Source of the DNA: Escherichia phage UGJNEcP3
Sequence record: OV876907
Length of the DNA stretch: 64,000 nucleotides
Strand: one strand, 5' to 3'
Part shown: positions 1 to 64,000 of the stretch, in pieces
Layout: every line of letters starts with the position of its first letter
How positions within the stretch are numbered: the stretch's first letter is position 1
Program-made: the position numbers and the translations under genes
Notes under the pieces: generated by a model
What the model was told of the DNA's origin: nothing
The model's database searches: none
What the model saw: the letters and a program-made list of their open reading frames with translations, nothing else

Positions 1-102
1 TTTCAATTTCCATTCAGCTTTATCATCGGAAGAGAAAGAAGAACCACCTTTCATTGCAGACAGTTGAGCAGCCAGTTGGGAAGGGTCTTTACGTTTGAAC
101 AT
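1..102 (-). CDS. 32: ssDNA-binding protein gp32, N-terminal 34 codons (gene runs off window start)
   Basis: ATG at 100-102 with AAGGT SD; translation MFKRKDPSQLAAQLSAMKGGSSFSSDDKAEWKLK resembles T4 gp32 N-terminus (memory); synteny with 59/33. Confidence 0.85.
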   Translation of the reverse strand, partial: MFKRKDPSQLAAQLSAMKGGSSFSSDDKAEWKLK

Positions 103-192
103 ATTATTTACCTTAGCAGATTTTAGCAGTTGTATTTTATTAACAGTTTTTAACAGATTGAGTTAGTATATTAACACATTTGATATGAAGCA

Positions 193-846
193 TTAAAACT
201 TACAAGATTTGATAATTTCAATGAACAATTTACGAGCTTCTAAATTATCGATTATAAGAATTTTCTTATAAGCATTTAATTTAGTCGAATACTTAGACCA
301 AACAAGGTCGTTGGTCTGTTCATCATGTTTATTTATTATATCCATAAATGAATCAAGCAAAATAAACGTTTCGAACGAAATAACATTCGATTGAAGGAGC
401 TTAAAAATATAGCTCGAGTTAACTTTTTTATTATAATCAAAAATTTCAGAAAGCGCTTGAACTTCCACTTTCTTACTGAAATAATAGATGTTTTTGATAT
501 CATCCTCAAAAACTTGTTTTATTCTTTTAAGTCTACCAATGTATTCTCGGTAAAAGACTAAGGCGTCAGCATCACTGATGTCGCCAATCCATGCGTCTTG
601 GTTAGCTACCAAGTTACTCATGAAGATAAGAGCAAGCTCTTTCAAAGTGTATTTATCACTCAATTTCTCAAAGAAATATTTGTCGCGACGTTTTTGATAA
701 GCCGTATCAGAGATTCGCATGACCCAGTTATATTTTATAACGTCGTATTTGGCGTTGAAGTGATGCTTTAACATCAAATATAGGGAATATACACTTTTGC
801 CATTCACCATACGGTTATTGTTTGGTGGCATGCGAATCTTAATCAT
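193..846 (-). CDS. 59: gp59 helicase-loading protein
   Basis: 217 aa; near-collinear with T4 gp59 as recalled (MIKxRMP...YDVIKYNW...DAWIGDISDADALVFYREYIGRLK); ATGA overlap with gene 33. Confidence 0.9.
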   Translation of the reverse strand: MIKIRMPPNNNRMVNGKSVYSLYLMLKHHFNAKYDVIKYNWVMRISDTAYQKRRDKYFFEKLSDKYTLKELALIFMSNLVANQDAWIGDISDADALVFYREYIGRLKRIKQVFEDDIKNIYYFSKKVEVQALSEIFDYNKKVNSSYIFKLLQSNVISFETFILLDSFMDIINKHDEQTNDLVWSKYSTKLNAYKKILIIDNLEARKLFIEIIKSCKF

Positions 847-1145
847 AACAAGAAATCCAGAGTATTAGTTTTTTGCGTTCGAGCCATTGAAGGTCGAAGC
901 AAGTTATCATCAATGGCTTCGTTCATAATTTTATCAATAATTCCTGCAGGCAAATAACGAGCAAAGTTACCTTCAGGGATGCTGTTCTCTTCCAACCATG
1001 CTGTAGCCGCTTCGAGGTAACTACAACCTTCAGCTTCAACAAAGGCCTCAATATCAAGGCCATTCTGTTGTTTGTTTACCAATACATGGACAGGTTCAGA
1101 AGCGGTATTAACCGCTCCATCAAAATCATTCAAAGATTGTGTCAT
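843..1145 (-). CDS. 33: gp33 late-transcription co-activator
   Basis: 100 aa acidic protein between 59 and dsbA as in T4; C-terminus ...TNTLDFLL. Confidence 0.75.
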   Translation of the reverse strand: MTQSLNDFDGAVNTASEPVHVLVNKQQNGLDIEAFVEAEGCSYLEAATAWLEENSIPEGNFARYLPAGIIDKIMNEAIDDNLLRPSMARTQKTNTLDFLL

Positions 1146-1389
1146 ACAGTTCTACCACTTCAGTTTTTTCGTCTTCGAAACGTTCACGAGTGCCTTTATG
1201 GTACAGGGAGAACAGCTGGTTAAACATTTTACCGTCTACACCAAGTTCAGTCTTAGCACGGTCTTTGATATCTTTAATTTCGTCACCGTAGGCTTCCATT
1301 TTTAATTTAGTATCAGAAGCAGACTTAATCAACTGAGCAAGGGTATTACCATGTTCTTCTTGATTGAATTCAATTTTCTCTTTAGCCAT
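1126..1389 (-). CDS. dsbA: DsbA dsDNA-binding protein
   Basis: ~87 aa from ATG 1387-1389 (AGGTGA SD; track start 1398 is GTG); position between 33 and rnh. Confidence 0.7.
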   Translation of the reverse strand: MAKEKIEFNQEEHGNTLAQLIKSASDTKLKMEAYGDEIKDIKDRAKTELGVDGKMFNQLFSLYHKGTRERFEDEKTEVVELYDTIFE

Positions 1390-1399
1390 TATATTCACC

Positions 1400-2347
1400 T
1401 TAATAAAAATCAGCTACTGTAGCAGTTAGTTTAGACAAACCAGATTTAACGAAATAAGGATAGACTTTGGATTTCGAAGGTTTGTTATACGTATTATATC
1501 TTTCAGTAATTAAAGCAACAATATCATCTGGAATAAAGTCCATATCAATTAAGATTTGGTTTTCACAGAAACGTTCATATTGTTCTTCAGTAAGAAGTGT
1601 TTTAATTATATCATGGTCGTAATAATTCAGAGCAATCGCTTCAAGTTCCTTGGCACGAGTGCTAGGAGTACGTTCGCCTTCAACCATTGTCAACCAGTAA
1701 TCACCACGAACTTTAATACTCGCAACGTTATCCTTGCGGTCGCCTTTAATAACCTTAGTTACACAATCAAGCAACGCATCACCAGATTTTGTTTTGACGA
1801 ATTTTTTCTGCATTGGAGACCATTGTTTCACCCCAGGGAATTTATGAAGTTGGGTAAAGTCACCATCAGAAGAACCAATCATAACGGGGTGACCTAAAGC
1901 CGTAAGGATACGAGTCAATACAGCAATATGGTCATCGGCCTCGATTGTGTCGATATTCATAACAATATAAGGCATGTTTTGTTCAAGCTCATCCACAATA
2001 ATATGCATTGCAGTGAATAAGCCTTCCCAATCAAATGGTGATTCGTCACGTGCCTTAGCACGGTTTTTCTTATAATAAGAAGAATAACGACGACGCCAAT
2101 AACCTGATTTAGAGTTATCAACACAAATGATTAGTTGGTTGTAACCTTGTTTTTTAAAGTCTTTAATGTTTTTCTTGATTGAATTCAAGACGAGATGTCG
2201 AAGCATTGCTGTTGTTACTTTAGGAAATCCGGCGTTCTCGCCAAACTCTTGGAAAGCCGCAGCCATAATGATTTGGCTGAAATCTAGGAGTAAAAACCCA
2301 TCTTTTTGTTGGTCTTCTTCAGGAAGTAAAAAATCTAAATCGTTCAT
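1400..2347 (-). CDS. rnh: RNase H / FEN-type 5'-3' exonuclease
   Basis: Matches T4 RNase H as recalled (LLDFSQ..., GYWRR, YYKKNR, IEADDHIAV, SSDGDFTQLHK); start moved to ATG 2347 (GAGG SD) because track ATG 2380 lies inside a -10 element. Confidence 0.9.
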   Translation of the reverse strand: MNDLDFLLPEEDQQKDGFLLLDFSQIIMAAAFQEFGENAGFPKVTTAMLRHLVLNSIKKNIKDFKKQGYNQLIICVDNSKSGYWRRRYSSYYKKNRAKARDESPFDWEGLFTAMHIIVDELEQNMPYIVMNIDTIEADDHIAVLTRILTALGHPVMIGSSDGDFTQLHKFPGVKQWSPMQKKFVKTKSGDALLDCVTKVIKGDRKDNVASIKVRGDYWLTMVEGERTPSTRAKELEAIALNYYDHDIIKTLLTEEQYERFCENQILIDMDFIPDDIVALITERYNTYNKPSKSKVYPYFVKSGLSKLTATVADFY

Positions 2348-2375
2348 ATGAACCTCTGTCCAATTAGTGTAGAGG

Positions 2376-2410
2376 TTCATTATATCATGACCCTAGAAGA
2401 AGTAAACACT
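2376..2410 (-). promoter_or_regulatory. early-type promoter for rnh (GTTTAC -35, 17 bp, TGaTATAAT)
   Basis: minus-sense GTTTAC (2403-2408), 17-bp spacer, extended -10 over 2379-2387. Confidence 0.5.
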
Positions 2411-2414
2411 TTGC

Positions 2415-2422
2415 TATAAATA
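2415..2422 (+). promoter_or_regulatory. T4-type late promoter TATAAATA upstream of gene 34
   Basis: exact TATAAATA 33 bp upstream of gene 34 ATG. Confidence 0.7.
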
Positions 2423-2454
2423 GTTCTATACCCTGAAAACGAAAAGGAAATAAA

Positions 2455-5400
2455 ATGGCCGATATTTTAAAACCTGCCTTCCGTGCTACATCCGGACTCG
2501 ATGCTGCAGGCGAGAAAGTTATCAATGTTGCCAAAGCCGATTACAATGTATTAGACGACGGCGTCAACGTTGAATTCTTTATAGATGAGAACACCATCCA
2601 GGCGTACGACAAGACGCGCGGATATAAGAAAGGGTTTGCCGTAATCCATGACCAACGTATCTGGGTTGCTCAACGTGATATCGATGCTCCATCAGGAGCC
2701 TTTGTACCAGGTTATTGGACTGCTACCCGTACTGACCCTAAATGGATTACTGTAGCGTCTCCTACACGCCAACTGGCTTCCGGTGAATATATTGCAGTGG
2801 ATTCTGCTGCTAGCTTTACTACATTTACCCTGCCTCCTAACCCTACAGATGGCGATACCGTTGTAATTAAAGATATCGGTGGTCGTGTTGGTTATAACGA
2901 AATAAAGGTTCAGTCCAGTTCTGCTCCTGGCGGCGGTAACCAGAAAATTGTTCGTTTTGGTAATCAGTTTACTGAGACCTTAATTACGAAGCCTTTTTCT
3001 TATAACATGCTTATCTTTGCTAACCGTCTTTGGCATTTCTGGGAATCAGGTAACGAAGAACGTGGTATCCGTGTAGAACCTAACACCGCTCAGTTCCAAG
3101 CCCAAGCTGGTGATAACATCCTCCGTCGTTATACTTCAGGTGCAGTAATTAAGTTTACTCTTCCTAAGTATGCGAACCAAGGCGATATTATTAAAACCGC
3201 TGATATCGATGGTTTAGGAAGTAAATTCCATTTAATCGTTGAAACGTTTGATGCTTCGTCTGCATTAGGTAAACCCGGACAGCATAGCATGGAATTCCGT
3301 ACCTCCGGTGATGGATTCTTTGTTTATAACTCTACCGAAAAATTATGGTATGTTTGGGACGGTGACCTTAAAACCCGTTTACGTGTAATTCGCGATGATG
3401 TTGAACTCTTGGCTAACGAAAGTGTTATTGTTTTTGGCCCTAATAATACAACACCGCAGACGATTAATATCACATTACCTACAGGCGTAGCCCAGGGTGA
3501 TGTCGTTAAGATTGCTCTGAACTATCTCCGTAAAGCTCAGACGGTAAATATTAAGGCCGCTGTAGGAGATAAAATAGCTTCTTCGGTTCAATTGCTCCAG
3601 TTCCCTAAACGTTCTGAATATCCACCGGAAACCGAATGGGTATTGAATGACGTATTGACCTTTAATGGCAATATAAGTTATACTCCGGTTATTGAACTGA
3701 GTTATATCGAAGACACCACTACAGGTGGTAAATATTGGGTTGTTGCCCAGAACGTTCCTACTATAGAACGTGTAGATTCTAAAGATGATTTAACTCGTGC
3801 TCGTTTAGGTGTTATTGCGTTGGCTACGCAGACCCAAGCAAACGTCGACCATGAAAATAATCCTGAAAAAGAACTTGCAATTACTCCTCAGACTTTAGCT
3901 AATCGTGTAGCGACTGAATCTCGTCGTGGTATTGCTCGTATTGCTACTACTGCTCAGGTGAACCAGGATACAACCTTCGCATTCCAGGACGATTTGATTA
4001 TTTCTCCTAAGAAATTAAACGAACGTACTGCAACCGAAACTCGTCGTGGTGTCGCTGAAATTGCTACGCAAGTTGAAACTGATGCTGGTATAGATGATAC
4101 TACAATCATCACTCCTAAGAAGCTACAAGCGCGGCAGGGTTCGGAAAGTCTTTCAGGTATTGTAACATATACCTCTACCGTAGGAACCACTCCTGCGACT
4201 GCTAGGGACACCGTAGGTACTAACGTTTATAATAAGAACGTAGGCAATTTGGTTATTTCTCCTAAAGCACTTGACCAGTATAAAGCTACTCAAGTTCAAC
4301 AGGGTACAGTATATCTTTCCAACCAGTCTGAAGTTAACGCAGGTCAAACTGCAAGTGGATTCGCCAATAGTGCTGTTTCTCCTGAAACATTACATGCTCG
4401 TGTGGCTCTTGATACTCGTACAGGGTTAATTGAAATTGCTACGCAAACAGAGACTGATACTGGAACAGATTATACTCGTGCGGTAACGCCTAAGACGTTA
4501 AATGATAGGAAAGCTACGGAAGGATTGACTGGTATTGCTAGAATTGCAACACAGGTAGAATTTGATGCAGGTGTATTAGATAATGTTATTTCAACTCCGT
4601 TGAAAATTAAAACAAGATTTAATGATACTGCTAGAACTTCTGTCTCAGCAGCCAGTGGTTTGGTTGAATCAGGAACCTTATGGAACCATTATACACTAGA
4701 TATTAGAGAAGCAAATGAGACACAACGTGGCACTGCTCGCCTGGCAACCCAGACCGAAGTCAACGTTGGTACCGATGATAAAACTATCGTCACTCCTTTG
4801 AAATTGCATTCTAAAAAATCTACTGAAAGTTCTGAAGGTATTATTCGTGTTGCAACCAATACCGAAACAACCGCAGGAACTTCTAAAGTTTTGGCTGTAA
4901 GCCCTTCTGGTTTAAAATATGTAGTACAGACCGAAACTACTTGGGAAGCTACTGCACTTCGTCGTGGATTTGTTAAATTAACCGAAGGTGCTTTAACCTA
5001 TTCAGGAAATAAAGTTACTGGTTCTGGTGTTAAATTCAACTCAGGTACAGGCCTTTATGAGAACGATGATACTGTTCTGAACGCAGCGAACTATCCTAAA
5101 ACGGGTTATGCGGTTTCATCTTACGAGATGAATAAAACTTTACAGAACTTTTTACCCATAAATGCTACGGCTGTGAACTCCGAGAAATTGGATGGCCTGG
5201 ATTCACTTCAGTTCATTCGTAGAGACGTCGACCAAACGGTTAATGGTTCTTTAACCCTGACCAAACAATTGAACCTGGCGGCTCCTCTGGTGTCTTCTAG
5301 TACTGCTAATATTACTGGCAATACTATTTTAGGTTCTCTGGAAGTAACTGGAAATTCTACTTTTAAAAATGATGTATCTGTTAGCTCAGGTAAATCTATT

Positions 5401-6504
5401 AAATTTGTAGGACCGCAGTCAGGTGCCGGTACTTGGAACTCTCAAGGAGATACTTTAGCTCCGATTTTTGCCGAGATAAATTCGACCCCAGATGCCAAGT
5501 TCCATCCTATTGTTAAACAACGTTTAGGGCAAGGTACATTCTCTTTAGGCACTGTAAACGACGGAACTCGTGATTTTAAAATACATTATCTTCCATCGCC
5601 GGGTTCTTTAGAATCTTCCTACTGGACCTTTAATACGACTGGTGACTTTGCTGTTAATAGTGGTTCCATTAGTATTTCTAAGAATGCTAATATCACAGGT
5701 ATAACCACTTCTAACGGTGTTTCTACAACCACACTAAATGCTTCTGCTCTGTCTTCATTGCAAAACGTAACTACTTCAGGTACTATCGTTTCCACCGGAC
5801 AGGTATCGGCAAATAATGGTTTGGTTGCTCAAAAATACGTTCGTTCTGTTGGTGTTAAACCTACATTAGCATCCCAGGCCCCTACTGCAGAAACAGTTGG
5901 CTTCTGGTCTGTTGATATCAATGATTCGGCTACATTTAACCTGTTCCCGGGTTATTGGACGATGAAAACTAAACGTCAGGTTAATATCGATACGGTCCAA
6001 ACTAAACCTGCCGGTGTTTCTGATGAGATATGGAATGCTTCTGGTTGGTTGACAGAAACGGGTGCATTTAGTTCTCCGGCTATTCGTTATCGTAACGAAG
6101 ACGGTAGTTTTGGTGACGAAGTTCTCAGTACGTCAGGTCAGAAATTACGTGGTACTTGGTTTGATTATTCTGTTCGTGATAAGGAAGTTAAATATCCTGG
6201 TACGTTAACCCAGTTTGGTAATACGTTAGATTCATGCTATCAAGATTGGGTGTGTTATCCTACAGGGCTGAATGGCGGTACTATCCGTTATACCCGTACC
6301 TGGCAGAAAAATAAAAACGCATGGACTACATTCTCAATGGTCTATACGGCAGATAACCCTCCTTCTGCAGAAGATGTGGGTGCATTGCCTGCTGATAACG
6401 CTACAATGGGTAACATTACAATCCTCGATTGGTTGCGTATTGGTAACGTTCGCATTATTCCTGACCCAGTCACTAAATCTGTCAAGTTTGAGTGGATTGA
6501 ATAA
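2455..6504 (+). CDS. 34: long tail fibre proximal subunit gp34
   Basis: 1349 aa, first of four co-directional fibre genes after rnh; AAGGAAA SD; size and position as T4 gp34. Confidence 0.88.
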   Translation: MADILKPAFRATSGLDAAGEKVINVAKADYNVLDDGVNVEFFIDENTIQAYDKTRGYKKGFAVIHDQRIWVAQRDIDAPSGAFVPGYWTATRTDPKWITVASPTRQLASGEYIAVDSAASFTTFTLPPNPTDGDTVVIKDIGGRVGYNEIKVQSSSAPGGGNQKIVRFGNQFTETLITKPFSYNMLIFANRLWHFWESGNEERGIRVEPNTAQFQAQAGDNILRRYTSGAVIKFTLPKYANQGDIIKTADIDGLGSKFHLIVETFDASSALGKPGQHSMEFRTSGDGFFVYNSTEKLWYVWDGDLKTRLRVIRDDVELLANESVIVFGPNNTTPQTINITLPTGVAQGDVVKIALNYLRKAQTVNIKAAVGDKIASSVQLLQFPKRSEYPPETEWVLNDVLTFNGNISYTPVIELSYIEDTTTGGKYWVVAQNVPTIERVDSKDDLTRARLGVIALATQTQANVDHENNPEKELAITPQTLANRVATESRRGIARIATTAQVNQDTTFAFQDDLIISPKKLNERTATETRRGVAEIATQVETDAGIDDTTIITPKKLQARQGSESLSGIVTYTSTVGTTPATARDTVGTNVYNKNVGNLVISPKALDQYKATQVQQGTVYLSNQSEVNAGQTASGFANSAVSPETLHARVALDTRTGLIEIATQTETDTGTDYTRAVTPKTLNDRKATEGLTGIARIATQVEFDAGVLDNVISTPLKIKTRFNDTARTSVSAASGLVESGTLWNHYTLDIREANETQRGTARLATQTEVNVGTDDKTIVTPLKLHSKKSTESSEGIIRVATNTETTAGTSKVLAVSPSGLKYVVQTETTWEATALRRGFVKLTEGALTYSGNKVTGSGVKFNSGTGLYENDDTVLNAANYPKTGYAVSSYEMNKTLQNFLPINATAVNSEKLDGLDSLQFIRRDVDQTVNGSLTLTKQLNLAAPLVSSSTANITGNTILGSLEVTGNSTFKNDVSVSSGKSIKFVGPQSGAGTWNSQGDTLAPIFAEINSTPDAKFHPIVKQRLGQGTFSLGTVNDGTRDFKIHYLPSPGSLESSYWTFNTTGDFAVNSGSISISKNANITGITTSNGVSTTTLNASALSSLQNVTTSGTIVSTGQVSANNGLVAQKYVRSVGVKPTLASQAPTAETVGFWSVDINDSATFNLFPGYWTMKTKRQVNIDTVQTKPAGVSDEIWNASGWLTETGAFSSPAIRYRNEDGSFGDEVLSTSGQKLRGTWFDYSVRDKEVKYPGTLTQFGNTLDSCYQDWVCYPTGLNGGTIRYTRTWQKNKNAWTTFSMVYTADNPPSAEDVGALPADNATMGNITILDWLRIGNVRIIPDPVTKSVKFEWIE

Positions 6505-6512
6505 GAGGTATT

Positions 6513-7637
6513 ATGGAAAGATTTATGGCAGAATTTGGACAAGGATATGTCCAGGTTCCTACATTATCTGAAAACAATGCTGTAAGGTACAAACTTAGTA
6601 TAGCTGGTAGTTGTACTAAGTCTACCACAAAAGCATATGTTAAATTTCAAGATGGGGACTTCGGTCCCCAGAATTTTCAAAATGGATTAAATCTTATAGA
6701 AATAGACGTTAGTGCCGAACCTAAAGTGGTGGCTAACAAAACTTATAGTTTTACAAAAGATTTTGATGTTATCTCTGAAGCTTTTATTACTTACATAAAT
6801 TCAATACCTGCAAACAGAATAGTTTGTTTAGTATCTTCTGGTAGATTAAACGCTTCACAGAAACTTATTGATTGGTTCCGTGCAGCAGGAAGTACAGCAT
6901 TCCCGTCTAAATGGATGATAGAGCGATTTGAGCCGTCTTATTCGGCCTTTTACGTTTCTGGTAGAAATACCATAGTGATGGAACACGTCCTTTATAATGA
7001 TGGGGTGTTTGTTGAAGATGTTTCTACACCATTAGAAGTCGTTTTTGACGATATCAGTGATGTCGGCGGTACCGGATATCCTATAAGAATAGTAGAAGAT
7101 GAAAATACTTATCTAAGTAATGGTGGGGAGGAAATAAAACGTTTCCCTACGGATTCTCCTACCACTCCTTGTGCTGATTATAATATGAAGCCTGGGGAGT
7201 TCTTTTATCTTAAATTCCAAATGATGTGCGACCAGGAATTAAAAGATTCAGAAGGGACTTCTCAAATGTCTGTTAGATTTTTTGATTCTAATAGTGCTTT
7301 GACCGGTACTGTAAATATGGAAATCCCGACTAATTTCCCTGCCGGGTCTTGGATGACTTTTGAGCGAGTAATTGAAGTTCCTGCTAATACAGAAACATTT
7401 ACATTGTATGCAAGAAAAACAGTGGCCAGTGGAGGTGGTGGTGTACGCAATGTGATGTTTGGGGAAGTATCAGAGCCGGAATCACAACCTAAATCAGCTG
7501 AATTTGGTGTAAATGGTATTCGTATGAATTTCGGTACCGAAACTAAGAATATGGGTATTACTATAGCCCAGTTATACGATAAAACAGGTACTAAACCGGG
7601 GCAGGTTTGGGTATCTGAATTTAGAGAAAAATATTAA
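6513..7637 (+). CDS. 35: long tail fibre hinge/connector gp35
   Basis: 374 aa immediately after gene 34; size and position as T4 gp35. Confidence 0.8.
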   Translation: MERFMAEFGQGYVQVPTLSENNAVRYKLSIAGSCTKSTTKAYVKFQDGDFGPQNFQNGLNLIEIDVSAEPKVVANKTYSFTKDFDVISEAFITYINSIPANRIVCLVSSGRLNASQKLIDWFRAAGSTAFPSKWMIERFEPSYSAFYVSGRNTIVMEHVLYNDGVFVEDVSTPLEVVFDDISDVGGTGYPIRIVEDENTYLSNGGEEIKRFPTDSPTTPCADYNMKPGEFFYLKFQMMCDQELKDSEGTSQMSVRFFDSNSALTGTVNMEIPTNFPAGSWMTFERVIEVPANTETFTLYARKTVASGGGGVRNVMFGEVSEPESQPKSAEFGVNGIRMNFGTETKNMGITIAQLYDKTGTKPGQVWVSEFREKY

Positions 7638-7638
7638 G

Positions 7639-7660
7639 GAACCTTCGGGTTCCTTTTTCG
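7639..7660 (+). terminator. intrinsic terminator hairpin (GGAACC-UUCG-GGUUCC + T-run) after gene 35
   Basis: perfect 6-bp stem with UUCG loop followed by TTTTT. Confidence 0.65.
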
Positions 7661-7712
7661 TTTTCTACGGCCATAAATATATAAAAGGCTATAACTCCCA
7701 AAGGAAACTCAA

Positions 7713-8360
7713 ATGGCAGATTTAAAATTAGGTTCTACAGCAGGAGGTTCGGTATTATGGCACCAAGGTAATTTCCCCTTAACGCCTGTATCAAATGACC
7801 TTCTTTATAAAACATATAAAGTTTACACCGAGTATAATAAACCACAAGCAGTTGATAATGATTTCGTTTCAAAAGCCAACGGCGGTAATTATAAGAACAA
7901 CGTGTATTTTGAAAAAGGTTTGACCTTTAATGATACTAATGGATATGGTATTAAATTAGGAGCAAGAACAGCCGGAGCCCCGTTTACAGCTTCTTTCCGT
8001 ATTAAAGGTGCTTTTGGATACGAAACGGAAGACGGTACCCCGTTTATGATATTTGACCCAAATACAACAGTTGGTGCTAAACGTCTTACCGTAATGGGTG
8101 ATTCATTATTCCGACAAGTATATGATGAATCAGGTCGTGTATTCAGCCCAGGCAACACCCCTACTAAAGCACAAATTGGATTGCCGTTAGTAGATAACGC
8201 AAAACAGGTCCAAATAAATAATACTAATATGCAAACAATGACTGGAGTACTTGCGGCTCCTAACTTCATTTCATTAAATCCGGCCTCTGACGCAGGACAT
8301 GTTCCCCGTTTCGACCAGATTGTTATTAAAGATTCTATCCAAGATTTTGGTTATTATTAA
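7713..8360 (+). CDS. 36: long tail fibre distal connector gp36
   Basis: 215 aa between 35 and 37; size and position as T4 gp36. Confidence 0.8.
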   Translation: MADLKLGSTAGGSVLWHQGNFPLTPVSNDLLYKTYKVYTEYNKPQAVDNDFVSKANGGNYKNNVYFEKGLTFNDTNGYGIKLGARTAGAPFTASFRIKGAFGYETEDGTPFMIFDPNTTVGAKRLTVMGDSLFRQVYDESGRVFSPGNTPTKAQIGLPLVDNAKQVQINNTNMQTMTGVLAAPNFISLNPASDAGHVPRFDQIVIKDSIQDFGYY

Positions 8361-8368
8361 GAGGCATT

Positions 8369-11300
8369 ATGGCTACTTTAAAACAGATACAATTTAAAAG
8401 AAGTAAAGTAGCTGGTGTACGTCCTACGCCAGCGCAGTTGGCTGAAGGCGAGCTGGCTATTAACTTAAAAGACCGTTTGTTATTTACTAAAGATGATACC
8501 GGCGCCATCATCGACCTTGGCTTTGCTAAAGGCGGTAATATTGACGGTAACGTAGTTCATAAAGGAAATTATAATCAAACCGGTGATTATACCTTGAATG
8601 GTACTTTTACCCAAACAGGTGATTTTAATTTAACTGGTATTGCCAGAGTAACCCGTGACATAATTGCGGCAGGTCAAATTATGTCTGAAGGTGGCGAGCT
8701 TATTTCTAAGAGTTCTTCAACTTCTCATTTGAGATTCTTTGATGGTGCATCACGTGAACGTGGTATTATCTTTTCTCCTAATAATGCAGGTTTGACAACT
8801 CAGGTAGTTAATATCCGCGTTCAAGATTATGCTGCAGGAAGTGAAAGCACTTACGCGTTTTCAGGCAACGGCCTATTTACTTCACCTGAAGTATCAGCAT
8901 GGAAATCTATTTCGTCTCCACAAATTCTGACCGATAAAGTTATTACAAATGGTAAGAAAGAAGGTGATTATGATATCTATTCAATGGCCGATAATACTCC
9001 TTTGGCCGAAAGTGAAACAGCAATTAACCACCTACGTGTTATGCGAAATGCGGTAGGAGCTGGTGTATTCCATGAAGTAAAAGATAATGACGGTATCTCA
9101 TGGTATGCAGGCGATGGACTCGATGCATATCTTTGGTCGTTCACCTGGTCCGGTGGATTGAAAGCGGGTCATTCTATTGCTGTCGGTCTTCCGCACGGTT
9201 CTAAAAATTATTCAGAAATGGGGCCTGGCTCGATAGCTTTAGGTGATAACGACACCGGATTAAAATGGCACCAAGATGGTTATTTCCATACAGTAAACAA
9301 TGGGACAAGAACTTTCATCTACGGACCAGAAGAAACGCAAAGCCTTAGAAAAATGGTTATGGGTTATTCTCCGGATGGGATTAATATGACAGTCCCTCCA
9401 ACAGAAAACTATGCCCTGGCAACTGTAGTTACTTACCATGATAATAACGCCTTTGGTGATGGCCAAACTCTTTTAGGATATTATCAAGGTGGTAAGTACC
9501 ATCACTATTTCCGTGGTAAAGGCGCGACGAACATTAACACCGCTGGCGGTTTGTTAGTTACTCCAGGCAATATCGACGTGATTGGCGGTTTAATTAATAT
9601 CGACGGTCGCAGTAATGCTTCAACCTTACTGTTTAGTAGCTATACGTCTGGACAAAGCTCTGTCGATAATATGAATATACGCGTTTGGGGCGATACTTTT
9701 ACTACTGTAGGTGGTACTCGCAAAAACGTAATGGAAATATCTGATGCCACTAGCTGGATGCAATATATTCAACGAACAACTGCAGGTAAAGTCGAATCGG
9801 TTCTAAACGGCACCCAGATTGTTAATGAAAACTTGACCGTAGTAAAAAATGCTACATTTGATGGTACAATCAGCGCAGCAGGTGAAATCGCAACAAATGC
9901 AGTAAATGGCCTTCGTATTTGGAACGATGATTACGGTGCTATTTTCCGTCGTTCAGAAGGAAGTCTTCACATTATTCCTACTGCTTTTGGTGAAGGTAAA
10001 ACCGGAGATATTGGTCCACTTCGTCCATTTAGTATTGCTTTAGATACCGGTAAAGTTGTTATTCCTGACTTGGATTTATCCCATACCACTTTTGCAGAAA
10101 ACGGTTATATTAAATTTGGCGGACACGGCGCTGGTGCAGGCGGATATGATATTCAATACGTCCAAGCAGCTCCTATTTTCCAGGAAATCGATGATGATGC
10201 CGTAAGTAAATATTACCCAATTGTTAAGCAGAAATTCTTACAAGGAAAGGCTGTTTGGTCTTTAGGTACCGAAATTAATTCAGGGACATTTGTTATCCAT
10301 CATTTAAAAGAAGATGGGACCCAGGGCCATACCTCAAGATTTAATGCCGATGGTACAGTTAATTTCCCTGATAACGTGCAGGTTGGCGCTGGTGAAGCTA
10401 CTATTGCTCGTAATGGTAACATCTTCTCTGATATTTGGAAAGTATTTACCTCTGCCGGTGATATAACTAACATTCACGATGCTATTGCCTCTCGTGTTGC
10501 TAAAGAAGGCGACACGATGACTGGAAAATTGACTATTGCCGCTGCGGATGATGCTTTATTGATTAAAGCCCCAAATGCCAATAATAGTTCTCATATCCGT
10601 TCAGAAGTCGCTGGTGCTAATAGCTGGTTTGTTGGTAAAGGCGGTGAAAGTGATACGGTATCTTTTTATAACTACAAAACATCAACCGGTCTAGATTTGA
10701 GTGATAATGGAGTAATTTCATTTAATCCTAAATCATTTAATTTAGCTCAAATGAGTGAAAACCGTCTGTGGATTAATGGAACAAGATGGGTTGCTACAAA
10801 TCCAGGCGCTATTAGCGGACAATTCGCACTTGAGGCTCCTTTATTTGTAGAACACGGTGACCTGAATGGTAACGTTTATTATCCGATTGTTAAAGGCCGA
10901 AGTTCTTCTGCTGGGTTTGGGTACACGTCCTCCGTAGAGCTAGGTACTTTACGTTCAGGTACCGCAGCCTGGGCCACCGGTTGTATAATTGTTCGTTCAG
11001 CTGAAAATACACCAGAACAAGGACATCCTGCCGCGGTTTATCAATTTTTGTCCAACGGGCAGTTTAGTGCTCCCGGAAGAATTGTTTCTGGTTGGGCTGG
11101 TATTGGTGTTGGTGTTGAACCAGCTTGGACCACGCCATGTATTTCTATTGGTGACGCTGATACTGGTATCGTATGGGAATCCGATGGTATCTACAACCTT
11201 TATGCGAATGGACAAGGTGTATTCAGTATTCGTGCTGGACTTGCTCAAACATTCGGTAACGTAGCATTACACGTTAACGCAGGTATGTATGTTCGTGATA

Positions 11301-11647
11301 ACATTGATGTTAACGATGTTTATATCCGTTCTGATATTCGTTGTAAGTCAGAAATTAAGCTTATTAAGAACGCTCAAGAGAAATCTAAACTCTTAGGCGG
11401 CTATACTTATCTGCTTAAAAACTCTGTTACAGACGAAGTTAAACCATCTGCAGGTTTAATTGCTCAGGAAGTTCAAGAAGTATTACCTGAACTTGTTTCT
11501 GAAGATAAAGAGACCGGACTGCTTCGTTTGAACTATAACGGTATTATTGGTTTAAATACAGCTACTATCAACGAGCATACTGACGAAATCAAGGAATTGA
11601 AATCCGAAATTGCTGAGTTGAAAGCATTAATTAAATCATTATTATAA
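8369..11647 (+). CDS. 37: long tail fibre distal subunit gp37 with C-terminal intramolecular-chaperone-like domain
   Basis: 1092 aa; C-terminal ~120 aa ([10 protein letters not shown]...[15 protein letters not shown]...) resembles S74/endosialidase-type autocleaving chaperone domains (memory). Confidence 0.88.
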
Positions 11648-11651
11648 GAAA

Positions 11652-11665
11652 GGGCCTTCGGGCCC
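11652..11665 (+). promoter_or_regulatory. RNA hairpin GGGCC-UUCG-GGCCC between genes 37 and 38
   Basis: perfect stem with UUCG loop directly before the GGAGG SD of gene 38; no T-run. Confidence 0.4.
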
Positions 11666-11676
11666 TGGAGGTTTTT

Positions 11677-12456
11677 ATGGCAGTAGTAGGAATTCCTGGT
11701 TGGATTGGGACTTCGGCCGTCGCTGAAACCGGGCAAAGATGGATGTCGGCCGCTTCGAGGGAACTTCGTTTAGGAAACCCTTCATGGATGTCCCAATTCG
11801 CCGGCCGCTCAAGAGAAATTATTCACACACTTGGAGCAGACCATAACTTTAACGGTCAATGGTTTCGTGACCGTTGTTTTGAAGCCGGTGGTGCTCCTAT
11901 AGTGTTTAATATCACAGGCAACTTAGTATCATATACTAAAGATGTTCCGTTGTTCTTTATGTACGGTGATACCCCTAACGAATATGTTACTTTGAATATT
12001 CATGGTGGCGTTCATATGTGGGGCCGAGGTGGTAATGGTAGCGTAAATGGAAGCCCAGGCACTAATGGTGGCGACGTAATCCAAAATGATATTGGCGGAA
12101 GACTTCGCATTTGGAATTATGGTGTAATAGCCTCCGGTGGTGGTGGAGGTGGTGCAGTATCATTACAGAATAGTTGGCCTGCAAATTCTACCGCAGGTGG
12201 TGGAGGCGGTCGACCATTTGGTCTCGGCGGTGGTGGCGTTAATTGGCCTGGCGGCAATGCTAGTTATGACGGCCCAGGTGGTGGTGGTAATACAAGTCAA
12301 TTTGGCGGTGGTAATGGAGGTGATGCAGGTGGCGCTGGTGGCGACGGATGGGGCAATCACTTATCTAGATCTGGGGGTGGTGCTCCTGGTAGAGCAGTAT
12401 TCGGTTCCTCCCCATCATGGGGTTCTACAGGCACTATCTACGGCTCTTGGTTATAA
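11677..12456 (+). CDS. 38: T2-type glycine-rich receptor-binding adhesin gp38
   Basis: 259 aa; N-terminus [24 protein letters not shown] and polyglycine blocks as in T2/T6-type gp38 (memory). Confidence 0.85.
12127..12360 (+). repeat. GGT-rich polyglycine-coding low-complexity region inside gene 38
   Basis: runs of GGTGGTGG encoding GGGG(G) blocks separating short variable segments. Confidence 0.8.
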
Positions 12457-12472
12457 TACGAAAGTATTAAAT

Positions 12473-12480
12473 TATAAATA
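12473..12480 (+). promoter_or_regulatory. T4-type late promoter TATAAATA upstream of holin gene t
   Basis: exact TATAAATA ~20 bp upstream of t ATG. Confidence 0.7.
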
Positions 12481-12498
12481 TCTTTAAAGGAGAAAAGT

Positions 12499-13152
12499 AT
12501 GGAACCAAAAGTAGGATTTTCATTATCAGACCTACTTTTTGGACTTCTTGATAGAATTTTTAAAGATACTTCTTCCGGGAAAGTAGTTTTTTCCCGGGTC
12601 CTAGTCGTAATATTATTGTTCTTTATGGCATTAATTTGGTATAAAGGCGAGCATATTCTAAACTTTTACAAAGAGACAACTTATGCCTCTTATACTGAAA
12701 TGATTAGACAAGACCAGGACAATAGATTTAAAATTGCGGCTATCGAGCAGCTCCGAATAGTGCATTCTTCTTCAGGCGCAGACTTCACAGCAATATATTC
12801 TTTTAGACCAACCAACATGAATTATTTTGTGGACATGGTGGCTTATGAGGGTAAATTACCGGAAACGGTAGACGCAAAAAATACGGGAGGATTTCCGATT
12901 GACAAAACGTCAGTAGAGTATATGGCGGGAGTTAACGGGAACTATTTTGAATCAAGTACAGAAACTGTGTTCCTTCCTACAAAGAAGAAAACCCAATTCA
13001 CGTATATGTTCTCATGCCCGTTTTTTAATTTGGATAACATCTATGCCGGCTCGATATCATTATATTGGTATGATATCAAACCGGATTTAGGATTTCCTAG
13101 ACTTTCGTCTATGTGTGGTCAGGCCGGGAGGACATTAGGTCGAACTCGTTAA
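12499..13152 (+). CDS. t: holin T
   Basis: 217 aa; SxSDLLFGLLDRxFKD, one TM segment, C-terminal YAGxIxxYWY as in T4 holin (memory). Confidence 0.9.
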   Translation: MEPKVGFSLSDLLFGLLDRIFKDTSSGKVVFSRVLVVILLFFMALIWYKGEHILNFYKETTYASYTEMIRQDQDNRFKIAAIEQLRIVHSSSGADFTAIYSFRPTNMNYFVDMVAYEGKLPETVDAKNTGGFPIDKTSVEYMAGVNGNYFESSTETVFLPTKKKTQFTYMFSCPFFNLDNIYAGSISLYWYDIKPDLGFPRLSSMCGQAGRTLGRTR

Positions 13153-13424
13153 AAATTGGAGGTATACATCATTAGATAACGGTGTATATCTTCATACCCT
13201 TCATTAAATTGCTCAATAAGAGTATCACGTTCGTCTTCAGTTAAAGACTTAAAGAGTTTATTAAAAGATAAGCCGTTAAGTTCCTTTCCATGTTCATTAC
13301 GAATACCTAACTCATTCAAAAAGGCAATAAACTCATCACGACGTTGCATGATGTCTTCACAATCTGTTTTAATCAAAATAGAAACAATAGTAGCAATTTC
13401 GGAAACGATTTCAATTTTAGTCAT
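13149..13424 (-). CDS. asiA: anti-sigma70 factor AsiA
   Basis: 91 aa; ...IVSILIK...FIAFLNE...DEFNEGxExxxRYLxMYT matches T4 AsiA (memory); convergent with t. Confidence 0.9.
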   Translation of the reverse strand: MTKIEIVSEIATIVSILIKTDCEDIMQRRDEFIAFLNELGIRNEHGKELNGLSFNKLFKSLTEDERDTLIEQFNEGYEDIHRYLMMYTSNF

Positions 13425-13465
13425 AATATTCTCTTCAATTCAGTACGTCATTATCTGATAGGGCT

Positions 13466-13494
13466 ATATTAACATATCCTTAGGGATTGTAAAC
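13466..13494 (-). promoter_or_regulatory. early promoter for asiA
   Basis: GTTTAC(13489-13494), 17 bp, TAATAT, then AGCCCTATCAGA transcribed box. Confidence 0.55.
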
Positions 13495-13638
13495 ATGTTC
13501 TTCATTCATTTTAACATATTCCTGATACATTTCTTCGATAGGTTCCTGGAACTTAAAATCAGCTCCTAGGAATTCCTCAAAGCACTCCTGCTCACGTGTA
13601 CGCATACCTGTTACGGTGTTCTCTAAGTTATGACTCAT
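13480..13638 (-). CDS. hypothetical small protein (52 aa)
   Basis: ATG 13636-13638 with AAGGGA-like SD; not in ORF track (<60 aa); ends in asiA promoter. Confidence 0.3.
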   Translation of the reverse strand: MSHNLENTVTGMRTREQECFEEFLGADFKFQEPIEEMYQEYVKMNEEHVYNP

Positions 13639-13727
13639 AGCCTTTTCCCTTATGTTTCTGCTTACGCTTGGACTCTTTAAAATTTTTCTTCTTGTCCTTA
13701 TGAACAGAAGCCTTATTGAAATCGTGC

Positions 13728-14009
13728 TTAGCTACCAGATTGTTCACGTAATTTCCTTAATTGATATTCAAGAGAGCTTATAATTTCTTTATTAGTCGCA
13801 ATATACATATCACGTAGGAATGGCTTCAACCCTTCCATATTTCCATGGATTGTCTTAGAACTAATATTCTTTATATATTCATGGTCTAATGCATCCCAAG
13901 CCGGCTGGTTGACATATGTTCCCCAGTTATCTTCTACCATAGCATTCAGACGTTTAATATGGTTGATATGGGCTTCGATTGCATCAATCTGGAGTTGTTT
14001 AAGATTCAT
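13728..14009 (-). CDS. hypothetical protein at the arn (anti-restriction) position
   Basis: 93 aa between asiA and motA where T4 has arn; not sequence-verified. Confidence 0.5.
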   Translation of the reverse strand: MNLKQLQIDAIEAHINHIKRLNAMVEDNWGTYVNQPAWDALDHEYIKNISSKTIHGNMEGLKPFLRDMYIATNKEIISSLEYQLRKLREQSGS

Positions 14010-14506
14010 TAGTAAAGGTCCTCAGAGTAAAGTTCTTTTTCACTACCACCGCGTTCAATACGAACTTGATTAGCATACGTTGCAATAATCATTGCTTCTT
14101 CACGAGTCCAATAATTTGAATATTGGTCAATAAAACCTTGGTCGTCACCACAAACATGGTCGGACACAAGTTTATCACTTACTTGGTCAAGCACTTCTGC
14201 CATATCTTTGGAATAATGACGTGCACCCGGAATAATAAGTGTTCCACCGTCTTTTAACTTAAAGCGATTGGCTGCACATACAATTCGACGTTGGTATTTT
14301 TCATTGTTATTCCAATGTGCAATCTGCCAACAGATTTCAGGAACCTCTTCTAAAACATCCTCTTCCGAATATTCAGTGTAATCACCGTAGGCTCGTAATT
14401 TAGCTGCAAGACTTTCAGGTGTCTCACGAGAAAGGGCTTTATCCAACAAGGCCATACGGTCTTTAAAGGATAATTCTTTACCTTTTAATGGATTCATTTG
14501 AACCAT
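14009..14506 (-). CDS. hypothetical protein (165 aa)
   Basis: compact early-strand ORF in arn-motA interval; no motif recognised. Confidence 0.6.
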
Positions 14507-14823
14507 CCTTTAACACGTTGCCATAAAGTTTTCTGTTGGGCTTTGTTAACACCTATTGAACGAATAACTGGTTGTGATTCCTGGTATTCTTTGTAGTCTG
14601 CTTTATAGACTTCATAAGCGGCAGGAACAAAAGTGCTGATTGCGGCCATGAAATTCTTGCGAATTCCCATAGAAGCTTCAGAACCACCACGGATGATTAG
14701 GTATTTACCCGCTTTAATCTTAACAATAGTGCCGAGATAAGCGCCGTGGTACCAAATATCCCAACCTTCTTGAGTAGGTTCTACACAACGACGAAGTTCA
14801 TTAACAATATTCAGCTTGTTCAT
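14494..14823 (-). CDS. hypothetical protein (109 aa)
   Basis: compact early-strand ORF overlapping its neighbour by 13 nt. Confidence 0.6.
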
Positions 14824-14837
14824 AATAATTTCCTCAG

Positions 14838-15473
14838 TCAGATAATTGCGTTGGTTACGGTTTTGATAACTTCAGATGATACGTTTTGGAAGTCGATATA
14901 AGTATTCTTACCACCAGTCTTAATCTTAACATCAAGATTCAAGGAAGTAAACACTTGTTTTTCTTTATCAGTCATATTATAACCGAAAATACGCATCATT
15001 CCATCACGACGGACTTCGATTTGACGAATACCATTGGTACGTTTAGCGAATCGAACTTCAAGGTTGCTACGGTTTTCAGCAATTTCACGAATCTCGATAC
15101 GGTCTTCTAATAAAGCTTTAACTTCATCAGCCAGTGTTACCATTTCAGGAGTAACACCACGTGAACTGCGCGTTTTACGTTTTTCCAACATCTCTGGAGC
15201 ATTTTCAGAAGCGAACAGGTCTGCAGCTTTTTGAACGAGGTCCATTGCTTCACCTGTAGCCACTAAACCATCACCGGATTTTTCGATGAATCCTTTCTTA
15301 ATCAATACACCGATGTTAGAGTTAACTACCGCAGCACTAAATTGCTCATTCAGGGCTTCACGGACTTCGCCTGAAGTGATGAAGTTATGCTTGATGATAT
15401 GTACTAAGATTGAAGCAGTTTTTTCATTCAGGGCGTCTTCAGAAGCTTTGATGATATAAGTAATTTTAGACAT
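14838..15473 (-). CDS. motA: middle-transcription activator MotA
   Basis: 211 aa; MSKxTYIIKAS..LNEKTA...SNIGVLIKKG...KSGDGL matches T4 MotA (memory). Confidence 0.9.
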   Translation of the reverse strand: MSKITYIIKASEDALNEKTASILVHIIKHNFITSGEVREALNEQFSAAVVNSNIGVLIKKGFIEKSGDGLVATGEAMDLVQKAADLFASENAPEMLEKRKTRSSRGVTPEMVTLADEVKALLEDRIEIREIAENRSNLEVRFAKRTNGIRQIEVRRDGMMRIFGYNMTDKEKQVFTSLNLDVKIKTGGKNTYIDFQNVSSEVIKTVTNAII

Positions 15474-15504
15474 TTTGTATCTCCGATAACCATTTATTTG
15501 ATAG

Positions 15505-15540
15505 GTCTATAGTATCATGTTTAAAGCAGATGTAAACACT
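15505..15540 (-). promoter_or_regulatory. early promoter for motA
   Basis: GTTTAC(15532-15537), 17 bp, caTGaTACTAT, then AGACCTATCAA box. Confidence 0.6.
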
Positions 15541-15554
15541 TTTTCACTAAACCC

Positions 15555-15576
15555 AAAAAAGGAACCCGAAGGTTCC
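15555..15576 (-). terminator. intrinsic terminator hairpin (UUCG loop + T-run)
   Basis: GGAACC-UUCG-GGUUCC then TTTTTT on minus strand, right after the micro-ORF stop. Confidence 0.6.
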
Positions 15577-15681
15577 TTACTTTTTAAAGTGAGCTGCTAT
15601 TAAACCTATAGCTAGGCCTGTGGCCAGGCCTAGGATAATAGCAAAGATACAGAGTAACAAGAACTCGACTCCAAGGCTCAT
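15577..15681 (-). CDS. 34-aa hydrophobic micro-protein coupled to gene 52
   Basis: ATG overlaps gene 52 stop (ATGA); MSLGVEFLLLCIFAIILGLATGLAIGLIAAHFKK is one TM helix. Confidence 0.45.
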   Translation of the reverse strand: MSLGVEFLLLCIFAIILGLATGLAIGLIAAHFKK

Positions 15682-17057
15682 AGAGACTCCAAATCTTTAA
15701 CATACTCAGTTACAACATCAGTGGTTTTCCAATATTGATGCTCTTCTTTCTTAGCCTTGGCTTCGAGGGCCAGTTTCTTGGCTTCGTCAGAAGTGATATG
15801 GAAAATGTTCATGGCCACTAGTTTATCGGCATATTCGCCATAGACTTTATTACCGGTCAATTCTTCGGTTAAAACCTTACGGGTCTTACCTTGGATAACC
15901 ACTACACCATCAATAACATCTTTGATAAATGTGGCTTTAGCCAATGCTAGTTTGAAAGCTTCTTCGGTTTCGATGATTTTACCATCAATACGTTTTTGTA
16001 CAAAGGTCTTACGGACCTCAACGAAATCACGAATCAGTTCAACTACATCTTCGTAAACCTTAAGTTTACCTTTTTCATTAATGACGGTCAGGTTTTGTGA
16101 ACGACGTTCGATTAACCCGAAGTCCTTCATGAGTTTTTCGTGTTTCTTATCTTCATCGGTAGGCAATTCATATTCTTTACGAATCTTAACCTTGAAGCCA
16201 AAACCGTTCTCGTCACAGTCATCATCATATGTGATGTACCCTTTGTCTTCCAGAGGGTCTAATACCTTAGCCACATATGTTTCACGGTCATATTTGTATG
16301 GGATTTCCGTGATATGCATTTGGGTTCGAGATGTGAACTTATACGTTCCACGAATCTCATAACTACCTGGTTCAATTTCAACAACTTCACCTCGGAATTC
16401 AGGATAAGCCACTTTAGGCTTGGTTACTCGTTTTTCCTGAAGAACTTGCAATACAGCTTTCTTAACAGAATCAAAACTATGAGGAAGAATATTAGTTGCA
16501 TAACCAGTTGCAATACCGGAAATACCATTAAGAAGAACAGTAGGAATAATAGGCAGATAAAAAGCCGGTGGCTTATGTTCGACATCCGCATGAACCGGAG
16601 CATATTCTGTGTCCTTATAAACTTTTGCAAAGTTACTTCCGATACGAGCAAAAATATAACGAGAGGCTGCAGCCTTTTGAACCAATCGAGAACCGAAGTT
16701 ACCTTGACCGTCTAACAATGGATAGTTGTTGTTCCATGTGTTAGCCATCAAAGCCCCTGCTTCCTGAGCAGAACCTTCACCATGGTGATATCCAAGGTCG
16801 GCTACGCCACCAGCAATAGAAGCTAGTTTGTGGAATTTTTCTTTATTACCACGAGCCATATCAAGACAACGAGCAACTACAAAACGTTGTACAGGTTTAA
16901 AGCCGTCAATCATATTTGGAATGGCTCGGTTTTCGACAGTATACATTGCATAAGCCAATGCTTCGTTGTCGATAATACTTTTTAAGTCACGACGAGTGAA
17001 AGAATCATCGTAAACATCTAAAGCCTGTTTAAAAAGGGTATCAATTACATCAGCCAT
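15678..17057 (-). CDS. 52: DNA topoisomerase II medium subunit gp52
   Basis: 459 aa; GyrA-type N-terminus (AMYTVENRAIPNMIDGFKPVQR), T4 gp52 size and position. Confidence 0.9.
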   Translation of the reverse strand: MADVIDTLFKQALDVYDDSFTRRDLKSIIDNEALAYAMYTVENRAIPNMIDGFKPVQRFVVARCLDMARGNKEKFHKLASIAGGVADLGYHHGEGSAQEAGALMANTWNNNYPLLDGQGNFGSRLVQKAAASRYIFARIGSNFAKVYKDTEYAPVHADVEHKPPAFYLPIIPTVLLNGISGIATGYATNILPHSFDSVKKAVLQVLQEKRVTKPKVAYPEFRGEVVEIEPGSYEIRGTYKFTSRTQMHITEIPYKYDRETYVAKVLDPLEDKGYITYDDDCDENGFGFKVKIRKEYELPTDEDKKHEKLMKDFGLIERRSQNLTVINEKGKLKVYEDVVELIRDFVEVRKTFVQKRIDGKIIETEEAFKLALAKATFIKDVIDGVVVIQGKTRKVLTEELTGNKVYGEYADKLVAMNIFHITSDEAKKLALEAKAKKEEHQYWKTTDVVTEYVKDLESL

Positions 17058-17061
17058 AATT

Positions 17062-17202
17062 TTACCATACTAGTGAATGAATAGCCATAATAACATCGGA
17101 AATAAAAAGCACAACTTGGATAAGTCCGAACATTACTCCATAATACAGTGCTACTAATAAAGCAGCAAGGGCTACTGAGTAGCCCAAGATTTTCTTAATC
17201 AT
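17062..17202 (-). CDS. 46-aa membrane micro-protein (52.1 position)
   Basis: ATG 17200-17202 overlapping ac-like stop; hydrophobic. Confidence 0.45.
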   Translation of the reverse strand: MIKKILGYSVALAALLVALYYGVMFGLIQVVLFISDVIMAIHSLVW

Positions 17203-17356
17203 TTTTAATCATCTTAAGTAAACCGACAGAAGTAGAAAGAACCCAGCCAATAAACAGAAAACTTAAGAATACCGGACCAGGGGCCCACACACCTAAAAAG
17301 AAGCAAACTGAACAGACTATAGCCATAATAAGTTCAATAAAAACTAGGATAACCAT
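17195..17356 (-). CDS. ac: Ac-like 53-aa membrane protein
   Basis: ATG 17354-17356 with GAGGA SD; two hydrophobic segments; position between stp and 52 as T4 ac. Confidence 0.5.
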   Translation of the reverse strand: MVILVFIELIMAIVCSVCFFLGVWAPGPVFLSFLFIGWVLSTSVGLLKMIKND

Positions 17357-17366
17357 ATTTTCCTCA

Positions 17367-17444
17367 TTAGCGTCCGAAGACGCCTTTAGTTTTAAGATTG
17401 TTACGATAGAACTGCATCACATGCTCGTTATGGAAATTACTCAT
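17367..17444 (-). CDS. stp: Stp peptide (25 aa)
   Basis: ATG overlaps ndd stop (TAATG); [25 protein letters not shown] matches T4 Stp as recalled. Confidence 0.75.
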
Positions 17445-17893
17445 TAGTATGCCTGCAGAATGAATTTAAAGTTATCAGCCAACATGCGGTTCATTTCTTC
17501 CAGTGTCTGGAGGTCGGAACTATGATTGCGGGTGAAAGCCATTGCAATTTGACCCTTACCAAAACCGGTGGTCAGAGGTTTCATCTTAGAAGCTGGTACA
17601 TAAAGAACTTCATACACAACACCGTTCACTGCCATGGTGCGAGCTGATTGAGAACGTTTCTTACGAATGTTAGCCACGATGCCATCAAGACCTTGGGCCG
17701 AACGTTGATTACCGACATAAAAACGAGCAGCTACGACACGAGAATCAGCTCCACCTTTAACAAAGAAGTAGAAGCCTGGCTGAGCAGAGATTTCTTTAGA
17801 AGGTTTACCATTTTGGTATTCACCGTTCTTAACATAAGCAACAGTAGTAGCACCAGCAGACAGAACGTTACGGCGAGTCATATAAGTATTCAT
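17444..17893 (-). CDS. ndd: nucleoid disruption protein Ndd
   Basis: 149 aa; ...[10 protein letters not shown]...[25 protein letters not shown]...[20 protein letters not shown] matches T4 Ndd (memory). Confidence 0.9.
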
Positions 17894-17942
17894 ATCAATT
17901 TCCTCAGTAGATTAATGTTTTGTTATCCGGTCAACGAGAACC

Positions 17943-17971
17943 ATTATAACATGATTCTCGAGGTTGTAAAC
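17943..17971 (-). promoter_or_regulatory. early promoter for ndd
   Basis: GTTTAC(17966-17971), 17 bp, caTGtTATAAT; inverted repeat CGAGAA/TTCTCG flanks -10. Confidence 0.55.
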
Positions 17972-18315
17972 TATTTTTGTAGCTGTTCTAAAATAAATCC
18001 GCTCGTATAAAAAGAAGCATTATAAACCTTGTTCAGCGGGTTCAAAGCCTGTCCGTAAGTATCACGTAGTTCTTTGATAACATTTTCATAGCTTACATAA
18101 TAACCACTATGATAATACGGGTCCATACTCATACGAAATTTAATAAACCGATAAAATCCTGTTTCTGGGTCTTGAACGAAAACGAAATCGGCACCCATCA
18201 TAATTTTTGAATCTACGCCAGGAATCATACTTTGATTGAATGCCACCGATGCATCCTGAAGGCTGAGTTGTTTAAAGAACATTACCTTAGCATTACCAAA
18301 AAAGATTTTAGACAT
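17971..18315 (-). CDS. hypothetical protein (114 aa from internal ATG)
   Basis: ATG 18313-18315 with AAGGAAA SD after upstream stop; track ORF extends to 18339. Confidence 0.6.
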   Translation of the reverse strand: MSKIFFGNAKVMFFKQLSLQDASVAFNQSMIPGVDSKIMMGADFVFVQDPETGFYRFIKFRMSMDPYYHSGYYVSYENVIKELRDTYGQALNPLNKVYNASFYTSGFILEQLQK

Positions 18316-18325
18316 GATAATTTCC

Positions 18326-18538
18326 TTATTCAGCGTCAACAGAAATAGCCATCAGTTCATCAACAGTAAGACACTGTACACTAGGTCCTACACAAAAGCG
18401 CTTAGTTGAATCATAAAGGTCCGTGGCATTAACAGGTTGTAATTCGGTCCCAACTTGCAAAGGAGAAATGCGAATCAGTTGTTGACCGTTATGTAATACA
18501 AAGCTCTCGCCGACTACCACATCTTTAAAAAGTTTCAT
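18326..18538 (-). CDS. hypothetical protein (70 aa)
   Basis: start moved to MKLFKD ATG with GAGG SD overlapping the micro-ORF stop. Confidence 0.55.
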   Translation of the reverse strand: MKLFKDVVVGESFVLHNGQQLIRISPLQVGTELQPVNATDLYDSTKRFCVGPSVQCLTVDELMAISVDAE

Positions 18539-18548
18539 AATATTTTCC

Positions 18549-18659
18549 TCAGAAGTTAAAGAATACACGTACATGGTCAATCATAAAAACGATTGGGAAA
18601 ATGCTCAATACCATTAACAACACAAACATGTTCCAAATTGCTTTAAGTAAGTTTTTCAT
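18549..18659 (-). CDS. 36-aa hydrophobic micro-protein
   Basis: ATG 18657-18659 with GGAG SD just after an early promoter; MKNLLKAIWNMFVLLMVLSIFPIVFMIDHVRVFFNF. Confidence 0.45.
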   Translation of the reverse strand: MKNLLKAIWNMFVLLMVLSIFPIVFMIDHVRVFFNF

Positions 18660-18679
18660 AATCATCTCCATTAGTTGAT

Positions 18680-18716
18680 AGGTCTATAGTATCATGATTA
18701 ATGGAGATGTATACCG
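18680..18716 (-). promoter_or_regulatory. early promoter (GTATAC -35 variant)
   Basis: GTATAC, 17 bp, caTGaTACTAT, AGACCTATCAACTAA box. Confidence 0.55.
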
Positions 18717-18804
18717 ATTTATGCCAATTTCCACAACAATAAACTAAAACATACGCAAATCACTGGGATACAGGCCATCCAAATAAGGCACCACGTTTTG
18801 CTAC

Positions 18805-19071
18805 TCAAAACACCACCTCTTTTATCTCAATCAATCCCCTGTACAATGCAGTGCGGAGGTCATAAAGAATATCTATGCCGTCAACATTATCCAGTTTTCC
18901 ATCAATAAGCTTTTCTAAATCTTCCTTTGATGCGATTAAAGGACGGAGAAATTTACATTCAGAAAGAGATAACTCTGTAGTAACATCATCACCTTCACCT
19001 GACGCGTCATACATAGCGGCAACAACCATGCCTGTAACTTTGTGTTTAGCGTAATATAATTTGATATCCAT
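18805..19071 (-). CDS. hypothetical protein (88 aa)
   Basis: start at MDIKLYY ATG with GAGGAG SD; track N-extension is translated promoter. Confidence 0.6.
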   Translation of the reverse strand: MDIKLYYAKHKVTGMVVAAMYDASGEGDDVTTELSLSECKFLRPLIASKEDLEKLIDGKLDNVDGIDILYDLRTALYRGLIEIKEVVF

Positions 19072-19127
19072 TTTGTTCTCCTCATTAGTTGATAGGAAGA
19101 TAGTAACACCATCCATGGCATTATAAC

Positions 19128-19355
19128 TTAAGCAATGGAATGTTTTGGATGCTGTTTAGCCCAACCTACTAAAAATTCCCAATACTTTTCGATAGAACCG
19201 TAAAGATTAATTACCGTAGGAGTGGTAACTTCAGTCCAATCTTTTTGAACATTACCTGTTTTAATATTGGTAAGCTTGTGAAACACTTTACCGTTCTCAA
19301 ATTTATATTCTTCGATTTTACGATTGATTGCTTTAACAGAAGTAATAGAAGTCAT
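19128..19355 (-). CDS. hypothetical protein (75 aa)
   Basis: start at MTSITSV ATG with GAGAGGAAA SD; track N-extension is translated promoter. Confidence 0.6.
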   Translation of the reverse strand: MTSITSVKAINRKIEEYKFENGKVFHKLTNIKTGNVQKDWTEVTTPTVINLYGSIEKYWEFLVGWAKQHPKHSIA

Positions 19356-19369
19356 AATATTTTCCTCTC

Positions 19370-19408
19370 GTGTAGTTGATAGGAAGATAGTAACACCATC
19401 CATGGCGT
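19370..19408 (-). promoter_or_regulatory. early promoter
   Basis: GTTTAC(19400-19405), 18 bp, gTGtTACTAT, CTTCCTATCAACTAC box. Confidence 0.55.
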
Positions 19409-19431
19409 ATGTAAACACTTATTTTAAAAAA

Positions 19432-20013
19432 TTATAAGGCGAGATACCAGCCGTTGTAATTGCTCTTACGGACTAGCTTTGTGATGGCTTCTCTGTCGCC
19501 AGAGAACTTAGGAGTGAACAGGACGTCGCCTGCCTCATTTACTGAAGTGTCGAATATAATTATACAGTCTGCAACTTTATGATTCAAGAGCGGTCCCAGG
19601 TTAATCCCTGTTCCATAAGGGAAGTCACCGGAGTATCCTGTAGTACAGGAAATCCACTTAGAATCTGATTGATGGGTCTTGACCTCTACACGTAGTCCAC
19701 AATACATAGGATGAGCTAAAACATCCCATGCATAGGTATAAGGGTCGTCATGGTCTTCCAGACCACTGTTAACATATCCTTTCAACCAATCAGCCACCAT
19801 ATACTCGGCATACGTTGCAATGACACACCGAGTCAATACTTCTTTCTTATCTTGGGACGGGTCTTGGCTTAAGGAATACAGTACGGTATCCTTAATCTTA
19901 ACCTTCATTTCGCCTGTTAAATCAGATGTCTTCAGGGTAAATGTCGGCATCGCTGCCAATCGGAGTAGTCCCGGGTTCGTCTTCACCATAAATGCCTCGA
20001 ATATGAAGTTCAC
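19432..20013 (-). CDS. hypothetical protein at the denB position (start uncertain)
   Basis: 193-aa ORF; upstream part overlaps next ORF so true start is probably an internal ATG (19950 or 19908); DenB identity unverified. Confidence 0.45.
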   Translation of the reverse strand: MNFIFEAFMVKTNPGLLRLAAMPTFTLKTSDLTGEMKVKIKDTVLYSLSQDPSQDKKEVLTRCVIATYAEYMVADWLKGYVNSGLEDHDDPYTYAWDVLAHPMYCGLRVEVKTHQSDSKWISCTTGYSGDFPYGTGINLGPLLNHKVADCIIIFDTSVNEAGDVLFTPKFSGDREAITKLVRKSNYNGWYLAL

Positions 20014-20230
20014 CGTAATAAATTCGGTCGTCGGGTTCTAAAGTATCAGAATCCGCTAAAGGAAACTCGCCTTCGACCACCTCATCGCATTCTAAAAAAG
20101 CGTAATGAACATCGCCAGGGTGTTTAACGAGCTTAGCACAATAAACAGTACCTGCTTTATGGAACCCGCGCAAATTAGAAATCTTGATATCACGTTCACC
20201 GACATTCAGGTAATTAATCATTTTACTCAC
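19922..20230 (-). CDS. hypothetical protein (102 aa)
   Basis: early-strand ORF, acidic C-terminus. Confidence 0.5.
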   Translation of the reverse strand: MSKMINYLNVGERDIKISNLRGFHKAGTVYCAKLVKHPGDVHYAFLECDEVVEGEFPLADSDTLEPDDRIYYGELHIRGIYGEDEPGTTPIGSDADIYPEDI

Positions 20231-20420
20231 CGAAATAAGAAATACGAACCTCTAAACAATGAGCATAAGCACCCATCGCGTCCAGTTGTGCAATCAGTAA
20301 CCCTTGTTGACGGATATCAAGAGTTTCAAAAACACTACCTTCAATAAAGGTTTCTAGTGCATTAATTTTAAGAACTAACTGGTCGTATTCTTCAACTACA
20401 CGCGCTTGAAAACCTAACAT
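20223..20420 (-). CDS. hypothetical protein (65 aa)
   Basis: GAGGAAA SD before ATG 20418-20420; UUCG hairpin at 20437-20452 upstream. Confidence 0.55.
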   Translation of the reverse strand: MLGFQARVVEEYDQLVLKINALETFIEGSVFETLDIRQQGLLIAQLDAMGAYAHCLEVRISYFGE

Positions 20421-20458
20421 AATTTCCTCTTAGGAGGCCGAAGCCTCCGTTTATTGAT

Positions 20459-21490
20459 TTAGTATTTGTATTCGTTTGCGAACTGTTCAGTGACGTCTTC
20501 CAGAACTTCATAATAACATACACGCATTTTAGCATCACCGTAATCGACCGGGATACTAACAACATCACGTGGGTTAACTTTACATGAAACTACTTTACAG
20601 CTTGAGTTACCAAAATGACCGATATAGCTACGAGAGCAAACGTGCAGACCACTTGAACAAGTTACTTCATCATCGTCATTTACACGAGAACGTGGCATTT
20701 TAACCGGTTTGCCTGGTGAGTTATCAAACGTACCGGTACGACAGTCGGTGTAATCAGAGTTAACTACCTTCCACGTAATAAAGTGGCCATCTTCAGTAAT
20801 TTTGATGTCGTTTGCCACCAGGAAGTCGAACAGACGCTGTACAGCTTTTTCGCTTGGGTTTTCTAACAGGTTTTCAAGGAACGGCAGGTAGAATTCGAAG
20901 TCTTCACCATTTTCCATTGAAGTGATAATACGGTCAATCAGCCCTGAACGCAATTCAATGCCTTGGTAAACCAGCCGTCCACCTTCAATACGAACGTTAC
21001 CTTTAACAAATGCTTTAACAGCTTCTTTAATAGAAATCAGTTTAATTGCATCATCGAAACGGGATTCTTTAAGAGCCTGTACGATGGCATCGAAATGTTT
21101 ATTCTTATTAGTAGTGTTCCATACTGTACGACCTTCAGTGATGGATACGAATTTAGAACTGGCATTCCAAATAATTTCAGGACGAGAACCACCAATAGTG
21201 GCTTCAACAGGAACAACCAGCAGGTTAGGAACTGTTACCGTAACATTTCCGGTAATAACCACTTCTGTTGGGGCGTTAAGAGGTACAGTAGGTGCTTTTT
21301 TAAGAGATTCGGCCATAGAATTAGCCACTTGAGAACGTTTAGCTTCTTCAGCATTTTTCAGGACTTTACGAATGGTATCAACCGAAACACTGTACCAATC
21401 GGCTAGTTCTTGCTGGGTATAATTACCAGATTTATAGAGGGAAACTACTTGCTCTTGTTCAGATTTAGCCAGACACTTAATATTGTACAT
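20459..21490 (-). CDS. rIIB: rIIB protein
   Basis: 343 aa; MYNIKCL..SGNYTQQELADW..VSVDTIR.VLKNAEEAKR and C-terminal CYYEVLEDVTEQF match T4 rIIB (memory). Confidence 0.9.
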   Translation of the reverse strand: MYNIKCLAKSEQEQVVSLYKSGNYTQQELADWYSVSVDTIRKVLKNAEEAKRSQVANSMAESLKKAPTVPLNAPTEVVITGNVTVTVPNLLVVPVEATIGGSRPEIIWNASSKFVSITEGRTVWNTTNKNKHFDAIVQALKESRFDDAIKLISIKEAVKAFVKGNVRIEGGRLVYQGIELRSGLIDRIITSMENGEDFEFYLPFLENLLENPSEKAVQRLFDFLVANDIKITEDGHFITWKVVNSDYTDCRTGTFDNSPGKPVKMPRSRVNDDDEVTCSSGLHVCSRSYIGHFGNSSCKVVSCKVNPRDVVSIPVDYGDAKMRVCYYEVLEDVTEQFANEYKY

Positions 21491-21504
21491 AATATTTCCT
21501 TAGA

Positions 21505-23715
21505 TTAAGCCGCTTCCACGGCTTTCATGAATTTAACGATTTGAGCTACAGAAGCCTCGGTAATGGATGTTCCACGACGATACATGTAGTCCGAAACTAA
21601 ATGGTAATCAGATTCAAACTGTACAGTCATTTTATCATTGTTGCTTGAAGCATTATTGGTTAACGTATTAAACGTATTGTTACAAATTCTCTTGGTGATA
21701 TTCAATTTATCATCAGTGATATAACCATGGAAATTCGTATAACGGAATATATCATAGAAATTACTCAGACGAGTATATGCTTCAGACACAGGCTTATCAC
21801 TGAAATACTTGGTCATGAAACCGAGCTCAGGGAACTTAGCAATGATTTCAAGATAATACCTTGCACGGGTATTACTGCCAATATAATCATCAATATCTAC
21901 AGCATCTAATGCTTCAGCATAAGCTTCTAACGTGGTTTCCATCAAGCATTCGCACTGGCCTAACTTTTTAATCTTTTTAGCAATCTGAGGGCGAATGATA
22001 TGGAATTCGGTAACACCAATCAAATTAGCCATACGACACATGGTAGTGGTATTGATGTCAAAGATACCATAAGCTTCGTCCATTCCCATAATATCAGAAC
22101 GACTGCCAAACAGGACATAACCGGTAATTTCTTCTGCTTCAGCGGTGGTCAAATACATGGTCTCTGTTTGCCAGCGCCCGTCTTTAATGAACCAACGATA
22201 AGCACTTGGTGTTTTAGGACGAGGTTCTGATGAACGAACAGTAACCGGAATCCATGGCTTAACAATTTTATTCAGTTCAGAGACTTTATAAAAATGAATT
22301 GTGTCACCTTTAAAAAGTTCTTTAACCTTTTCAAGTTGTTGCATTTGCAACATTGAATTCGGGTCGACAAAAATAAGGTCAGTTCCGTATTTAGGAATAT
22401 TATGCTCTTTAACAACTTTCTTGGCTGAAGCACTGTTGTCCATTGCCAGAGCCCAAAGTCCTCGAACTAATGGCACACGACCCTTTTCGTCGTCATAAAC
22501 AACATGGATTTCTTTCTTATTAATGCCTAATAAACTACTAAGTCCTGCTACCGAAGAAGTATTACCACTTGACTTAATTCGTTTCAAACGTGGGTCTGAA
22601 ACGACTTCGTAAACAACGCCTAAATTAAGAAGGTCGTTTTGAAGTGTATATTTTTGATACAGTTTTTCAAAGGTCAATTTTTCTGTAGTAAACAGGCTAG
22701 TTCCACCTTTTTTGGTAAGATAGTCACGAGCACTGTAACCAAGGTTAGAAAGGTCACGATAAACATGACGTGGGTTATCAGATTCAACCCATTCACGGGT
22801 ATCATTTTTAAAGACTACCGCATCCAGTGCTTCGATACGAGTTGCAATATTTTCCATCGTACGTTTATCAAGAGACAACACTTCACGAGACGGAGCAATA
22901 TCCAGTGAACCCATAGGGAACTTAATATAAACTACATCATGGCGAGTACGCATCCATGTGCCTTTAATATAAGCTGAATCCAATGGATAAACAATACCAC
23001 CATAAACGGCATAAAGTCCTGAACGTTCGAAATCTCTGTAACCGCTATCTGTTACAGCATAGTAGTCATCAAACTCAGGGAAATAATCAATTTCAGCCCC
23101 ATCGACATCACCAAGACCAATGAATGGACGCATGATATAACGAACTTCAGTTTCAAACTTACGGAAATCTTCTTCATCCACAGGAACTGTGATTTCGATA
23201 CCTGTTTTATCACCTGGCTGCATAGGTTCTACGAAAGTAGGTTTAATCTGTGGTCCGTCACCATCCATATAAGCTACATAACCACGAACTTCGCCATTAT
23301 GCCATGAGGTAATATTAAACGTTTCGGTATAACTGAACGGAGATTTTGAACCAAGGCCAAAGCCGCCGATGAAATCATTAGAAGCCGTTTTGGACGACGC
23401 GAAATAAGAGTTATACAAACCTGTTTCGTTTTCATCACCACGAATTTGGAAATCGCTCATACCCGGCCCGAAGTCACGGCATACGAAACGAGGGTCCAGT
23501 TTACCAGGGACCTGTACTTTCCAACGTTCTTTATTACCATTCAGAATATGGGCGTCAATCATGTTGGTAATTAGTTCACGGACTACAGCGCGCACCTTAT
23601 TACTATAAAGGTCTGATGACAGAATTTTAAAGACCTTAGGCGATGCCTGGATAGTAAAGCCTGTGGACTTAGCACCATTACCAATGATTTGTTCTTTTTC
23701 GGTTTCGATAATCAT
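21505..23715 (-). CDS. rIIA: rIIA protein
   Basis: 736 aa; N-terminus ...FKILSSDLYSNKVRAVVRELITNMIDAH... matches T4 rIIA (memory). Confidence 0.9.
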   Translation of the reverse strand: MIIETEKEQIIGNGAKSTGFTIQASPKVFKILSSDLYSNKVRAVVRELITNMIDAHILNGNKERWKVQVPGKLDPRFVCRDFGPGMSDFQIRGDENETGLYNSYFASSKTASNDFIGGFGLGSKSPFSYTETFNITSWHNGEVRGYVAYMDGDGPQIKPTFVEPMQPGDKTGIEITVPVDEEDFRKFETEVRYIMRPFIGLGDVDGAEIDYFPEFDDYYAVTDSGYRDFERSGLYAVYGGIVYPLDSAYIKGTWMRTRHDVVYIKFPMGSLDIAPSREVLSLDKRTMENIATRIEALDAVVFKNDTREWVESDNPRHVYRDLSNLGYSARDYLTKKGGTSLFTTEKLTFEKLYQKYTLQNDLLNLGVVYEVVSDPRLKRIKSSGNTSSVAGLSSLLGINKKEIHVVYDDEKGRVPLVRGLWALAMDNSASAKKVVKEHNIPKYGTDLIFVDPNSMLQMQQLEKVKELFKGDTIHFYKVSELNKIVKPWIPVTVRSSEPRPKTPSAYRWFIKDGRWQTETMYLTTAEAEEITGYVLFGSRSDIMGMDEAYGIFDINTTTMCRMANLIGVTEFHIIRPQIAKKIKKLGQCECLMETTLEAYAEALDAVDIDDYIGSNTRARYYLEIIAKFPELGFMTKYFSDKPVSEAYTRLSNFYDIFRYTNFHGYITDDKLNITKRICNNTFNTLTNNASSNNDKMTVQFESDYHLVSDYMYRRGTSITEASVAQIVKFMKAVEAA

Positions 23716-23722
23716 ATTTTTC

Positions 23723-23926
23723 TCAATTCAGGTTACGTTTAAAAAGATCTGCCACTTCAAGGAGCTCGTCCTTAGTAGCGATGTCGTTGAGTATTTTATA
23801 TCTGATTTCTTTAAAGCGTTCTTTAAAATCCTCAGCCGCATTGATATCAAAAAATCTCTGGATTAACCTGAATTCTTTATGGACGGCTTTATCAAACAAA
23901 TCAATATTCACTTTAAAGTTTGTCAT
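23723..23926 (-). CDS. hypothetical protein (rIIA.1 position)
   Basis: 67 aa directly upstream of rIIA. Confidence 0.55.
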   Translation of the reverse strand: MTNFKVNIDLFDKAVHKEFRLIQRFFDINAAEDFKERFKEIRYKILNDIATKDELLEVADLFKRNLN

Positions 23927-24236
23927 TTTTAACTACCTCATGTTGAACATATTCTCTGGTAGAACCTAGTTCAGCCAGAATTCTTCTCATAGAACCCATT
24001 GTACTTTTGTGCTCTCTGTGGCGATACATTATCTCTAAAACCTTTTCCTGGACAACAGGAGAGAGCGCCTGGTTATCTTTAATCTTTAAGGCAATAGATT
24101 TTACAGCCTTAAGGTATTCAAGTCCCTTACCGCTTGTAGTCACTATTCCTTCATCTTTACAGTTACGAATAGCCGTTTCCATAAAGGATAAAGCCAGGTT
24201 GCCCGTATTCACTATACTGTTATCTTGCATAATCAT
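23913..24236 (-). CDS. hypothetical protein (107 aa)
   Basis: early-strand ORF in the interval that holds gene 60 in T4; unrelated to gene 60. Confidence 0.55.
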   Translation of the reverse strand: MIMQDNSIVNTGNLALSFMETAIRNCKDEGIVTTSGKGLEYLKAVKSIALKIKDNQALSPVVQEKVLEIMYRHREHKSTMGSMRRILAELGSTREYVQHEVVKNDKL

Positions 24237-24309
24237 ATTCTCACCTCTTAGAGAATCGTATCATACTTTTAATCAGTTGTAAACCCCGAAAAGGGCCTTG
24301 CGGCCCTTA

Positions 24310-24510
24310 TTAGTTACTTGAATCGACCTTATAGACTTGCCCGCGGGTTTGGTAAACTTCGCCGTCCCATGTTTCAACTGTGATAGTAACGTACTCTGCA
24401 AAAAGAGGACGTGTATCTGTCCAGAGATAACCATATTCACCTGTGACGAGCGTAACCCAGTACTTTCTCATAAAGTCTCCTTTTGTATGGCACCAATTAG
24501 TACCATACAT
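24310..24510 (-). CDS. hypothetical protein (66 aa)
   Basis: ORF between gene 39 stop and a GNRA hairpin (24295-24308). Confidence 0.5.
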   Translation of the reverse strand: MYGTNWCHTKGDFMRKYWVTLVTGEYGYLWTDTRPLFAEYVTITVETWDGEVYQTRGQVYKVDSSN

Positions 24511-24515
24511 ATTTA

Positions 24516-26333
24516 TTACGACATCCAGGCCTTACGGAGTTGGGGGTCATTACCAAGGAGCATTTCGAACTGTTCTTTCCAATCTTCAGGTAATTGAACA
24601 ACATCAAATTTAGGGTCTTGAATCATTCGGCGGTATTCAGCTTTCTCAAGAGAACCTAGTCCTTTGATATACCGAATAGAATGTTTTGGTAGAGAGTCCT
24701 TAGCTTTGGTATAACTAGGAACATCATAGAACCATTCCTGTTCTTTACCGACCTGGGCAATAATTACCGGAGTTTTACAGAAACGTACTCGGCCTTGTTC
24801 GAACAATTCAGGCCATTGGCTAAAGAAGGCTAGCAATGATGGATAAATCGAACCAGTACCATCCACATCGGCATCAGTCATAATAGCAATATTACGATAG
24901 TTAGTTTTCTCTGCAGGTTCACCAATAATCAATCCAGTGATTGCACAGATATCAAATAGTTCCTTGTTCTTCATGATATCTGTTGCTGTCATTCCCCAGG
25001 TATTCATAACCTTACCACGTAATGGATAGCCACCTTGAAGGTCTTTATTACGGACTTCAATGAAAGGACCCATAGCGGAATCACCTTCGGTTAGGAACAG
25101 GGTTGTATCAGCATCTTTGCCGTATAGGTTAGCTTTAATATGCTTATGGACCTTGGCTTTAGAAGCTTTCTTAGCGGCTTTAGTTTCGGCAGCCTTTTCG
25201 GCTGCTAATTTACGTGCTAAAGCAGCTTCAACGATAGGCATAATCAACCCATCAACTTTAAGAATGGCTTGGGCAATTTTCTTGGCATCAATTTGGATAT
25301 GATTACGAATCTCACCAAACGGAGATGTTAAGCGCTCTTTAGTCTGGGAATCAAAACGCATGTTGCTCATATCACGAATGAACATCACCATCGTAAGGCA
25401 TTCTTTAACACGAGCTTTAGTTACTTCAATTCCACGGTATTTCTTTTTAATACCAGGCAGAAGATGTTCACAGATATCATCGAACACACATTCAACGTGG
25501 TGACCACCATTCTTGGTATGGATATTGTTTACATACGTCAGTTGACGGAACCCGTCCGGAGAAGGAGTAAATGCCATCGAAACATTATCAGTTTCCTGGA
25601 TTACAAAGTCTTCACCAAATTGCTTAGCATACTTTTTAAAGTTGCCATCTACTTTTTTACCATTAAAAGTAAATTGGATATCTGGATAAATTACAGCTAG
25701 TGTTTGAAGTCGGTCTAATGTAATATCCAGATAAATTTGGGACAGGCTATTTTCTTCGAAATGGTTAAAGTCCGGAGTGAATATAACCGAAGTACCCTTA
25801 CCTTTAGATTTCTTAGTAGACCAACCTTTGTTTTCCATTCCGTTTGAACAGTTAACAGTAATCTCATTCTCACCATCAGAGGTGATGCCTGTGAACAAAA
25901 CAGAGAAGATATTAGTTAAACTACTACCGACACCATTCATGCCGCCTGTCTTACGCTCAGCGTCATCTCCAAAGTTACCACCTGCCTTTGGAATAGTCCA
26001 TGCAGCTACAGGACCTGGAATTTGTTCACCATTTTGGTCGGTGACCATTGCTTGTGGAATACCACGACCATTATCAGAAACTGAAACCTGGTTATTCTTA
26101 ATTTGAACATCAATTTTATTTGCGAATTTAAAATTGGTACGAATAGCTTCATCGACAGAGTTATCAATGATTTCGTCAATTAATTTAACCAGTCCAGGAA
26201 CATAGTTTACCTGTGTAAAATTACCAAACAGGAATCGACCGTGAGCTTCATTAGCACTGGAGCCAATATACATCCCACTACGTTTTTTGATATGTTCAAT
26301 GTCGGACAGTACTTTAATTTCATTCTTAATCAT
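24516..26333 (-). CDS. 39: DNA topoisomerase II large subunit gp39, uninterrupted GyrB-like form
   Basis: 605 aa single ORF; GyrB-type ATPase motifs (IDNSVDE, DNGRGIP, GGxNGxGSS) and TOPRIM region; not split into 39+60. Confidence 0.9.
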   Translation of the reverse strand: MIKNEIKVLSDIEHIKKRSGMYIGSSANEAHGRFLFGNFTQVNYVPGLVKLIDEIIDNSVDEAIRTNFKFANKIDVQIKNNQVSVSDNGRGIPQAMVTDQNGEQIPGPVAAWTIPKAGGNFGDDAERKTGGMNGVGSSLTNIFSVLFTGITSDGENEITVNCSNGMENKGWSTKKSKGKGTSVIFTPDFNHFEENSLSQIYLDITLDRLQTLAVIYPDIQFTFNGKKVDGNFKKYAKQFGEDFVIQETDNVSMAFTPSPDGFRQLTYVNNIHTKNGGHHVECVFDDICEHLLPGIKKKYRGIEVTKARVKECLTMVMFIRDMSNMRFDSQTKERLTSPFGEIRNHIQIDAKKIAQAILKVDGLIMPIVEAALARKLAAEKAAETKAAKKASKAKVHKHIKANLYGKDADTTLFLTEGDSAMGPFIEVRNKDLQGGYPLRGKVMNTWGMTATDIMKNKELFDICAITGLIIGEPAEKTNYRNIAIMTDADVDGTGSIYPSLLAFFSQWPELFEQGRVRFCKTPVIIAQVGKEQEWFYDVPSYTKAKDSLPKHSIRYIKGLGSLEKAEYRRMIQDPKFDVVQLPEDWKEQFEMLLGNDPQLRKAWMS

Positions 26334-26354
26334 GTTATTTCCTCATGTAGTAGG

Positions 26355-26385
26355 AGAATATTATCCCATTTCACTTAAAGCATAA
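26355..26385 (-). promoter_or_regulatory. possible MotA-dependent middle promoter for gene 39
   Basis: minus-sense TGCTTTA MotA-box-like motif ~12 bp upstream of TAATAT. Confidence 0.35.
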
Positions 26386-26399
26386 AAGGGCCGAAGCCC

Positions 26400-26660
26400 T
26401 TAATCAAATCGAATGGTCGACTTTTTAAAGAATAGCCCAGAACAAACTGTTCCTTCAACCCTTTTACCTGTCGGACCTACAGCAATAAAGCCTGTACGTT
26501 GGAAATCATCTTCAGAGCAGCCAAATAGGTTGTATCCCGTGATTTGGATTTGTTCATAGCCATTTGCATCCAATACACGGGTAGCATTATCAGCATCAGT
26601 ACATCCAACCAGTGAAACTGCTAATACGAGAGCTGCAATAGAACGATTAATATATTTCAT
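26400..26660 (-). CDS. small lipoprotein (86 aa)
   Basis: signal peptide with lipobox LVGC (MKYINRSIAALVLAVSLVGC). Confidence 0.6.
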   Translation of the reverse strand: MKYINRSIAALVLAVSLVGCTDADNATRVLDANGYEQIQITGYNLFGCSEDDFQRTGFIAVGPTGKRVEGTVCSGLFFKKSTIRFD

Positions 26661-26850
26661 AATTTCTCACTTAGTCAGTAGGTCGTAAAACCCGCCATTA
26701 ACATGTTTAGGAGCCGAGACTAACCGAACAGCCAGCCGTTGGCAATCAGGACAAACATCATTATCTCTTTCAGATATTTTCTTGATTTTTTTCGTATTCT
26801 TTTGCACAGTCTTCTGATTGGCATTTATAATCATAAAGTGGCATCTTCTA

Positions 26851-27222
26851 TTATTCCTTAAAGTGGGCTTTCAACATCTGGTAAACTGTCCAGGCTTCAG
26901 AATTATTAGAGATAGTGATTTTAGTCAAAGGGAATTCGCTTGGCTCAGATGGAGCCGCGTCTTCGCATTCATCTTCGGTATCGTCATCTTTTTCTTCTTC
27001 AAAGAAACGACGCTCATCTTTCTTTATGAATAGGCTCGTAAATTCACCAGTTGATAATTCCATTTTATACACATCACCATCTTCAATTCTGACTGGTCTA
27101 AATCCCTCGCCATTGATTATAGTATCGGCTATATTATCATTATCTGTACATAACAAACGGAATTTGCTTTCGGCATCATTATCTTTAAAATAATACCACT
27201 TATCGGTTTCAAATTTGGTCAT
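26851..27222 (-). CDS. hypothetical acidic protein (123 aa)
   Basis: start at MTKFETD ATG with AGGAG SD inside the upstream ORF end; acidic D/E-rich C-terminal half. Confidence 0.6.
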   Translation of the reverse strand: MTKFETDKWYYFKDNDAESKFRLLCTDNDNIADTIINGEGFRPVRIEDGDVYKMELSTGEFTSLFIKKDERRFFEEEKDDDTEDECEDAAPSEPSEFPLTKITISNNSEAWTVYQMLKAHFKE

Positions 27223-27433
27223 TATAATTCTCCTTCCAGAATTCAGTGCCTTCAGCAGTGATTTCACGGAACACTGCATAGATAGGGGTTTTATCACCCT
27301 GATTTTCGTATACATAAACCGACGATAAATGAGAAAACGTATCAGAATATTCCTTTTGAACCACGATTAAATCAGGGTTGAACAGAACATCTTCAAATTC
27401 TTCACGAGTCGAGTTCACAGTAACTTTAGCCAT
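27209..27433 (-). CDS. hypothetical protein (74 aa)
   Basis: early promoter at 27458-27496 then GAGAGGAAA SD. Confidence 0.55.
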   Translation of the reverse strand: MAKVTVNSTREEFEDVLFNPDLIVVQKEYSDTFSHLSSVYVYENQGDKTPIYAVFREITAEGTEFWKENYNDQI

Positions 27434-27457
27434 TTTATTTTCCTCTCATTTGTTGAT

Positions 27458-27496
27458 AGGGTAATAGTATCACACTACTACCCTGTTGTATACCAC
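27458..27496 (-). promoter_or_regulatory. early promoter (GGTATAC -35 variant)
   Basis: GTATAC, 18 bp, gTGaTACTAT, TACCCTATCAACAAA box. Confidence 0.5.
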
Positions 27497-27506
27497 TTTT
27501 TAAACT

Positions 27507-28058
27507 TTATGCAAAATGAATATCAGCATACTCAACAATAAAACTTTCAGGAACTACTTTAAAGGTGCCAAGGAACACGATGTTATACAGCTTAACACCT
27601 TCTTCAACCCATTGGTCTGTGATATAACCGGACATGCTGGTAGTTTCGTAAGTGGGGCCATACTTGCAATTGTATTCAAACGGTTTAGGTGAAACGAAAA
27701 AGACACCTTTACCTAATTTCCATTTAAAATCAACACCAACATGAGATCGGTCAATAGTTTCAACGTCTTGAGCTACTACGCCACGGATATCATTGCTTTC
27801 ACATACATACCCATCATGGGATTCAACTTCTTCAACTACAGGAGCGATGTATCCGGTAAATTCAGTAGATTCCAAGAATTTAGCACGCACATATCCGAAT
27901 TGAGTTTCGGTCTGGCCATTTTTAGGAATAATACGCACTTTAACTTCTTTAATTCCACCTACTAAATTGGTACGAATACCTGCAACTTCAACTAAACTGC
28001 CCGCAGCTTTTGAACGAGACTTTTTGGATACACGAACAATTTCACCGATAGTAATCAT
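27507..28058 (-). CDS. hypothetical protein, paralog A of a tandem pair
   Basis: 183 aa; C-terminal block ITDQWVEEGVKLYNIVFLGTFKVVPESF shared with next ORF. Confidence 0.65.
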   Translation of the reverse strand: MITIGEIVRVSKKSRSKAAGSLVEVAGIRTNLVGGIKEVKVRIIPKNGQTETQFGYVRAKFLESTEFTGYIAPVVEEVESHDGYVCESNDIRGVVAQDVETIDRSHVGVDFKWKLGKGVFFVSPKPFEYNCKYGPTYETTSMSGYITDQWVEEGVKLYNIVFLGTFKVVPESFIVEYADIHFA

Positions 28059-28100
28059 AATTTTTCTCTCTTGGTTAAAGGATTATAATCCATAAGAGCC

Positions 28101-28129
28101 ATTATAACATGGCTCTCGATAAAGTAAAC
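28101..28129 (-). promoter_or_regulatory. early promoter
   Basis: GTTTAC(28124-28129), 17 bp, caTGtTATAAT. Confidence 0.5.
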
Positions 28130-28131
28130 TA

Positions 28132-28680
28132 TTAATTCAATACATTAACCACTGCACTACGAGGTACTACGCTAAAATCACCAGCATGTACAACGTTCAG
28201 GAGTTCAACACCATCTTCAATCCACTGGTCTGTTACCCAACCACAGATAGGATTATCAAAAGGACGACGGATAGCCACAGCAGCACACAACAGGTCGGTA
28301 GGGCCTTGTTCTTCAACTTCTTGGAACAGGATGAACTCATCTTCATAAACCAGGTTTTTCTCTATTTTGTTATTATCTAACCGGCGGCCGTGGATGACGT
28401 AAGATTTGTCAAACCACTCACTTTTGGCGAATTCTTCAACAATAAATTCGCCTTCGCCAAAAACATCAGTCAGAGTTTTATAACCAGAAATCAAGGCCTT
28501 AATTTTAATTTCAGGTTCAACCAGTTTGTAGGTTTTGCCGATTTCGATAGTCTGAGTAGTCATAGTGGTTTCCTTAATTTCCAGTGGTTTAACAGGGCAT
28601 ACATAAGTGCTTAAAACATCAAAATCAATCAGTTTAGCTGCCGGATTCGGGGTGTATTTAGGGTTGTAATTAAATTTCAT
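28132..28680 (-). CDS. hypothetical protein, paralog B of a tandem pair
   Basis: 182 aa; C-terminal block VTDQWIEDGVELLNVVHAGDFSVVPRSAV. Confidence 0.65.
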   Translation of the reverse strand: MKFNYNPKYTPNPAAKLIDFDVLSTYVCPVKPLEIKETTMTTQTIEIGKTYKLVEPEIKIKALISGYKTLTDVFGEGEFIVEEFAKSEWFDKSYVIHGRRLDNNKIEKNLVYEDEFILFQEVEEQGPTDLLCAAVAIRRPFDNPICGWVTDQWIEDGVELLNVVHAGDFSVVPRSAVVNVLN

Positions 28681-29186
28681 ATTGTTCTCAATTCAATAAA
28701 ATCTACGAGTTCGGCATAAGATTTGCGGAACATTACTTGGCGGCCACCGATGACAACCTCATCTTCTGGTATTTCGTAAACAGCAAGATAGAATCCTTTA
28801 GAAGATAATTCTTTACGCTCTTCACGAGTGAACCAGCGCATCATATCATACTCACTGGCAAAAGCAAAATGGTAGAGGTTAACAAACCAGCCTGGAATAT
28901 AATCGTCGCAGCCTTCATAATCAGGTCGTTTCCACTTAGTTCTAATGGTTTTATTAGAATTTTCTACCAGCAACTTATCTTGACTTGGTAGTGGGATATT
29001 TTTATTAATGCTATGATGATGTCTAAAAATAGGTCTGTCTAAACCTACTTCTAATAACCAGCCTTCACTCCATGAGTCTGTTGTACTTCTATACGGGGTC
29101 ATTTGAGTACAGAGGTCTCGTCGTATTGTGATAGTGTTTCCATCATCTAAGATACTGAACGATGACTCAACTCGATAAATTTTCAT
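28677..29186 (-). CDS. hypothetical protein (169 aa)
   Basis: early promoter at 29208-29245 then GAGGAGAA SD. Confidence 0.6.
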   Translation of the reverse strand: MKIYRVESSFSILDDGNTITIRRDLCTQMTPYRSTTDSWSEGWLLEVGLDRPIFRHHHSINKNIPLPSQDKLLVENSNKTIRTKWKRPDYEGCDDYIPGWFVNLYHFAFASEYDMMRWFTREERKELSSKGFYLAVYEIPEDEVVIGGRQVMFRKSYAELVDFIELRTI

Positions 29187-29207
29187 TTTGTTCTCCTCAT
29201 GTTGATA

Positions 29208-29245
29208 GGGTAGATAATATCATGTCATGAGGAGAAGTAAACACT
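29208..29245 (-). promoter_or_regulatory. early promoter
   Basis: GTTTAC(29237-29242), 17 bp, caTGaTATTAT, CTACCCTATCAAC box. Confidence 0.55.
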
Positions 29246-29246
29246 T

Positions 29247-29921
29247 TTATCGATTTTTTACACTTAATGGGTCTGGATTCTCAGGAACATCTTCTAGGCT
29301 CAAGGCATACCGTTGAGCGTATTTCAGCATCAAGATATCCTTGGCGCAGTCATGGATGGAGTCATGGGCTACAAAGCCATTCAATGTTCCGTTAGGCAGA
29401 GGGCACATGCTTAATCCACGCGTCAGTGAATAGGCTTCAATGGCCGTACGGATATCGCGTTGGTTCCAGAATTTAACCGGTTCCAACTTAGTGGTATCGA
29501 CTTCGTTCTCAGGAACACCTTCAGAACGATAAGCATCACGAATAAGGTCCACTAAGATCGGAAAGTCAAAGGACATTCCGCGGCACCACATCTGGGATTT
29601 CCATTGGTCCACTTCGTTTTTACGACAGTATTCCAGGAAATTACCAATGCCGATAGAAGTACTCACATCAATTTCGGACGGAGCCAGGTTTTTACGTGCT
29701 TCAGGTCCTTGTTCTTTCCACCACTGCAATGTGCTTTTAGAGAACAGACGTTTATCGCGTTGAGAAGCCAAATCGAATTTAATACGAAGGCCGCGTTGAG
29801 TAAGCTCTTCAAACGATTCTACTACCTCTGGATTGGGGTCATAAGCAATTACGGCGAGGTCTATAACTGCTGCATTTTGGGTAGTGGCAAAGGTTTCGAA
29901 GTCAATAATTATATCTTTCAT
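29247..29921 (-). CDS. dexA: exonuclease A (DnaQ/DEDDh-like 3'-5' exonuclease)
   Basis: 224 aa; N-terminal IIDFETFA (Exo I motif) and C-terminal HDSIHDCAKD; position before dda as T4 dexA. Confidence 0.8.
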   Translation of the reverse strand: MKDIIIDFETFATTQNAAVIDLAVIAYDPNPEVVESFEELTQRGLRIKFDLASQRDKRLFSKSTLQWWKEQGPEARKNLAPSEIDVSTSIGIGNFLEYCRKNEVDQWKSQMWCRGMSFDFPILVDLIRDAYRSEGVPENEVDTTKLEPVKFWNQRDIRTAIEAYSLTRGLSMCPLPNGTLNGFVAHDSIHDCAKDILMLKYAQRYALSLEDVPENPDPLSVKNR

Positions 29922-30157
29922 TTAACGTACCTCATAAGGTCTCGGATTTGGCCAACGGTATAGTCTTCAATATAAACCGAAGAGATATTGTCGTCCATCA
30001 GTTTTTGCACTGCAATAAAATCACTTTCAATCTCTTTAAGTGAATGCAAGACCTTATGAGCCTTGCCACGGATATTTGTATCGTCTGGGTTGACCTTAAT
30101 AATATATTCCGTCTCGAATTTCAACTTATAAAATTGGTCTTTAGTTACTTTAATCAT
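29918..30157 (-). CDS. hypothetical protein (79 aa)
   Basis: start at MIKVTKD ATG just after dda stop. Confidence 0.5.
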   Translation of the reverse strand: MIKVTKDQFYKLKFETEYIIKVNPDDTNIRGKAHKVLHSLKEIESDFIAVQKLMDDNISSVYIEDYTVGQIRDLMRYVK

Positions 30158-30164
30158 ATTTTCC

Positions 30165-31496
30165 TCAAACATAATAGGCATCAGTACGAGCACGGGTAAT
30201 ACTAACATAAGCCAGCTGTGAAGCTAAATTGGCATCTGCCATGTGCATGCACGGAGTATAGATGAAACTGTTTTGGACAGTAAGACCCTGTGATTTATGA
30301 ACAGTGCTCACCGGAAGAGCTCGAACCTTAGTGAACATTCGCTTAGCTTTCCAGAAATCAGCCCACTTAGGTTTCTTACCAGTTCCACGCATAGCCTTGT
30401 ACTCAGTAGCCACCTTAGCCAAGAAATAATGGAACTTCTCAACTGAAGCCTCATCAATAACTTTCAAGTGTTCTACATAGTACTCGTCATCCTCATCAAC
30501 AGATTCAACCTGGAGGTCCCAGTAATTAATCATCTGGCGAGTGCCTACATCCTTGGCAGACAAAAACAATGAGGTGTGGTTCACATCTAAAATACGAACC
30601 ATCTGGCCGTTATTAAAAATGGTTTCAGAGAATTTCTTACCGTCGTATTCAAGTTCCTTAATAAAAGGCTCTTGCATCACGAGGATTTCACCCTTAATAT
30701 AAGGCGCATCGGTTTCATAAAGCTTTTTACGAATAATACTATTCAGCTTTTCAACTGATTTATTTGTATAAGCAAACATCCTATTCTCAAACAAGGCATC
30801 TGCGTCTTTTACGATGGAAAAATAATTCATCATAAAATCTTTTAAAGCAGTCTGAGATTTAAAACCATGGACACCGTGTCCTTCGAATACACAATCTCTA
30901 AACCATCCACCATTACGGATTTCAGTAGCCACCTCAATGATAGGAGCATTACTACGCATCACTTCAGTCAAATGCAATTGCTTTATTTTTGGATGCGTAA
31001 AGAATGGAGACAACTGAGGACTACCATCACTTCCAGGTTCCACAGGCTGTAGCTGAGCTCGGTCACCAATCCCTAATACAGTACACCATGGTGGCACGGA
31101 AGACTCAATAATCTTAAACAACTTACCGTCAATCATTGAGCCTTCATCAACAACTAACACATTACACTTGCTCAAGTCAGGAGCTTCTCGTTGTTCAAAG
31201 ATATCCTGGTCTTCGTATGTAGTAGGGTTAATCTTTAAGATTCGATGAATTGTCGATGCTTCTTGGCCTGCGAGTTTAGACAATACCTTTTTGGCTGCAT
31301 GTGTAGGTGCAGTCAAAATAACTCCGAGTTCACCATTCTTGACCAAGTGGTCAAGGATAAATTTAGTAAGGGTTGTTTTACCTGTACCGGCAGGACCGTT
31401 CAATGTAATCCATTCGCCCTTACGTCGTTTAATAGCTTCAATGATTTCTTTAAAGGCCGTCCTCTGGCCGATGTTCAAGTCTTCAAATGTAATCAT
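30165..31496 (-). CDS. dda: Dda SF1 DNA helicase
   Basis: 443 aa; Walker A GPAGTGKTTL, ILTAPTHAAKK, ASTIHRILKINP match T4 Dda (memory). Confidence 0.9.
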   Translation of the reverse strand: MITFEDLNIGQRTAFKEIIEAIKRRKGEWITLNGPAGTGKTTLTKFILDHLVKNGELGVILTAPTHAAKKVLSKLAGQEASTIHRILKINPTTYEDQDIFEQREAPDLSKCNVLVVDEGSMIDGKLFKIIESSVPPWCTVLGIGDRAQLQPVEPGSDGSPQLSPFFTHPKIKQLHLTEVMRSNAPIIEVATEIRNGGWFRDCVFEGHGVHGFKSQTALKDFMMNYFSIVKDADALFENRMFAYTNKSVEKLNSIIRKKLYETDAPYIKGEILVMQEPFIKELEYDGKKFSETIFNNGQMVRILDVNHTSLFLSAKDVGTRQMINYWDLQVESVDEDDEYYVEHLKVIDEASVEKFHYFLAKVATEYKAMRGTGKKPKWADFWKAKRMFTKVRALPVSTVHKSQGLTVQNSFIYTPCMHMADANLASQLAYVSITRARTDAYYV

Positions 31497-31792
31497 GCCA
31501 ATTTTACTCGCTTAACATATAAAGTGTCTAAAACTAATTTAAGTTCTCGGGCTCGTTCTTCGGTAGGATATACTGTTTTAGTTTCCCACTTATCAAACCA
31601 CCATTTTCTTGGCGTGCACACTGTTTCAAGGCGTCCAAGCTGAAGATATCTTTTTGTTGAGATTTCATAAGCCTCTAAAGCAGTGTCGGCTCCAATCTTT
31701 GTCGAATACAAAGTCACTTCACCGGCATCTTCTAATGGAATTTCGTACCCGTCTTTGTCCTTGTGAACTAATACGTATGCATAGTACATCAC
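31493..31792 (-). CDS. hypothetical protein (dda.1 position)
   Basis: 99 aa overlapping dda start. Confidence 0.6.
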   Translation of the reverse strand: MMYYAYVLVHKDKDGYEIPLEDAGEVTLYSTKIGADTALEAYEISTKRYLQLGRLETVCTPRKWWFDKWETKTVYPTEERARELKLVLDTLYVKRVKLA

Positions 31793-31793
31793 G

Positions 31794-32528
31794 TTAACCT
31801 CTAATCAGTGAAAAAATTGAAGCATTCAGCGGAAGACCTTTTTTCAACTTCAATTTGTCAATAAAAGAAAGGTGTTCTAAACGCTCCAGACCTTGAATAA
31901 TTTTATCATACATATCGTAACGCGTTTCTGCTTCAGACAATTTAAACTTGACACGCCAGTCAGGTCCACCAATTAAAGATTTAAGACCTTTTTCCATAGT
32001 ACCAATTGAAGCATTAGAACCATGAATACGAGCCTTAACCGCGATGACAGAAGGGGTCTTATCAGTAGCTCCTGATTTAATAAGGTCCTTAAGTCGTTTT
32101 TCACGCTTTTTAAGGCCTCTTTGGGTGTCTTTAATATTTTTAACGATTTTACGAATTTTATAATAGTTATCGGGGGTGACTTTAAAACTATTAGGCATTT
32201 TAGAACTACCTGAAATACGGACCGCTAAACGGGTTTGTGCACGTTTCAATTCGTCTAGAGACAAATCGGCCCGTAAGCTGTTATACTTGATTTTAACTGG
32301 GATTACATTACCCTCAATATAGCCGATATCATTATTAAAACGTTCAAATGAAATCTTATCACTAACTGAATTCTCATCAAAGCTCTCGCCTGAATAAGCA
32401 CACACTTTTTGTTCGAGAAGTCTACGAACATACTTACTAGACAGATTGAAGTCCTTACCACGTTTATAAGCAGAAGCTTTGGTGTGTTTGCGGCGGTTGT
32501 AAACCTTTAACTCAAATTCAGGGGTCAT
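31794..32528 (-). CDS. hypothetical basic protein at the srd position
   Basis: 244 aa K/R-rich; syntenic with T4 srd; not sequence-verified. Confidence 0.5.
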   Translation of the reverse strand: MTPEFELKVYNRRKHTKASAYKRGKDFNLSSKYVRRLLEQKVCAYSGESFDENSVSDKISFERFNNDIGYIEGNVIPVKIKYNSLRADLSLDELKRAQTRLAVRISGSSKMPNSFKVTPDNYYKIRKIVKNIKDTQRGLKKREKRLKDLIKSGATDKTPSVIAVKARIHGSNASIGTMEKGLKSLIGGPDWRVKFKLSEAETRYDMYDKIIQGLERLEHLSFIDKLKLKKGLPLNASIFSLIRG

Positions 32529-32563
32529 GGTATTTTTCTCATCTTACGGACGATTAGTTGATA

Positions 32564-32601
32564 GGTTCTATAGTATCATGTTGCTTGGTAAAGTAAACAC
32601 T
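32564..32601 (-). promoter_or_regulatory. early promoter
   Basis: GTTTAC(32593-32598), 17 bp, caTGaTACTAT, AGAACCTATCAACTAA box. Confidence 0.55.
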
Positions 32602-32667
32602 TTTTTGCTTTAAATTTTCGACGGTATAATGAATCAAGGACTTTGCCTTTCAATTAAACCGGGTGGT

Positions 32668-33282
32668 TCAGTAAGAAAGAACGGAAAGATTCCAAATGGT
32701 GTAATTATTCCATTTAGGATTTCTCTCAATAGAGTCTACGCGCAGCGTAGTTCCCGCAGGGAACATCATCTCATCTTCATCATTAATTAATTGTAAGTTT
32801 GCTACACGTGTAGATTCAGGAAATGCGCCTGGGAACTCTTCAGGGGGCGCAGCACATAACATTTTAAAGATTTCTTCCTGATAATTGTACACAAATGGTG
32901 CATCATTAATACAAAAGATATTAAATGTGCCGTAGAAGTTATAAGATGCGAAATTCCTTGCCACGTTGAAGTCTTTAGAGAAGCTCATCACGCGGTCGAA
33001 TTCAATTACCGCACCTACACACATTGTGGACTCTAGATACCTCATAGTCTTTTTAGATATGCCGCGATAGAGCTTATCAGGCACTACAGAAGTCAGGTTC
33101 TTACGAATAATTTTGTTCAGAGTTTCCTGGATAGAATCAGGTTTATTTTCCATACACTGCCAGAGCGTGCTCTGTTCTAAATCAGAATACACCTCATCAA
33201 TTTCTATCTGAGTATTCTCACGGAAATCATCGCATTTGACATTGTTGATAAATTCTGCTAATTTATAGCTTGGATATAACAT
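32668..33282 (-). CDS. Mod-type mono-ADP-ribosyltransferase (ModA/ModB family)
   Basis: 204 aa; R-S-E-type motifs: YRG, SFS, E-x-E-like EDEMMFPAG; tandem with a paralog. Confidence 0.75.
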   Translation of the reverse strand: MLYPSYKLAEFINNVKCDDFRENTQIEIDEVYSDLEQSTLWQCMENKPDSIQETLNKIIRKNLTSVVPDKLYRGISKKTMRYLESTMCVGAVIEFDRVMSFSKDFNVARNFASYNFYGTFNIFCINDAPFVYNYQEEIFKMLCAAPPEEFPGAFPESTRVANLQLINDEDEMMFPAGTTLRVDSIERNPKWNNYTIWNLSVLSY

Positions 33283-33299
33283 ATTATTCTCCTCAGTTG

Positions 33300-33340
33300 A
33301 TAGAAAGATAGTACCACAAGCCTCCTTGCCTGTAAACTAA
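33300..33340 (-). promoter_or_regulatory. early promoter
   Basis: GTTTAC(33332-33337), 18 bp, gTGgTACTAT, CTTTCTATCAACTGAGGAG. Confidence 0.5.
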
Positions 33341-33906
33341 AAATCCAACATTTTTAAATGAATTATTTTGTACTCGATTTCGTATGGATCCCTTTTGACG
33401 GTTTCGATTGCAACAATCTCAAATCGCGATAGACTAGAGACCATGAACTCGCATTCAGTTTCAACCATATCATAGAGGTCGATACGAGATTCATCTATTT
33501 CAAGCTCATCCACATTCCCTGCAAGAACAAGGTCGATAGCATGATTGTAGTAGTCGAAAATGAACGGTGCATTCCTGAGACTTAAAATGGTTTTGGTTCC
33601 ATACTCCCATGCCCCTGCGAACTGACGAGCCTGAGAGTATTGTGTACTAAAAGAAGTAACTCGACCAGGAGACCATTGACACCCTACTGAAAGGAGCTCT
33701 AATTGCTCAAGTTCTCTGGGGGTAATCCCGCGATACAACTCTACTGGAACCGCTGAAGTAACATGCTTGCGAACCAGTTTGTCGAGGTCGTAATGGAAGT
33801 TAGGGTCCTTTTTAGCGTCCAGACATTTTTCTAAAAGATTCTGTTCGTGTTTTGAGAATTTGGAATTGATTCGGTCTTGATAAAGACATTTTTGTTCGAT
33901 GTTCAT
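33337..33906 (-). CDS. Mod-type mono-ADP-ribosyltransferase (ModA/ModB family), paralog
   Basis: 189 aa; YRG, TSFS, ECEFMV motifs. Confidence 0.75.
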   Translation of the reverse strand: MNIEQKCLYQDRINSKFSKHEQNLLEKCLDAKKDPNFHYDLDKLVRKHVTSAVPVELYRGITPRELEQLELLSVGCQWSPGRVTSFSTQYSQARQFAGAWEYGTKTILSLRNAPFIFDYYNHAIDLVLAGNVDELEIDESRIDLYDMVETECEFMVSSLSRFEIVAIETVKRDPYEIEYKIIHLKMLDF

Positions 33907-33930
33907 ATGACCTCCAGTGATTTAGAGGTC

Positions 33931-33959
33931 ATTATAACATGAAGGGAGGAGGTGTAAAC
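33931..33959 (-). promoter_or_regulatory. early promoter
   Basis: GTTTAC(33954-33959), 17 bp, caTGtTATAAT, GACCTCTAAATCA. Confidence 0.55.
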
Positions 33960-34213
33960 TACTTAAACACACCAAGTGGGGCGCCAAACACTGCAATGTC
34001 AGCAGCCATGCCTAATGAGGATTGGGTATATGAAGTATAGGAGCTTTTTGATTCATAAGAGCTTTTTGTTTCTGGCTTCTCGGCTTCAATCTTAGGAGCT
34101 TTCGCCTGAATATTTTTTTGCTCGATTTCCTTACGAGCCTGTTTACGGTCGATATCCAACGCCGATGTAGGTATATTAGTCAGCCAATTCATTATTTTAC
34201 CCAAGGAGCCCAA
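33959..34213 (-). CDS. hypothetical protein (84 aa)
   Basis: early-strand ORF; hydrophobic C-terminus. Confidence 0.5.
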   Translation of the reverse strand: MGSLGKIMNWLTNIPTSALDIDRKQARKEIEQKNIQAKAPKIEAEKPETKSSYESKSSYTSYTQSSLGMAADIAVFGAPLGVFK

Positions 34214-34380
34214 GGTGGAGGGTCTAAGTAATAAGAAGCAAGGTCACTAAGGACCTCTTTAGGCAACTTAAAACCGTGCTTCTGTATAATCATATCAAGT
34301 TCGTTGACAAGGTCAACAGGCGGCTCCTGAGTTGTTTCAGGCTCAGGGTCTGGGATGACAAACATATCAAATAAGTCCAT
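34192..34380 (-). CDS. hypothetical protein (62 aa)
   Basis: early-strand ORF overlapping neighbours. Confidence 0.5.
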   Translation of the reverse strand: MDLFDMFVIPDPEPETTQEPPVDLVNELDMIIQKHGFKLPKEVLSDLASYYLDPPPWAPWVK

Positions 34381-34871
34381 TAGTAACCACCGATAGGGCC
34401 GTAACCGTACATACGAGCTCGTAGCTTAGCATCATGAATAGCTTCTTCGGTCGGGGTAAAGCGCAAACCTATATCAAAGTGTTTCCAAATCTGACATTCT
34501 ACTTCCGCCAGGTCTTCGACGGTAGAAATCAGATAAGTACGACCTTTAAGACGTTCGCCTGTCATTGTATCATGACCTTTATAGAAAATATCCGTTGTTC
34601 CTTCGGCATACGGGTCCGCCGGATAACGATAGCCTTTGATATGCAAGGCTTGAGCCACACTAAAAGGGCATCCCTCAGCAACATCAACGTTTTGATTATG
34701 GCGTACTTTCATCATAACATTTTCAGGAAGATTGATATCTTTTAAGCGCGATTCTAACTGGGTGATAGAATTCATACCGTTGTCAACAAGGATAAGACTT
34801 GCTGTAGCATCATAAGGACGCGTTTGGCCGGCAGAATCACGTACATGGAATTCGAGTTCATAGACTTTCAT
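34380..34871 (-). CDS. hypothetical protein (163 aa; mrh position)
   Basis: size and position resemble T4 mrh; unverified. Confidence 0.55.
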
Positions 34872-35025
34872 TATGTTTTCCTCTTCTTAGTTTACCTACT
34901 AAAGGACCATCCGGAATTTTATTTTCTTGGATGTATTTCTCGTTTTCTTCCATCATTTTACTACCAATTTTAAGAAGCAAATCCAGTGCCTCTTTAGCAT
35001 GTTTTTCAGCCTCTTCAGTAGTCAT
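34858..35025 (-). CDS. hypothetical small protein (55 aa)
   Basis: ATG overlaps upstream stop (ATGA); its stop overlaps next ATG; not in ORF track. Confidence 0.4.
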
Positions 35026-35222
35026 GATTTATCCCCATAGATGTCACGCATAATTCTAAGAGCTTCACGTTCTAATTTCTTTTCGCGTTCGTCACGGATG
35101 CCTTTAAGAATCCATTCCTCGGATTCACGTTTCATTTCTGCATTAGCTTGGTCTAACCAACCGTCATCAAGATAATCACCGGGACGGTCTAGCCAATCTT
35201 TAAGCCATGATAAAGGTTTCAT
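35022..35222 (-). CDS. hypothetical protein (66 aa)
   Basis: early-strand ORF, charged. Confidence 0.5.
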
Positions 35223-35557
35223 TAATCACACGAGCTAGACGACGAGTCACAGCTTCCTGAGTCATAAGACGAATAAGAAGAATCACCAGTCCAAGAACTA
35301 ACAGCCGCCGCAACCATAATAGGAGTACTATCAATATGGCTTGTGCGACGAGCTTCTAAATGTTCTTTTAACTTTTCAGAATTCAAAGGAAGGGCACCTG
35401 GGCCTACATTACCTGCTTTTTCAGGTTGCCGGATAACTTCTTCCATCATACCATCGCCCACATAAACATATTCCCTTAACTTAACGTCTGATGGACTAAT
35501 AGGAACCGGACCTTCGCCTGGGGTAATTTTGAATAAATTCTTAAGCCACTGAATCAT
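35222..35557 (-). CDS. hypothetical protein with Ser/Cys-rich C-terminal tail
   Basis: 111 aa ending ...DSSYSSYDSGSCDSSSSSCD. Confidence 0.55.
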   Translation of the reverse strand: MIQWLKNLFKITPGEGPVPISPSDVKLREYVYVGDGMMEEVIRQPEKAGNVGPGALPLNSEKLKEHLEARRTSHIDSTPIMVAAAVSSWTGDSSYSSYDSGSCDSSSSSCD

Positions 35558-35799
35558 AGGAAACCTCGTTTAAATTCAACTTTATCGATATCATCAGTCT
35601 CGTGACGGATTTCAGCATTAAATTCGATAGAACCGTCTTCATGCATCATAAATGAATGGACAATAACTTCGGTATACCAAGGAGTATAAAAGTACTTTTT
35701 CAATACGTGGTTAGCGATAATTTCATCCAAAGTTTTATTAGGTTTAATCCAACGATTTAACATAGTGTTCTCCTCTATAAGGTAAGACCATCTTAACAC
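35554..35799 (-). CDS. hypothetical protein (81 aa)
   Basis: early-strand ORF. Confidence 0.5.
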   Translation of the reverse strand: MLRWSYLIEENTMLNRWIKPNKTLDEIIANHVLKKYFYTPWYTEVIVHSFMMHEDGSIEFNAEIRHETDDIDKVEFKRGFL

Positions 35800-35829
35800 A
35801 ACCTTTCTAGAAAGTAAACCCTTAAAACG

Positions 35830-35854
35830 AAAAAAGGAATCCCGAAGGATTCCT
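35830..35854 (-). terminator. intrinsic terminator hairpin after soc
   Basis: minus-sense AGGAAUCC-UUCG-GGAUUCCU stem-loop followed by T-run. Confidence 0.6.
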
Positions 35855-35859
35855 CATAA

Positions 35860-36102
35860 TTAAACTCCAGGTGATACAGGAGTCGGCGTGAACATTGCTG
35901 CGTTCTTGGTCTTCCAGTCAGCAGCATCAGTCACTACGGTTGAGTAGGCTGCAACGGCCGAAGGAAAAGTCTGATAATGAGCATTGGCAATACGGTGCTC
36001 GTTCGAATAGATTTCAAACGGAACTGATACTTCAACACCTTTAACTTCTTTACCTTCACCAGCTGGATGCGTAAAGGTTTTTATATTAACGAAACCACCC
36101 AT
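35860..36102 (-). CDS. soc: small outer capsid protein Soc
   Basis: 80 aa; ...VNIKTF......HYQTFPS..AAYSTV... matches T4 Soc (memory). Confidence 0.85.
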   Translation of the reverse strand: MGGFVNIKTFTHPAGEGKEVKGVEVSVPFEIYSNEHRIANAHYQTFPSAVAAYSTVVTDAADWKTKNAAMFTPTPVSPGV

Positions 36103-36133
36103 AATTAACTCCTTTGTTGTTTAATTACAGGTG

Positions 36134-36141
36134 TATTTATA
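36134..36141 (-). promoter_or_regulatory. T4-type late promoter TATAAATA for soc
   Basis: minus-sense TATAAATA ~30 bp upstream of soc ATG. Confidence 0.65.
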
Positions 36142-36144
36142 TCA

Positions 36145-36666
36145 TTAATAACCACGGTCCTGACGAGCAAAGTTCTCGGCATTTTTCAGATAATACAGTT
36201 TAAAGATTTCTTCTGCAGTAAGTCCAAGACCCTGGAACATATTCAGAACAAAGTGCAGAATATCAATCATTTCGAATTTAATTTCGAGTTGGTCTTCAGG
36301 AGACAACTCGTCGATACGACGATTACGGAATTCAGCATGCTGAGCTTTCCAAGGCTTCCACACACTAGAGGCTGCTTTTTCACCGTTGGACATACCGCCA
36401 AGAGAAGTCAGCAGTTCACGGAATTCATCGTCAATATAATCTTTCTGGTTGCGAAGCCAATCGACGACTTGACCTGCGGTAGCCAGTTCATCAGGATTAG
36501 AGTTGAATTCTGATTTTTCGGTAGCCAGGCGAACCTGTAAAGATTTCTGCATATCAAGCATAACTTGCAGAGGGTCTTTATCTTCATGAATCAGAGCATT
36601 AAAATAAGCTTCCTCAGCTTTATCAACACCAGAAATCAAACCACTACATTCGTTAAAAAATGCCAT
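36145..36666 (-). CDS. 56: dCTPase/dUTPase (MazG-like) gp56
   Basis: 173 aa; size, position (between soc and 61) and helical NTP-pyrophosphatase character. Confidence 0.8.
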   Translation of the reverse strand: MAFFNECSGLISGVDKAEEAYFNALIHEDKDPLQVMLDMQKSLQVRLATEKSEFNSNPDELATAGQVVDWLRNQKDYIDDEFRELLTSLGGMSNGEKAASSVWKPWKAQHAEFRNRRIDELSPEDQLEIKFEMIDILHFVLNMFQGLGLTAEEIFKLYYLKNAENFARQDRGY

Positions 36667-36670
36667 TATA

Positions 36671-37327
36671 TTATTTCCTATTAAAGTTTTCTATCATTCG
36701 TCGATAACAAATATCAGGATATCCATTATCAACAGCTATTTTATTAAATTTGGTGCGTTTAGGTTTATTATTGTAAACCCATAATTCATAAAGCATATCG
36801 TAACTATTCCATATTTCTCCACGCCTAGGATTTGGCAAACCATATCGAGGGGAATCTTTACCACTAAATCTTCCTTTTCTAGCTTTACTCATATTGGCCT
36901 TGGCTTCATCAGATATAATTTTATCTTTATGAGCCAGGCGCATTTTGGCTTTAGTTTCTTCAGGAGTTTTCATCCCTCTAATCCAGGAAGGTTTACCAAA
37001 CATCGGGTTATTTTTTCCCGAAAATGCTTTAGCGTTATTTTCTCTTAACGTGGCTATAGTTCTACTAGTTAATTTAACTCCTTTATTATATCTCATTAAA
37101 TTAACAGCATAATGTAGACCTTTTACTTCGGGATATATTTTTGTTAAAAGCCTATGAGCTACAAAGTGTTCTCTTGGCAATAAAGCAACTAAATTGTTTT
37201 TATCATCAGAACCATTCATACATCTAGGTATAACATGGTGTTCTTCCGTATAATACGATAAAGACCGCTTAGAACCTCTTAATTTTCCTTTAGATATTAA
37301 TTCCTGGTATATTTTTTCGTAATTCAT
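36671..37327 (-). CDS. HNH homing endonuclease with NUMOD3-like repeats
   Basis: 218 aa; HNH core EEHHVIPRCMNGSDDKNNLVALLPREHFVAH; repeated GKNNPMFGK / GKDSPRYG modules; between 56 and 61. Confidence 0.8.
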   Translation of the reverse strand: MNYEKIYQELISKGKLRGSKRSLSYYTEEHHVIPRCMNGSDDKNNLVALLPREHFVAHRLLTKIYPEVKGLHYAVNLMRYNKGVKLTSRTIATLRENNAKAFSGKNNPMFGKPSWIRGMKTPEETKAKMRLAHKDKIISDEAKANMSKARKGRFSGKDSPRYGLPNPRRGEIWNSYDMLYELWVYNNKPKRTKFNKIAVDNGYPDICYRRMIENFNRK

Positions 37328-37329
37328 GG

Positions 37330-37360
37330 GATAATTGTATCATTAATTTGTAAAGCAAGT
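37330..37360 (-). promoter_or_regulatory. possible MotA-dependent middle promoter for the HNH gene
   Basis: minus-sense TTGCTTTA MotA-box-like motif ~12 bp upstream of TACAAT. Confidence 0.4.
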
Positions 37361-37368
37361 TATAAATA
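37361..37368 (+). promoter_or_regulatory. late promoter TATAAATA for plus-strand small ORF
   Basis: exact TATAAATA 22 bp upstream of ATG 37390. Confidence 0.5.
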
Positions 37369-37389
37369 TTAATTTAACAGGAGGATAAC

Positions 37390-37590
37390 ATGGGCAGTAT
37401 TTTTTACCAAATCTGGAAATTGGCCGAAAAGAAAGACAAGAAAATGATGTTAGGTTTTCTTGCGCTAGACGTATTCCTTTGGAATCTTTTAGTAGTTCCT
37501 GTAGCCGCTAGCCAAGGGGTAATTTTACCAGCGGTTACAATGGAACACGTATTAAGCATAATTGGATTCTTTAGCGGAGTTCCTGTCTAA
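37390..37590 (+). CDS. small membrane protein (66 aa), opposite strand to neighbours
   Basis: AGGAGG SD 6 nt before ATG; hydrophobic segments; own late-promoter motif. Confidence 0.5.
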   Translation: MGSIFYQIWKLAEKKDKKMMLGFLALDVFLWNLLVVPVAASQGVILPAVTMEHVLSIIGFFSGVPV

Positions 37591-38615
37591 ATTTTAGAAT
37601 ATTTTGAAAGCCTCATTTTTGCCATTAACCCTTGGGCTATATTAGCTTTCATATACGCCAATATATCATTTATATCAGCTTTATCTTTCATAACCATATC
37701 ATTTATATCTTTAGAAGGCCATGGAGCCTTGTCCCAGAATAGGACCCTTTCGCCGGCATCAACTAATCGTTGCATACGCTTAATTGTGTCAGGATGACGG
37801 GGTTCATTGTCCATTACCCAAGCACGAGTTTCTTTACATGGAACCATAGCCAAGTCCAACGACCCACCAGTAATTGCTATTGCATTAGGTACGAATAATG
37901 AATCAATAGGACCTTCCATTACCCACACCAATTGACGTTCGTCAACTGTATCCATTCCATATATTTTTGTAGCTTGGTCATGAGCTTTTATTGTAATATA
38001 TTTTTGTGGAGCATCTTTACGCAAGGCTCGGCCCTGAAAACTTTCAATTTGTTTATTCTTATTGAAAATTGGAATAACCAAACGTGGTTCAGGCATTTCT
38101 TTGGAATAGGTCCCTGGATTCACAGAGTTAACTAATGCTGGCCATTCTTTAGTAAACCATAACCGATTCCATTTATTTTCAGGAATGCACCGCAGAGTTA
38201 CATACTTAATAATAGGATGGTCTTTCGGCATTCTATCTAATCGTTCACAGAAATTAAGCTTTTCAATGACAGGCATCTTAGCTTTAATTTTTTCAGATAT
38301 CTCCACCTTAGGTGCAGCTTGTCTCCCAAACGATTGCTCTTTATGTTTCTCAAGAATATATTCGCGATATAAATCAGGCTCATATTCGTATAGGTACTTC
38401 TTAATTCCTGCCGAATAATCACAGTTAAAACAGTGCAGCATTACGGAGCCATCATTAGCTGGATAGGCCCAAAAACGAGCTTTGTTCTCATCTTTTAGGG
38501 AGTCGCCACATACACGACAACGACAGTTTAATTTAAAATCACTACCGGTTACTTGTCTGAATTTAGGTTGGTAATTCAAGGCACGTACAGCAAATTCTCT
38601 ATCGACATATGACAT
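37587..38615 (-). CDS. 61: DNA primase gp61
   Basis: 342 aa; N-terminal zinc ribbon CRCRVCGDS...HCFNC; size identical to T4 gp61. Confidence 0.9.
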   Translation of the reverse strand: MSYVDREFAVRALNYQPKFRQVTGSDFKLNCRCRVCGDSLKDENKARFWAYPANDGSVMLHCFNCDYSAGIKKYLYEYEPDLYREYILEKHKEQSFGRQAAPKVEISEKIKAKMPVIEKLNFCERLDRMPKDHPIIKYVTLRCIPENKWNRLWFTKEWPALVNSVNPGTYSKEMPEPRLVIPIFNKNKQIESFQGRALRKDAPQKYITIKAHDQATKIYGMDTVDERQLVWVMEGPIDSLFVPNAIAITGGSLDLAMVPCKETRAWVMDNEPRHPDTIKRMQRLVDAGERVLFWDKAPWPSKDINDMVMKDKADINDILAYMKANIAQGLMAKMRLSKYSKI

Positions 38616-38831
38616 TGTTTTTCCTTGGGCTCTAAATTAATAGAGCCATTATATCATTCGTTTTCGGATTTTTCTTTACGCTTTTTGGATGGGATTTGTT
38701 CAGGCCCTTTGTTGACGACTGCACCTGAGGTAGTTCCGGAGGCAATATTAGATGGGTTTCCACCTGCATCACCTGCGACCATATCTTCGTTCATAACTTC
38801 TTTAAAAGATTTCATAGGCTCCTGGCCTTAT

Positions 38832-39023
38832 TTATATTACGAAAATAGCTTTATCGCCATTTGCATCAGTGACTTCGTACGTATCTTCGTGGTAAAGTGG
38901 GATAATCCAGGTCACACCATCATCAGCAATAACATGGATAGCTTCTTGGTCTTTTGATACGATTTCATATTCTTCGAACAACTCGAATACAGAAATCTTA
39001 GAGCCCGTACACATTGCACTCAT
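38832..39023 (-). CDS. hypothetical protein (63 aa)
   Basis: early-strand ORF, acidic. Confidence 0.5.
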   Translation of the reverse strand: MSAMCTGSKISVFELFEEYEIVSKDQEAIHVIADDGVTWIIPLYHEDTYEVTDANGDKAIFVI

Positions 39024-39219
39024 ATTGTTCCCTTCTTTTAATCAGGTGGCGATGAGCCTTTTTAAGTTTACGAAGCTGGCGTTTAGTTGGCCGTGCAACA
39101 TAAGCTTGAGTAGTTACTCGTCCAAAAACACCATACTTAGGTGAAGGAGAATCAATAAAGACTTCCCACTGGCAGGAGTAACCATATACCGCTTTAGAGA
39201 ATTGAGTTAAAACAAACAT
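38998..39219 (-). CDS. hypothetical basic protein with RPTKRQ motif
   Basis: 73 aa; VARPTKRQLRKLKKAHR shared with ORF 40363-40659. Confidence 0.55.
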   Translation of the reverse strand: MFVLTQFSKAVYGYSCQWEVFIDSPSPKYGVFGRVTTQAYVARPTKRQLRKLKKAHRHLIKRREQYECNVYGL

Positions 39220-39220
39220 A

Positions 39221-39571
39221 TCAACCTCGATTCATAAAGGCATTAAAAATCTGGTCGTCGACAGACTGTTCTTGAGCTTTGTCTACCCCGTTCAAAATGT
39301 CGTTCGCTTCATCAGATAGCATGACTCCAATTTTGGGATTTCCTGTTATCCAGGCGGCGCAATCACGTACATTCTTTTTATCAAATGGATAGCCACGAGT
39401 ATCTTCATAAGGTCCATTCATTACCAGGAATGAGCGAGCCTTTATGATAATATCATCTTTAACGATAATATAACCAATCGCTTGATTAAACCGAGGGTCG
39501 CGGAATTCATAATGAGCATTACCATCATTATTGCTCGCCAGTTCAAAATTCAGAAAATTGTAATCATTCAT
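39221..39571 (-). CDS. hypothetical protein, member of paralog pair
   Basis: 116 aa; C-terminus SVDDQIFNAFMNRG shared with next ORF. Confidence 0.6.
   Translation of the reverse strand: MNDYNFLNFELASNNDGNAHYEFRDPRFNQAIGYIIVKDDIIIKARSFLVMNGPYEDTRGYPFDKKNVRDCAAWITGNPKIGVMLSDEANDILNGVDKAQEQSVDDQIFNAFMNRG
39223..39252. repeat. ~30-bp direct repeat, copy 1 (copy 2 at 39585-39614)
   Basis: near-identical ...AAGGCATTAAAAATCTGGTCGTC... at both sites, encoding the shared C-termini. Confidence 0.8.
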
Positions 39572-39572
39572 A

Positions 39573-40007
39573 TCAATCTCGCTTCATGAAGGCATTAAAA
39601 ATCTGGTCGTCAACTGAATATACAGGGGTTTCCAGAATTTTCAACAGGCTGTTTTTGATGTACTTGCTAGGGATATCCATATTAACGCAGTCGTTCAATT
39701 CGTTGTTAGGGATGATGTCTTTAAATTCAAACCCTTCAAACTCAACCTTGTCAGGAATACCATCAGCGAAAAAATAAACCAATTGGTGCATTGTATTGCA
39801 TGAAAATAATTTAGACTTCACTGCAATAAGTTCTTGCCAATGGTTTAATTCTCTATTAAGAAGTTTATGGGCAAATACAATCCTATCATCACTATCAACA
39901 ATAAAATAGCCCAGGTATTGATGGTCATCGTTCCAATACATCCTGTATGCCTGGGCATTTGGATTTTTACAACGAAGTTTTTTGATAACCAAATTTCTGT
40001 TAATCAT
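39573..40007 (-). CDS. hypothetical protein, member of paralog pair
   Basis: 144 aa from ATG 40005-40007 (AGGTGA SD, right after sp stop); C-terminus YSVDDQIFNAFMKRD. Confidence 0.6.
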   Translation of the reverse strand: MINRNLVIKKLRCKNPNAQAYRMYWNDDHQYLGYFIVDSDDRIVFAHKLLNRELNHWQELIAVKSKLFSCNTMHQLVYFFADGIPDKVEFEGFEFKDIIPNNELNDCVNMDIPSKYIKNSLLKILETPVYSVDDQIFNAFMKRD

Positions 40008-40008
40008 T

Positions 40009-40302
40009 TTATTCACCTGTAACTTCTTTAACGATATTTTTGTTATCGAAATTAGCATCGCAGTACAGAACATAGTTATACTGCATAACACCACCTGAAG
40101 CTAATTGGTCTGACACTTCTTTAGCCATATCAGGGCGGTCACGTTTAGTGATGTTCATGATATCAGCATAAATCTGATGTTCGACTGATTCTTGGTCTGC
40201 AGTCATAGACCATTCACAAAGGTCTTTATCCAATCCGGCTGTAACTGGAGCTGTACCACATGATGCTACTGTAAGGATTGCTGCGATTAATAACTTTTTC
40301 AT
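40009..40302 (-). CDS. sp: Spackle-like secreted protein with lipobox-like signal peptide
   Basis: 97 aa from ATG 40300-40302 (GAGGAG SD); MKKLLIAAILTVASCG signal; size and position as T4 sp. Confidence 0.65.
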   Translation of the reverse strand: MKKLLIAAILTVASCGTAPVTAGLDKDLCEWSMTADQESVEHQIYADIMNITKRDRPDMAKEVSDQLASGGVMQYNYVLYCDANFDNKNIVKEVTGE

Positions 40303-40323
40303 TTGAATCTCCTCGTTAGTTGA

Positions 40324-40363
40324 TAGGTCTATAGTATCACTACCATAGACCGTTGTAAACACT
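40324..40363 (-). promoter_or_regulatory. early promoter for sp
   Basis: GTTTAC(40355-40360), 18 bp, gTGaTACTAT, AGACCTATCAACTAACGAGGAG. Confidence 0.55.
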
Positions 40364-40659
40364 TATTTTACTTTAGAGTAATCCAAAGTTACTAACTGTG
40401 GTTCCATTGCCAGCCGACGCTGACGACGGAGAACCTCACCACCAACATAAGCTCGAAAAGCTTTTTTGCACTGGCGAATCTGACGCTTAGTAGGGCGAAC
40501 AGTAAATTCGTAGAACTCTACAAAATCCATTTCGCCTTTAGTTTCCTGAGAAAGGACAAGTTCCCAACGACTATTAATACGGTCTACATAAAACTTGTGC
40601 TTACCAAAAGACCGGTCCCAAAAGCCACTTTTAACAGGTTTCATAATTTGAATATTCAT
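40363..40659 (-). CDS. hypothetical basic protein with RPTKRQ motif
   Basis: 98 aa; VRPTKRQIRQCKKAFR. Confidence 0.6.
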   Translation of the reverse strand: MNIQIMKPVKSGFWDRSFGKHKFYVDRINSRWELVLSQETKGEMDFVEFYEFTVRPTKRQIRQCKKAFRAYVGGEVLRRQRRLAMEPQLVTLDYSKVK

Positions 40660-40800
40660 TTATTCCTCACCTTCATGTTTGTGAGCAAATTCTTCGTATT
40701 CGCTGTCGCAGTCTAAACAGGTAGCGTTGTCCCAAGCATCAAATACTGCCTGGTCTTCACATACTGAACAACCACATACTACACATTCAACTTCTTCCAT
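40660..40800 (-). CDS. Cys-rich 46-aa micro-protein (zinc-ribbon-like)
   Basis: MEEVECVVCGCSVCEDQ...CLDCDSEYEE; stop adjacent to next ATG (TAAATG); not in ORF track. Confidence 0.45.
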   Translation of the reverse strand: MEEVECVVCGCSVCEDQAVFDAWDNATCLDCDSEYEEFAHKHEGEE

Positions 40801-41007
40801 TTAGATTTCCTCAATGCGGGCATCATATTCAAAAACTTTATTGTCATTAACAAAGGCTTTCACCAGTGCATTATTCACTTCTGCATACTGCACTGTAACC
40901 CATTCAATCATTTTTTGGTCACTAACATCCAGCGCAGTTTCTTTGGTAAACATATTACCATTTTCAAACCAACCAATAAACACTACGATCTCTTTTAATT
41001 TCCACAT
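40801..41007 (-). CDS. dmd: Dmd-like antitoxin
   Basis: 68 aa; GWFENGNMFTKE...VQYAEVNNALVKAF resembles T4 Dmd (memory); position near gene 41. Confidence 0.65.
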   Translation of the reverse strand: MWKLKEIVVFIGWFENGNMFTKETALDVSDQKMIEWVTVQYAEVNNALVKAFVNDNKVFEYDARIEEI

Positions 41008-41337
41008 TTAGATTTCCTCACAGAAGGCCCATTCAGCATGATAAACCGTAGCGCCTTTAGTATCATTTAAACAAACCACATCTACCGGAGCAATTACACG
41101 ATAAAGACGGGGTTCTCCTCCCACTGAACGAGCTGCTCGTCCAGCATAAATCTTAGCCAAACCGATATCTTCAGTAAAGAACACACGATTTAGGTTTTTC
41201 TTACGACCGGTTTCAGACAGAACTCCTGTTTCCTCGGGAGGACAAAGCATATTACCGATATTAGCAACACTGCAACTTCCGTGATAATACACTTTATATT
41301 CTGTTTTACAGTCGATGGTTTTCATTTTGTTCTCCAA
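41008..41337 (-). CDS. hypothetical protein (109 aa), extra relative to T4 order
   Basis: lies between dmd and 41; motifs YYHGS, NRVFFTED, VYHAEW. Confidence 0.6.
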   Translation of the reverse strand: MENKMKTIDCKTEYKVYYHGSCSVANIGNMLCPPEETGVLSETGRKKNLNRVFFTEDIGLAKIYAGRAARSVGGEPRLYRVIAPVDVVCLNDTKGATVYHAEWAFCEEI

Positions 41338-41342
41338 GTTGA

Positions 41343-41381
41343 TAGGTCTATAGTATCATGCCTATAGGAGATGTAAACCCT
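41343..41381 (-). promoter_or_regulatory. early promoter
   Basis: GTTTAC(41373-41378), 17 bp, caTGaTACTAT, AGACCTATCAACTTGGAG. Confidence 0.55.
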
Positions 41382-41387
41382 TAAAAC

Positions 41388-41408
41388 AAAAAAAGGAGCC
41401 GAAGCTCC
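41388..41408 (-). terminator. intrinsic terminator after gene 41
   Basis: minus-sense GGAGC-UUCG-GCUCC hairpin followed by TTTTTTT. Confidence 0.65.
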
Positions 41409-42848
41409 TTAAAATTTGATAGATGCTGCTAAATCGTCCAAATCACTTCTATTAACACGCGTCTGTCGATTGACCTCGGCTTGTCGATTCATCTCACCTG
41501 TAGCCTCACGAACGGTGTTCACTGGACCCGGGTTGGAATCGTCTTCAACTTCATACCAACGTTGATTTCCTTTCTTAACACCAATCTTAAATTTGTTGTA
41601 GTAGCTCTTATCGCCATAACGAGATTTAAGCTGCTTAACCATCTGCATACCCATCTGGGCAAACTCTTCTGTCTCGACCACACCTAACATGAAGTCTGCA
41701 GTATGTGCAATACCAAAGGATTCAGCAATATCGGCCATATCGATTTCGGCTGCAACGTTCGCACCACGAGTAGTCTGGGCTGCAGTCCACAACAATAATT
41801 TCTTCTCTACTGCAAGTCCACGTAGTTCTTCGGCAACCATCTTAATCAATCCGTAACTGTTTTCAGAGAAAACTTTCGTACGAGACGATGCACAGATGGC
41901 CAAGTAGTCGACGATAACGACCTGTGGGACAAAGTTTTGTTTGAGCTTATATTCGTTTAATAATGCACGGAATGTATCGGCATTCGCACCACCAGTAGGA
42001 TACTGTTTAATCTTTAAACGACCTAAGGTAGCAGTTGAACGCCATTTATCCATCTTAGCTTTATATTCAGGCCATGAGACGTGACCATCATCGATATCGT
42101 CCAGTGACACGTCCAGAAGGTTGGCATCGATACGCTTAGCACATACTTCCTCTGCCATCTCCATGGAGATATAAAGAACATCGTATCCGGATTGAAGGTA
42201 ATCAGCAGCCAATGAACAAAGACCAAGAGACTTACCTACGTTTGTTCCTGCCAACAATACGTTTTCAGTACCAAACTCGGCACCACCCTTGGTAATCTTA
42301 TTCAGAATATTAAGACGGAATGGAACCTTACGTGCTTTATCGGAATAACTTTTGAATCGTTCTTCATAGTCATCCATCCAGTCATGACCTAATTCAGAAT
42401 CGAAACAAATCGATAATGCATCACGCATGATATCCGGAATAGCACCAATACCTGGAAGTTTTCTATTTTGTTGCTCAACCGGAAGGTCGGCATTAGTTTG
42501 GATTTCAATGATTTTTGAAGTTGCATTATACATCGCTGCTTTCTGAACGTATTTCTCCGTCTCTTTAACCAACCATTCTTGGTCTTCAGGTCCGGCATTC
42601 AGCGAACTTAAAAGCTCTTTAGCGCCTTGGTGTTCAACTTCTGAAAGCGTACTGTTATCTAACGCAATACTCAATGCATTCTTAGAAGGCACTGCATTAT
42701 ATTCATTGACATGTTTTTTAATTTCTTTGAAAAGGGTCTTTGCAGGACCCTGGTCAAAATATGAATCATTCATATAAGGCCAAACCTTAGTGAAATAATC
42801 ACTATTGCCTAGCAGTTGAGCCAAAATAGTTTCTACCACTTCCACCAC
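41409..42848 (-). CDS. 41: replicative DnaB-like helicase gp41
   Basis: 479 aa; Walker A GTNVGKS, RecA-like core; T4 gp41 size and position. Confidence 0.9.
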   Translation of the reverse strand: MVEVVETILAQLLGNSDYFTKVWPYMNDSYFDQGPAKTLFKEIKKHVNEYNAVPSKNALSIALDNSTLSEVEHQGAKELLSSLNAGPEDQEWLVKETEKYVQKAAMYNATSKIIEIQTNADLPVEQQNRKLPGIGAIPDIMRDALSICFDSELGHDWMDDYEERFKSYSDKARKVPFRLNILNKITKGGAEFGTENVLLAGTNVGKSLGLCSLAADYLQSGYDVLYISMEMAEEVCAKRIDANLLDVSLDDIDDGHVSWPEYKAKMDKWRSTATLGRLKIKQYPTGGANADTFRALLNEYKLKQNFVPQVVIVDYLAICASSRTKVFSENSYGLIKMVAEELRGLAVEKKLLLWTAAQTTRGANVAAEIDMADIAESFGIAHTADFMLGVVETEEFAQMGMQMVKQLKSRYGDKSYYNKFKIGVKKGNQRWYEVEDDSNPGPVNTVREATGEMNRQAEVNRQTRVNRSDLDDLAASIKF

Positions 42849-43162
42849 CTCTTAGATTTAATTTTATCCAGTTCTTCTTGTATTTGCATTGTAACACATT
42901 TTTCTACATGAAGCGCTAGCTCTTCTTTTCGGTCTTCGGAAGGTGTTCCGAAATCAACCGACACTTTTCCATCTTTCTCAATAACAATATTCATCACATA
43001 AACGATGTGAGCAGTGCCATCGGGTAAAGTAAGCATAATTTCCTGCTTAACAGAACCCATTGACTTACGGATTATATCTAATGATTTCTCATAATAACGA
43101 GGGTCACTAGGACCCTCTTCGGTATCTTTAACAAAATTATCTAAATCAGATAAATCAGTCAT
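42833..43162 (-). CDS. 40: gp40-position protein (head vertex assembly chaperone in T4)
   Basis: 109 aa between 41 and uvsX as T4 gene 40; not sequence-verified. Confidence 0.55.
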   Translation of the reverse strand: MTDLSDLDNFVKDTEEGPSDPRYYEKSLDIIRKSMGSVKQEIMLTLPDGTAHIVYVMNIVIEKDGKVSVDFGTPSEDRKEELALHVEKCVTMQIQEELDKIKSKRWWKW

Positions 43163-44327
43163 CTAAATCCATCTCTTCTAAATCGTTTTCGATATCAGCA
43201 GCGCTTTGGGTATTTCCACCTAATTTAACAGCAACGTTCTTAGAGACGCGAGAGTTAATAAGGTCGTTAACCGCATCGTCAACTTCTTTAATAGAATTAA
43301 TTGCACCGAGCTTATACTTATTCTCGATTGCTTCACGGAACGGAGCATGTTTAAACAGCGGTCCCCAGAACTCAACGCAATCGGTAGCTTTAGCACGCCA
43401 TGCTTTTTCTTCTTGAACCATTTCACCTGTGGTTTCGTCAAGGAATGCACGATTATACCAGCCAGCTTTAGGTTTCACGACAAAGCCGATATCAGTAGCC
43501 ATTTCAAGCAATCCACTGAATGGGTCGATACCACCTTCGAAGTTAACGGTGATAGGGAACGTTGATTTCTCTTTAACCGTACGAGATTTCTCGGCCTTCA
43601 GTGTGAAGTCATAACCTGTGAGCTCGGTACCATCTTTAACCTGACGTTTAGAGATAAAGAATACGGTAGAAGCAGAGTACAGAATACCAGTACCACCACC
43701 CATAATCTCTTTAGGATACATTCCACCAATTTCCATAGCCGTGTGGTTAATTGCTACACAAGGAATATCCTTGATGGTCAGATAAGGCGTTACGATACGG
43801 AACAGAGATTTCAGTGACTTAGCACGAGTCATATCACCTACAACTTTCTCGTTCAAAGCATCTTCGGTTTCTTTCTTAGAAGCAGTGTTACCAATAGAGT
43901 CGATAAAGATAATAACCTTTTCGCCACGAGTAATTTCTTCTAACTGGTTGGTCATATCAACTTTAAGCTGTTCGACTGACTGGATTGGGGTATGAACCAC
44001 ACGTTCCAAATCAACACCCATCGAACGGAAATAAGATTCTGAAGCACCAAACTCAGAGTCATAGAACAAACAAATTGCGTCTGGATATTTCTTCATATAT
44101 GCCGCAACCATGGTAAGTCCAAACAACGTTTTAAAGTGCTTAGATGGAGCAGCAAAGATTGTCAAACCTGATTGTAAGCCTGCATTCAACGCACCACCCA
44201 ATGCAATATTCAGCATAGGGATACGAGTAGGAACTTCGTCACGACCATTAAACAATTTAGATTTGGTCAGGTCGGCAGTCATTTTAGAAGTAGAAGCTTT
44301 AATCAAACGGGATTTTAAATCAGACAT
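43155..44327 (-). CDS. uvsX: UvsX recombinase (RecA/Rad51 family)
   Basis: 390 aa; near-collinear with T4 UvsX as recalled (MSDLKSRLIKASTSK..., YDSEFG, EKSRTVKEKS, WGPLFKH). Confidence 0.92.
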   Translation of the reverse strand: MSDLKSRLIKASTSKMTADLTKSKLFNGRDEVPTRIPMLNIALGGALNAGLQSGLTIFAAPSKHFKTLFGLTMVAAYMKKYPDAICLFYDSEFGASESYFRSMGVDLERVVHTPIQSVEQLKVDMTNQLEEITRGEKVIIFIDSIGNTASKKETEDALNEKVVGDMTRAKSLKSLFRIVTPYLTIKDIPCVAINHTAMEIGGMYPKEIMGGGTGILYSASTVFFISKRQVKDGTELTGYDFTLKAEKSRTVKEKSTFPITVNFEGGIDPFSGLLEMATDIGFVVKPKAGWYNRAFLDETTGEMVQEEKAWRAKATDCVEFWGPLFKHAPFREAIENKYKLGAINSIKEVDDAVNDLINSRVSKNVAVKLGGNTQSAADIENDLEEMDLDD

Positions 44328-44365
44328 TATATTTTTCCATAGGCATCATTATATTTTACTCACGT

Positions 44366-44400
44366 TTTAAGATAGGGTAATTATATCACTTCACATTTAC
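44366..44400 (-). promoter_or_regulatory. promoter-like element upstream of uvsX
   Basis: minus-sense gTGaTATAAT then TACCCTATCTTAAAAC box; no canonical GTTTAC -35. Confidence 0.4.
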
Positions 44401-44404
44401 AGCG

Positions 44405-45298
44405 TTAAAGGACCACGTCCTCATAACTTGGCATTTCGTGCTCAGAATGGATATGGGCACCGAAATAAATGAATTCAGCTAGACCAGGATGGAATACTAA
44501 ACCAGGATTCTCGTGATAAATGATATGAGGTCTTGATTTCAGAATCTGATAATATTCAACCTTACTAGGTTTGAATTTAATAATCTCTACATCAGGACGA
44601 TAGTCTTCACGTTTAAATGAATCATTCGGGTCGGTGATATAAAGGCGAGAACCTTCAGCTGCAGCTTGGTCTACAACTCTTTCGAATTGATAACATTTAT
44701 CAGAGATACGGAATGGATGGAAAATACCATCAATTTTAATAGGCGCTAGACCTTCAGAGTAACGCTCAATTACTGCGGGATTAATTACCTTTTGGTCTAC
44801 AAAAATCTTATCAGAGGACGCACCTCGTGACACCAGGACGTCTTTCTGGCATTGATTCAGGACTGTAGTATAAATCGAACGTTCAACTGAGGACACGTCG
44901 GTATCAATAAACTCGTCGATATAATAACGAGGAACTTCAGGGTCCATTGTAATGTTAAAGTTGAATTGTACAGTCTGAGTGCCATCATAACCTGTGATAT
45001 CGGTTACTAATCCTGAGCAGTCATAGTATTCGATTAACGAATCAACAACGAACTCGTTTTCAGACCAAAAATGTTTACGAGTTTCATAAGCATTTTCTTT
45101 ATACCAAAGCGGTACAAAATTCAGTTCAGGAAATAATTCAATGCATTCTTTGATATCGCTCGAATTTCTAGGATAAGCCAGATAATCACCTGGGCAAGCA
45201 CGGTTTAAATGGAGTTGAAAATTACCGTCCTTAAGGACGGCATATTCACCTGTTTCGTAACTACGCATACTGAAAATAGGAACGATAAACAGACTCAT
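44405..45298 (-). CDS. hypothetical 297-aa protein in the beta-glucosyltransferase locus (candidate DNA sugar transferase)
   Basis: occupies T4 beta-gt position between uvsX and 42-like gene; sequence does not resemble T4 beta-gt; no motif recognised. Confidence 0.6.
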   Translation of the reverse strand: MSLFIVPIFSMRSYETGEYAVLKDGNFQLHLNRACPGDYLAYPRNSSDIKECIELFPELNFVPLWYKENAYETRKHFWSENEFVVDSLIEYYDCSGLVTDITGYDGTQTVQFNFNITMDPEVPRYYIDEFIDTDVSSVERSIYTTVLNQCQKDVLVSRGASSDKIFVDQKVINPAVIERYSEGLAPIKIDGIFHPFRISDKCYQFERVVDQAAAEGSRLYITDPNDSFKREDYRPDVEIIKFKPSKVEYYQILKSRPHIIYHENPGLVFHPGLAEFIYFGAHIHSEHEMPSYEDVVL

Positions 45299-45993
45299 TT
45301 CAGGAATCCTCGAACATAGTCAAAATCACGTTCAAATACATGTGCACTAACCATAGTATGGGAATACGTACCCAGACCAACACCACACTGTTCAGCAATA
45401 AAGGCCATCAGTTTACCCTGCAGATAGAAATCCAGCTGCATAACGATAGCACAGTTCTGTGAACGCATATGAGTGTGTGCATACAGACGTCCATCACGAA
45501 TATAATATGTCACCGAATCGGTACAAGGATATTCTAAGGATTCGTCAGAATCAAGGAGGGCTTGGTCTTGTTCTTGGAGAATCTGGAACACAACTCTTCT
45601 TGAGTTAGGCTTCTCTTTAAGCTCTTTAAGTAAGGCTGGGAGTTGGGCCACAATTCGAGGTCCATAGAAAGTGTTGAAGTTTGCAGGCAATACGTCACTT
45701 TTCGGCTTATCAATGAACTTAGCAACATTAGGGTATTCCTTAAATGCTTCGGCGGCGTCAGTACCACCGGAAATCATAAACTTCCAGAAAGATTCGGCAT
45801 AATCATAGTTGATACGATTAATACGAGGGTCGGTGAATTTATAGGTGCTTGCATCCAGAACTTCAACTGAAGCCGAACCAATTTCATAACAACGACCGAT
45901 ACGAGAATCAACTGCAAACTGTGGAGCTTCCAGGATTTCTTCGTTCATTTGTTTAAATGCATTTTCAAAACTAACAGCGGTAATGTGTTTCAT
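45295..45993 (-). CDS. 42: thymidylate-synthase-family pyrimidine hydroxymethylase (gene 42-like)
   Basis: 232 aa; SRR arginine motif, catalytic-Cys block YPCTDSVTYYIRD, MRSQN...LD with Asp at the gp42 cytosine-specificity position, C-terminal SAHVF. Confidence 0.65.
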   Translation of the reverse strand: MKHITAVSFENAFKQMNEEILEAPQFAVDSRIGRCYEIGSASVEVLDASTYKFTDPRINRINYDYAESFWKFMISGGTDAAEAFKEYPNVAKFIDKPKSDVLPANFNTFYGPRIVAQLPALLKELKEKPNSRRVVFQILQEQDQALLDSDESLEYPCTDSVTYYIRDGRLYAHTHMRSQNCAIVMQLDFYLQGKLMAFIAEQCGVGLGTYSHTMVSAHVFERDFDYVRGFLK

Positions 45994-46526
45994 TTATTCA
46001 CCTCATAATTAATGTATTCATTAAGACGTTTTAATTCTACCATATCGACGTTAAGCAAGTTATTATGGCCGTCGTGATTTAAGATTTTAAACACGTTTTC
46101 AAAACATGTTTCATATTGGCGGATAGTTAGGTTGAACTCATCTTTAGTCAGTTTAATGAGGTCATCTTCAAAGTCTTTATCCAACGGATTACGGGTTAAA
46201 ATAACCTCAATGATATTGAATTCTTTTTTGAAATCAATCCAATCTGCTAGTTCTACATAAGGGTCCATTTCACCACGAAGGAATCCCGAGTAAACAATAT
46301 TACTAGGATAACCACGGTCTAGGATGTAAACGAAATTAGGGTCTAAAAACTTATACAACGTCTCGACTAAAGCCTTGTCATTATCAGTTCCTAACGAAAT
46401 ACATTTACCATTAATCTTTTTAGGAAAATCAATAAGACGATATTTCTTATCAGATAAAAGGGTTTCGATTAAAGTAGACTTCCCGGAATTATCCGGGCCG
46501 TCTATAACAATGATTTTTGGATTCAT
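45990..46526 (-). CDS. P-loop nucleotide/nucleoside kinase
   Basis: 178 aa; Walker A IVIDGPDNSGKSTL at N-terminus (dNK/TMK-like); unlike T4 gp1. Confidence 0.65.
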   Translation of the reverse strand: MNPKIIVIDGPDNSGKSTLIETLLSDKKYRLIDFPKKINGKCISLGTDNDKALVETLYKFLDPNFVYILDRGYPSNIVYSGFLRGEMDPYVELADWIDFKKEFNIIEVILTRNPLDKDFEDDLIKLTKDEFNLTIRQYETCFENVFKILNHDGHNNLLNVDMVELKRLNEYINYEVNK

Positions 46527-46897
46527 GGATGATAGGCCTTATAACTATCAAGAGTTCCTTCGCGAACCATTTCTTTAAAGTGGTCAGGACGAATTGCTCG
46601 GTCATCGATGATAAAAGTATAACTCGGCTTGTGTGTAAGCAAATTGTGATATTTCAATCCAATTTTTTCAAGGTTCTTAACCAATGCAGGAACTACTTCA
46701 ACCAAGATTCGGCCTGGGCCGCATGAAGTCATACCACGGGCAGTGAACAATGTAATCTCATGACCTTCATCGTACAGCTTATTAATCATGGACACCATTT
46801 CGGTGTCCGGTTTAAAGTTTTCATAATCACGGTCATCTTGCCAGTGAGTAATGGTATTATCGATGTCAAAGCACAAATGCATTAAATTTTCTTCCAT
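46523..46897 (-). CDS. HAD-superfamily phosphatase
   Basis: 124 aa; motif I FDIDNTIT (DxDxT), motif II TARG. Confidence 0.65.
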   Translation of the reverse strand: MEENLMHLCFDIDNTITHWQDDRDYENFKPDTEMVSMINKLYDEGHEITLFTARGMTSCGPGRILVEVVPALVKNLEKIGLKYHNLLTHKPSYTFIIDDRAIRPDHFKEMVREGTLDSYKAYHP

Positions 46898-48555
46898 TGT
46901 TTGTGGAGTTCAGTAGAACCTGTAGGTTTATATTTTACACCAGTTTCCTGGTCAAGCAAAACCCACTTATCAGGGCATCGAGTGATAATTTGGGCCGTAA
47001 TAGGGTCACGAACTTCATCGACAAATTCACCTGTAATAAGCTTACGCTTACGAGGATGCCGCTTCAGCAGCACACTCAGTTGATATAGACCGTTGTAATA
47101 AGCGCCCAGAGCTTTCAGAGGGTTATTTTTAAAGTAACCTGCCAACGCCATCCAGATAACAGCAATCCAGAGCTTGTGCTTAAATGTACACATTGGAATA
47201 TCATCTAAAGGCATAACCTTTTCAATATCAACGAATACTCGAGTTCCATTACGAGTTAAGCCACCCCATAGAGGGTCAGAGTTAAATTTGTCATAACCAT
47301 CGATAGAATAAAGCACCTTAGCTTCATCATAAATCGCAGGGCCTTTAGAACTATTACCAAAATAACCGCGTGGGTCGATGATTTTAATATCACCTTCGTC
47401 CGACAGCATAATATTACTGTAGTGCGGGTCGCCGTGAATAAGTTGGTACGGTTCTTTATGTTCAGACAGAATTTCTAGTGCATGACGAAGAAGTTTTTCT
47501 GGGTCGCCTACCTTAAAGTCATTGACATGGGTAATGCCCTGTGGAGCAAAGCCTTCAATCAATCCAGCAATAGAAGCATTACGAATAAGGACCTTGTCCA
47601 ATACTTCTTTCTTAACATCGGAATACCATTGCTCATCGGATGGATTATCGATAGTTCCACCAAATGAACGTAATGCACTAATGACCTTATAAACCATGAG
47701 GACTTTAGTTTCTTTAGACATAAACCGATAGGCATCTGCCATGGTGCGACCAAAGATACGTTCCATTTTAATGAATTCACCTGGAGCAAAGTCTACAATG
47801 CTCGGAACAAATTCAGAATCAATAGAATTATACCAATTGATTTCTTTAGATTGGATTTCTTTACCTAATTCGTTGGTAGGTACTTTAATAGCCAGATTCT
47901 CAGTGAACTCTAATTTATTAAATTCACGGTTAATTTCAGAATCTTCATGGGCCTTAGCCAGTTTCAATTTGTCACCGACATCAACTACAAAGTCCAGCTT
48001 ACGTTCGGTCAAATGGACCATCGAATCTAGGTTATCAGCAAGGTCTTCGCCATAATTAGAACGGTTGAAGCCTGTCCAATTAGCCACCTGATACAAACCA
48101 ACCACACCACCGCCAGTACCAATTTCACGCAAGTACGGTTCTTCAAATGTAAAACGACAGTCAGTCCCGTAGGTATAGCAATAGTCGTTATCCCACTCAA
48201 CTTTATGACCCTCAGGAATGATGTCACACCAGTTAAACAAGACGTTATGGCCAATGATATCTTCAGCAATGCAATCGATAGCATGAGCTGAACCATTAGC
48301 CACATCTACGTTACGAATAGTGAATTTAGGCTTATCACTATTAATCATGTTAATGGATTTAATATAGCCTTTAACGAGGTCGTTAAATTTGCTGTGAATA
48401 ACCAGAATAATTTCATCTGATTGGTTACTATACAAATCATACAAATGTTTTAATACAGTATGTTGTTTGTAGTTAACCAATACCTTCGGGATTTCGTTAG
48501 TAATTGGATACAACCGTGAGCCAAGACCCGCGCCTAAAATAACAACCTTTTTCAT
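46882..48555 (-). CDS. bifunctional sugar-1-phosphate nucleotidyltransferase / APH-fold kinase
   Basis: 557 aa from ATG 48553-48555 (GAGGAA SD); N-terminal ILGAGLGSRLYPIT..PKVLV (RmlA/GlmU-type); C-terminal LIHGDPHYSNIML + IIDPRGYFG (APH/ChoK-type). Confidence 0.75.
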   Translation of the reverse strand: MKKVVILGAGLGSRLYPITNEIPKVLVNYKQHTVLKHLYDLYSNQSDEIILVIHSKFNDLVKGYIKSINMINSDKPKFTIRNVDVANGSAHAIDCIAEDIIGHNVLFNWCDIIPEGHKVEWDNDYCYTYGTDCRFTFEEPYLREIGTGGGVVGLYQVANWTGFNRSNYGEDLADNLDSMVHLTERKLDFVVDVGDKLKLAKAHEDSEINREFNKLEFTENLAIKVPTNELGKEIQSKEINWYNSIDSEFVPSIVDFAPGEFIKMERIFGRTMADAYRFMSKETKVLMVYKVISALRSFGGTIDNPSDEQWYSDVKKEVLDKVLIRNASIAGLIEGFAPQGITHVNDFKVGDPEKLLRHALEILSEHKEPYQLIHGDPHYSNIMLSDEGDIKIIDPRGYFGNSSKGPAIYDEAKVLYSIDGYDKFNSDPLWGGLTRNGTRVFVDIEKVMPLDDIPMCTFKHKLWIAVIWMALAGYFKNNPLKALGAYYNGLYQLSVLLKRHPRKRKLITGEFVDEVRDPITAQIITRCPDKWVLLDQETGVKYKPTGSTELHKQWKKI

Positions 48556-48615
48556 TATCTGTTCCTCAAGTGAATGTAGGTACATTATACACTATTTTTA
48601 ATAAATTGGTATTGC

Positions 48616-49116
48616 TTAAATCTTATCTTTACCGATTTCAATACACTGTTCTATTGCCGCCGGTACTTTGGTCTTGAGCTTATCGATTTGTTTCTTATAA
48701 TCACGAGCTTTACCGAAGCTCTCGGTTTCGAGCATTTCGTAATAACGAGCCTCGTGGATGGAAATCTGTAGATTGATATGGTTTACGCACATCGCATACA
48801 GTTTCTGCTTTTTGTACAAATCATCTTGGCGCTTCATTTCTGCCTGGTGTTTGGCTAGTACCGCTTCACGCTTAGACTCTTGTTCACGTTGGAATTCGAT
48901 TTCCCTTTGAGCATATTTTGCACAGTTATTACCACATTGATTATTAGCTCGGGTATACACAAGTCCAGAACCGGCACGGAATTTCATTTCGCCATCGAAT
49001 TGTTTCTGTTCAGCTGCGATACGAGCTTTACCAACTTCATCGGCTGAAACTGCATCACCATATTGGACCGCACAACCTGATAGGAGCATACTCATTGCGA
49101 TAATTAACTTTTTCAT
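48616..49116 (-). CDS. lipoprotein with coiled-coil-like body (166 aa)
   Basis: MKKLIIAMSMLLSGCAV signal + lipobox; charged helical remainder; GAGGA SD. Confidence 0.6.
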   Translation of the reverse strand: MKKLIIAMSMLLSGCAVQYGDAVSADEVGKARIAAEQKQFDGEMKFRAGSGLVYTRANNQCGNNCAKYAQREIEFQREQESKREAVLAKHQAEMKRQDDLYKKQKLYAMCVNHINLQISIHEARYYEMLETESFGKARDYKKQIDKLKTKVPAAIEQCIEIGKDKI

Positions 49117-49123
49117 AATATCC

Positions 49124-49261
49124 TCAATTAAAACAGTTATACTTAATTTGTGCTATAAGAATAATCCATCCTATGATTAATGTCGGAATCATTGGCGGAA
49201 TTGCCACTGCCCAATAAACGGTAAAGGCAGCCATTATAAGAAATAAAATAATTATCTTCAT
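49124..49261 (-). CDS. 45-aa membrane micro-protein (imm.1-like)
   Basis: ATG overlaps imm-like stop (ATGA); hydrophobic MKIIILFLIMAAFTVYWAVAIPPMIPTLIIGWIILIAQ. Confidence 0.4.
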   Translation of the reverse strand: MKIIILFLIMAAFTVYWAVAIPPMIPTLIIGWIILIAQIKYNCFN

Positions 49262-49494
49262 TGTTTAACGATAATGATTTGTGCGGTTGATTTACGTTCA
49301 GCGACGATAGCCCAGATTAAAGCCACTACCCAACCAATCATCGTCCATCCTAACAGGAGATTAAGGAAGAAGATTCCGACATTGTTACGAGTGCCTCGCA
49401 GAAGAGCTAGAATCCATGGTAAGAAGTAAGCGATGAACATCATAACCAGAGAACCGAATCCTAAAACACCAGCACTAACGATTAAAGCTTCCAT
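49258..49494 (-). CDS. imm: Imm-like superinfection-immunity membrane protein
   Basis: 78 aa with two TM helices; directly downstream of gene 43 as T4 imm; early promoter upstream. Confidence 0.6.
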   Translation of the reverse strand: MEALIVSAGVLGFGSLVMMFIAYFLPWILALLRGTRNNVGIFFLNLLLGWTMIGWVVALIWAIVAERKSTAQIIIVKQ

Positions 49495-49519
49495 TGTAAT
49501 TTCCTCTTAAGTAGTTGTT

Positions 49520-49559
49520 AGGAAGGATAATACCACGTTCCATGTGGTATGTAAACACT
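49520..49559 (-). promoter_or_regulatory. early promoter for imm-like gene
   Basis: GTTTAC(49551-49556), 18 bp, gTGgTATTAT, CCTTCCTAACAACTAC box. Confidence 0.5.
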
Positions 49560-52270
49560 TAAAAGTCAAACATGTCAAATAATGTTGCTTTTTTCTCGTA
49601 GTCGATTTTAGCAGACTCGGTGAAACCGGTAAGAGGTTTGATAAAGGTCTTTTGGAACAATACGTTGTAGTCCATCCAACGGAGGACTTGGTCACGAATC
49701 TGAACTGGAAGTTCAATACCTGATGGCCATGCCATACAAGCTTCACCGAACGGGTTGCCTTCTTTAAGTGGAAGTACATATACCTTTTCACCGTCGACGA
49801 TACGTGGCATAGTCAAATCACCAGCAGAAGCACGCATGTAAGCTAAGCAACCTTTGATGTGATACGGGCATTTAGAACCAGGGAATCCACCTTCATTATA
49901 TTTCTCGATGTTGTTAGCACTGGATACTGCTGCAATGCTTACATAGTTTAGTTCGTTAAATTCCTTATTAAACTGTTTGAAATATTCTTGCAAAGAGGCC
50001 TCGCCTTCCTGAAGCATACGACGGATACATTCTTTCAGAGCTTTCTGAACTGCTTTAGGTGTACTTGATTTCTGAGTTTCGAGACCCATGATTTTCAAGT
50101 GTGGTTCAGCATAACGAGTACCTTCCATGTCCCAAACGTTCAGTGCATAACGTTTCTTGCCTGTCCAGAATCCACCAAGACCTTTAGAACCAAGTGGAGG
50201 TCCTGCGATAGCTTCTCGGTCCATGAACATCAAGTGCTGTTTGTTGTTCATGTATTCACACATCTCACGGAAGCCTGCATCAATAGCAGGTTCCATACGT
50301 TCACGTGCAAATTTATCTAAGAAGTCGACCCAGTGGTTAGTATCACGGAATTTTTCTTCGCCAACTTTATTGATGATGGCATCTGCCTTAACATAAATGG
50401 AGTCAGTATCACCATAGAGCACGAACTTCTGGTTTTCAGTCTTGCACACTCTATTCAGATATTCGTTAACCTTACGTTCAATCCATTGGAGGGCCATTTG
50501 ACCAAACAGTGTGATTGCAGTTGCGTTCCTGAGGTCATAATAACGGAACCATACGTTACCAAGTGCACCATAAAGGGAGTTGATAAGCAACTTACGGTTA
50601 ATCTGAGCAGTGTTACCTGCAACTTCAGTGAGCTCGGCTTTCTTCAACATTTCTCTTAAAGAAGGCCCTGACAGTGCTTTAATCTGGGCTTTGATTTCGT
50701 CAGAGAAGTCAAAACGATAATCGATATCTAGTGGACTATCAACTGAGAGATTAGGATTTTCCAATGCTTCTTTAATTAACTCACCATTACGTTGAGCTGC
50801 AAGCATGTAACCTTTATGTTCTTTACGCTGCAAGAATACCTTGGTGATTTCTGTCGGAATCACACCTTCACGGTCTTTATAATACATCATGCCGTTAGGA
50901 GAGCAACTGTAGGTGTCGCTAGGACGCTGAGCAGTTCCGGCAATATATTCATGTATCGGTGCGTTGGCGAATGTCCCTGCGATGGTCTCTGGGCTTATAT
51001 TCACTTGCCGAATGATACTCGGGTACAGAGATGTAAGGTCAAAACTCATTACATATTTGTAAGCGTTAGGAATAGGTTCCTTAACGAAAGCACCAGGATA
51101 AGGTTGGACCACGTGTGAACGACCCTGTGGAATTACCTTGCCTTGTTCTTTAAGACTATTAAAGATAATAGCGTCCCAAGTCTTAATTGGACTGAACACC
51201 GACTGAATCTGCATCTTGGCATAATAACCCATGTCCAAACTCAGAAGAATGAACTGACGTTTCATATCAATCTGCACTACACGATATACGTCGATAATGT
51301 TATAGGAAATATATCGTTGGTGGTTCGTCTCACGTAACTTAGAGATTGGACCATCATATTTCAACTTACCTACTTTCAATTCATATTCAGAAACATAATC
51401 CAGAGAATAAGAAGGCTGGTTGGTAAAGCTGAATTTTTTATACAGGTCGATATAATCCAGAACAGAGATACCGAACAGTGTAATAATTTCACGAGCACCG
51501 TACATGTTCTCAATAACTTTAACACGAGTTTTACGATGCGGGCTTAATCGCTTAGCAGTGTTCTCACCGAACAGATTTTTCAGACGGTTATAAACGTACG
51601 GCACGTCAAATGACTCAACGTTCCACCCAGTCAAAATCACAGGAGTTTTCTGTTGCCAGAAATTCAGGTACTCAAGCATCATTTCTTCTTCAGAATTAAA
51701 CGAAAGATAAACGATTTTGTCAATGATTTCCTGTGGAACTTCGTCACCACCTTCGTCTTGGAGTTTCTCAGCGATTTTAATCGACCACTCTTCAACAGTA
51801 CCATAAGGCGAAACTAAAAGGTCGAATACATAGAATTTATCGTCAATCGAGTCGTAGTGGGTAATGGCATCGATAGGATGTTTAGCCTGAGCTGGTTCAG
51901 GGAATCCATCAGGAGATGTTACCTCGATGTCGAAGTTAGCAATACGAATCTTAGAAGAATCATATTTGATTTCTTTACGATAGGTATCAGACAAATAGGC
52001 TAATTTATAGTCGTCCATACCCAGGGCTTCGAGACCCATATCGTCCATACGTTTCATCCATTGGGATGCATCACGCATAGAGTCGAATTCTTTCTTAACA
52101 CAACCCTTACCATAGATATCAATGTATTTTACGGCTTGCTCTGGATTGGCATGCATAAACATTGTAGGCTTGTATGGAACTTCACGACTACGTTCGTTAC
52201 CATTTTTATCGATGTAACGTTCGAGAATATTATCACCGATTTGTTCGACTGTCAAATAGAATTCTTGCAT
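49559..52270 (-). CDS. 43: DNA polymerase gp43 (family B, with 3'-5' exonuclease)
   Basis: 903 aa from ATG 52268-52270 (AAGGAAA SD; track start 52330 is TTG); Exo I FDIEV, motif A DLTSLYPSI, motif C YGDTDS; N-terminus closely resembles RB69 gp43 (memory). Confidence 0.93.
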   Translation of the reverse strand: MQEFYLTVEQIGDNILERYIDKNGNERSREVPYKPTMFMHANPEQAVKYIDIYGKGCVKKEFDSMRDASQWMKRMDDMGLEALGMDDYKLAYLSDTYRKEIKYDSSKIRIANFDIEVTSPDGFPEPAQAKHPIDAITHYDSIDDKFYVFDLLVSPYGTVEEWSIKIAEKLQDEGGDEVPQEIIDKIVYLSFNSEEEMMLEYLNFWQQKTPVILTGWNVESFDVPYVYNRLKNLFGENTAKRLSPHRKTRVKVIENMYGAREIITLFGISVLDYIDLYKKFSFTNQPSYSLDYVSEYELKVGKLKYDGPISKLRETNHQRYISYNIIDVYRVVQIDMKRQFILLSLDMGYYAKMQIQSVFSPIKTWDAIIFNSLKEQGKVIPQGRSHVVQPYPGAFVKEPIPNAYKYVMSFDLTSLYPSIIRQVNISPETIAGTFANAPIHEYIAGTAQRPSDTYSCSPNGMMYYKDREGVIPTEITKVFLQRKEHKGYMLAAQRNGELIKEALENPNLSVDSPLDIDYRFDFSDEIKAQIKALSGPSLREMLKKAELTEVAGNTAQINRKLLINSLYGALGNVWFRYYDLRNATAITLFGQMALQWIERKVNEYLNRVCKTENQKFVLYGDTDSIYVKADAIINKVGEEKFRDTNHWVDFLDKFARERMEPAIDAGFREMCEYMNNKQHLMFMDREAIAGPPLGSKGLGGFWTGKKRYALNVWDMEGTRYAEPHLKIMGLETQKSSTPKAVQKALKECIRRMLQEGEASLQEYFKQFNKEFNELNYVSIAAVSSANNIEKYNEGGFPGSKCPYHIKGCLAYMRASAGDLTMPRIVDGEKVYVLPLKEGNPFGEACMAWPSGIELPVQIRDQVLRWMDYNVLFQKTFIKPLTGFTESAKIDYEKKATLFDMFDF

Positions 52271-52330
52271 TTCATTTCCTTTATAGACGAGTGATTGTCT
52301 TTTGTTTGTTGATGAATCATTATACTCCAA

Positions 52331-52349
52331 AAGGGACCGAAGTCCCTTT
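52331..52349 (-). promoter_or_regulatory. RNA hairpin upstream of gene 43 (possible translational operator)
   Basis: minus-sense AAGGGAC-UUCG-GUCCCUU ~60 nt upstream of gene 43 ATG. Confidence 0.4.
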
Positions 52350-52351
52350 GC

Positions 52352-52567
52352 TTAAATTTCTATTGTTTGACGTTTAATGGTTGAATTACCATCTTCGTCT
52401 TTAGTTTTAATCATAGCCTGGAAGACTTGCTGACCGGGGTGTAGTAACTTTTGGAGGTCCTTTTGAAATTCTATTTGGAGCTCTTCGGAAAGGTCAAAAA
52501 TCGTTTGAGTTGGAGAAAGTCCGTATACCTCTTTAAGACGTTCACACGTTTCAATTTCAAGAATCAT
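52352..52567 (-). CDS. hypothetical protein (71 aa)
   Basis: ATG 52565-52567 right after regA stop; track ORF extends into regA. Confidence 0.5.
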   Translation of the reverse strand: MILEIETCERLKEVYGLSPTQTIFDLSEELQIEFQKDLQKLLHPGQQVFQAMIKTKDEDGNSTIKRQTIEI

Positions 52568-52568
52568 A

Positions 52569-52931
52569 TTAATTACCAATGGTATACTTAGACAGTAGTT
52601 CCCAGTCATTTTTCTGCTTAAAGGAAATGACACGGAAGTTATTGGTGATTTCGAACAGCTCAGAGTCGTCTACGATATCAATCAGTCCCCACTCCTTAAG
52701 AAGCTGAGCAATTGAATCTCGACGTTGATAGTCTTCACCATCGATATCAACCTGGCGGCCATCCATACGTAACATCTCTTTAAAGTGGACGATATAATAT
52801 AGCCCTTGCTTTTGCAAAATGTGACAAGATTGATATAGTTTCTTTTCTTTATTATTAGCGATACCCATACGAGTTAGGGTCTCTTTCACTTTCAAGAAGT
52901 CTTCAGGTTGTTTCAGAGTAATTTCAATCAT
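52569..52931 (-). CDS. regA: translational repressor RegA
   Basis: 120 aa; near-collinear with T4 RegA as recalled (MIEITLK.PEDFLKVKETLTRMGIANNK...NNFRVISFKQK). Confidence 0.9.
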   Translation of the reverse strand: MIEITLKQPEDFLKVKETLTRMGIANNKEKKLYQSCHILQKQGLYYIVHFKEMLRMDGRQVDIDGEDYQRRDSIAQLLKEWGLIDIVDDSELFEITNNFRVISFKQKNDWELLSKYTIGN

Positions 52932-52937
52932 TTTAAT

Positions 52938-53510
52938 TTACCATTCCAATGCTTTCTTTTTCAAGTCTTTTTGTTCTTTAACATTTTTAGTTACGGATTT
53001 CAGGAATTCGTCCGTAACCAACCCTTTCATCTTCTTAAGCACCGCCGGAAGATGGCCTTTAATTTTATAAGTCTCGAGATAACGATAAGCGTCATCATTA
53101 TTAATTGAATGGTATTTCATCAATAAACGAGTAATAAAAACTACACTAACTTCATCATCATGGGCCTTAGCCCATTTACCAAATCTCTTACCCTTAGGAA
53201 CCGCGTGTAAAAGATAGTTAAAATGACTTTGGTCATCAAGTTTCAAACAGTTAACCATTGCAGCTTGCATAATGCAATCCACATGTTGGCTCAAACTATT
53301 ATCGAGCCAAAATTGATTGTAGTTTTCCGACTGAGCCAAGTTACGTTGGTTCTTACCATATGTGATATCGTTCATAATGGCGAACAATTCGTTTTCAGCC
53401 TTTTCTTTAAATGAATCGGCCAAGGCTTGAATAGCCGCATCGTTACGTTGTTTCCAAGCAACTTCATGTTCGTTCAGTTCAACGTCATCATCAAAAAGAC
53501 TTATAGCCAT
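52938..53510 (-). CDS. 62: clamp loader small subunit gp62
   Basis: 190 aa between regA and 44; T4 gp62 size and position. Confidence 0.8.
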   Translation of the reverse strand: MAISLFDDDVELNEHEVAWKQRNDAAIQALADSFKEKAENELFAIMNDITYGKNQRNLAQSENYNQFWLDNSLSQHVDCIMQAAMVNCLKLDDQSHFNYLLHAVPKGKRFGKWAKAHDDEVSVVFITRLLMKYHSINNDDAYRYLETYKIKGHLPAVLKKMKGLVTDEFLKSVTKNVKEQKDLKKKALEW

Positions 53511-54460
53511 TGGAGCTCCAGAGCAAGTTGGATGAACAGATAAGTCATGTGAATTTCTGGGTTAGCAGCAATACCATGGTATTGGTTATTTTCACCGACA
53601 ATTTCATACATTCTAACAATGCTTGGCCCAGGCAATTTACCATAGAGTTCGTTAGCCAATGTCATAATAAAGTTGGCATAATCATTGACATGGCGTGGGG
53701 CTAATGCACGGAGTTCTTTAAAGTTTTTATCTTTAAGTGCAGCCACTACTTCATCGATAGGCGAATTGGTATTCATTACAATACTCAAAATGCCTGAATC
53801 GATTTTACCACCGGACGAGTAACGGTCTAGTTGGTTAACTGTTTTACGGAAGTCAGGAAAGTTTTGTTTAACTAAAGCAGCAATAACTTTAAGGTCTTCG
53901 ACTTCGATATTTTCGTTTTTACAGATTGCTACAGCACGATGAATCATTTCTTTCATCATGTTTGTTTGGTCGGCCGGAGTGGCTTCACCAAATTTAATAA
54001 CACGACAACGGGACTGAAGTGGACCGATAATACCATCAATATTGTTCGCTGTAATAATTACAGAACAGTTTGAGGAATAGGCTTCTAAGAACGAACGAAG
54101 GTGACGTTGAGCTTCAGCAACACCGGCCCGGTCGAATTCGTCGATAACAATTACCTTACGCTTACCTTCGATAGATTTAGAAGATGCAAAACGAGTAAGT
54201 TCATTACGAACGAAATCAATACGGCAGTCAGAACCGTTAACAAAAAGCATATCTGAATTTGTATCAGCACACAATGCTTTAGCTACGGTAGTTTTGCCAG
54301 TGCCTGGTGAAGCAGAGACTAGGATAATGTTAGGGATTAGGCCCTTATTAACAATGGCTTGGAGAGTTTCTTTATCATGAGCAGGCAGAATACATTCAGA
54401 TAAAGTACCCGGACGATATTTCTGCTCGAACATGAATTCATTATTATTTACTGTAAGCAT
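53501..54460 (-). CDS. 44: clamp loader large subunit gp44 (AAA+)
   Basis: 319 aa; Walker A SPGTGKTT, Walker B VIVIDEFD; T4 gp44 size. Confidence 0.9.
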   Translation of the reverse strand: MLTVNNNEFMFEQKYRPGTLSECILPAHDKETLQAIVNKGLIPNIILVSASPGTGKTTVAKALCADTNSDMLFVNGSDCRIDFVRNELTRFASSKSIEGKRKVIVIDEFDRAGVAEAQRHLRSFLEAYSSNCSVIITANNIDGIIGPLQSRCRVIKFGEATPADQTNMMKEMIHRAVAICKNENIEVEDLKVIAALVKQNFPDFRKTVNQLDRYSSGGKIDSGILSIVMNTNSPIDEVVAALKDKNFKELRALAPRHVNDYANFIMTLANELYGKLPGPSIVRMYEIVGENNQYHGIAANPEIHMTYLFIQLALELQWL

Positions 54461-54521
54461 ATTAATTTCCTCAGGTTTGTTTTTACATTATACTCCAAGG
54501 GAGGATATTCCTCCCTATGCT

Positions 54522-55220
54522 TTAGAACGAGTGGCTTGAGCCTGCTTCCATAGCCAATACATAAGAAGCTTGTGAACCTTCAAACTTGGCTGCGAAACGA
54601 GCATCCTGACCTTCACCACGAGCCCATAGCAATACATGGTAATCAGCCGGCATCATTTTCATATTGGTTTTGTTAATGATGAACTTAAAGTCAGGGCCAT
54701 CATGGTCTGCAACCACTAAGGAATACAATGGACGTGCCAGGTCCTTATCATCAACTTGTTTGTAGCCATTGATTACAATTTTACCATTGTCTACAGTAAT
54801 AGCAAATGTATCAATACCCAGACCGGAGGACACACGCATCAACTGTTGGTAATCTTCGGCTTTAAGGTCAAAAATAACTTCAGCCACTGGGAACGGAATA
54901 GCTTTGCTTGGGAATGCTATTGTGCTTGGGTCGGCAATAGGCCACTTAATAGTTGAACGTTGGTCTTTAATAATTAAGGTGGTTTGGTCTTCACTTACCG
55001 AAACTTCAGCACTTTCAGATACTAAAGACAGAATACTTAAGAAGCCGTTCAAATCATAAATTGCAGCTTCGATATCAAAGGTATCACTTACAGTAGCTTC
55101 ACCATAACTTGCACCTGTTACTGAACGGGTTAGAATAGTGTTACCAGGTTTAAGCATGATACCTGGGTTAATACCGGAGAAGTTTTTCAGAATGTTCAGA
55201 GTTTCTTTAGAGAATTTCAT
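54522..55220 (-). CDS. 45: sliding clamp gp45
   Basis: 232 aa; ...NFSGINPGIMLK...FINKTNMKM.PADY.LLLWA.G...AKFEG matches T4 gp45 (memory). Confidence 0.9.
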   Translation of the reverse strand: MKFSKETLNILKNFSGINPGIMLKPGNTILTRSVTGASYGEATVSDTFDIEAAIYDLNGFLSILSLVSESAEVSVSEDQTTLIIKDQRSTIKWPIADPSTIAFPSKAIPFPVAEVIFDLKAEDYQQLMRVSSGLGIDTFAITVDNGKIVINGYKQVDDKDLARPLYSLVVADHDGPDFKFIINKTNMKMMPADYHVLLWARGEGQDARFAAKFEGSQASYVLAMEAGSSHSF

Positions 55221-55244
55221 AATGTTTCCTTATCAAGACAAAAA

Positions 55245-55658
55245 TTAAGCAATAACGATCATTTGTTTACGAATGGATTCAGGCAGAGATTCAATATACT
55301 CTGGAATCTGGGAAGCAACAATAGCACCGGCTTCAAGCAGTTGTTCGTCAAAATCTACGCAATAATCATCTTCGAGACGTTCAGAACCATCACGGTCGAT
55401 AACCAGTTTAGCACCTGCGGCCAGCGAATCGTTATAATGACGACGCATGATTTCTACCCACTTATCGGATACGTCGTTATCAATGATACCGTAGAGCATG
55501 AACTTGGTTTCTTGTGGAAGAGACTGCAGACGACGTGCAGAGTCGGTATCAATATTCAGTACCCATGATTTACGAATACGGTTTTGATTGTGTGGGTTGG
55601 AATCGGTACGAATGGTTTTAACTTGGATATCTTTAACAGTAATAGCGTTAGCAAACAT
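55245..55658 (-). CDS. rpbA: RpbA-position protein (RNA polymerase-binding protein in T4)
   Basis: 137 aa from ATG 55656-55658; directly downstream of 45 as T4 rpbA. Confidence 0.55.
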   Translation of the reverse strand: MFANAITVKDIQVKTIRTDSNPHNQNRIRKSWVLNIDTDSARRLQSLPQETKFMLYGIIDNDVSDKWVEIMRRHYNDSLAAGAKLVIDRDGSERLEDDYCVDFDEQLLEAGAIVASQIPEYIESLPESIRKQMIVIA

Positions 55659-55714
55659 AATATTTTCTCTCATTTGGTTGGTAAATGTATTATAAATCTA
55701 TATTTTAAAGCAAT

Positions 55715-55906
55715 TTAATCAAAGTACTCGTAGACAAACCATGCCGGATTTCTATTTGACATGATTTTATCATATTCTGACTTAAAAGCATTTCGGAGAT
55801 ATTCTTCAGTAACAAGATGCTCATCTCCAGAGAAGTTGTTAACTAAAACGTATCTCTTTATTTCTGGAAAGGCCAACAAATGCTGGCCTGTTATAAAATC
55901 ACTCAT
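55715..55906 (-). CDS. hypothetical protein (63 aa)
   Basis: early-strand ORF abutting the GIY-YIG gene. Confidence 0.5.
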   Translation of the reverse strand: MSDFITGQHLLAFPEIKRYVLVNNFSGDEHLVTEEYLRNAFKSEYDKIMSNRNPAWFVYEYFD

Positions 55907-56589
55907 TATGAAGCATCCTTTAATTTACAATTATCAAAGTGCCATCGTTTCATAATGTTGTTAGAGCCAATTTTATCACAATATGGGCACTTTACAGTTG
56001 GTCTGCTTTTAGCTTTTGCAGATTGTTTGCTTTTCATAGCCTGTTTTGCTTCGTCAGACCTAGAATTAAGGGCTATAGAAATTTTATCCCTTGTTTCTTG
56101 GCTATGAGTTTTTCCGAACATAGGGTTGTTCTCAGGCAAATATGTACCATTTCTTATATTACTCTGACGAATTTTTTCTATATGTTCTTTAGATTTATTT
56201 CTTAGCTCTAGGCATTTAGATTTCTTTCTAGTTTTAAAAAGGTTTTCATAAAATGAATACGGTCTATTTTTAGCAGCTATACTCTGTTTAAGTCTGGTTT
56301 CCTCTTTTATAAAAGGTGCGGCATTACCTCCTAAAGAAATATTATATGTAAGAGGGTTCTTTATAAATTCCTCATTGACTATAATTCTTTCCATTTGGAT
56401 AGCCTCTTCTCTGGTATCAAAATTATAAAGTATTTCCTTTCTATGATTTTCCAAACCATATTTTTTAATAGAAGCTTTAATATATAAACCAGAGCCCATA
56501 TACGAATCTTTAATATTTTCAGTACTATGTATCCCTACATAGTACTTATTATTAACTAAATTTATTATTTTGTAAACAAGATGTCTCAT
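55906..56589 (-). CDS. GIY-YIG homing endonuclease (Seg-like) with NUMOD3-like module
   Basis: 227 aa; VYKIINLVNNKYYVGIHS...YMGSG (GIY...YIG core); ENNPMFGKTHSQETRDKIS; C-terminal CPYC; between 45/rpbA and 46. Confidence 0.8.
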   Translation of the reverse strand: MRHLVYKIINLVNNKYYVGIHSTENIKDSYMGSGLYIKASIKKYGLENHRKEILYNFDTREEAIQMERIIVNEEFIKNPLTYNISLGGNAAPFIKEETRLKQSIAAKNRPYSFYENLFKTRKKSKCLELRNKSKEHIEKIRQSNIRNGTYLPENNPMFGKTHSQETRDKISIALNSRSDEAKQAMKSKQSAKAKSRPTVKCPYCDKIGSNNIMKRWHFDNCKLKDAS

Positions 56590-58271
56590 TATTCTAATAC
56601 TGTAAAGCGGCCAACCTTCTTCATTTGTAAATGTTGTCCATACGATTGTGGGTCATGGTCTTTGTGTGAAATTATAAAGACATTAGAATCTTCCAAAGAA
56701 TTTATAATATTTGATACACCTTTAATACCTTCTGCATCAAAACTTCCATCAAAGACCTCATCAAGAATAAGAGTAGATATATTAATGCCTGAAACCTTTG
56801 AAGCAATATCTCGCCAGGTAAATAACAGAGCCACATCTATTCTAGACTTTTCACCTTCACTAAATGAAGCATAACTAAAGTCTTCGCGTCCACGCGACTT
56901 AATCGTCTCATTGAACTCTTCGTCAAGAGAAAAACTATAATCCGCCTCTAACATCTTCAAATAAGAATTTATTTGCTTATTAAAGATAGGAATGTATTTC
57001 TTAATAATGGAACCTTTAATACCAGTGTCCTTCAACATTTCTGTCAGAATTCCACGGTGATATTTTTCCATTACCAATGACGATTTGGTAGAGACGATTT
57101 TATCAAGCTCTGCTTGAAGCGTGGCAATCTCTTCGGCATTACTTACGAACTCTGCAGCCGCTTGGTCAATTAATACTTTAACCTTTTTAGCTTTCTCGAC
57201 AGCAGTAATGGCTTGCTGCTTATGAGTAGCTATCTGAGATTTAATAGCCAGCGCTTTATTACGTTGCTCGGTTACTTGGTCTTTAATAAGTTTGAGCTCT
57301 TGGTACTGCTCATTAATCTTATCCAAAGATTTTTGAAGCTCAAAGTTCTTATCCTTAATTTTAGTAAGGATGTTCCCATGTTCTTCCAATCCTTGCATAC
57401 ATGTAGGGCAGTGACCACCTGTTTCGTATAACTTAACCACCTTTGTAAAGGTTGCCATATCATTTTTGATTGCAAACCCTTTATTACTCAGGTCACTCAT
57501 GGAGTCGCTAGGGTCATCATCTACGATAACATTGAGTAATTCATCAGTCAGGAATTCTATGCTCGCTTTCGCAGTCCTGGCTTCTTTAACGAGCTCATCA
57601 TACATTAATTGTAGTCGTGCCGCATTCTCGCCGGATAATTTACGCTGACGCTCTTCGTTGTCATTATAAATTTTAATTTGCTGGGTAATAGAATCCTGTT
57701 TAACGTCTATCACCTGGATTTGGCTATTAGTCTCACGAATCAAAGATTTGTTCAACTTATCCATATCCGCTAATACAGAAACCTCTAAAAGGTCTTCCAC
57801 CAGCTTTCGACGCGCTGGGGTTGACAAACCCATGAAGGGGGTATACCCTGCCGTGCCAAGAACGACAATCTGTTTGAAGCTTGCATAGGACATTCCGATA
57901 AGCTGTTCAAATTCTGCTTGGAAGTCTTTACTGCTGGCAGATTCATCAAGACGTTCACCGCCACAAGAGATTTCAAAAACGTTCGGTTTTTGTCCGCGTT
58001 TGATATAGTATTCTTTGCCATCGTATTCCATCCACAGTTCGACCAAAAGGTCTTTCTTGTTACTTGAGTTAATCAACTGCCCTTTCTTAACATCACGAAA
58101 AGGCTTACCGAACAGAGCAAATGTTACAGCTTCAAGGAATGTTGATTTCCCTGCACCATTTTTACCAGTGACTAAGGTCTTTTGGACCTTATCAAGTTGG
58201 ATTGTAATGGGCTGCTGCCCGACCGACATAATATTTTTATACGTTACTTTCTTTAACTTAAAAGTCTTCAT
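56589..58271 (-). CDS. 46: recombination endonuclease subunit gp46 (Rad50/SbcC-like ATPase)
   Basis: 560 aa from MKTFKL ATG; Walker A GKNGAGKST, central coiled coil with CPTC hook, C-terminal LILDEVFDG. Confidence 0.9.
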   Translation of the reverse strand: MKTFKLKKVTYKNIMSVGQQPITIQLDKVQKTLVTGKNGAGKSTFLEAVTFALFGKPFRDVKKGQLINSSNKKDLLVELWMEYDGKEYYIKRGQKPNVFEISCGGERLDESASSKDFQAEFEQLIGMSYASFKQIVVLGTAGYTPFMGLSTPARRKLVEDLLEVSVLADMDKLNKSLIRETNSQIQVIDVKQDSITQQIKIYNDNEERQRKLSGENAARLQLMYDELVKEARTAKASIEFLTDELLNVIVDDDPSDSMSDLSNKGFAIKNDMATFTKVVKLYETGGHCPTCMQGLEEHGNILTKIKDKNFELQKSLDKINEQYQELKLIKDQVTEQRNKALAIKSQIATHKQQAITAVEKAKKVKVLIDQAAAEFVSNAEEIATLQAELDKIVSTKSSLVMEKYHRGILTEMLKDTGIKGSIIKKYIPIFNKQINSYLKMLEADYSFSLDEEFNETIKSRGREDFSYASFSEGEKSRIDVALLFTWRDIASKVSGINISTLILDEVFDGSFDAEGIKGVSNIINSLEDSNVFIISHKDHDPQSYGQHLQMKKVGRFTVLE

Positions 58272-58521
58272 CGTTATAAGCATCCTTGATGCATGATTCA
58301 GCCATATGAATTAATGTTTCTGGAGTATCATCTACCATTACATTAAAGCTAAATTCTACAGCCCAATCGGTAGCAACATAAACTTTAATAAGCTCGCCGG
58401 TATCACGAGTGCTCACGGCTTCAAACCAGAACTTAATTGTACTAGGTTGACCATCATCATCAATAACTATACAGTCGTGTTCCAGTTCAAGTCCCGATTT
58501 TTTGAATTCATCTAAAGTCAT
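58258..58521 (-). CDS. hypothetical protein (46.1 position)
   Basis: 87 aa between 47 and 46. Confidence 0.55.
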   Translation of the reverse strand: MTLDEFKKSGLELEHDCIVIDDDGQPSTIKFWFEAVSTRDTGELIKVYVATDWAVEFSFNVMVDDTPETLIHMAESCIKDAYNDEDF

Positions 58522-59540
58522 CGTGTAACCTCATTATAAAGTTGTGCAGCCATAGTCTTAAGGGCTTTAACATCGGCTTCAGTGTGGCCATCAGGAAGGG
58601 CATCGATATAATCATACATCATATCCAAGAGGGATTTAACTTCGTCTTCCTCTTCAGAATCATCAATATCAACACTATTATCTACCTTAGACACAATACG
58701 TAAAGAGTGAACAACCTTTTCAAGCTCTGATTCGAACTTAGTAAGACCGTCATCGATTTTATCGACTATAACACGAACTGCGATATTTGTAAAATCTTTG
58801 TAATCGATAGTCTCGTTAGGATAATGAATCTTACGATGCCAACAGGTTTCATTAATGATGAAATCCATTTTATGAGTTTCGGTATCGAAAATCCAGAAAC
58901 CACGAGGGTCGTTCTCATCGCCTGCAGTAAGGGTCCATGGCGTACCAATGTACTTGACGTTTGCTGCATCAGAAATGGTGTGGAAGTGGCCAGACCATAC
59001 TTGCTTATACTTCTTAAGGAAATCAGGTTCTAAACCATGTGATTTCATTCCTTTATAGAAATAGAAACCATTTAATTCCCAGTGGCCAATACAGAAATCT
59101 GCCGTGGTATTTTTGATATGGTCCATGATATCAGTGGTGTTTTCTTCACACATCCATGGAATCAAATCAATTTCGGTGCCATCAAAGTTAACCGTAGTAG
59201 GTTTCTCAATAACCTTGATATGGTCATATTTACCCAGAACTTCAGAAGCTGCGTTCGGCGTCAGGGTATTTTTGTAGTGGGCATCATGGTTACCAACGAC
59301 CGTATACATGGTAATGCCACTTTCTTTAAGCAAATCAGAGATTTCGCGAGCGAATTCCATACACTTATGGGTAATTGCTTTACGAACGTCAAAGATATCA
59401 CCGTATTGAATCCACACGGTAATACCATTTGCTTTAGAATAATTGATAGCGTCTTGGATACCTTGACGTTGGATATTTTGTACCCACACATCATCGGCCT
59501 TCACTCCAAGGTGCCAGTCACCTGTGTTTAATATTTTCAT
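58518..59540 (-). CDS. 47: recombination nuclease subunit gp47 (Mre11/SbcD-like)
   Basis: 340 aa from MKILNTGDWH ATG; phosphoesterase motifs GDWHLG, GDIFD, GNHD, GHWE, GHFH. Confidence 0.9.
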   Translation of the reverse strand: MKILNTGDWHLGVKADDVWVQNIQRQGIQDAINYSKANGITVWIQYGDIFDVRKAITHKCMEFAREISDLLKESGITMYTVVGNHDAHYKNTLTPNAASEVLGKYDHIKVIEKPTTVNFDGTEIDLIPWMCEENTTDIMDHIKNTTADFCIGHWELNGFYFYKGMKSHGLEPDFLKKYKQVWSGHFHTISDAANVKYIGTPWTLTAGDENDPRGFWIFDTETHKMDFIINETCWHRKIHYPNETIDYKDFTNIAVRVIVDKIDDGLTKFESELEKVVHSLRIVSKVDNSVDIDDSEEEDEVKSLLDMMYDYIDALPDGHTEADVKALKTMAAQLYNEVTR

Positions 59541-59680
59541 AAGCCGAGCACCGTTATCGCAATGCAAAATAAAATTATTGAGATGAACCCATCAGGAGTA
59601 GAAAAGAATCCTATCCAACAGGCTCGTGTGAATGTGTAGAATGCCATGAATAACACGACATATCCTAAAAGTAATTCCAT
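59537..59680 (-). CDS. 47-aa membrane micro-protein coupled to gene 47
   Basis: GAGGAG SD; MELLLGYVVLFMAFYTFTRACWIGFFSTPDGFISIILFCIAITVLGL; stop overlaps gene 47 ATG (ATGA). Confidence 0.45.
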   Translation of the reverse strand: MELLLGYVVLFMAFYTFTRACWIGFFSTPDGFISIILFCIAITVLGL

Positions 59681-59722
59681 ATGTTCTCCTCAGTTGGTTC
59701 ATTTTATCATCCGAATATAAAG

Positions 59723-59745
59723 CAAAAAAGGAGCCTAAGCTCCTT
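59723..59745 (-). terminator. hairpin + T-run terminator
   Basis: minus-sense AGGAGC-UUAG-GCUCCU followed by TTTTTT. Confidence 0.5.
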
Positions 59746-59996
59746 TACCAATTAATACGCCATACAGAGGTTCATGAGAAGACCTGAACTTGATAGGCTT
59801 ATAGGTAATAGTACCTTCATTTTCCGCTTTAATACGAGCAGCTTCAAATTTAAGTATCATCTCATTTTTGTCAGATTTAATCTTATCAAAATCCATCGAA
59901 TTCGTCATTCATAAAACCTCTTAAACTTTTTCGTATTCGTCATTCATAGCTTAAAAATCTGGATGTTCGTCTTTCATTAGCCACCTGTCCATGTTA

Positions 59997-60197
59997 TCAT
60001 CGTTGCCACCACTTCTTAAGTTGATGTGAATCCACCCAAACCTTGGCTACAGGCTCAATCCGAAAAATTTCATCGGAATACTGCCCAACCATTTTATATT
60101 CGGTTTCAGTCTGCTTAATACAAATATTACCGTATGAGCGAAGTCTGAAGGCGGCTCCAATAAGAAGCCGTTTAAAGGGTTTATTTACTAGCGCCAT
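59997..60197 (-). CDS. hypothetical protein (66 aa from internal ATG)
   Basis: start placed after upstream ORF stop; basic. Confidence 0.45.
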   Translation of the reverse strand: MALVNKPFKRLLIGAAFRLRSYGNICIKQTETEYKMVGQYSDEIFRIEPVAKVWVDSHQLKKWWQR

Positions 60198-60492
60198 TGA
60201 TAATTTCCCAAATCTGTTTACGCGTAGTTTCCCACATAACTCTAACGATTTCGTCAGTAGTTGGTTGACGGTAAATACCACGTAATTTAATTATAGCATA
60301 TTTGTAAGCTTCGAAATTGTTTTCGAGAACAGCGCCCTGAGCATGTGTATTAAGACGCTTAATTTCACGGGCATTCTTTTTAAGAATTTTGGCAGCTTGG
60401 GAAGCGGCTTCTTTAGCATTATTCTCTTCTAAACGCTTCTGGGCTTCTTCAATTTGCTCTTCGGTCAATTGAGAAATGTCGGTGCTTTGCAT
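60181..60492 (-). CDS. hypothetical protein (103 aa)
   Basis: early-strand ORF in the 47-55 interval where T4 carries alpha-gt. Confidence 0.55.
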   Translation of the reverse strand: MQSTDISQLTEEQIEEAQKRLEENNAKEAASQAAKILKKNAREIKRLNTHAQGAVLENNFEAYKYAIIKLRGIYRQPTTDEIVRVMWETTRKQIWEIINGASK

Positions 60493-60493
60493 A

Positions 60494-60742
60494 TTAATCC
60501 TTGTAATTCAGTTTTATATAAAAATCTTCGTCGGTAACGTGATAGTTATAAGTTAATGTTCCTTTTTCAGCTTTAATTTCTACCGAATCAGGGTGTTTTG
60601 GGTCTATTACAATAGGAAGCTTGGCAATATCCTTAAGATACATTTTAAGAACATAAGGAATTGCCGAATACTCTCCATCTACTTCTTCTAAAAGGCCTAC
60701 CAGGTTAATCTTGAGTTCCATATAAAAAATCCAGCTCACCAA
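60494..60742 (-). CDS. hypothetical protein (82 aa)
   Basis: ORF directly downstream of gene 55. Confidence 0.55.
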
Positions 60743-61262
60743 CTTTAGATTCGGCGCTCTTATCAGACCCTGGCGCTTTAACTAAAGAGGTTTCATACTG
60801 AGTCATTTTGTCGTAAATATCCTGGATAAAAGTTTCATCTGCGATACCTACCATGTCGTCGTCATTGGCGTCATAAACGTTATGGACGAAGTAGCTGTAT
60901 TTCTTTGCCATTTCTTTACGTTCTTTCTTGATACGCTGAACAAAGGCATTAAAACAAGCCATAGTGATATATGCATGTGGGTTGTCGTATTTTGTTTCGT
61001 CGAAGTTATGAAGACCTTTAATAGAGGCTTCGATTCCATCAGCAATCATTTCTTGCTTCCAAGATTGGGTATATCCGGAGAAGTTGAAACGCTTAGAAAG
61101 GCCTTCAGCAATGAGCATAATAGCCAAGCCGATAACGTCGTTCTGACGAACTATTTTATTAGGGTCGGTATTTTCTCGGAGTTCTGTTTTCCACTGGGTA
61201 ATGGCTTTCAGAAGCTCCTTATTATTTACATAGTTATTTTTAGTCAGTTTAATTTCGGTCAT
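60705..61262 (-). CDS. 55: late-promoter sigma factor gp55
   Basis: 185 aa; [15 protein letters not shown]....[65 protein letters not shown] matches T4 gp55 (memory). Confidence 0.92.
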
Positions 61263-61328
61263 TGTTACCTCAGATAACTCAAATCATAGGTCTATTATAT
61301 CATAGTATTTGGAGACCCGTTTAAAGCA

Positions 61329-61592
61329 TCAACGGAGTAAGCAATAAGCCTGAAATACTGTTTCAAGGATTTGTATGAACTCGGGATAAGAAATTGTATC
61401 AGTACATCCATGTTCGGACATATATCCGCAAAATTCTTTAAAAAGTTCCGGATAATCCCGATGGTTGTATTTGGAAATACGAGACTTCCATACTAAAGAA
61501 GTCTCACCACAAACAAACTCAACATCCATACAGTTATCTATTAAGAAAAATCCGAGACCTTCATAAGCGAGGGTGGTGGATATGGGTTTCAT
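61329..61592 (-). CDS. hypothetical protein (87 aa)
   Basis: 55.x-type early ORF. Confidence 0.5.
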   Translation of the reverse strand: MKPISTTLAYEGLGFFLIDNCMDVEFVCGETSLVWKSRISKYNHRDYPELFKEFCGYMSEHGCTDTISYPEFIQILETVFQAYCLLR

Positions 61593-61855
61593 TGTAGGAA
61601 TCGAGCTCCTTCTAATGCATCATCAAGATTATCAAACTCATCGACGTAATCAATACCGCCAACTTCATCTTTAGCGTATAGCCAGTACCGTTTAAATTCA
61701 TATTCGATAATAAAGTGGTCACCTTCAATCTGGAGAGCCCCATCACCATTAAATTGGACTGCATAACCTGTAAAGCGGACATCATTCAGGAGTTCTTCTT
61801 TCATAGCAATCATTTCCAAGTTTTTATCGTAATTAGAGAGTTTTATTTTAATCAT
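61589..61855 (-). CDS. hypothetical protein (88 aa)
   Basis: 55.x-type early ORF, start/stop overlap with neighbours. Confidence 0.5.
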   Translation of the reverse strand: MIKIKLSNYDKNLEMIAMKEELLNDVRFTGYAVQFNGDGALQIEGDHFIIEYEFKRYWLYAKDEVGGIDYVDEFDNLDDALEGARFLQ

Positions 61856-62096
61856 TTAAATAATCCTCAAATTCATTTAATGTCATGCCTTCATCCCAAG
61901 CTATTTTAGGATCCGGCATTTTCATATAAGTGGTCTTAGAGCTTATAGGAAATATCCTAAAATCGCGATGACTTCCACTTAGCATATTAGCCGCTTTTAT
62001 AATGGTTTCACTATTATTCATCATAGGGGTACGTTGGAAACCGGCTAAAGCTTTAAGGACTATTATAACCGATACATCTTCAGGCAAATTACTCAT
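61848..62096 (-). CDS. hypothetical protein (82 aa)
   Basis: 55.x-type early ORF. Confidence 0.5.
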   Translation of the reverse strand: MSNLPEDVSVIIVLKALAGFQRTPMMNNSETIIKAANMLSGSHRDFRIFPISSKTTYMKMPDPKIAWDEGMTLNEFEDYLND

Positions 62097-62422
62097 TTAG
62101 CTGCCTTAACAATTTTCAGGTCAACGAATTTTTTCTTACGTTGATTCTTCATACGACGGATGGTTTTGTCTGTGATTTCACCTGGCTGCCAAGCTTTAGA
62201 TTCGACACCAAAGGCGGCCACATCAAACTCGTCGAGAATATATTGAACCAGGATTTCACGAATACCGTTCTTACCAATTTTTTGGTCTTTAGAGTGCATG
62301 ATTGGTAACAGTTCAGCAACCCATTGGTCAAGAACCTGAGGAGTTACAAAGCCAGTTTTCATCAGTTCATTAACTTTATCGAAAGCGAAAGAGTTCAGTA
62401 CGTTTTTAATAGCTTGTGACAT
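62093..62422 (-). CDS. hypothetical protein (109 aa)
   Basis: 55.x-type early ORF; basic C-terminus. Confidence 0.55.
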   Translation of the reverse strand: MSQAIKNVLNSFAFDKVNELMKTGFVTPQVLDQWVAELLPIMHSKDQKIGKNGIREILVQYILDEFDVAAFGVESKAWQPGEITDKTIRRMKNQRKKKFVDLKIVKAAK

Positions 62423-62491
62423 AATAATTTCCTCAGTTTAAAAATTTATAATCCGTAGGACCATTATACTCTGGTCCCAAGAGTTTGTAAA

Positions 62492-62692
62492 CTATTTTTG
62501 TGCTAATGCACCTTTCCAACCTTCATACATCATTGCGGCTGATATTAATATTGCTCCTGCGCATTTTGAATATTTGTTATTCCAAAACCAGTTTAGAAAA
62601 ACTTCGTCATCAATACCTTGAGCTATCATATTTTCAAAGAACTGACGACGGGCTTCAGCAATTCGTTGTGATAATTTAGATTCAGGATTCAT
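62492..62692 (-). CDS. hypothetical protein (66 aa)
   Basis: early ORF; hydrophobic C-terminal segment. Confidence 0.5.
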   Translation of the reverse strand: MNPESKLSQRIAEARRQFFENMIAQGIDDEVFLNWFWNNKYSKCAGAILISAAMMYEGWKGALAQK

Positions 62693-62824
62693 TTAAATTT
62701 TCCAGTTGCCGTTTTCATCAATAAATTTAATCCAGTCATTTACTGACCACTTAGTCGTATCGCCTTTTGGAGTAACATTTAAAGTGTATAATCCTTGTTT
62801 AAAAAGCATACGTTTGATATTCAT
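62693..62824 (-). CDS. hypothetical small protein (43 aa from internal ATG)
   Basis: GAGGAAAAT SD before MNIKRM ATG; track ORF to 62917 overlaps upstream gene. Confidence 0.4.
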   Translation of the reverse strand: MNIKRMLFKQGLYTLNVTPKGDTTKWSVNDWIKFIDENGNWKI

Positions 62825-62831
62825 ATTTTCC

Positions 62832-63125
62832 TCAGCTGTAACGATAGCATTCGTTTGATTTACGTTTTGCAACTCGATGAGAAGTATTGTAATCGGGTTC
62901 ATCGTCGCTGTAAACATCTTTTTTCAGTTTTCTCACTTCTTTACGAAGTTGGCGGTTCATTTCATTCTTAACTTCAGAATCAACGCCGCTAAAGCGTTTC
63001 CATTTATCTGACCGGAAGATATTTTCATTCAAAGTTTCTTCCGATACGCCATCAGGTGCTTTACGTCTAGCAATGCAATTAAAATCTCTAGATGGCAATT
63101 CTTTACGACGGATAGTTTTACCCAT
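62832..63125 (-). CDS. hypothetical basic protein (97 aa)
   Basis: K/R-rich early ORF. Confidence 0.5.
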   Translation of the reverse strand: MGKTIRRKELPSRDFNCIARRKAPDGVSEETLNENIFRSDKWKRFSGVDSEVKNEMNRQLRKEVRKLKKDVYSDDEPDYNTSHRVAKRKSNECYRYS

Positions 63126-63127
63126 AG

Positions 63128-63382
63128 TTACCTCAACAGTTTGTATCCAATAAGGTTTTTAATGTACTGGATGTCTTTGATATCCAAATCCAACTTAAGG
63201 TCTTTCAGACGGTCGGCCAGGGTCAAAAAGGTTACATGCTTCCAATTCTTAACAGGACAGCAATAAGTCTTAGGACCATTTGCAATTTCAATATTCTTAT
63301 CAGTGACGGTGAGAAAAATTAGGCGCTCATCATCCAGATTAAGGGTGATGACATTTTTCATTGAATGCAATTTCAGGCTCAT
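63128..63382 (-). CDS. hypothetical protein (84 aa)
   Basis: early ORF coupled to upstream micro-ORF. Confidence 0.5.
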   Translation of the reverse strand: MSLKLHSMKNVITLNLDDERLIFLTVTDKNIEIANGPKTYCCPVKNWKHVTFLTLADRLKDLKLDLDIKDIQYIKNLIGYKLLR

Positions 63383-63557
63383 AATTTAATTTCCTTAGCT
63401 ATCGAACAAAATACACCACGGTCACAAATCATTTTAATATTAAGGTCAATTATGGTATACCACACGTCTAGGCTAGATATTTCAGTTACTAGAACAGCTT
63501 TGCCGTTGATTGAATAATACTGGTTGACTTTAATTTCTTTATCTTGGATAGTCATAA
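63381..63557 (-). CDS. hypothetical small protein (58 aa)
   Basis: GAGGAGAA SD after early promoter at 63578-63616; not in ORF track. Confidence 0.4.
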
Positions 63558-63577
63558 TGTTCTCCTCATGTGTTGAT

Positions 63578-63616
63578 AGGATAGACTATAACACGTGAGG
63601 AGAGGAAGTAAACACT
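63578..63616 (-). promoter_or_regulatory. early promoter
   Basis: GTTTAC(63608-63613), 17 bp, gTGtTATAGT, CTATCCTATCAACAC box. Confidence 0.5.
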
Positions 63617-63980
63617 AATCTTCAATTAAATCTCGGTCATAGCCAAGCTCAATCAAAAGGGATTTGAAGGCAGGAATATTTTCTATTTTCTTATTATCAA
63701 CAAAGATTACAGGATAGCGTATAGCTAAGCTCTTGAAGCCGGCACGTTTGGCCAATGATACTATAAGAGGCTTGTCATATACTGCGCCTGACGGCGTCTG
63801 GTTAATCACAGGATAGAAAGTATGTGGGATAGAAAGGGAATTTAGGAGCGATAGAACTGCAATGCACCCTGGACAGCGCATGACTGCCTCAGGGATACCG
63901 TAAATCTCAATTTTAGTTAACTTTTGGTCCACAGGAAATAACTCCTTGGTAGTCCCAAGTTTTGATAACTTCGTCTTCAT
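63615..63980 (-). CDS. thioredoxin-fold CxxC protein (NrdH/NrdC-like redoxin)
   Basis: 121 aa; beta-strand KIEIYGIP followed by CPGC; region matches T4 nrd accessory genes downstream of 55. Confidence 0.55.
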   Translation of the reverse strand: MKTKLSKLGTTKELFPVDQKLTKIEIYGIPEAVMRCPGCIAVLSLLNSLSIPHTFYPVINQTPSGAVYDKPLIVSLAKRAGFKSLAIRYPVIFVDNKKIENIPAFKSLLIELGYDRDLIED

Positions 63981-64000
63981 TAGTTCCGTATGGGACGTAA

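Follow-up and report, generated by a model that had tools for sequence, protein, structure and literature searches.

A conserved box at the predicted start site of T4-type early promoters in a Dhakavirus

Why would a phage keep a strictly conserved box just downstream of the -10 element of its early promoters? The question is raised by a 64,000-nucleotide stretch of DNA (the window) from Escherichia phage UGJNEcP3 (record OV876907), a Dhakavirus of the JS98 group (JS98-like coliphage); record OV877765.1 from Escherichia phage UGJNEcP4 is a 100% match to the window. The initial annotation had described at least twelve intergenic sites of one architecture upstream of minus-strand genes, had compared them to T4-type early promoters, and had held the box to be conserved beyond the needs of sigma70. 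The sites, their promoter type and the conservation of the box were confirmed. We found nine exact matches to CCTATCAAC in the window, nine of nine on the minus strand, against 0.47 expected and a maximum of three in shuffles. Three promoter-linked variants matching at eight of nine positions bring the total in the annotated interval to 12, and a thirteenth copy with two mismatches lies just beyond it. Two other candidates, at 59797-59789 (one mismatch) and 59805-59797 (CCTATAAGC, two mismatches), were rejected as chance because a listed ORF (59735-59908) contains them and neither has a -35.

Each box copy begins 3-4 nt downstream of a TAnnnT -10 hexamer with TGn before it. A spacer of 17-18 bp separates the hexamer from GTTTAC or GTATAC, and downstream come a GAGG/GGAG ribosome site and ATG, so that the shared layout reads GTTTAC-N17/18-TGn-TAnnAT-box; the exception is the promoter copy at 19127, whose -35 is degenerate. 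An A-rich UP (-40) region is also part of the window's early promoters. Given this layout, and given that the downstream genes include orthologues of the T4 immediate-early genes motA, modA, srd, sp, imm and cef, we class the sites as T4-type early promoters that depend on sigma70. The box itself lies outside the sigma70 hexamers and is genuinely conserved.

All units lie on the minus strand. The one at 63553..63613 (-35 GTTTAC 63613-63608, -10 TATAGT 63590-63585, exact box 63580-63572, ATG 63555) drives a 58-aa ORF. Upstream of imm, unit 49492..49556 has GTTTAC at 49556-49551, TATTAT at 49532-49527, the variant box CCTAACAAC at 49522-49514 and its ATG at 49494. Unit 41323..41378 (GTTTAC 41378-41373, TACTAT 41355-41350, exact box 41346-41338, ATG 41325) carries GGAGAACAAAA at 41335-41325 and drives a 105-aa ORF upstream of dmd; a terminator-like hairpin with a UUCG loop (41408-41395), then a T-run, precedes it. 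The unit upstream of sp (spackle), 40300..40360, combines a -35 at 40360-40355 with TACTAT at 40336-40331, an exact box at 40327-40319 and ATG at 40302, and that upstream of modA, 33280..33337, a -35 at 33337-33332 with TACTAT at 33313-33308, the variant TCTATCAAC at 33304-33296 and ATG at 33282. Exact boxes recur upstream of srd (unit 32526..32598; -35 32598-32593, -10 TACTAT 32575-32570, box 32565-32557, ATG 32528), upstream of a motB.2-like ORF (29184..29242; -35 29242-29237, -10 TATTAT 29219-29214, box 29209-29201, GGAGAACAAAA 29196-29186, ATG 29186) and upstream of cef (27431..27493; -35 GTATAC 27493-27488, -10 TACTAT 27469-27464, box 27460-27452, ATG 27433).

The ndd-denB variable region holds unit 19353..19416 (-35 19416-19411, -10 TACTAT 19392-19387, exact box 19383-19375, ATG 19355) and a duplicated copy, 19069..19127, with the degenerate -35 GTTATA, TACTAT at 19105-19100, an exact box at 19096-19088, GGAGAACAAAA at 19081-19071 and ATG at 19071. 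The MDGVTIFLST N-terminus previously noticed in two ORFs does come from translating a duplicated promoter stretch of 34 nt (19406-19373 equals 19119-19086). Unit 18657..18714 (-35 GTATAC 18714-18709, -10 TACTAT 18691-18686, exact box 18682-18674, ATG 18659) drives a 36-aa ORF. Upstream of motA, unit 15471..15537 (-35 15537-15532, -10 TACTAT 15514-15509, variant box CCTATCAAA 15505-15497, ATG 15473) follows a terminator-like hairpin (15578-15559). The thirteenth copy belongs to the unit upstream of asiA, 13422..13494 (-35 13494-13489, -10 TAATAT 13471-13466, degenerate box CCTATCAGA 13462-13454, ATG 13424).

How much of the box is transcribed depends on the start site. The T4 spacing rule places the start at the seventh nucleotide after the -10, which is where most of 30 T4 middle promoters with mapped starts begin; the Pe133295 note of the T4 record agrees with this spacing at an early promoter. 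By this rule the predicted start is the A of CCT-A-TCAAC, and the box would span -3 to +6. A start there makes CCT discriminator DNA and leaves AUCAAC as the only RNA part. The earlier proposal that the box forms the mRNA 5' end would thus stand for AUCAAC and fall for CCT. Information content peaks at -3 to +1, and this maximum of conservation speaks for a role as DNA no less than for an RNA tag.

A genome-wide motif search, which the initial annotation had proposed, showed how tightly the box is tied to promoters. Defining a good box as having at most one mismatch to CTATCAAC at the fixed offset after the -10, we found one in 22 of 36 predicted early promoters across the whole phage genome. 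Only one copy genome-wide was not promoter-linked; it lies among the baseplate genes (plus strand, genome position 89911). Because copies occur essentially only at promoters, the sequence always stands at a 5' end, as would be expected if the transcribed 5'-AUCAAC were a tag by which some factor, of phage or host, recognised early mRNAs to control their stability, processing, capping or translation. The restriction to the early class, the predicted lack of structure in early leaders and the handling of early mRNAs as a class by RegB/S1 (PMC3014915) fit such a tag. However, the strongest conservation falls on mostly untranscribed positions, the RNA share is only ~6 nt, many early promoters have no box, and the element matched no Rfam family. 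Further, the RegB/S1 determinant, as PMC3014915 reports it from Durand 2006, is GGAG plus 3' sequence and not the 5' end. From the same account, the cleavage motif of T4 early mRNA is GGAGRAYARAA; GGAGAACAAAA, downstream of three boxes, resembles it, a likeness that lies in the ribosome site of the repeated element and not in the box. We consider an RNA tag rather improbable.

The box extends well beyond this phage. The T4 early promoters (Pe) are reportedly treated by Liebig and Ruger in 1989, Wilkens and Ruger in 1994 and Miller and colleagues in 2003. In these promoters (A/C)CTATCAAC stands at an identical offset from the -10 (3-4 nt), as in TACTAT-acaACTATCAAC, TACTAT-tacCCTATCAAC and TACTAT-agaCCTATCAAC. 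They share with the window's phage the GTTTAC -35, the 17-18-bp spacer, TGn, TAnnAT, the A-rich -40 region and an immediate-early gene context, and differ only in box frequency (a good box in 10 of 33 promoters, compared with 22 of 36) and variant (agaCCTATCAAC is commonest in the window's phage, acaACTATCAAC mostly found in T4). A good copy is therefore absent from ~40% of the window phage's early promoters and ~70% of T4's. In 18 orthologous promoter pairs between the two phages, identity was 0.6-0.8 at -2 to +5 and mostly 0.2-0.5 in the spacer, and at some orthologous promoters, T4 motB.2 (P8.1) and one regB lineage, the box is missing. The Acinetobacter T4-like phage Berthold has GTTTAC-N18-TGnTATAAT-nnnCTATCAAAT, with CTATCAAAT as its box, and a 33-nt probe (extended -10, box and ribosome-site start) matched 1,032 T4-like phage records, including Acinetobacter phages. 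We saw no box in the RB49 TTGACA/TATAAT promoters examined, nor in the 30 T4 middle promoters with mapped starts.

This distribution bears on whether the box might be a DNA operator over the start site, through which some factor silences T4-type early promoters 2-4 min into infection. Published accounts give no mechanism for the shut-off, for which neither AsiA nor ModA is required (PMC2988021, PMC3014915). Outside the RNA polymerase recognition elements no other early-specific sequence is strongly conserved, the box overlaps +1, an ideal repressor position, T4 middle promoters do not carry it, and its clade spread broadly parallels MotA-type middle-mode switching, with RB49 lacking both (Nolan 2006, PMC1524935). 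Yet shut-off is described as general, whereas 40-70% of early promoters have no good box, and the parallel with MotA holds only at clade level. There is no convincing dyad, the sole symmetry being TGATA-N9/10-TATCA with variable spacing and poor helical phase, and we found no candidate protein. An operator is very unlikely.

Repetition could also arise with little or no sequence-specific function if early-promoter core cassettes were homogenised by homologous recombination. If the cores all derived from one ancestral promoter, the box would hitch-hike with the -10. A model for such shuffling is provided by PeSLs, the promoter-early stem-loop cassettes of T4-like phages (Arbiol 2010, PMC2839356; Comeau 2014, PMC4122927), in which early-promoter cassettes recombine, including in the ndd region. 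Like PeSLs, the window's promoters are repeated cassettes with SD and ATG, some beside terminator-like hairpins, and they concentrate in variable regions (ndd-denB) with signs of duplication and exchange, the 34-nt identical duplicate among them. The ipII/denV promoter core is swapped between conserved flanks when the window's phage and T4 are compared, and T4 has a family of near-identical cassettes of ~80-90 bp, which begin ~20 nt before the -35 and end at the ATG. Gene conversion, however, homogenises contiguous tracts, whereas the box-adjacent spacer is unrelated between copies and each spacer is individually matched to its own gene's leader. Moreover, box and offset are shared by Enterobacteriaceae phages and an Acinetobacter phage that belongs to another subfamily and has unrelated flanks, and such position-specific conservation indicates selection. 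We regard homogenisation alone as unlikely.

The matching of spacers to leaders suggests a second layer. Complementarity between spacers and the discriminator or Shine-Dalgarno region downstream is significant, and at ~30% of promoters read-through RNA is predicted to bury the SD while the promoter's own transcript leaves it free. The free positions of spacer, discriminator and leader would thus form a second code of inverted repeats: transcripts from upstream would fold into a hairpin, and the promoter's own RNA would lack the 5' arm. On the minus strand, unit 63553..63613 pairs 63603-63596 (TCTCCTCA) with the SD arm 63568-63561 (TGAGGAGA; read-through fold -21.1 kcal/mol, z -6.1), unit 29184..29242 pairs 29236-29226 (TTCTCCTCATG) with 29201-29191 (CATGAGGAGAA; -19.4 kcal/mol, z -5.4), and unit 18657..18714 pairs 18708-18699 (ATCTCCATTA) with 18673-18664 (TAATGGAGAT; -16.2 kcal/mol, z -3.8). 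The 24-nt RNA that begins at 29207, one nt ahead of the predicted start, shows no structure. Hairpins that sequester the SD and enclose a promoter are known at the T4 genes e, soc, 49 and I-TevI (Uzan & Miller 2010, PMC3014915). There, as predicted here, the long transcript pairs the ribosome site with an upstream arm, and a promoter between the arms yields translatable RNA lacking the 5' arm. The T4 cases use late promoters, delaying expression, whereas the predicted internal promoter here is early and the 5' arm is its own -35/-10 spacer. The PeSL stem-loop also differs, being described upstream of the -35 with a terminator role, whereas the commoner inverted repeat here encloses the -10 and box, using spacer and leader.

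Since TATCA and the invariant extended -10, TGATA, are reverse complements, the box could be conserved as the apical helix of the read-through hairpin. UGAUA (or UGGUA, with a G-U pair) is predicted to pair with UAUCA in the SD-sequestering stem at promoters 29242, 18714 and Dhakavirus regB. Nevertheless, the n of TGn and +2 do not covary: T is kept at +2 with n = A or G in T4, the window's phage and the Acinetobacter phage, and the one n = T box copy examined pairs in another register. The majority of box promoters form either another stem, of the GGTCT/AGACC type and incompatible with this one, or no stem at all, and by our nearest-neighbour estimate a 5-bp stem with a 9-10-nt loop is barely stable alone. 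This origin of the box appears most improbable.

We give about even credence to the box being the cis-acting start-site and initial-transcribed module of very strong sigma70 early promoters, working without a phage factor, with SD hiding as the second layer. With CC-T at -3 to -1, A at the predicted +1 and TCAAC at +2 to +6, the module would hold host RNA polymerase to a start 7-8 nt from the -10, at a pyrimidine(-1)/A(+1) step. A Y|AU(C/G/A) start is also seen at other phage promoters of great strength, for example AUCAGC at lambda PL, AUCGAG at T7 A1 and AUAAAU at T5 N25. The initial transcript would lack G, be A/U/C-rich and avoid the Y-G steps that stall initial transcription, allowing quick escape of a polymerase held tightly by UP, -35, TGn and -10. 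The same sequence would give a short unstructured leader ahead of the GGAG ribosome site, which may double as a RegB/S1-type cleavage motif, and the hairpins would add translational gating. Nineteen of 22 box promoters have no G at +1 to +10, and the G fraction of early initial transcribed regions is 0.07 in the window's phage and 0.10 in T4 (T4 middle 0.19, background 0.21), although this is weak independent support because it is partly a consequence of the box sequence itself. Escape is strongly modulated by the initial transcribed sequence, and Y-G steps near +6 slow it (Heyduk & Heyduk 2018, PMC5961368). In the same work TA and CA steps are mildly unfavourable, and the box contains both, which counts against the escape reading. 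So does the absence from RB49, where a generally optimal initiation sequence would be expected too, and the box is dispensable at motB.2 (P8.1) and in the regB lineage without it. The closest parallel is the T5 N25-type initial transcribed/downstream sequence region, likewise conserved from +1 to ~+10 in very strong, escape-limited promoters (PMC5961368; PMC12464699). The T4-type box also avoids Y-G steps, but it differs in sequence, additionally covers -3 to -1, and has a putative escape role.

Judged by sequence, the box is not peculiar to the window's phage, and it is not new because phage T4 carries the same box. It falls within the extended consensus already known for T-even early promoters, 'uber' UP/-35/TGn/-10 promoters with further consensus regions (Hinton 2010, PMC2988021).

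The box, a conserved 9-nt sequence (CTATCAAC, CCTATCAAC) on the minus strand, begins 3-4 nt past an extended -10 element (TGn-TAnnnT), with a GGAG/GAGG ribosome site and an ATG 15-30 nt downstream. CCTATCAAC occurs as nine exact copies in the window, on the minus strand every time, whereas 0.47 copies are expected and shuffled sequence gave at most 3. Three promoters carry variants matching at 8/9 positions (15505-15497, 33304-33296 and 49522-49514). These promoter-linked copies bear out the initial annotation, which had proposed at least twelve sites of shared architecture in this range. A 7/9 copy upstream of asiA lies just beyond that range, and a box-like site at 59805/59797, inside a listed ORF, was discarded as a chance match. 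The -35 is GTTTAC or GTATAC rather than TTGACA, with a 17- or 18-bp spacer, in 11/12 in-range sites; the remaining site, 19127, has a degenerate -35 (GTTATA). TGn followed by TAnnnT is present at all 12, and the -10 is mostly TACTAT. Information content was 1.6-1.9 bits at -15, -14, -12, -11 and -7, and an A-rich region near -40, resembling an upstream (UP) promoter element, gave 0.56-0.83 bits for A at -43 to -39 (36 promoters). A T4-specific pattern was needed for finding these promoters, as a generic sigma70 scan returned 61 sites against 55.8 expected and did not separate them from background. When the proposed motif search was run genome-wide, 22 of 36 predicted early promoters had at most one mismatch to CTATCAAC at the fixed offset, and the sole exact copy away from a promoter was on the plus strand at genome position 89911, among baseplate genes.

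The window matched Escherichia phage UGJNEcP4 (OV877765.1; Straboviridae, Tevenvirinae, Dhakavirus, JS98 group) at 100% across 8 kb, and JS98, IME08 and QL01 were about 94-95% identical to it. It spans gene 59/33/rnh and the tail-fibre block through asiA, motA, ndd, rIIB/rIIA and the dexA-dda-srd-modA/B region, and continues over genes 41, 43 and 45 to gene 55 and nrdH, crossing the start of the linear record. Comparisons drew on the complete genome of this phage (L001-L004) and on most of the T4 sequence (L005-L007). The sites are in sense orientation upstream of motA, asiA, modA, srd, sp, imm, cef and a motB.2-like ORF, and of small ORFs in the variable region between ndd and denB. Each named gene has an orthologue among the classical immediate-early genes of T4. 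Judged by their sequence, we conclude that the sites are T4-type early promoters, as their -35 and -10 elements had led the initial annotation to suppose, and that they represent textbook T4 biology in a JS98-like phage. For annotation, early transcription units thereby become predictable. Outside the window, the genome carries three Alt-like RNA-polymerase ADP-ribosyltransferase genes in tandem (29074-35337 of L003, part of the whole-genome set); the T4 record has one full-length alt gene and two short fragments, annotated there as an old partial duplication.

The box also occurs at T4 early promoters at the same offset (TACTAT-acaACTATCAAC, TACTAT-tacCCTATCAAC and TACTAT-agaCCTATCAAC), with at most one mismatch in 10/33 of them and weaker forms in several others. 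A 33-nt probe running from the extended -10 through the box to the beginning of the ribosome site matched 1,032 phage records, from hosts that include Escherichia, Klebsiella, Shigella, Enterobacter, Salmonella, Yersinia, Citrobacter, Erwinia and Acinetobacter; in Dhakavirus genomes it matched at 17-19 places apiece. Acinetobacter phage Berthold, from another subfamily (Twarogvirinae), has a repeated GTTTAC-N18-TGnTATAAT-nnnCTATCAAAT in its early region. No box was detected at the promoters of RB49 (Krischvirus), which are of the TTGACA/TATAAT type, or at 30 T4 middle promoters with mapped starts. Comparison of 18 promoters of this phage with their T4 orthologues gave an identity of 0.6-0.8 over -2 to +5, against mostly 0.2-0.5 over the spacer. 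Because of its occurrence in T4 and Acinetobacter phages, its absence from RB49 and middle promoters, and this pattern of identity, the box is an old, position-specific and early-class-specific part of the GTTTAC-type promoter. Published T4 early-promoter alignments show further consensus regions besides the RNA-polymerase elements (Hinton 2010, PMC2988021), and relatives favour C at -3 to -1 in logos that end at the start site (Nolan 2006, PMC1524935). A full-text literature search for CTATCAAC with "early promoter" returned nothing relevant. We conclude that the box is shared by T-even early promoters, in which it is already recognised, and is not peculiar to the window.

Most of the 30 mapped T4 middle promoters start at the 7th nucleotide past the -10 hexamer (Hinton 2010 Table 1, PMC2988021), and an identical spacing is noted in the T4 record for the early promoter Pe133295; our literature search found no genome-wide T4 5'-end data set. 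By this spacing, the predicted start is the A of CCT-A-TCAAC, 7 nt past the -10 (8 nt in three copies with an extra base), and the box therefore spans -3 to +6. CCT would then be discriminator DNA, and the RNA 5' end would be AUCAAC. Information content over the 36 promoters was greatest at -3 to +1 (0.84-1.29 bits), with a second rise at +5. The initial annotation had expected the box to be transcribed as the 5' end of each early mRNA. The box itself is real, but under the T4 spacing rule it straddles the predicted start and is not wholly in the transcript. The accompanying proposal, that the box serves as a 5' RNA tag on early mRNAs, we regard as rather unlikely.

The box is strictly linked to promoters, keeps a fixed distance from the -10, peaks in conservation at -3 to +1, is restricted to the strongest (early) promoter class, is present across hosts as far apart as Acinetobacter and is dispensable at single promoters. 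Most simply, these facts would be explained by a cis element that the host RNA polymerase reads, in which the start would be set by the T(-1)/A(+1) step and a G-less initial transcript would avoid stalling during promoter escape. We give this model about an even chance of being correct. The G fraction at +1 to +10 was 0.07-0.10 in early promoters, compared with 0.19 in T4 middle promoters and 0.21 in background, and 19/22 box promoters had no G at all in this interval. The main brake on promoter escape has been located at Y-G steps near +6 (PMC5961368). At T4 early promoters, contacts with UP, -35, TGn and -10 come together (PMC2988021), and escape should be limiting wherever they do. The model has two weaknesses: G-poverty is in part a consequence of the box sequence itself, and RB49 manages without the box.

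A different possibility is that a candidate phage factor, handling early units as a class, recognises the box (-3 to +6), either in the DNA across the start or at the 5' end of the RNA; we consider this improbable. In one version of this reading, the box would be an operator through which T4-type early promoters are shut off minutes after infection. The mechanism of early shut-off is documented as an open question (PMC2988021, PMC3014915), and we rate an operator function as very unlikely. Several other candidates were examined and rejected. Co-distribution with MotA was uninformative, being a clade-level parallel only. For a sigma70 promoter-proximal pause element, inspection found no hexamer in CCTATCAACTAA or CCTATCAACTAC with A2 and T6, and TATCAA ends in A. 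TATCAA fits the initial half of an IHF site (WATCAANNNNTTR), but its TTR part is either lacking or not conserved in the three phages compared (this one, T4 and the Acinetobacter phage). The consensus of NAD-capping promoters is HRRASWW, which C-C-T-A-T-C-A does not fit. Rfam 15 covariance models gave no match at gathering score over the whole window.

We also considered whether the copies resemble each other through cassette descent and recombinational homogenisation. The ndd-denB variable region holds two identical copies of a 34-nt segment (19406-19373 and 19119-19086) at a distance of about 290 bp, and the downstream copy has lost its -35. The N-terminus MDGVTIFLST, noted initially as shared by two neighbouring ORFs, is indeed the translation of this segment common to two promoters; as a protein feature it is false, since ORF callers extend both ORFs into the promoter segment, and such spurious ORFs should be dropped from annotation. 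A second case is the ipII/denV promoter, paired between the phages by a script-based ortholog search (L002 about 16,520-16,610, with the -35 at genome position 61603; T4 L006 about 15,330-15,420, T4 promoter 65413, upstream of denV). The flanks, an AT-rich upstream region and GGAGAACACTAAAATG, are nearly identical in the two phages, whereas the core from spacer to leader is entirely different, with the box present in T4 and absent in the window's phage. This looks like a cassette-type replacement. Terminator-like hairpins, G+C-rich with a UUCG or GCAA tetraloop and then a T-run, lie directly upstream of three early promoters on the minus strand (41408-41395, 15578-15559 and 24306-24293), an arrangement resembling the promoter-early stem-loop (PeSL) cassettes of RB49/phi1, T4/PST and KVP40/nt-1; most box promoters have no such hairpin directly upstream. 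The 34-nt duplicate and the swapped core are consistent with recombination between PeSL-type copies and, with the PeSL literature, lend some support to cassette descent. We nevertheless find this explanation unlikely, as the spacers adjoining the box are unrelated between copies and are matched to each gene. In T4 itself, early-promoter cassettes of about 80-90 bp (ttttttcacaaaac-GTTTAC-N18-TACTAT-acaACTATCAACtactgatacggatttGGAGAATaaaATG; L005 27080; L006 20696 and 5384; L007 48087, 44674 and 27876) form a near-identical family, with identity beginning about 20 nt before the -35 and reaching into the start codon.

The matching of spacers to genes takes the form of inverted repeats. The -35/-10 spacers of both phages are complementary to a stretch past the -10, in the discriminator or at the ribosome site. 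Pairs of the first kind include GGTCT...AGACC, GGGCT...AGCCC, AGGCT...AGCCT and GGGTA...TACCC, in which a change on one arm has its match on the other from promoter to promoter. Ribosome-site pairs are found at promoters 29242 (motB.2-like ORF; TTCTCCTCATG...CATGAGGAGAA, 29236-29226 with 29201-29191), 18714 (36-aa ORF; ATCTCCATTA...TAATGGAGAT, 18708-18699 with 18673-18664) and 63613 (58-aa ORF; 63603-63596 with 63568-63561), all three named by the -35 coordinate. Mean duplex energy for matched spacer and leader was -9.15 kcal/mol in this phage and -9.68 in T4, compared with -6.76 and -5.88 for mismatched pairs, and in 20,000 permutations the matched-pair mean was never reached. The box contributes a complementarity of its own: TATCA is the exact reverse complement of TGATA in the extended -10 at all TGA-TACTAT box promoters (e.g. 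41358-41354 with 41344-41340), and the two pair as an apical helix in some predicted read-through hairpins. That the box is kept for this pairing is nonetheless highly improbable; the variable base of TGn shows no covariation, and because of this the complementarity is probably incidental. TGATA-N9/10-TATCA as a dimer operator or RNA helix was likewise rejected, given its variable spacing and lack of covariation.

The spacer-leader repeats would affect which RNA can be translated. Taking an unpaired probability below 0.3 in the read-through RNA and above 0.6 in the promoter's own transcript as thresholds, the ribosome site was predicted to be paired in the former and free in the latter at 10/36 promoters of this phage and 10/33 of T4. 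Predicted folds at promoters 29242, 18714 and 63613 were -16 to -21 kcal/mol (z -3.8 to -6.1), whereas short RNAs from or beside the predicted start were predicted to be essentially unstructured at the window promoters. The regB promoter has a predicted hairpin in 5/6 phage lineages (-18 to -22 kcal/mol), with lineage-specific arms and registers, and RNAalifold found no consensus structure over seven regB-promoter haplotypes because each lineage pairs in another register. We therefore used permutation and per-sequence folding in its place. Spacer-leader pairing recurs with differing arm sequences at the orthologous promoters of regB, motB.2 and nrdC.8; the ModB orthologues (six close Dhakavirus relatives) and motB.2 (two promoter haplotypes) were too few for covariation. 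The predicted design is that of the T4 e, soc, 49 and I-TevI Shine-Dalgarno hairpins, with a ribosome site that is paired in the long RNA and free in the transcript of an internal promoter (PMC3014915). In those genes, however, the internal promoter is late (TATAAATA), whereas here it is early and of sigma70 type, and the 2010 review lists no early-promoter examples among such hairpins (PMC3014915). The complementarity of spacer and ribosome site suggests that many early genes may be translated mainly from their own promoter's transcript.

A second group of early promoters lacks the box and has a different arrangement. Its five members on the minus strand (-35 at 28129, 17971, 62492, 2407 and 33959) have TGT-TATAAT followed by a GGnnCTC-like sequence. 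In four, an inverted repeat surrounds the -10, as in GAGAGCC-atgtTATAAT-GGCTCT; at 33959, the -10-proximal AUGACCUCUA is instead predicted to pair with the ribosome site UGGAGGUCAU. Hairpins at these promoters might stabilise or process the upstream mRNA. At three places (29196-29186, 19081-19071 and 41335-41325), the sequence past the box and into the start codon is exactly GGAGAACAAAA, which fits the 11-nt RegB/S1 cleavage motif of T4 early mRNAs, GGAGRAYARAA (cited in PMC3014915). On this match, the ribosome-site half of the repeated promoter unit is the known target of early-mRNA inactivation.

A 9-nt sequence at the predicted start site has been kept from coliphages to Acinetobacter phages, in the early class only. 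If the box adjusts start selection and escape where promoters are extremely strong, it would be useful for promoter design; alternatively, it may point to the missing mechanism of early shut-off. If early genes are indeed translated mainly from their own promoters' transcripts, read-through (delayed-early) expression in T4-like phages would have to be interpreted differently.

Follow-up and report, generated by a model that had tools for sequence, protein, structure and literature searches.

Four hydrophobic micro-ORFs of Escherichia phage UGJNEcP3 are conserved small genes of T-even phages

We found that four hydrophobic micro-ORFs in a 64,000-nucleotide stretch of Escherichia phage UGJNEcP3 (OV876907; the whole stretch is hereafter the window) are real, conserved genes that had been catalogued before, two of them under T4 names. 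They probably encode very small, early-expressed inner-membrane proteins of the T-even phages with an accessory, non-regulatory role. The phage is a JS98-like T-even member of Dhakavirus, and the window matches OV877765.1 (Escherichia phage UGJNEcP4) with 100% identity. The coordinates listed below, taken from an earlier note on this DNA, are exact in all four cases, each being an ATG-initiated ORF on the minus strand, and the single- or double-helix hydrophobic character described there holds as well, with GRAVY values of 1.4-1.8 and one or two hydrophobic stretches per ORF.

15577..15681, minus strand: ORF1 (34 aa; phrog_16377), one hydrophobic helix with KK at its end; start codon within an ATGA that also holds the gene 52 stop codon
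18549..18659, minus strand: ORF2 (36 aa), the T4 Ndd.4 homologue, one transmembrane-like stretch, GGAG SD
49124..49261, minus strand: ORF3 (45 aa), RB69 ORF054c family (phrog_3610), no SD; ATGA on the imm stop codon
59537..59680, minus strand: ORF4 (47 aa), T4 gene 47.1, strong SD (-9.2 kcal/mol); ends in a TGA that overlaps the ATG of gene 47

The earlier note regarded none of these ORFs as annotatable, a view that the databases contradict: ORF1 and ORF2 are CDSs of the source record (CAH1616863.1 and CAH1616869.1), ORF3 is annotated as a coding sequence in phage C6 as well as in RB69-like phages, and ORF4 is annotated as gene 47.1 in JS98, JS10 and T4. Each of the four matches a PHROG with an E-value below 1e-20. 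A Pfam search with the micro-ORFs returned no match, and neither a Pfam family nor a solved structure offers a functional lead; our literature search on 47.1 and ndd.4 retrieved the paper on PeSLs (promoter-early stem-loops; PMC4122927) and no study of function. The deposited annotation of the phage lacks ORF3, 47.1, the 52.1 homologue and the stp homologue.

Conserved counterparts of ORF4, ORF2 and ORF1

ORF4 is 80% identical to T4 gp47.1 over its full length (NP_813808, a hypothetical protein predicted to be membrane-bound; the 'orf E' of GenBank X01804, 1985), matches phrog_6693 at E = 1.1e-30 and has tblastn matches in 602 phage records. Its two hydrophobic segments flank FTRACWIGFFSTPDGFISIILFCI, which is invariant between T4 and the window phage and thus makes 47.1 a good candidate for a specific interaction with the host membrane. 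At all 13 loci compared, 47.1 is intact and overlaps gene 47 by the 4-nt ATGA; dN/dS is 0.04-0.20, and no frame other than the annotated one has a synonymous excess (p down to 3e-6). Its surroundings are as follows:

58518..59540, minus strand: gene 47, nuclease subunit of the SbcD/Mre11 type, without a usable SD
59701-59724, minus strand: predicted middle promoter, with a MotA-box-like TGCTTTA (59718-59724), 11 nt and TAAAAT (59701-59706)
59727-59746, minus strand: terminator hairpin upstream of 47.1

T4 shares the position of 47.1, the 4-nt ATGA and the terminator hairpin ahead of it. The two phages differ in their promoters: in T4, the mapped middle-promoter start P47 (36576) lies inside 47.1 (36444-36584; PMC2988021), whereas in the window phage a MotA-type promoter, recognized by the published consensus (PMC2988021), is predicted upstream of the 47.1 SD and would make 47.1 the first cistron.

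ORF2 is 61% identical to T4 Ndd.4 (NP_049884, a hypothetical protein predicted to lie in the inner membrane) and matches phrog_3098 at E = 3.6e-21, with ndd.4 matches in 596 records. At 15 of 15 loci, ndd.4 is intact, begins with the conserved MK(K/N) and is preceded by a GGAG SD, with a dN/dS of 0.09-0.31. In T4, no SD accompanies the start as annotated (MEEQKMKK); it is the internal MKK that is conserved as a start, and ORF2 was delimited accordingly. The placement of this ORF next to an early promoter is borne out by a repeated promoter core directly upstream, present in four copies in the window against none expected (for the PeSL context of early promoters, see PMC4122927):

18675..18696, minus strand: early-promoter core CATGATACTATAGACCTATCAA, conserved, immediately upstream of ORF2

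The TGA of ORF2 forms part of the SD of the next gene (TGAGGA-N7-ATG; 18326-18538). T4 Ndd.4 is likewise encoded in the denB-ndd early region, with an early promoter ahead and a stop codon overlapping the next SD, but the gene that follows it differs from that downstream of ORF2; among relatives, this downstream gene varies in no fewer than five ways, and yet ndd.4 is retained.

ORF1 closes an overlapped series (ac-like, 52.1, 52, ORF1), of which the ac-like ORF is the first cistron. The 52.1 homologue, absent from the list in the earlier note, overlaps the ac-like gene upstream of it by 8 nt and ends 4 nt ahead of the gene 52 ATG.

15509-15536, minus strand: motA early promoter, after the ORF1 terminator hairpin
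15559..15578, minus strand: intrinsic-terminator hairpin, beginning within the ORF1 stop codon
15678..17057, minus strand: gene 52, topoisomerase II medium subunit, own SD weak (-2.8 kcal/mol)
17062..17202, minus strand: unannotated T4 52.1 homologue, 46 aa, hydrophobic, no SD
17195..17356, minus strand: ac-like ORF in the T4 ac position, annotated as hypothetical, 53 aa, hydrophobic, SD -6.3 kcal/mol

ORF1 is found only in Dhakavirus and VR5-type phages, where 53 of the 54 records match over at least 80% of the query at 90% identity or more, and the five loci that were fetched are intact. The sole partial match, an apparent truncation in phage IME540, was produced by the low-complexity filter of tblastn, and the ORF is intact there as well. 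Since ORF1 is confined to these phages, it offers little divergence for testing (the best pair has 9 differences); its variable columns are distributed 5/0/10 over the three codon positions, with a dN/dS of 0.06-0.20 and p = 1e-3. T4 MotA.1 (NP_049874) resembles ORF1 in being a hydrophobic micro-ORF that shares an ATGA with the gene 52 stop and lies just upstream of motA. However, it is 49 rather than 34 aa long and belongs to phrog_3487; ORF1 matches phrog_16377 only, and an hhalign probability of 2% led us to reject homology between the two.

Overlaps, ribosome-binding sites and translational coupling

Tight overlaps are ordinary in such phages: 31 of the 94 annotated junctions of the window overlap, 14 of the 94 in the ATGA fashion, which is the commonest type. 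The ATGA overlaps reported for the micro-ORFs are present at ORF1, ORF3 and ORF4, but the TAATG type is found at no junction, and ORF2 has no overlap at all. SD strength is given here as the energy of the anti-SD duplex in kcal/mol, for which the median at random positions is -1.9. By this measure, the attribution of a plausible SD to each micro-ORF does not hold for ORF3 (+1.2 kcal/mol, the worst of all genes). ORF1 would use an SD of its own, within the last part of gene 52, and start at the ATGA overlap; ORF3 would most likely start by termination-reinitiation at the imm stop codon; Ndd.4 would be translated as the first cistron behind its early promoter, and 47.1 from its very strong SD.

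The suggestion that the micro-ORFs control downstream translation finds little to sustain it in most cases. Gene 52 precedes ORF1 and imm precedes ORF3, so that ribosomes would pass from these genes to the micro-ORFs and not the other way; the two ORFs thus depend on their upstream neighbours and cannot control them. What comes after ORF1 is a terminator and no gene, and the genes after ORF2 and ORF3 have independent SDs of normal strength (-6.1 and -6.0 kcal/mol); the stop codons of these two ORFs fall loosely within the next SD, whereas that of ORF4 meets the next start codon in the ATGA. The neighbours had been called essential genes, but imm is not known to be essential in T4.

Coupling is plausible only for 47.1 and gene 47. 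The 47.1 SD is among the strongest in the window (5th percentile), whereas the gene 47 start has -3.0 to -1.7 kcal/mol in 13 of 13 relatives, near the random median. An SD-less gene 47 and an invariant ATGA suggest that 47.1 may have an additional role in cis in translation. A leader-cistron alternative, narrowed from the suggestion in the earlier note, has translation of 47.1 feeding ribosomes to gene 47 through the ATGA, and that of the ac-like ORF and 52.1 feeding gene 52 likewise; the micro-ORFs would then set the output of recombination and topoisomerase subunits from early transcripts, and a function of the peptides would be compatible with this. The ribosome-binding sites of the gene 52 series fit such an arrangement, as the ac-like ORF at its head has a normal SD, 52.1 has none and that of gene 52 is weak, with T4 presenting the same pattern; so does the predicted MotA-box promoter, which would place 47.1 first on its transcript.

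We nevertheless consider this alternative unlikely. The T4 middle-promoter starts P47 (36576), P52 (165227) and Pndd.3 (166702) were mapped inside 47.1, 52.1 and ndd.4, respectively (PMC2988021), so that, as judged through the T4 homologues only, genes 47, 52 and ndd.3 are also expressed without the peptides. In particular, T4 gene 47 is also made from an mRNA unable to encode 47.1, and the coupling between the two is thus not obligatory. Strong purifying selection on the peptides would be unneeded for pure ribosome delivery, and no conserved RNA structure sequesters the start of gene 47: at the 47.1/47 junction, the consensus fold is weak (-5.6 kcal/mol) and has zero covarying pairs, and we accordingly rejected a sequestering hairpin. 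Beyond these two junctions, the coupling scheme is inapplicable to ORF1, with its terminator, and unnecessary after ORF2 and ORF3.

A combination of the two readings, in which 47.1 (and likewise the ac-like ORF with 52.1) would be both a conserved membrane peptide and the sole route by which ribosomes reach SD-less gene 47, or weak-SD gene 52, on early read-through transcripts, seems to us quite doubtful. If it were true, early synthesis of the nuclease and the topoisomerase would be gated by the co-translational insertion of a hydrophobic leader peptide, and synthesis of both might possibly be placed at the membrane.

ORF3 between imm and the Afh cluster

ORF3 matches phrog_3610 at E = 1.4e-21 and bears the conserved motif T.YW..P.MIPT..W..Q.KY.CF. 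It is intact in all 12 sequences compared (from three genera and one further contig of unchecked genus), and the annotated frame shows a specific synonymous excess (p = 1e-4 to 3e-6). It overlaps imm at its start, and its stop codon is overlapped by the SD of a lipoprotein gene (TGAGGA):

48616..49116, minus strand: predicted lipoprotein gene (166 aa; phrog_1754), just downstream of ORF3
49258..49494, minus strand: imm (PF14373 at 2.6e-18), its stop codon overlapping the ORF3 start

ORF3 has no Pfam match and was rejected as a member of the Imm family (PF14373). Its counterparts RB69 ORF054c, Shf125875 gp051 and PEi20 ORF-048 share 20 invariant residues with it (four-sequence alignment), a length of 45-47 aa and the start/stop overlap, but the upstream partner is imm for ORF3 and an arabinose-5-phosphate isomerase gene for the other three; the overlap is thus kept with either partner. 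The homologues lie between gene 43 and an AfhE-type sugar-activating gene, with their start on the upstream stop codon, and in Dhakavirus the lipoprotein gene is inserted between ORF3 and the AfhE-type gene.

This neighbourhood raises the alternative that ORF3 supplies a membrane component to the arabinosyl-5-hydroxycytosine DNA-modification pathway encoded by the adjoining Afh cluster (whose function is described in PMC13326640). The constant position of the homologues between gene 43 and the AfhE-type nucleotidyltransferase/kinase would be expected of such a component, as would their direct coupling to the isomerase gene in Mosigvirus and Kanagawavirus and the near-equal numbers of records with ORF3 and with the AfhE-type gene among Escherichia, Shigella and Enterobacter phages. 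Against it, the enzymes of the pathway are cytoplasmic, and the small ORF is left out of the published pathway tables (PMC13326640). Moreover, the AfhE gene is present in Klebsiella Marfavirus AmPh_EK29 and Acinetobacter phage Ac42, where an ORF3-like gene upstream is either unannotated or has no room to fit; having found AfhE clusters without ORF3, we rejected it as an obligatory part of the pathway. In Dhakavirus, ORF3 is instead coupled to imm and the lipoprotein gene, which points to an envelope role, and we deem a pathway role highly unlikely. ORF3, the adjacent lipoprotein and Imm could constitute an uncharacterised envelope module.

Coding signal, expression and probable role

Hydrophobic ATG-initiated ORFs of 30-60 aa number 13 in the six frames of the window, versus 0.8 in block shuffles, but since 7 of the 13 sit inside or antisense to larger genes, length and hydrophobicity alone are not decisive. 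The codon positions are more telling: across the four families, substitutions are concentrated at third positions, the synonymous excess is confined to the annotated frame in every one (p = 1e-3 to 3e-6), and dN/dS values of about 0.04-0.3 indicate purifying selection. Conservation of the reading frames in close relatives, on which the earlier note had made its claim depend, is likewise clear, with frameshifts or stops in none of the 45 relative loci fetched and with length and start site kept across genera. Hence, although spurious hydrophobic ORFs do occur in the window, T4 promoters lie inside 47.1, 52.1 and ndd.4, and a sigma-70-like site is present inside ORF2 (18580-18608), the notion that the four arose by chance, or owe their conservation to DNA or RNA signals alone (promoters, terminators, recombination junctions), is hardly credible and is effectively refuted by the codon-position analysis.

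That the ORFs are expressed, as had been suggested from their placement, is supported indirectly by this purifying selection, by the intact frames and by the T4 counterparts. The homologues or positional equivalents in T4 (47.1, ndd.4, motA.1 and 52.1) fall in the early transcript class, but their proteins went undetected in shotgun proteomics (Class_P = NA; both from PMC9697503, Table S2). Such non-detection is expected for peptides of this size, and it gives no support either. Our literature search for a T4 Ribo-seq study found none.

We thus favor the reading in which ORF1 (phrog_16377), Ndd.4, the RB69-ORF054c family and gp47.1 would be small membrane proteins of the early phase, encoded in the close packing ordinary for T4-type genomes. 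The amino acid sequences are conserved where neighboring genes have been exchanged; therefore, the products are likely to act as peptides and not as mere translated spacers. Judging by their hydropathy, all four are predicted to insert into the membrane; most likely, they would enter the host inner membrane early and modulate an envelope or host-takeover function. Such a role would be accessory, like those of the neighboring Imm, Ac and Stp, rather than a regulation of the adjacent replication and recombination genes. An analogy, and no more than that, can be drawn with the bacterial small membrane-protein regulators MgrB (47 aa) and AcrZ (49 aa; for context, see PMC12648545): they are about as small, form one or two hydrophobic helices and carry short polar motifs that are conserved, a likeness consistent with micro-proteins that bind a larger membrane protein; regulators of this type have no sequence relationship to any of the four ORFs.

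The result is mainly a correction of the record: these micro-ORFs belong to the long-known T-even set of tiny early membrane proteins. In addition, the placement of SD-less gene 47 behind the strongly initiating 47.1 provides a testable hypothesis on the early expression of gp47/gp46.

Conserved genes for small predicted membrane proteins

The four hydrophobic micro-ORFs, ORF1-ORF4, are genuine genes, conserved among T-even phages, whose small products are predicted membrane proteins. The coordinates given in the earlier note are exact, and all four ORFs have ATG starts on the minus strand:

15577-15681, minus: ORF1, 34 aa, ATG start, MSLGVEFLLLCIFAIILGLATGLAIGLIAAHFKK
18549-18659, minus: ORF2, 36 aa, ATG start, MKNLLKAIWNMFVLLMVLSIFPIVFMIDHVRVFFNF
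49124-49261, minus: ORF3, 45 aa, ATG start, MKIIILFLIMAAFTVYWAVAIPPMIPTLIIGWIILIAQIKYNCFN
59537-59680, minus: ORF4, 47 aa, ATG start, MELLLGYVVLFMAFYTFTRACWIGFFSTPDGFISIILFCIAITVLGL

They are, as it proposed, single- or double-helix hydrophobic peptides (GRAVY 1.4-1.8), with one hydrophobic stretch in ORF1 and ORF2 and two in ORF3 (separated by IPPMIP) and ORF4 (separated by TRACWIGFFSTPDG). A hydrophobic open frame is by itself weak evidence: the window holds 13 ATG-initiated ORFs that run to 30-60 aa and reach a GRAVY of 1.4 or more (block shuffles give 0.8 ± 1.0 such ORFs), seven of which lie inside or antisense to larger genes, while the other six (ORF1-ORF4, a 52.1 homologue and an ac-like ORF) are on the coding strand in otherwise unoccupied stretches.

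The decisive evidence is evolutionary. Frames broken in relatives, which the earlier note had named as speaking against its proposal, were not found. Gene 47.1 (ORF4) is intact in 13/13 loci (78-100% amino-acid identity to the window ORF, T4-type sequences included), with its SD and ATGA overlap kept and a dN/dS of 0.04-0.20, and ndd.4 (ORF2) in 15/15, with a conserved MK(K/N) start and GGAG SD, a non-conserved longer N-terminal extension and a dN/dS of 0.09-0.31. All 12 ORF3-family sequences are intact (45-47 aa, 42-100% identity), share twenty invariant residues (T.YW, P.MIPTL, W, Q.KY.CFN) and display a frame-specific synonymous excess among the non-Dhakavirus members (p = 1e-4 to 3e-6), comparisons with the window sequence being saturated. 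ORF1 is restricted to Dhakavirus and VR5-type phages, where 53 of 54 records match at least 80% of the query at 90% identity or more; its variable columns fall 5/0/10 on the three codon positions, and its dN/dS is 0.06-0.20. An apparent ORF1 truncation in one record was rejected as a tblastn filtering artefact. Across all four families the synonymous excess occurs in the annotated frame only, with none in either shifted frame; ORF1-ORF4 are protein-coding genes.

The claim that none is annotatable is wrong, since all four have existing CDS and PHROG entries: the source record already carries ORF1 and ORF2 as CDSs (CAH1616863.1 and CAH1616869.1), ORF3 has an entry in phage C6 (QVW28190.1) and, under the name RB69ORF054c-like, in genomes of Mosigvirus and Kanagawavirus, ORF4 is gene 47.1 of JS98, JS10 and T4, and all match PHROGs labelled unknown function at E < 1e-20 (phrog_16377, phrog_3098, phrog_3610 and phrog_6693, respectively). 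Two of the four were already named in T4, one as early as 1985, when the T4 sequence X01804 was deposited with the ORF4 counterpart marked as "orf E" and given a ribosome-binding site. T4 gp47.1 and ORF4 share 80% identity and an unchanged stretch, FTRACWIGFFSTPDGFISIILFCI; T4 Ndd.4 and ORF2 share 61%. ORF1 sits where T4 has motA.1, both being hydrophobic, joined by ATGA to the gene 52 stop and directly upstream of motA, a layout shared with a Kanagawavirus; no homology of ORF1 to MotA.1 is detectable (hhalign probability 2%). Between imm and gene 42, T4 lacks an equivalent of ORF3. The annotated start of T4 ndd.4 (MEEQKMKK...; L008, a T4 locus, 5137-5265) lacks an SD (+0.9 kcal/mol) and is not conserved, and the internal MKK start has a strong one (-9.3) and is conserved in all relatives; the T4 gene has probably been annotated with 5 codons too many. 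Time-resolved T4 omics list 47.1, motA.1, 52.1 and ndd.4 as early transcripts and mark their proteins NA, i.e., not detected (PMC9697503, Table S2), a mark that is uninformative at such size and hydrophobicity.

Junctions, initiation sites and coupling

The window is 100% identical to OV877765.1 (Escherichia phage UGJNEcP4; Dhakavirus, JS98/JS10-like T-even) and corresponds to 151102-170590 of that record joined to 128-44638. The record begins and ends with the same 127 bases, an assembly overlap that arises because the genome is circularly permuted, and the window reads across this junction at 19363-19489. Beyond about 13.1 kb, and up to the window end, the minus strand carries all annotated genes but one, so that "upstream" means higher coordinates. 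Overlaps occur at 31 of 94 annotated minus-strand junctions, 14 of them the 4-nt ATGA; this layout is the norm for the genome, and the micro-ORF overlaps are ordinary. On the upstream side of the DNA primase gene, 613 nt (36974-37586) hold no annotated minus-strand gene; the sole minus-strand ORF found there is of 51 aa and non-hydrophobic, and the record annotates an overlapping 66-aa plus-strand CDS at about 37390-37590.

The proposed ATGA or TAATG overlaps proved to be ATGA at three junctions (gene 52 stop/ORF1 start, imm stop/ORF3 start and ORF4 stop/gene 47 start) and TAATG at none; ORF2 is without overlap, its TGA being embedded in the SD of the next gene (TGAGGAAAATATTATG). Plausible SDs, measured as duplex energy to the anti-SD (random-position median -1.9, gene median -6.0 kcal/mol), precede ORF1 (-5.9), ORF2 (-6.4) and ORF4 (-9.2, the 5th percentile of 95 genes), but that of ORF3 (+1.2) is the weakest in the window.

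For ORF1 and ORF3, direction alone rules out control of downstream translation, because they lie downstream of gene 52 and imm, and for ORF2 such control is unnecessary; ORF4 alone is upstream of the gene named with it. Control is a testable secondary possibility only for 47.1 and gene 47 and for 52.1 and gene 52. Behind ORF1 comes an intrinsic terminator, its stem starting in the ORF1 stop codon, and next the early promoter of motA. A better candidate than ORF1 for coupling to gene 52 is the unflagged 52.1 homologue:

17062-17202, minus: 52.1 homologue, 46 aa, intact, unannotated in the source record, MIKKILGYSVALAALLVALYYGVMFGLIQVVLFISDVIMAIHSLVW
17367-17444, minus: unannotated 25-aa ORF between the ac-like gene and ndd

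The 25-aa ORF is in the stp position of JS10 and T4, a likeness by position; stp encodes an activator of the host PrrC anticodon nuclease.

Translation of 47.1, and of 52.1, could possibly deliver ribosomes to genes 47 and 52, respectively. Gene 47 is essentially without SD here and in 13/13 relatives (-3.0 to -1.7 kcal/mol) and follows the strongly initiating 47.1, while gene 52 has a weak SD (-2.8) and starts 4 nt behind 52.1, which lacks an SD and overlaps by 8 nt (ATGATTAA) the upstream 53-aa hydrophobic ac-like ORF with its normal SD; T4 repeats this ac/52.1/52 pattern of SD strengths. Three observations, however, speak against obligatory coupling. Mapped T4 middle-promoter starts (PMC2988021) fall inside the micro-ORFs (P47 at 36576 in 47.1, 36444-36584; P52 at 165227 in 52.1, 165209-165349; Pndd.3 at 166702 in ndd.4, 166636-166764), so that translation of the downstream genes also proceeds from mRNAs unable to encode the peptides. 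Nor is the start of gene 47 hidden by any conserved RNA structure, and the amino-acid conservation of the peptides exceeds the need of a ribosome-delivery role. Here the 47.1 SD is preceded by a MotA-box-like TGCTTTA-N11-TAAAAT, a promoter predicted from the consensus, and a middle transcript from it may have 47.1 as its leading cistron.

The surroundings of ndd.4 and ORF3

ORF2 is preceded by a 22-nt early-promoter core, CATGATACTATAGACCTATCAA, with four copies in the window against zero expected:

15498-15519, minus: early-promoter core
18675-18696, minus: early-promoter core
40320-40341, minus: early-promoter core
41339-41360, minus: early-promoter core

A terminator hairpin (15559-15578) adjoins one copy, and the pair fits the promoter-terminator 'PeSL' modules, which have been proposed as mediators of gene shuffling among T4-like phages (PMC4122927). 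The 3' junction of ndd.4, TGAGGA(A/T)AAT(ATT)ATG (window 18538-18551), is kept in 15/15 relatives (~1108-1130 of loci L026-L040), among which the following gene varies, with at least five unrelated N-termini; ndd.4 looks like the fixed edge of a gene-swapping region. A sigma-70-like site (TTGAGC-17-TATGAT, 18580-18608, minus) lies inside the most conserved codons of ORF2 (LSIFPIVFMID), and T4 Pndd.3 likewise starts inside ndd.4; these codons may therefore be under both protein and promoter constraint.

ORF3 is followed downstream by the gene cluster for cytosine arabinosylation that is known from RB69, DLP3 and Dhakavirus HY126 (PMC6024577, PMC13326640):

44405-49116, minus: Afh-type cluster
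46882-48555, minus: AfhE-like nucleotidyltransferase/kinase
44405-45298, minus: 297-aa ORF

The order from ORF3 is a predicted lipoprotein, the AfhE-type gene, a HAD phosphatase, a kinase-like gene, a thymidylate-synthase-family gene, the 297-aa ORF and uvsX. The 297-aa ORF has no Pfam match and holds the position of the arabinosyltransferase of RB69 and DLP3 (PMC13326640). Where Mosigvirus, Kanagawavirus and Ac42 have an arabinose-5-phosphate isomerase, this phage has none and carries imm, ORF3 and the lipoprotein gene instead. The ORF3 homologue of Mosigvirus and Kanagawavirus is joined by ATGA or TAATG to the isomerase gene and stands before AfhE; the lipoprotein homologue is further upstream there, whereas in this phage it is downstream of ORF3. 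In Klebsiella Marfavirus and Acinetobacter Ac42, AfhE is present but no ORF3-like gene accompanies it, which makes ORF3 an accessory neighbour rather than an obligatory part of the pathway. We would guess at an envelope role for it alongside Imm and the lipoprotein.

The original observation is largely correct apart from the ORF3 SD and annotatability claims. The micro-ORFs were already known and their overlaps are ordinary for T-even phages; their peptides would most likely modulate the host inner membrane or envelope early in infection.

Follow-up and report, generated by a model that had tools for sequence, protein, structure and literature searches.

A T4 Stp orthologue and two small predicted membrane proteins, one of them without detectable relationship to Ac, between ndd and gene 52 of Escherichia phage UGJNEcP3

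The locus described here lies in sequence record OV876907 of Escherichia phage UGJNEcP3, of which a stretch of 64,000 nucleotides was analysed (the window, to which all coordinates refer unless stated otherwise). Between ndd and gene 52 it carries three very short genes, which are read, like their neighbours, from the minus strand. The features of the locus, in the direction of reading, are as follows.

17943..17970, minus strand: sigma-70-type early-promoter-like site, located some 50 nt upstream of ndd and made up of TTTACA, a 16-nt spacer and TG-TATAAT.
17444..17893, minus strand: ndd, encoding the nucleoid disruption protein, 149 residues (Pfam PF06591, 230 bits; phrog_1102).
17367..17444, minus strand: stp, encoding 25 residues, an orthologue of T4 Stp (PF08133, 72.1 bits; phrog_6763).
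17369..17384, minus strand: RNA hairpin GGCGUC-UUCG-GACGCU, lying within the codons that end stp (GVFGR plus stop).
17195..17356, minus strand: ORF53, a two-helix membrane micro-protein of 53 residues (phrog_9347, 88.8 bits).
17062..17202, minus strand: gene 52.1, a predicted membrane protein of 46 residues (DUF7396; PF24129, 79.9 bits; phrog_3595).
17140..17164, minus strand: MotA-box-like middle-promoter motif (TGCTTTA, 12-nt spacer, TATTAT), within 52.1.
15678..17057, minus strand: gene 52, encoding the DNA topoisomerase II medium subunit, 459 residues, identified from the open reading frame and from record annotations (those of OV877765.1, JS10 and T4 concur on the name).

The genes are very closely packed. 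The A at position 17444 is common to the TAA stop codon of ndd and the ATG start codon of stp (TAATG, a 1-nt overlap). There is a 10-nt gap after the stp stop codon, with the sequence GAGGA at 17365..17361 ahead of ORF53. ORF53 and 52.1 overlap by 8 nt (ATGATTAA), and the ATG of gene 52 at 17057 is 4 nt past the stop of 52.1 at 17062. The original prediction, made from the sequence alone, had described a 25-codon ORF starting in a TAATG overlap right after ndd, followed by two overlapping hydrophobic micro-ORFs of 53 and 46 residues, and had called them coupled. For the 25-codon ORF the coordinates, the peptide and the overlap are all correct. The lengths of the other two are also correct, as is the 8-nt overlap; both proteins are strongly hydrophobic (GRAVY 1.76 for ORF53 and 1.75 for gp52.1), and the tight stop/start packing that led to the word coupled is real in the sequence.

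The length of these ORFs is not in itself evidence that they are genes, because ORFs as short as this occur by chance in AT-rich DNA. It is on the basis of their conservation that stp, ORF53 and 52.1 are taken here as real genes. There are also plus-strand ORFs within the interval (for example 17077..17157, 26 residues), which are short and were treated as chance occurrences.

The gene order, ndd, stp, a variable gene, 52.1 and 52, is that of T4, whose reference genome has stp (26 residues), ac (51 residues) and 52.1 (46 residues) in these positions. The overlaps between genes throughout the ndd-52 interval match those of the T4 record, and the order and junctions of stp match those of JS10 as well. 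As in T4, stp follows directly after ndd with the 1-nt stop/start overlap and has the same ribosome site downstream, while 52.1 has the same 8-nt overlap with the gene upstream of it and stands directly before gene 52. We therefore consider it very likely that this region belongs to a T4-like phage and corresponds to its conserved early block, ndd-stp-[slot gene]-52.1-52, with the slot occupied by ORF53, a gene that is not of the Ac family. Such a block is ordinary for this group of phages, and the Stp locus is already known.

Positions 16900-18000 are 100% identical to Escherichia phage UGJNEcP4 (OV877765.1; Straboviridae, Tevenvirinae, Dhakavirus). Compared with 151102..170590 of that record, the window has 0 mismatches; it then runs beyond the end of the linear record, which falls at window position 19489/19490. 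Positions 16900-18000 are 93-98% identical to Dhakavirus-type relatives, with WG01, IME08 and JS10 among those listed.

The deposited records of these phages differ in which of the small genes they annotate. In OV877765.1, ORF53 is annotated (as a hypothetical protein), and the 25-residue stp and the 46-residue 52.1 are left unannotated. The JS10 record annotates stp and 52.1 and omits ORF53, and several relatives likewise have no annotation for ORF53. The micro-genes stp, ORF53 and 52.1 are systematically missed by gene callers. Taken alone, the locus is of little importance, being one more copy of stp in a sequenced phage. The main additions made here are these gaps in the annotation of deposited records, and a small footprint of cassette swapping in phage EAWsc9, described below.

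The peptide encoded directly after ndd had been matched to T4 Stp in the original prediction, and that match proves to be correct. Against the annotated T4 Stp (NP_049878.1, 26 residues), residues 1-25 are identical in 25 of 25 positions, including the whole of the N-proximal 18-residue functional core; the differences are that the T4 peptide has an additional Gln26 and comes from a Tequatrovirus, whereas the peptide in the window has 25 residues and comes from a Dhakavirus. At the DNA level there are two synonymous changes relative to T4 in 25 codons, and the 3' end of the gene reads TAA-TGA in place of the CAG-TGA of T4, an ending also found in JS10. The peptide matches the Pfam family PF08133 ("Anticodon nuclease activator family", gathering cut-off 25 bits) with E = 2e-20 over residues 1-25 and profile positions 1-25 of 26, and phrog_6763 with 73.6 bits. 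It is hydrophilic and basic, with a GRAVY of -0.94 and a net charge of +3. No sequence match to a protein of known structure was found in the PDB at E<=10.

A tblastn search found Stp in 820 phage records, in 438 of them at an identity of at least 99%. Copies are also present in unrelated siphoviruses, namely the Kagunavirus PDP21P8, Bas95, the Tunavirus Lg3 and the Tlsvirus Stevie; in the literature searched, no paper was found on Stp outside the T4-like phages. All of these siphovirus copies pass the Pfam threshold, and those from Drexlerviridae match residues 1-18 only. The copies in Kagunavirus, Bas95 and Lg3 each have a ribosome site of their own in front, of GGAG or GAGG type; for Stevie, a ribosome site is given in the annotation of the record. 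The ratio pN/pS is between 0 and 0.27 across the copies compared, and stp is under strong purifying selection. The Kagunavirus copy is a good example: relative to the window its pS is 0.80, so that synonymous sites are nearly saturated, and its pN is 0.057. For the Kagunavirus and Bas95 copies together, pS is 0.80-0.86 and pN 0.06-0.11. This conservation of the peptide across copies indicates that Stp is a real peptide product.

The identity of the 46-residue ORF is equally clear. It is identical to T4 gp52.1 (NP_049876.1) in 44 of 46 positions, the two changes (L10V and L41I) being conservative, and it matches PF24129 over its full length, far above the cut-off of 27 bits. Compared with T4, pN/pS is 0.09; values for Kanagawavirus and EcS1 were left out, since the comparison was ungapped and the proteins are shifted by one residue, which makes it invalid. 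On its sequence, the ORF, to which the original prediction had given no name, is the known gp52.1, a protein that is nearly invariant in T-even phages and is predicted to be a tiny inner-membrane protein.

The remaining small gene is ORF53. It matches phrog_9347 from end to end (residues 1-53, against all 53 positions of the profile), and has no family match in Pfam (E<=1) or NCBIfam. The family, of which nine members were aligned, is characterised by a length of 52-55 residues, the motifs F-[IL]-E and G-x-W-x-P, and a place between ndd and 52; ORF53 has all of these features. The length of 52-53 codons and the motifs are kept in Dhaka-, Gapriver-, Kanagawa-, Kagamiyama- and Winklervirus, and every locus of the family that was inspected lies between ndd and 52. 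Homologues were found by tblastn in 79 of 50,697 phage records, all of them T4-like. A search of 5.8 billion proteins with a profile of the family gave 19 clusters, none of them functionally named. The long contigs among them are of T4-like size, and the named members are T4-like phages. Relative to the other genera, the uncorrected pN/pS of ORF53 is 0.4-0.7, which indicates moderate constraint.

A structure was predicted for ORF53 using AlphaFold2 without an alignment. The model shows one helix over residues 2-22 and another over 28-52, interrupted at VWAPG; its mean pLDDT is 82.6. On our best reading, ORF53 would form a helical hairpin in the inner membrane, as one of several small membrane cassettes found in the interval.

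In T4 the same slot is occupied by ac, which encodes the acridine-sensitivity membrane protein, and the original prediction had called the 53-residue ORF ac-like. According to a recent proposal, T4 Ac blocks the AcrAB-TolC efflux pump (bioRxiv 10.1101/2025.06.30.662393; PMC13250531). The two genes lie in the same slot, probably coupled to both stp and 52.1. Throughout stp and 52.1 the DNA of T4 hardly differs from that of the window, and between TGAGGAAAATATG and AATGATTAAG the two are unrelated; the slot is bounded in both by these two junctions, the first upstream and the second downstream. The proteins are of similar length (53 and 51 residues), both have an architecture of two hydrophobic helices, and both end in Asn-Asp. 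In phage AugustSocin, moreover, the homologue of ORF53 is annotated as an 'acridine resistance protein'. All this speaks for the reading that ORF53 is an orthologue of T4 Ac that has diverged far from it, or a protein with an equivalent function.

On the sequence evidence, which bears on homology more than on function, we nevertheless regard this as unlikely. ORF53 and T4 Ac (NP_049877.1) give no BLASTP alignment at E<=100. ORF53 is assigned to phrog_9347 and Ac to phrog_2501, with no cross-match at E<=1. Profiles made from hand-built alignments of related phages, with nine sequences of the ORF53 family and six of the Ac family, were compared using hhalign, which gave a probability of 0.5%. 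Pairwise BLASTP, the PHROG, Pfam and NCBIfam scans and hhalign are thus all negative for ORF53 as a homologue of Ac. The absence of any Pfam match at E<=1 also means that ORF53 matches none of the Pfam families of small efflux-pump partners. The common C-terminal Asn-Asp has a simple explanation: where the two genes share 8 nt, the codons AAT GAT TAA are read against ATG ATT AAG of 52.1, and the start of that gene dictates the ending.

Both families also occur in single genomes, and are therefore different genes, not alleles. Using positions within the locus of each phage, EcS1 has an Ac-like gene at 561-698 directly before a gene of the ORF53 family at 701-859, and Gravdalen has the same arrangement, with the Ac-like gene at 552-692 and the ORF53-family gene at 701-859. 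EAWsc9 also has both, with the ORF53-family gene at 701-859 and the Ac-like gene at 966-1118. As a statement of homology, then, the term ac-like fails: there is no BLASTP alignment, the PHROGs are separate, the profiles do not match, and the families are found side by side in three phages. Since ORF53 has no detectable homology to T4 Ac, the label on the AugustSocin gene must rest on its position, and 'acridine resistance protein' should not be propagated to other genes of the ORF53 family. Dhakavirus phages are predicted to lack acriflavine sensitivity of the Ac type, and whether they do would bear on the proposals that link Ac to AcrAB-TolC.

In EAWsc9 the slot is present as a tandem duplication. 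A segment made up of the final 64 nt of stp and the ribosome site (641-704) is repeated at 906-969 with 97% identity, and the 47 nt that open the 52.1 region (852-898) are found again at 1107-1153 with 100% identity. The layout that results is [stp 3']-ORF53 family-[52.1 5']-[stp 3']-Ac-like-[52.1], in which recombination by way of the conserved junctions has left a direct footprint. Other micro-ORFs are also found in the interval, including one of 57/58 residues directly after ndd in many phages and one of 43 residues in Kanagawavirus.

On the basis of these observations we tentatively put forward a wider hypothesis, which is possible but on the whole doubtful: that ndd-52 is a recombination hotspot in which coupled cassettes for micro-membrane proteins are swapped by way of short junctions, and that ORF53 has a target other than that of Ac. 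The cassettes would be Ac, the ORF53 family, the 57/58-residue family and the 43-residue family. The junctions would be the 3' end of stp, with its hairpin and ribosome site, at one side, and the first 45 nt or so of 52.1 at the other. ORF53 might then act on a host-envelope target of its own, unlike that of Ac. If this is true, phages that carry ORF53 in place of Ac would be naturally insensitive to acriflavine, and would gain some other function at the level of the membrane.

For stp the question is one of activity. Stp is a textbook phage anti-restriction factor, which the host protein PrrC uses as an alarm of infection. In T4 it inhibits type IC restriction (EcoprrI and EcoR124I) and not type IA, and leaves modification unaffected (PMC3014915). 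In hosts whose prrC gene sits inside a type IC locus, Stp unmasks the latent PrrC, and PrrC then cuts tRNA-Lys 5' of the wobble base (PMC3014915; PMC12707154). Unmasking needs GTP hydrolysis, DNA with unmodified sites, and dTTP, and T4 mends the cut tRNA by means of Pnk and Rnl1 (PMC3014915; PMC12707154). The role that had been proposed for the peptide in the window, interference with type I restriction and triggering of PrrC, agrees with this literature, more specifically for type IC enzymes (PMC3014915; PMC12707154). A 2025 account still calls the molecular mechanism of the inhibition unknown (PMC12707154).

By analogy with T4, the Stp of this phage would be a soluble basic peptide that binds the host type IC complex, of the EcoprrI/EcoR124I type. 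Given its identity to T4 Stp, binding would be expected to block DNA cleavage and to spare methylation. In hosts that carry prrC, the same event would unmask the PrrC anticodon nuclease, leading to cleavage of tRNA-Lys, which the polynucleotide kinase and RNA ligase 1 of the phage could then repair. Genes for these two enzymes are annotated in OV877765.1 (at 138895..139800 and 141948..143096; the assignment is that of the annotation only), 8-12 kb outside the window. As both repair genes are annotated in the genome, the full Stp-PrrC-repair circuit appears to be present.

The cytosine of T-even DNA is modified, and type I restriction is for the most part ineffective against such DNA; for this reason it is not obvious what advantage Stp gives to this phage. 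Other phage anti-restriction proteins are T7 Ocr, ArdA and ArdB/KlcA, which like Stp are small, are made early and disable type I restriction enzymes. Of these, Ocr and ArdA mimic DNA; they are acidic, exceed 100 residues and act on several families of type I enzyme. Stp differs from them in being a basic peptide of 25-26 residues. It is specific for type IC (PMC12707154).

The one visible difference from T4 Stp, the missing C-terminal glutamine, raises the question of whether the peptide in the window is a weakened or inactive variant. The change itself is not in doubt, since the CAG (Gln26)-TGA of T4 is replaced by TAA-TGA both here and in JS10. However, the activity of T4 Stp is carried by the N-proximal 18 residues, and removal of the eight C-terminal codons lowers both of its activities only moderately (PMC3014915), so that the loss of Gln26 is unlikely to matter. 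The loss-of-function (suppressor) mutations in T4 stp cluster in residues 4-14 (PMC3014915), all of which are identical in the window peptide. Forms of 25 residues are likewise found in Kagunavirus and Bas95, and the remainder of the stp ORF is under purifying selection. We conclude that a weakened or inactive Stp is very unlikely.

The arrangement of the genes also allows some suggestions about their expression. The early-promoter-like site upstream of ndd scores 11 of 12 in a consensus scan and has an extended -10 TG, and is likely, judging from its sequence, to be the start of an ndd-stp-ORF53-52.1 transcript. The four genes would then probably be co-transcribed from this early promoter. 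Translation may well be coupled through the successive junctions (the 1-nt overlap, the 10-nt gap with its GAGGA, the 8-nt overlap and the 4-nt gap). The ribosome-binding sequences ahead of stp, 52.1 and 52 are weak, which together with the tight junctions plausibly fits coupling by termination and reinitiation.

Data from T4 are consistent with early expression. The supplement of PMC9697503 places the RNAs of T4 stp, ac and 52.1 in the early class. In the same supplement, one of the two temporal-class columns is empty for each of these three genes, while both are filled for ndd, and in the proteome table ndd has intensities and stp, ac and 52.1 are absent (PMC9697503). Most likely, then, it is the protein class that is left empty. 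Absence from the T4 proteome would be expected for peptides that are tiny or hydrophobic.

The last stp codons contain the UUCG hairpin, which is 3 nt upstream of the GAGGA site of ORF53. The segment 17400..17340 folds with -12.6 kcal/mol (z = -2.07). T4 and Gaprivervirus retain the hairpin by way of changes that are compatible with wobble pairing and, in Gaprivervirus, synonymous. It is absent from the copies in T2 and Drexlerviridae, and double changes that truly compensate each other are not seen. No Rfam family was found in 16800..18200 on either strand at E<=1. It could be speculated that the hairpin is the reason why the C-terminus of Stp, dispensable as it is, has been conserved.

A more radical proposal would be that what is conserved in the 25-codon ORF is a nucleic-acid element, either the hairpin or a spacer for the translational coupling of ndd to the next gene, and not the peptide; the hairpin does overlap the last five stp codons, which are largely dispensable in T4 genetics, the stp DNA is almost invariant between T4 and Dhakavirus, and the peptide is unrecorded in the T4 proteome data (PMC9697503). 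This is extremely improbable and is already largely refuted: most synonymous sites are changed in the copies of Kagunavirus and Bas95, which keep the peptide, in unrelated contexts and with GGAG ribosome sites of their own, the copies in T2 and Drexlerviridae that lack the hairpin keep residues 1-18, and both genetics and expression from plasmids show that the T4 peptide is itself active (PMC3014915).

It is worth adding that the MotA-box-like motif within 52.1 is about 83 nt upstream of the ATG of gene 52. In a pattern search, this type of site was found 18 times in the window, where 3.4 would be expected by chance.

Escherichia phage EAWsc9 (PQ341120.1, comparison locus L005) contains a tandem duplication of the stp-52.1 slot, in which both edges of the slot occur twice.

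L005 641-704 and 906-969, repeat of the stp 3' end and ribosome site, 64 nt, 97% identical
L005 852-898 and 1107-1153, repeat of the 52.1 5' end, 47 nt, 100% identical

Because the 3' end of stp and the 5' end of 52.1 are each repeated, a single genome carries a gene of the ORF53 family, the start of 52.1 and the end of stp as truncated copies, an Ac-like gene and one complete 52.1. The duplication is a footprint of cassette exchange via the conserved junctions.

In the window, the stp 3' end also carries a hairpin.

Window 17369-17384, minus strand, UUCG-tetraloop hairpin with a 6-bp stem, overlapping the final stp codons

The hairpin terminates at the stp stop codon, with the ORF53 ribosome site 3 nt further on, and the final codons that it covers are largely dispensable by T4 genetics. 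It is retained in T4 and Gaprivervirus by means of wobble-compatible synonymous changes. It is absent from the stp 3' end of T2 (AP018813.1), where the C-terminus of Stp differs (…NFGILGFKK). The ac gene in the T2 record (L016 699-851) matches T4 Ac throughout except for a stop at codon 11, which is TAA in T2 and Ser in T4 Ac.

Many T4-like phages have an additional hydrophobic ORF of 57/58 residues immediately 3' of ndd, which in UFV-AREG1 and Shfl2 overlaps the stp ATG.

L011 444-617, UFV-AREG1, 57/58-aa hydrophobic ORF between ndd and stp
L012 429-602, Shfl2, 57/58-aa hydrophobic ORF between ndd and stp

The same ORF is present without stp in Kanagawavirus phages, EcS1 and Gravdalen (L006-L010). 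In UPEC01 (L013 523-681) an upstream ORF is in frame with stp, and the two are annotated together as a single 52-aa protein.

Stp-family peptides that pass the PF08133 threshold are also found in unrelated siphoviruses, a distribution on which a literature search found no paper, the Stp similarity being already noted in Stevie's own record.

L017 1501-1578, Stp-family peptide of Kagunavirus PDP21P8
L018 1501-1578, Stp-family peptide of Bas95
L019 1501-1581, Stp-family peptide of Tunavirus Lg3
L020 1501-1581, Stp-family peptide of Tlsvirus Stevie

In the Drexlerviridae copies, conservation is limited to residues 1-18, the functional core established in T4. A gene for polynucleotide kinase lies 1.2 kb downstream in Stevie.

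The deposited annotations of these small genes are incomplete. Both stp (window 17367-17444) and 52.1 (17062-17202) are unannotated in OV877765.1, the record deposited for this very phage (UGJNEcP4), as is ORF53 in the records of JS10, JS98 and IME08. In the AugustSocin record the ORF53 homologue is named 'acridine resistance protein'; despite this label, no homology is detectable between ORF53 and T4 Ac. The linear record OV877765.1 ends at 170590, equivalent to window position 19489, and the window continues beyond this point (19489/19490); its source was therefore a copy of the genome that had been joined into a circle or had another permutation.

A pattern search (TGCTTNA, 11-13 nt, TANNNT) identified 18 MotA-box-like middle-promoter motifs in the window, compared with 3.4 expected by chance, and one of these lies within 52.1.

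Window 17140-17164, minus strand, MotA-box-like motif approximately 83 nt 5' of the gene 52 ATG
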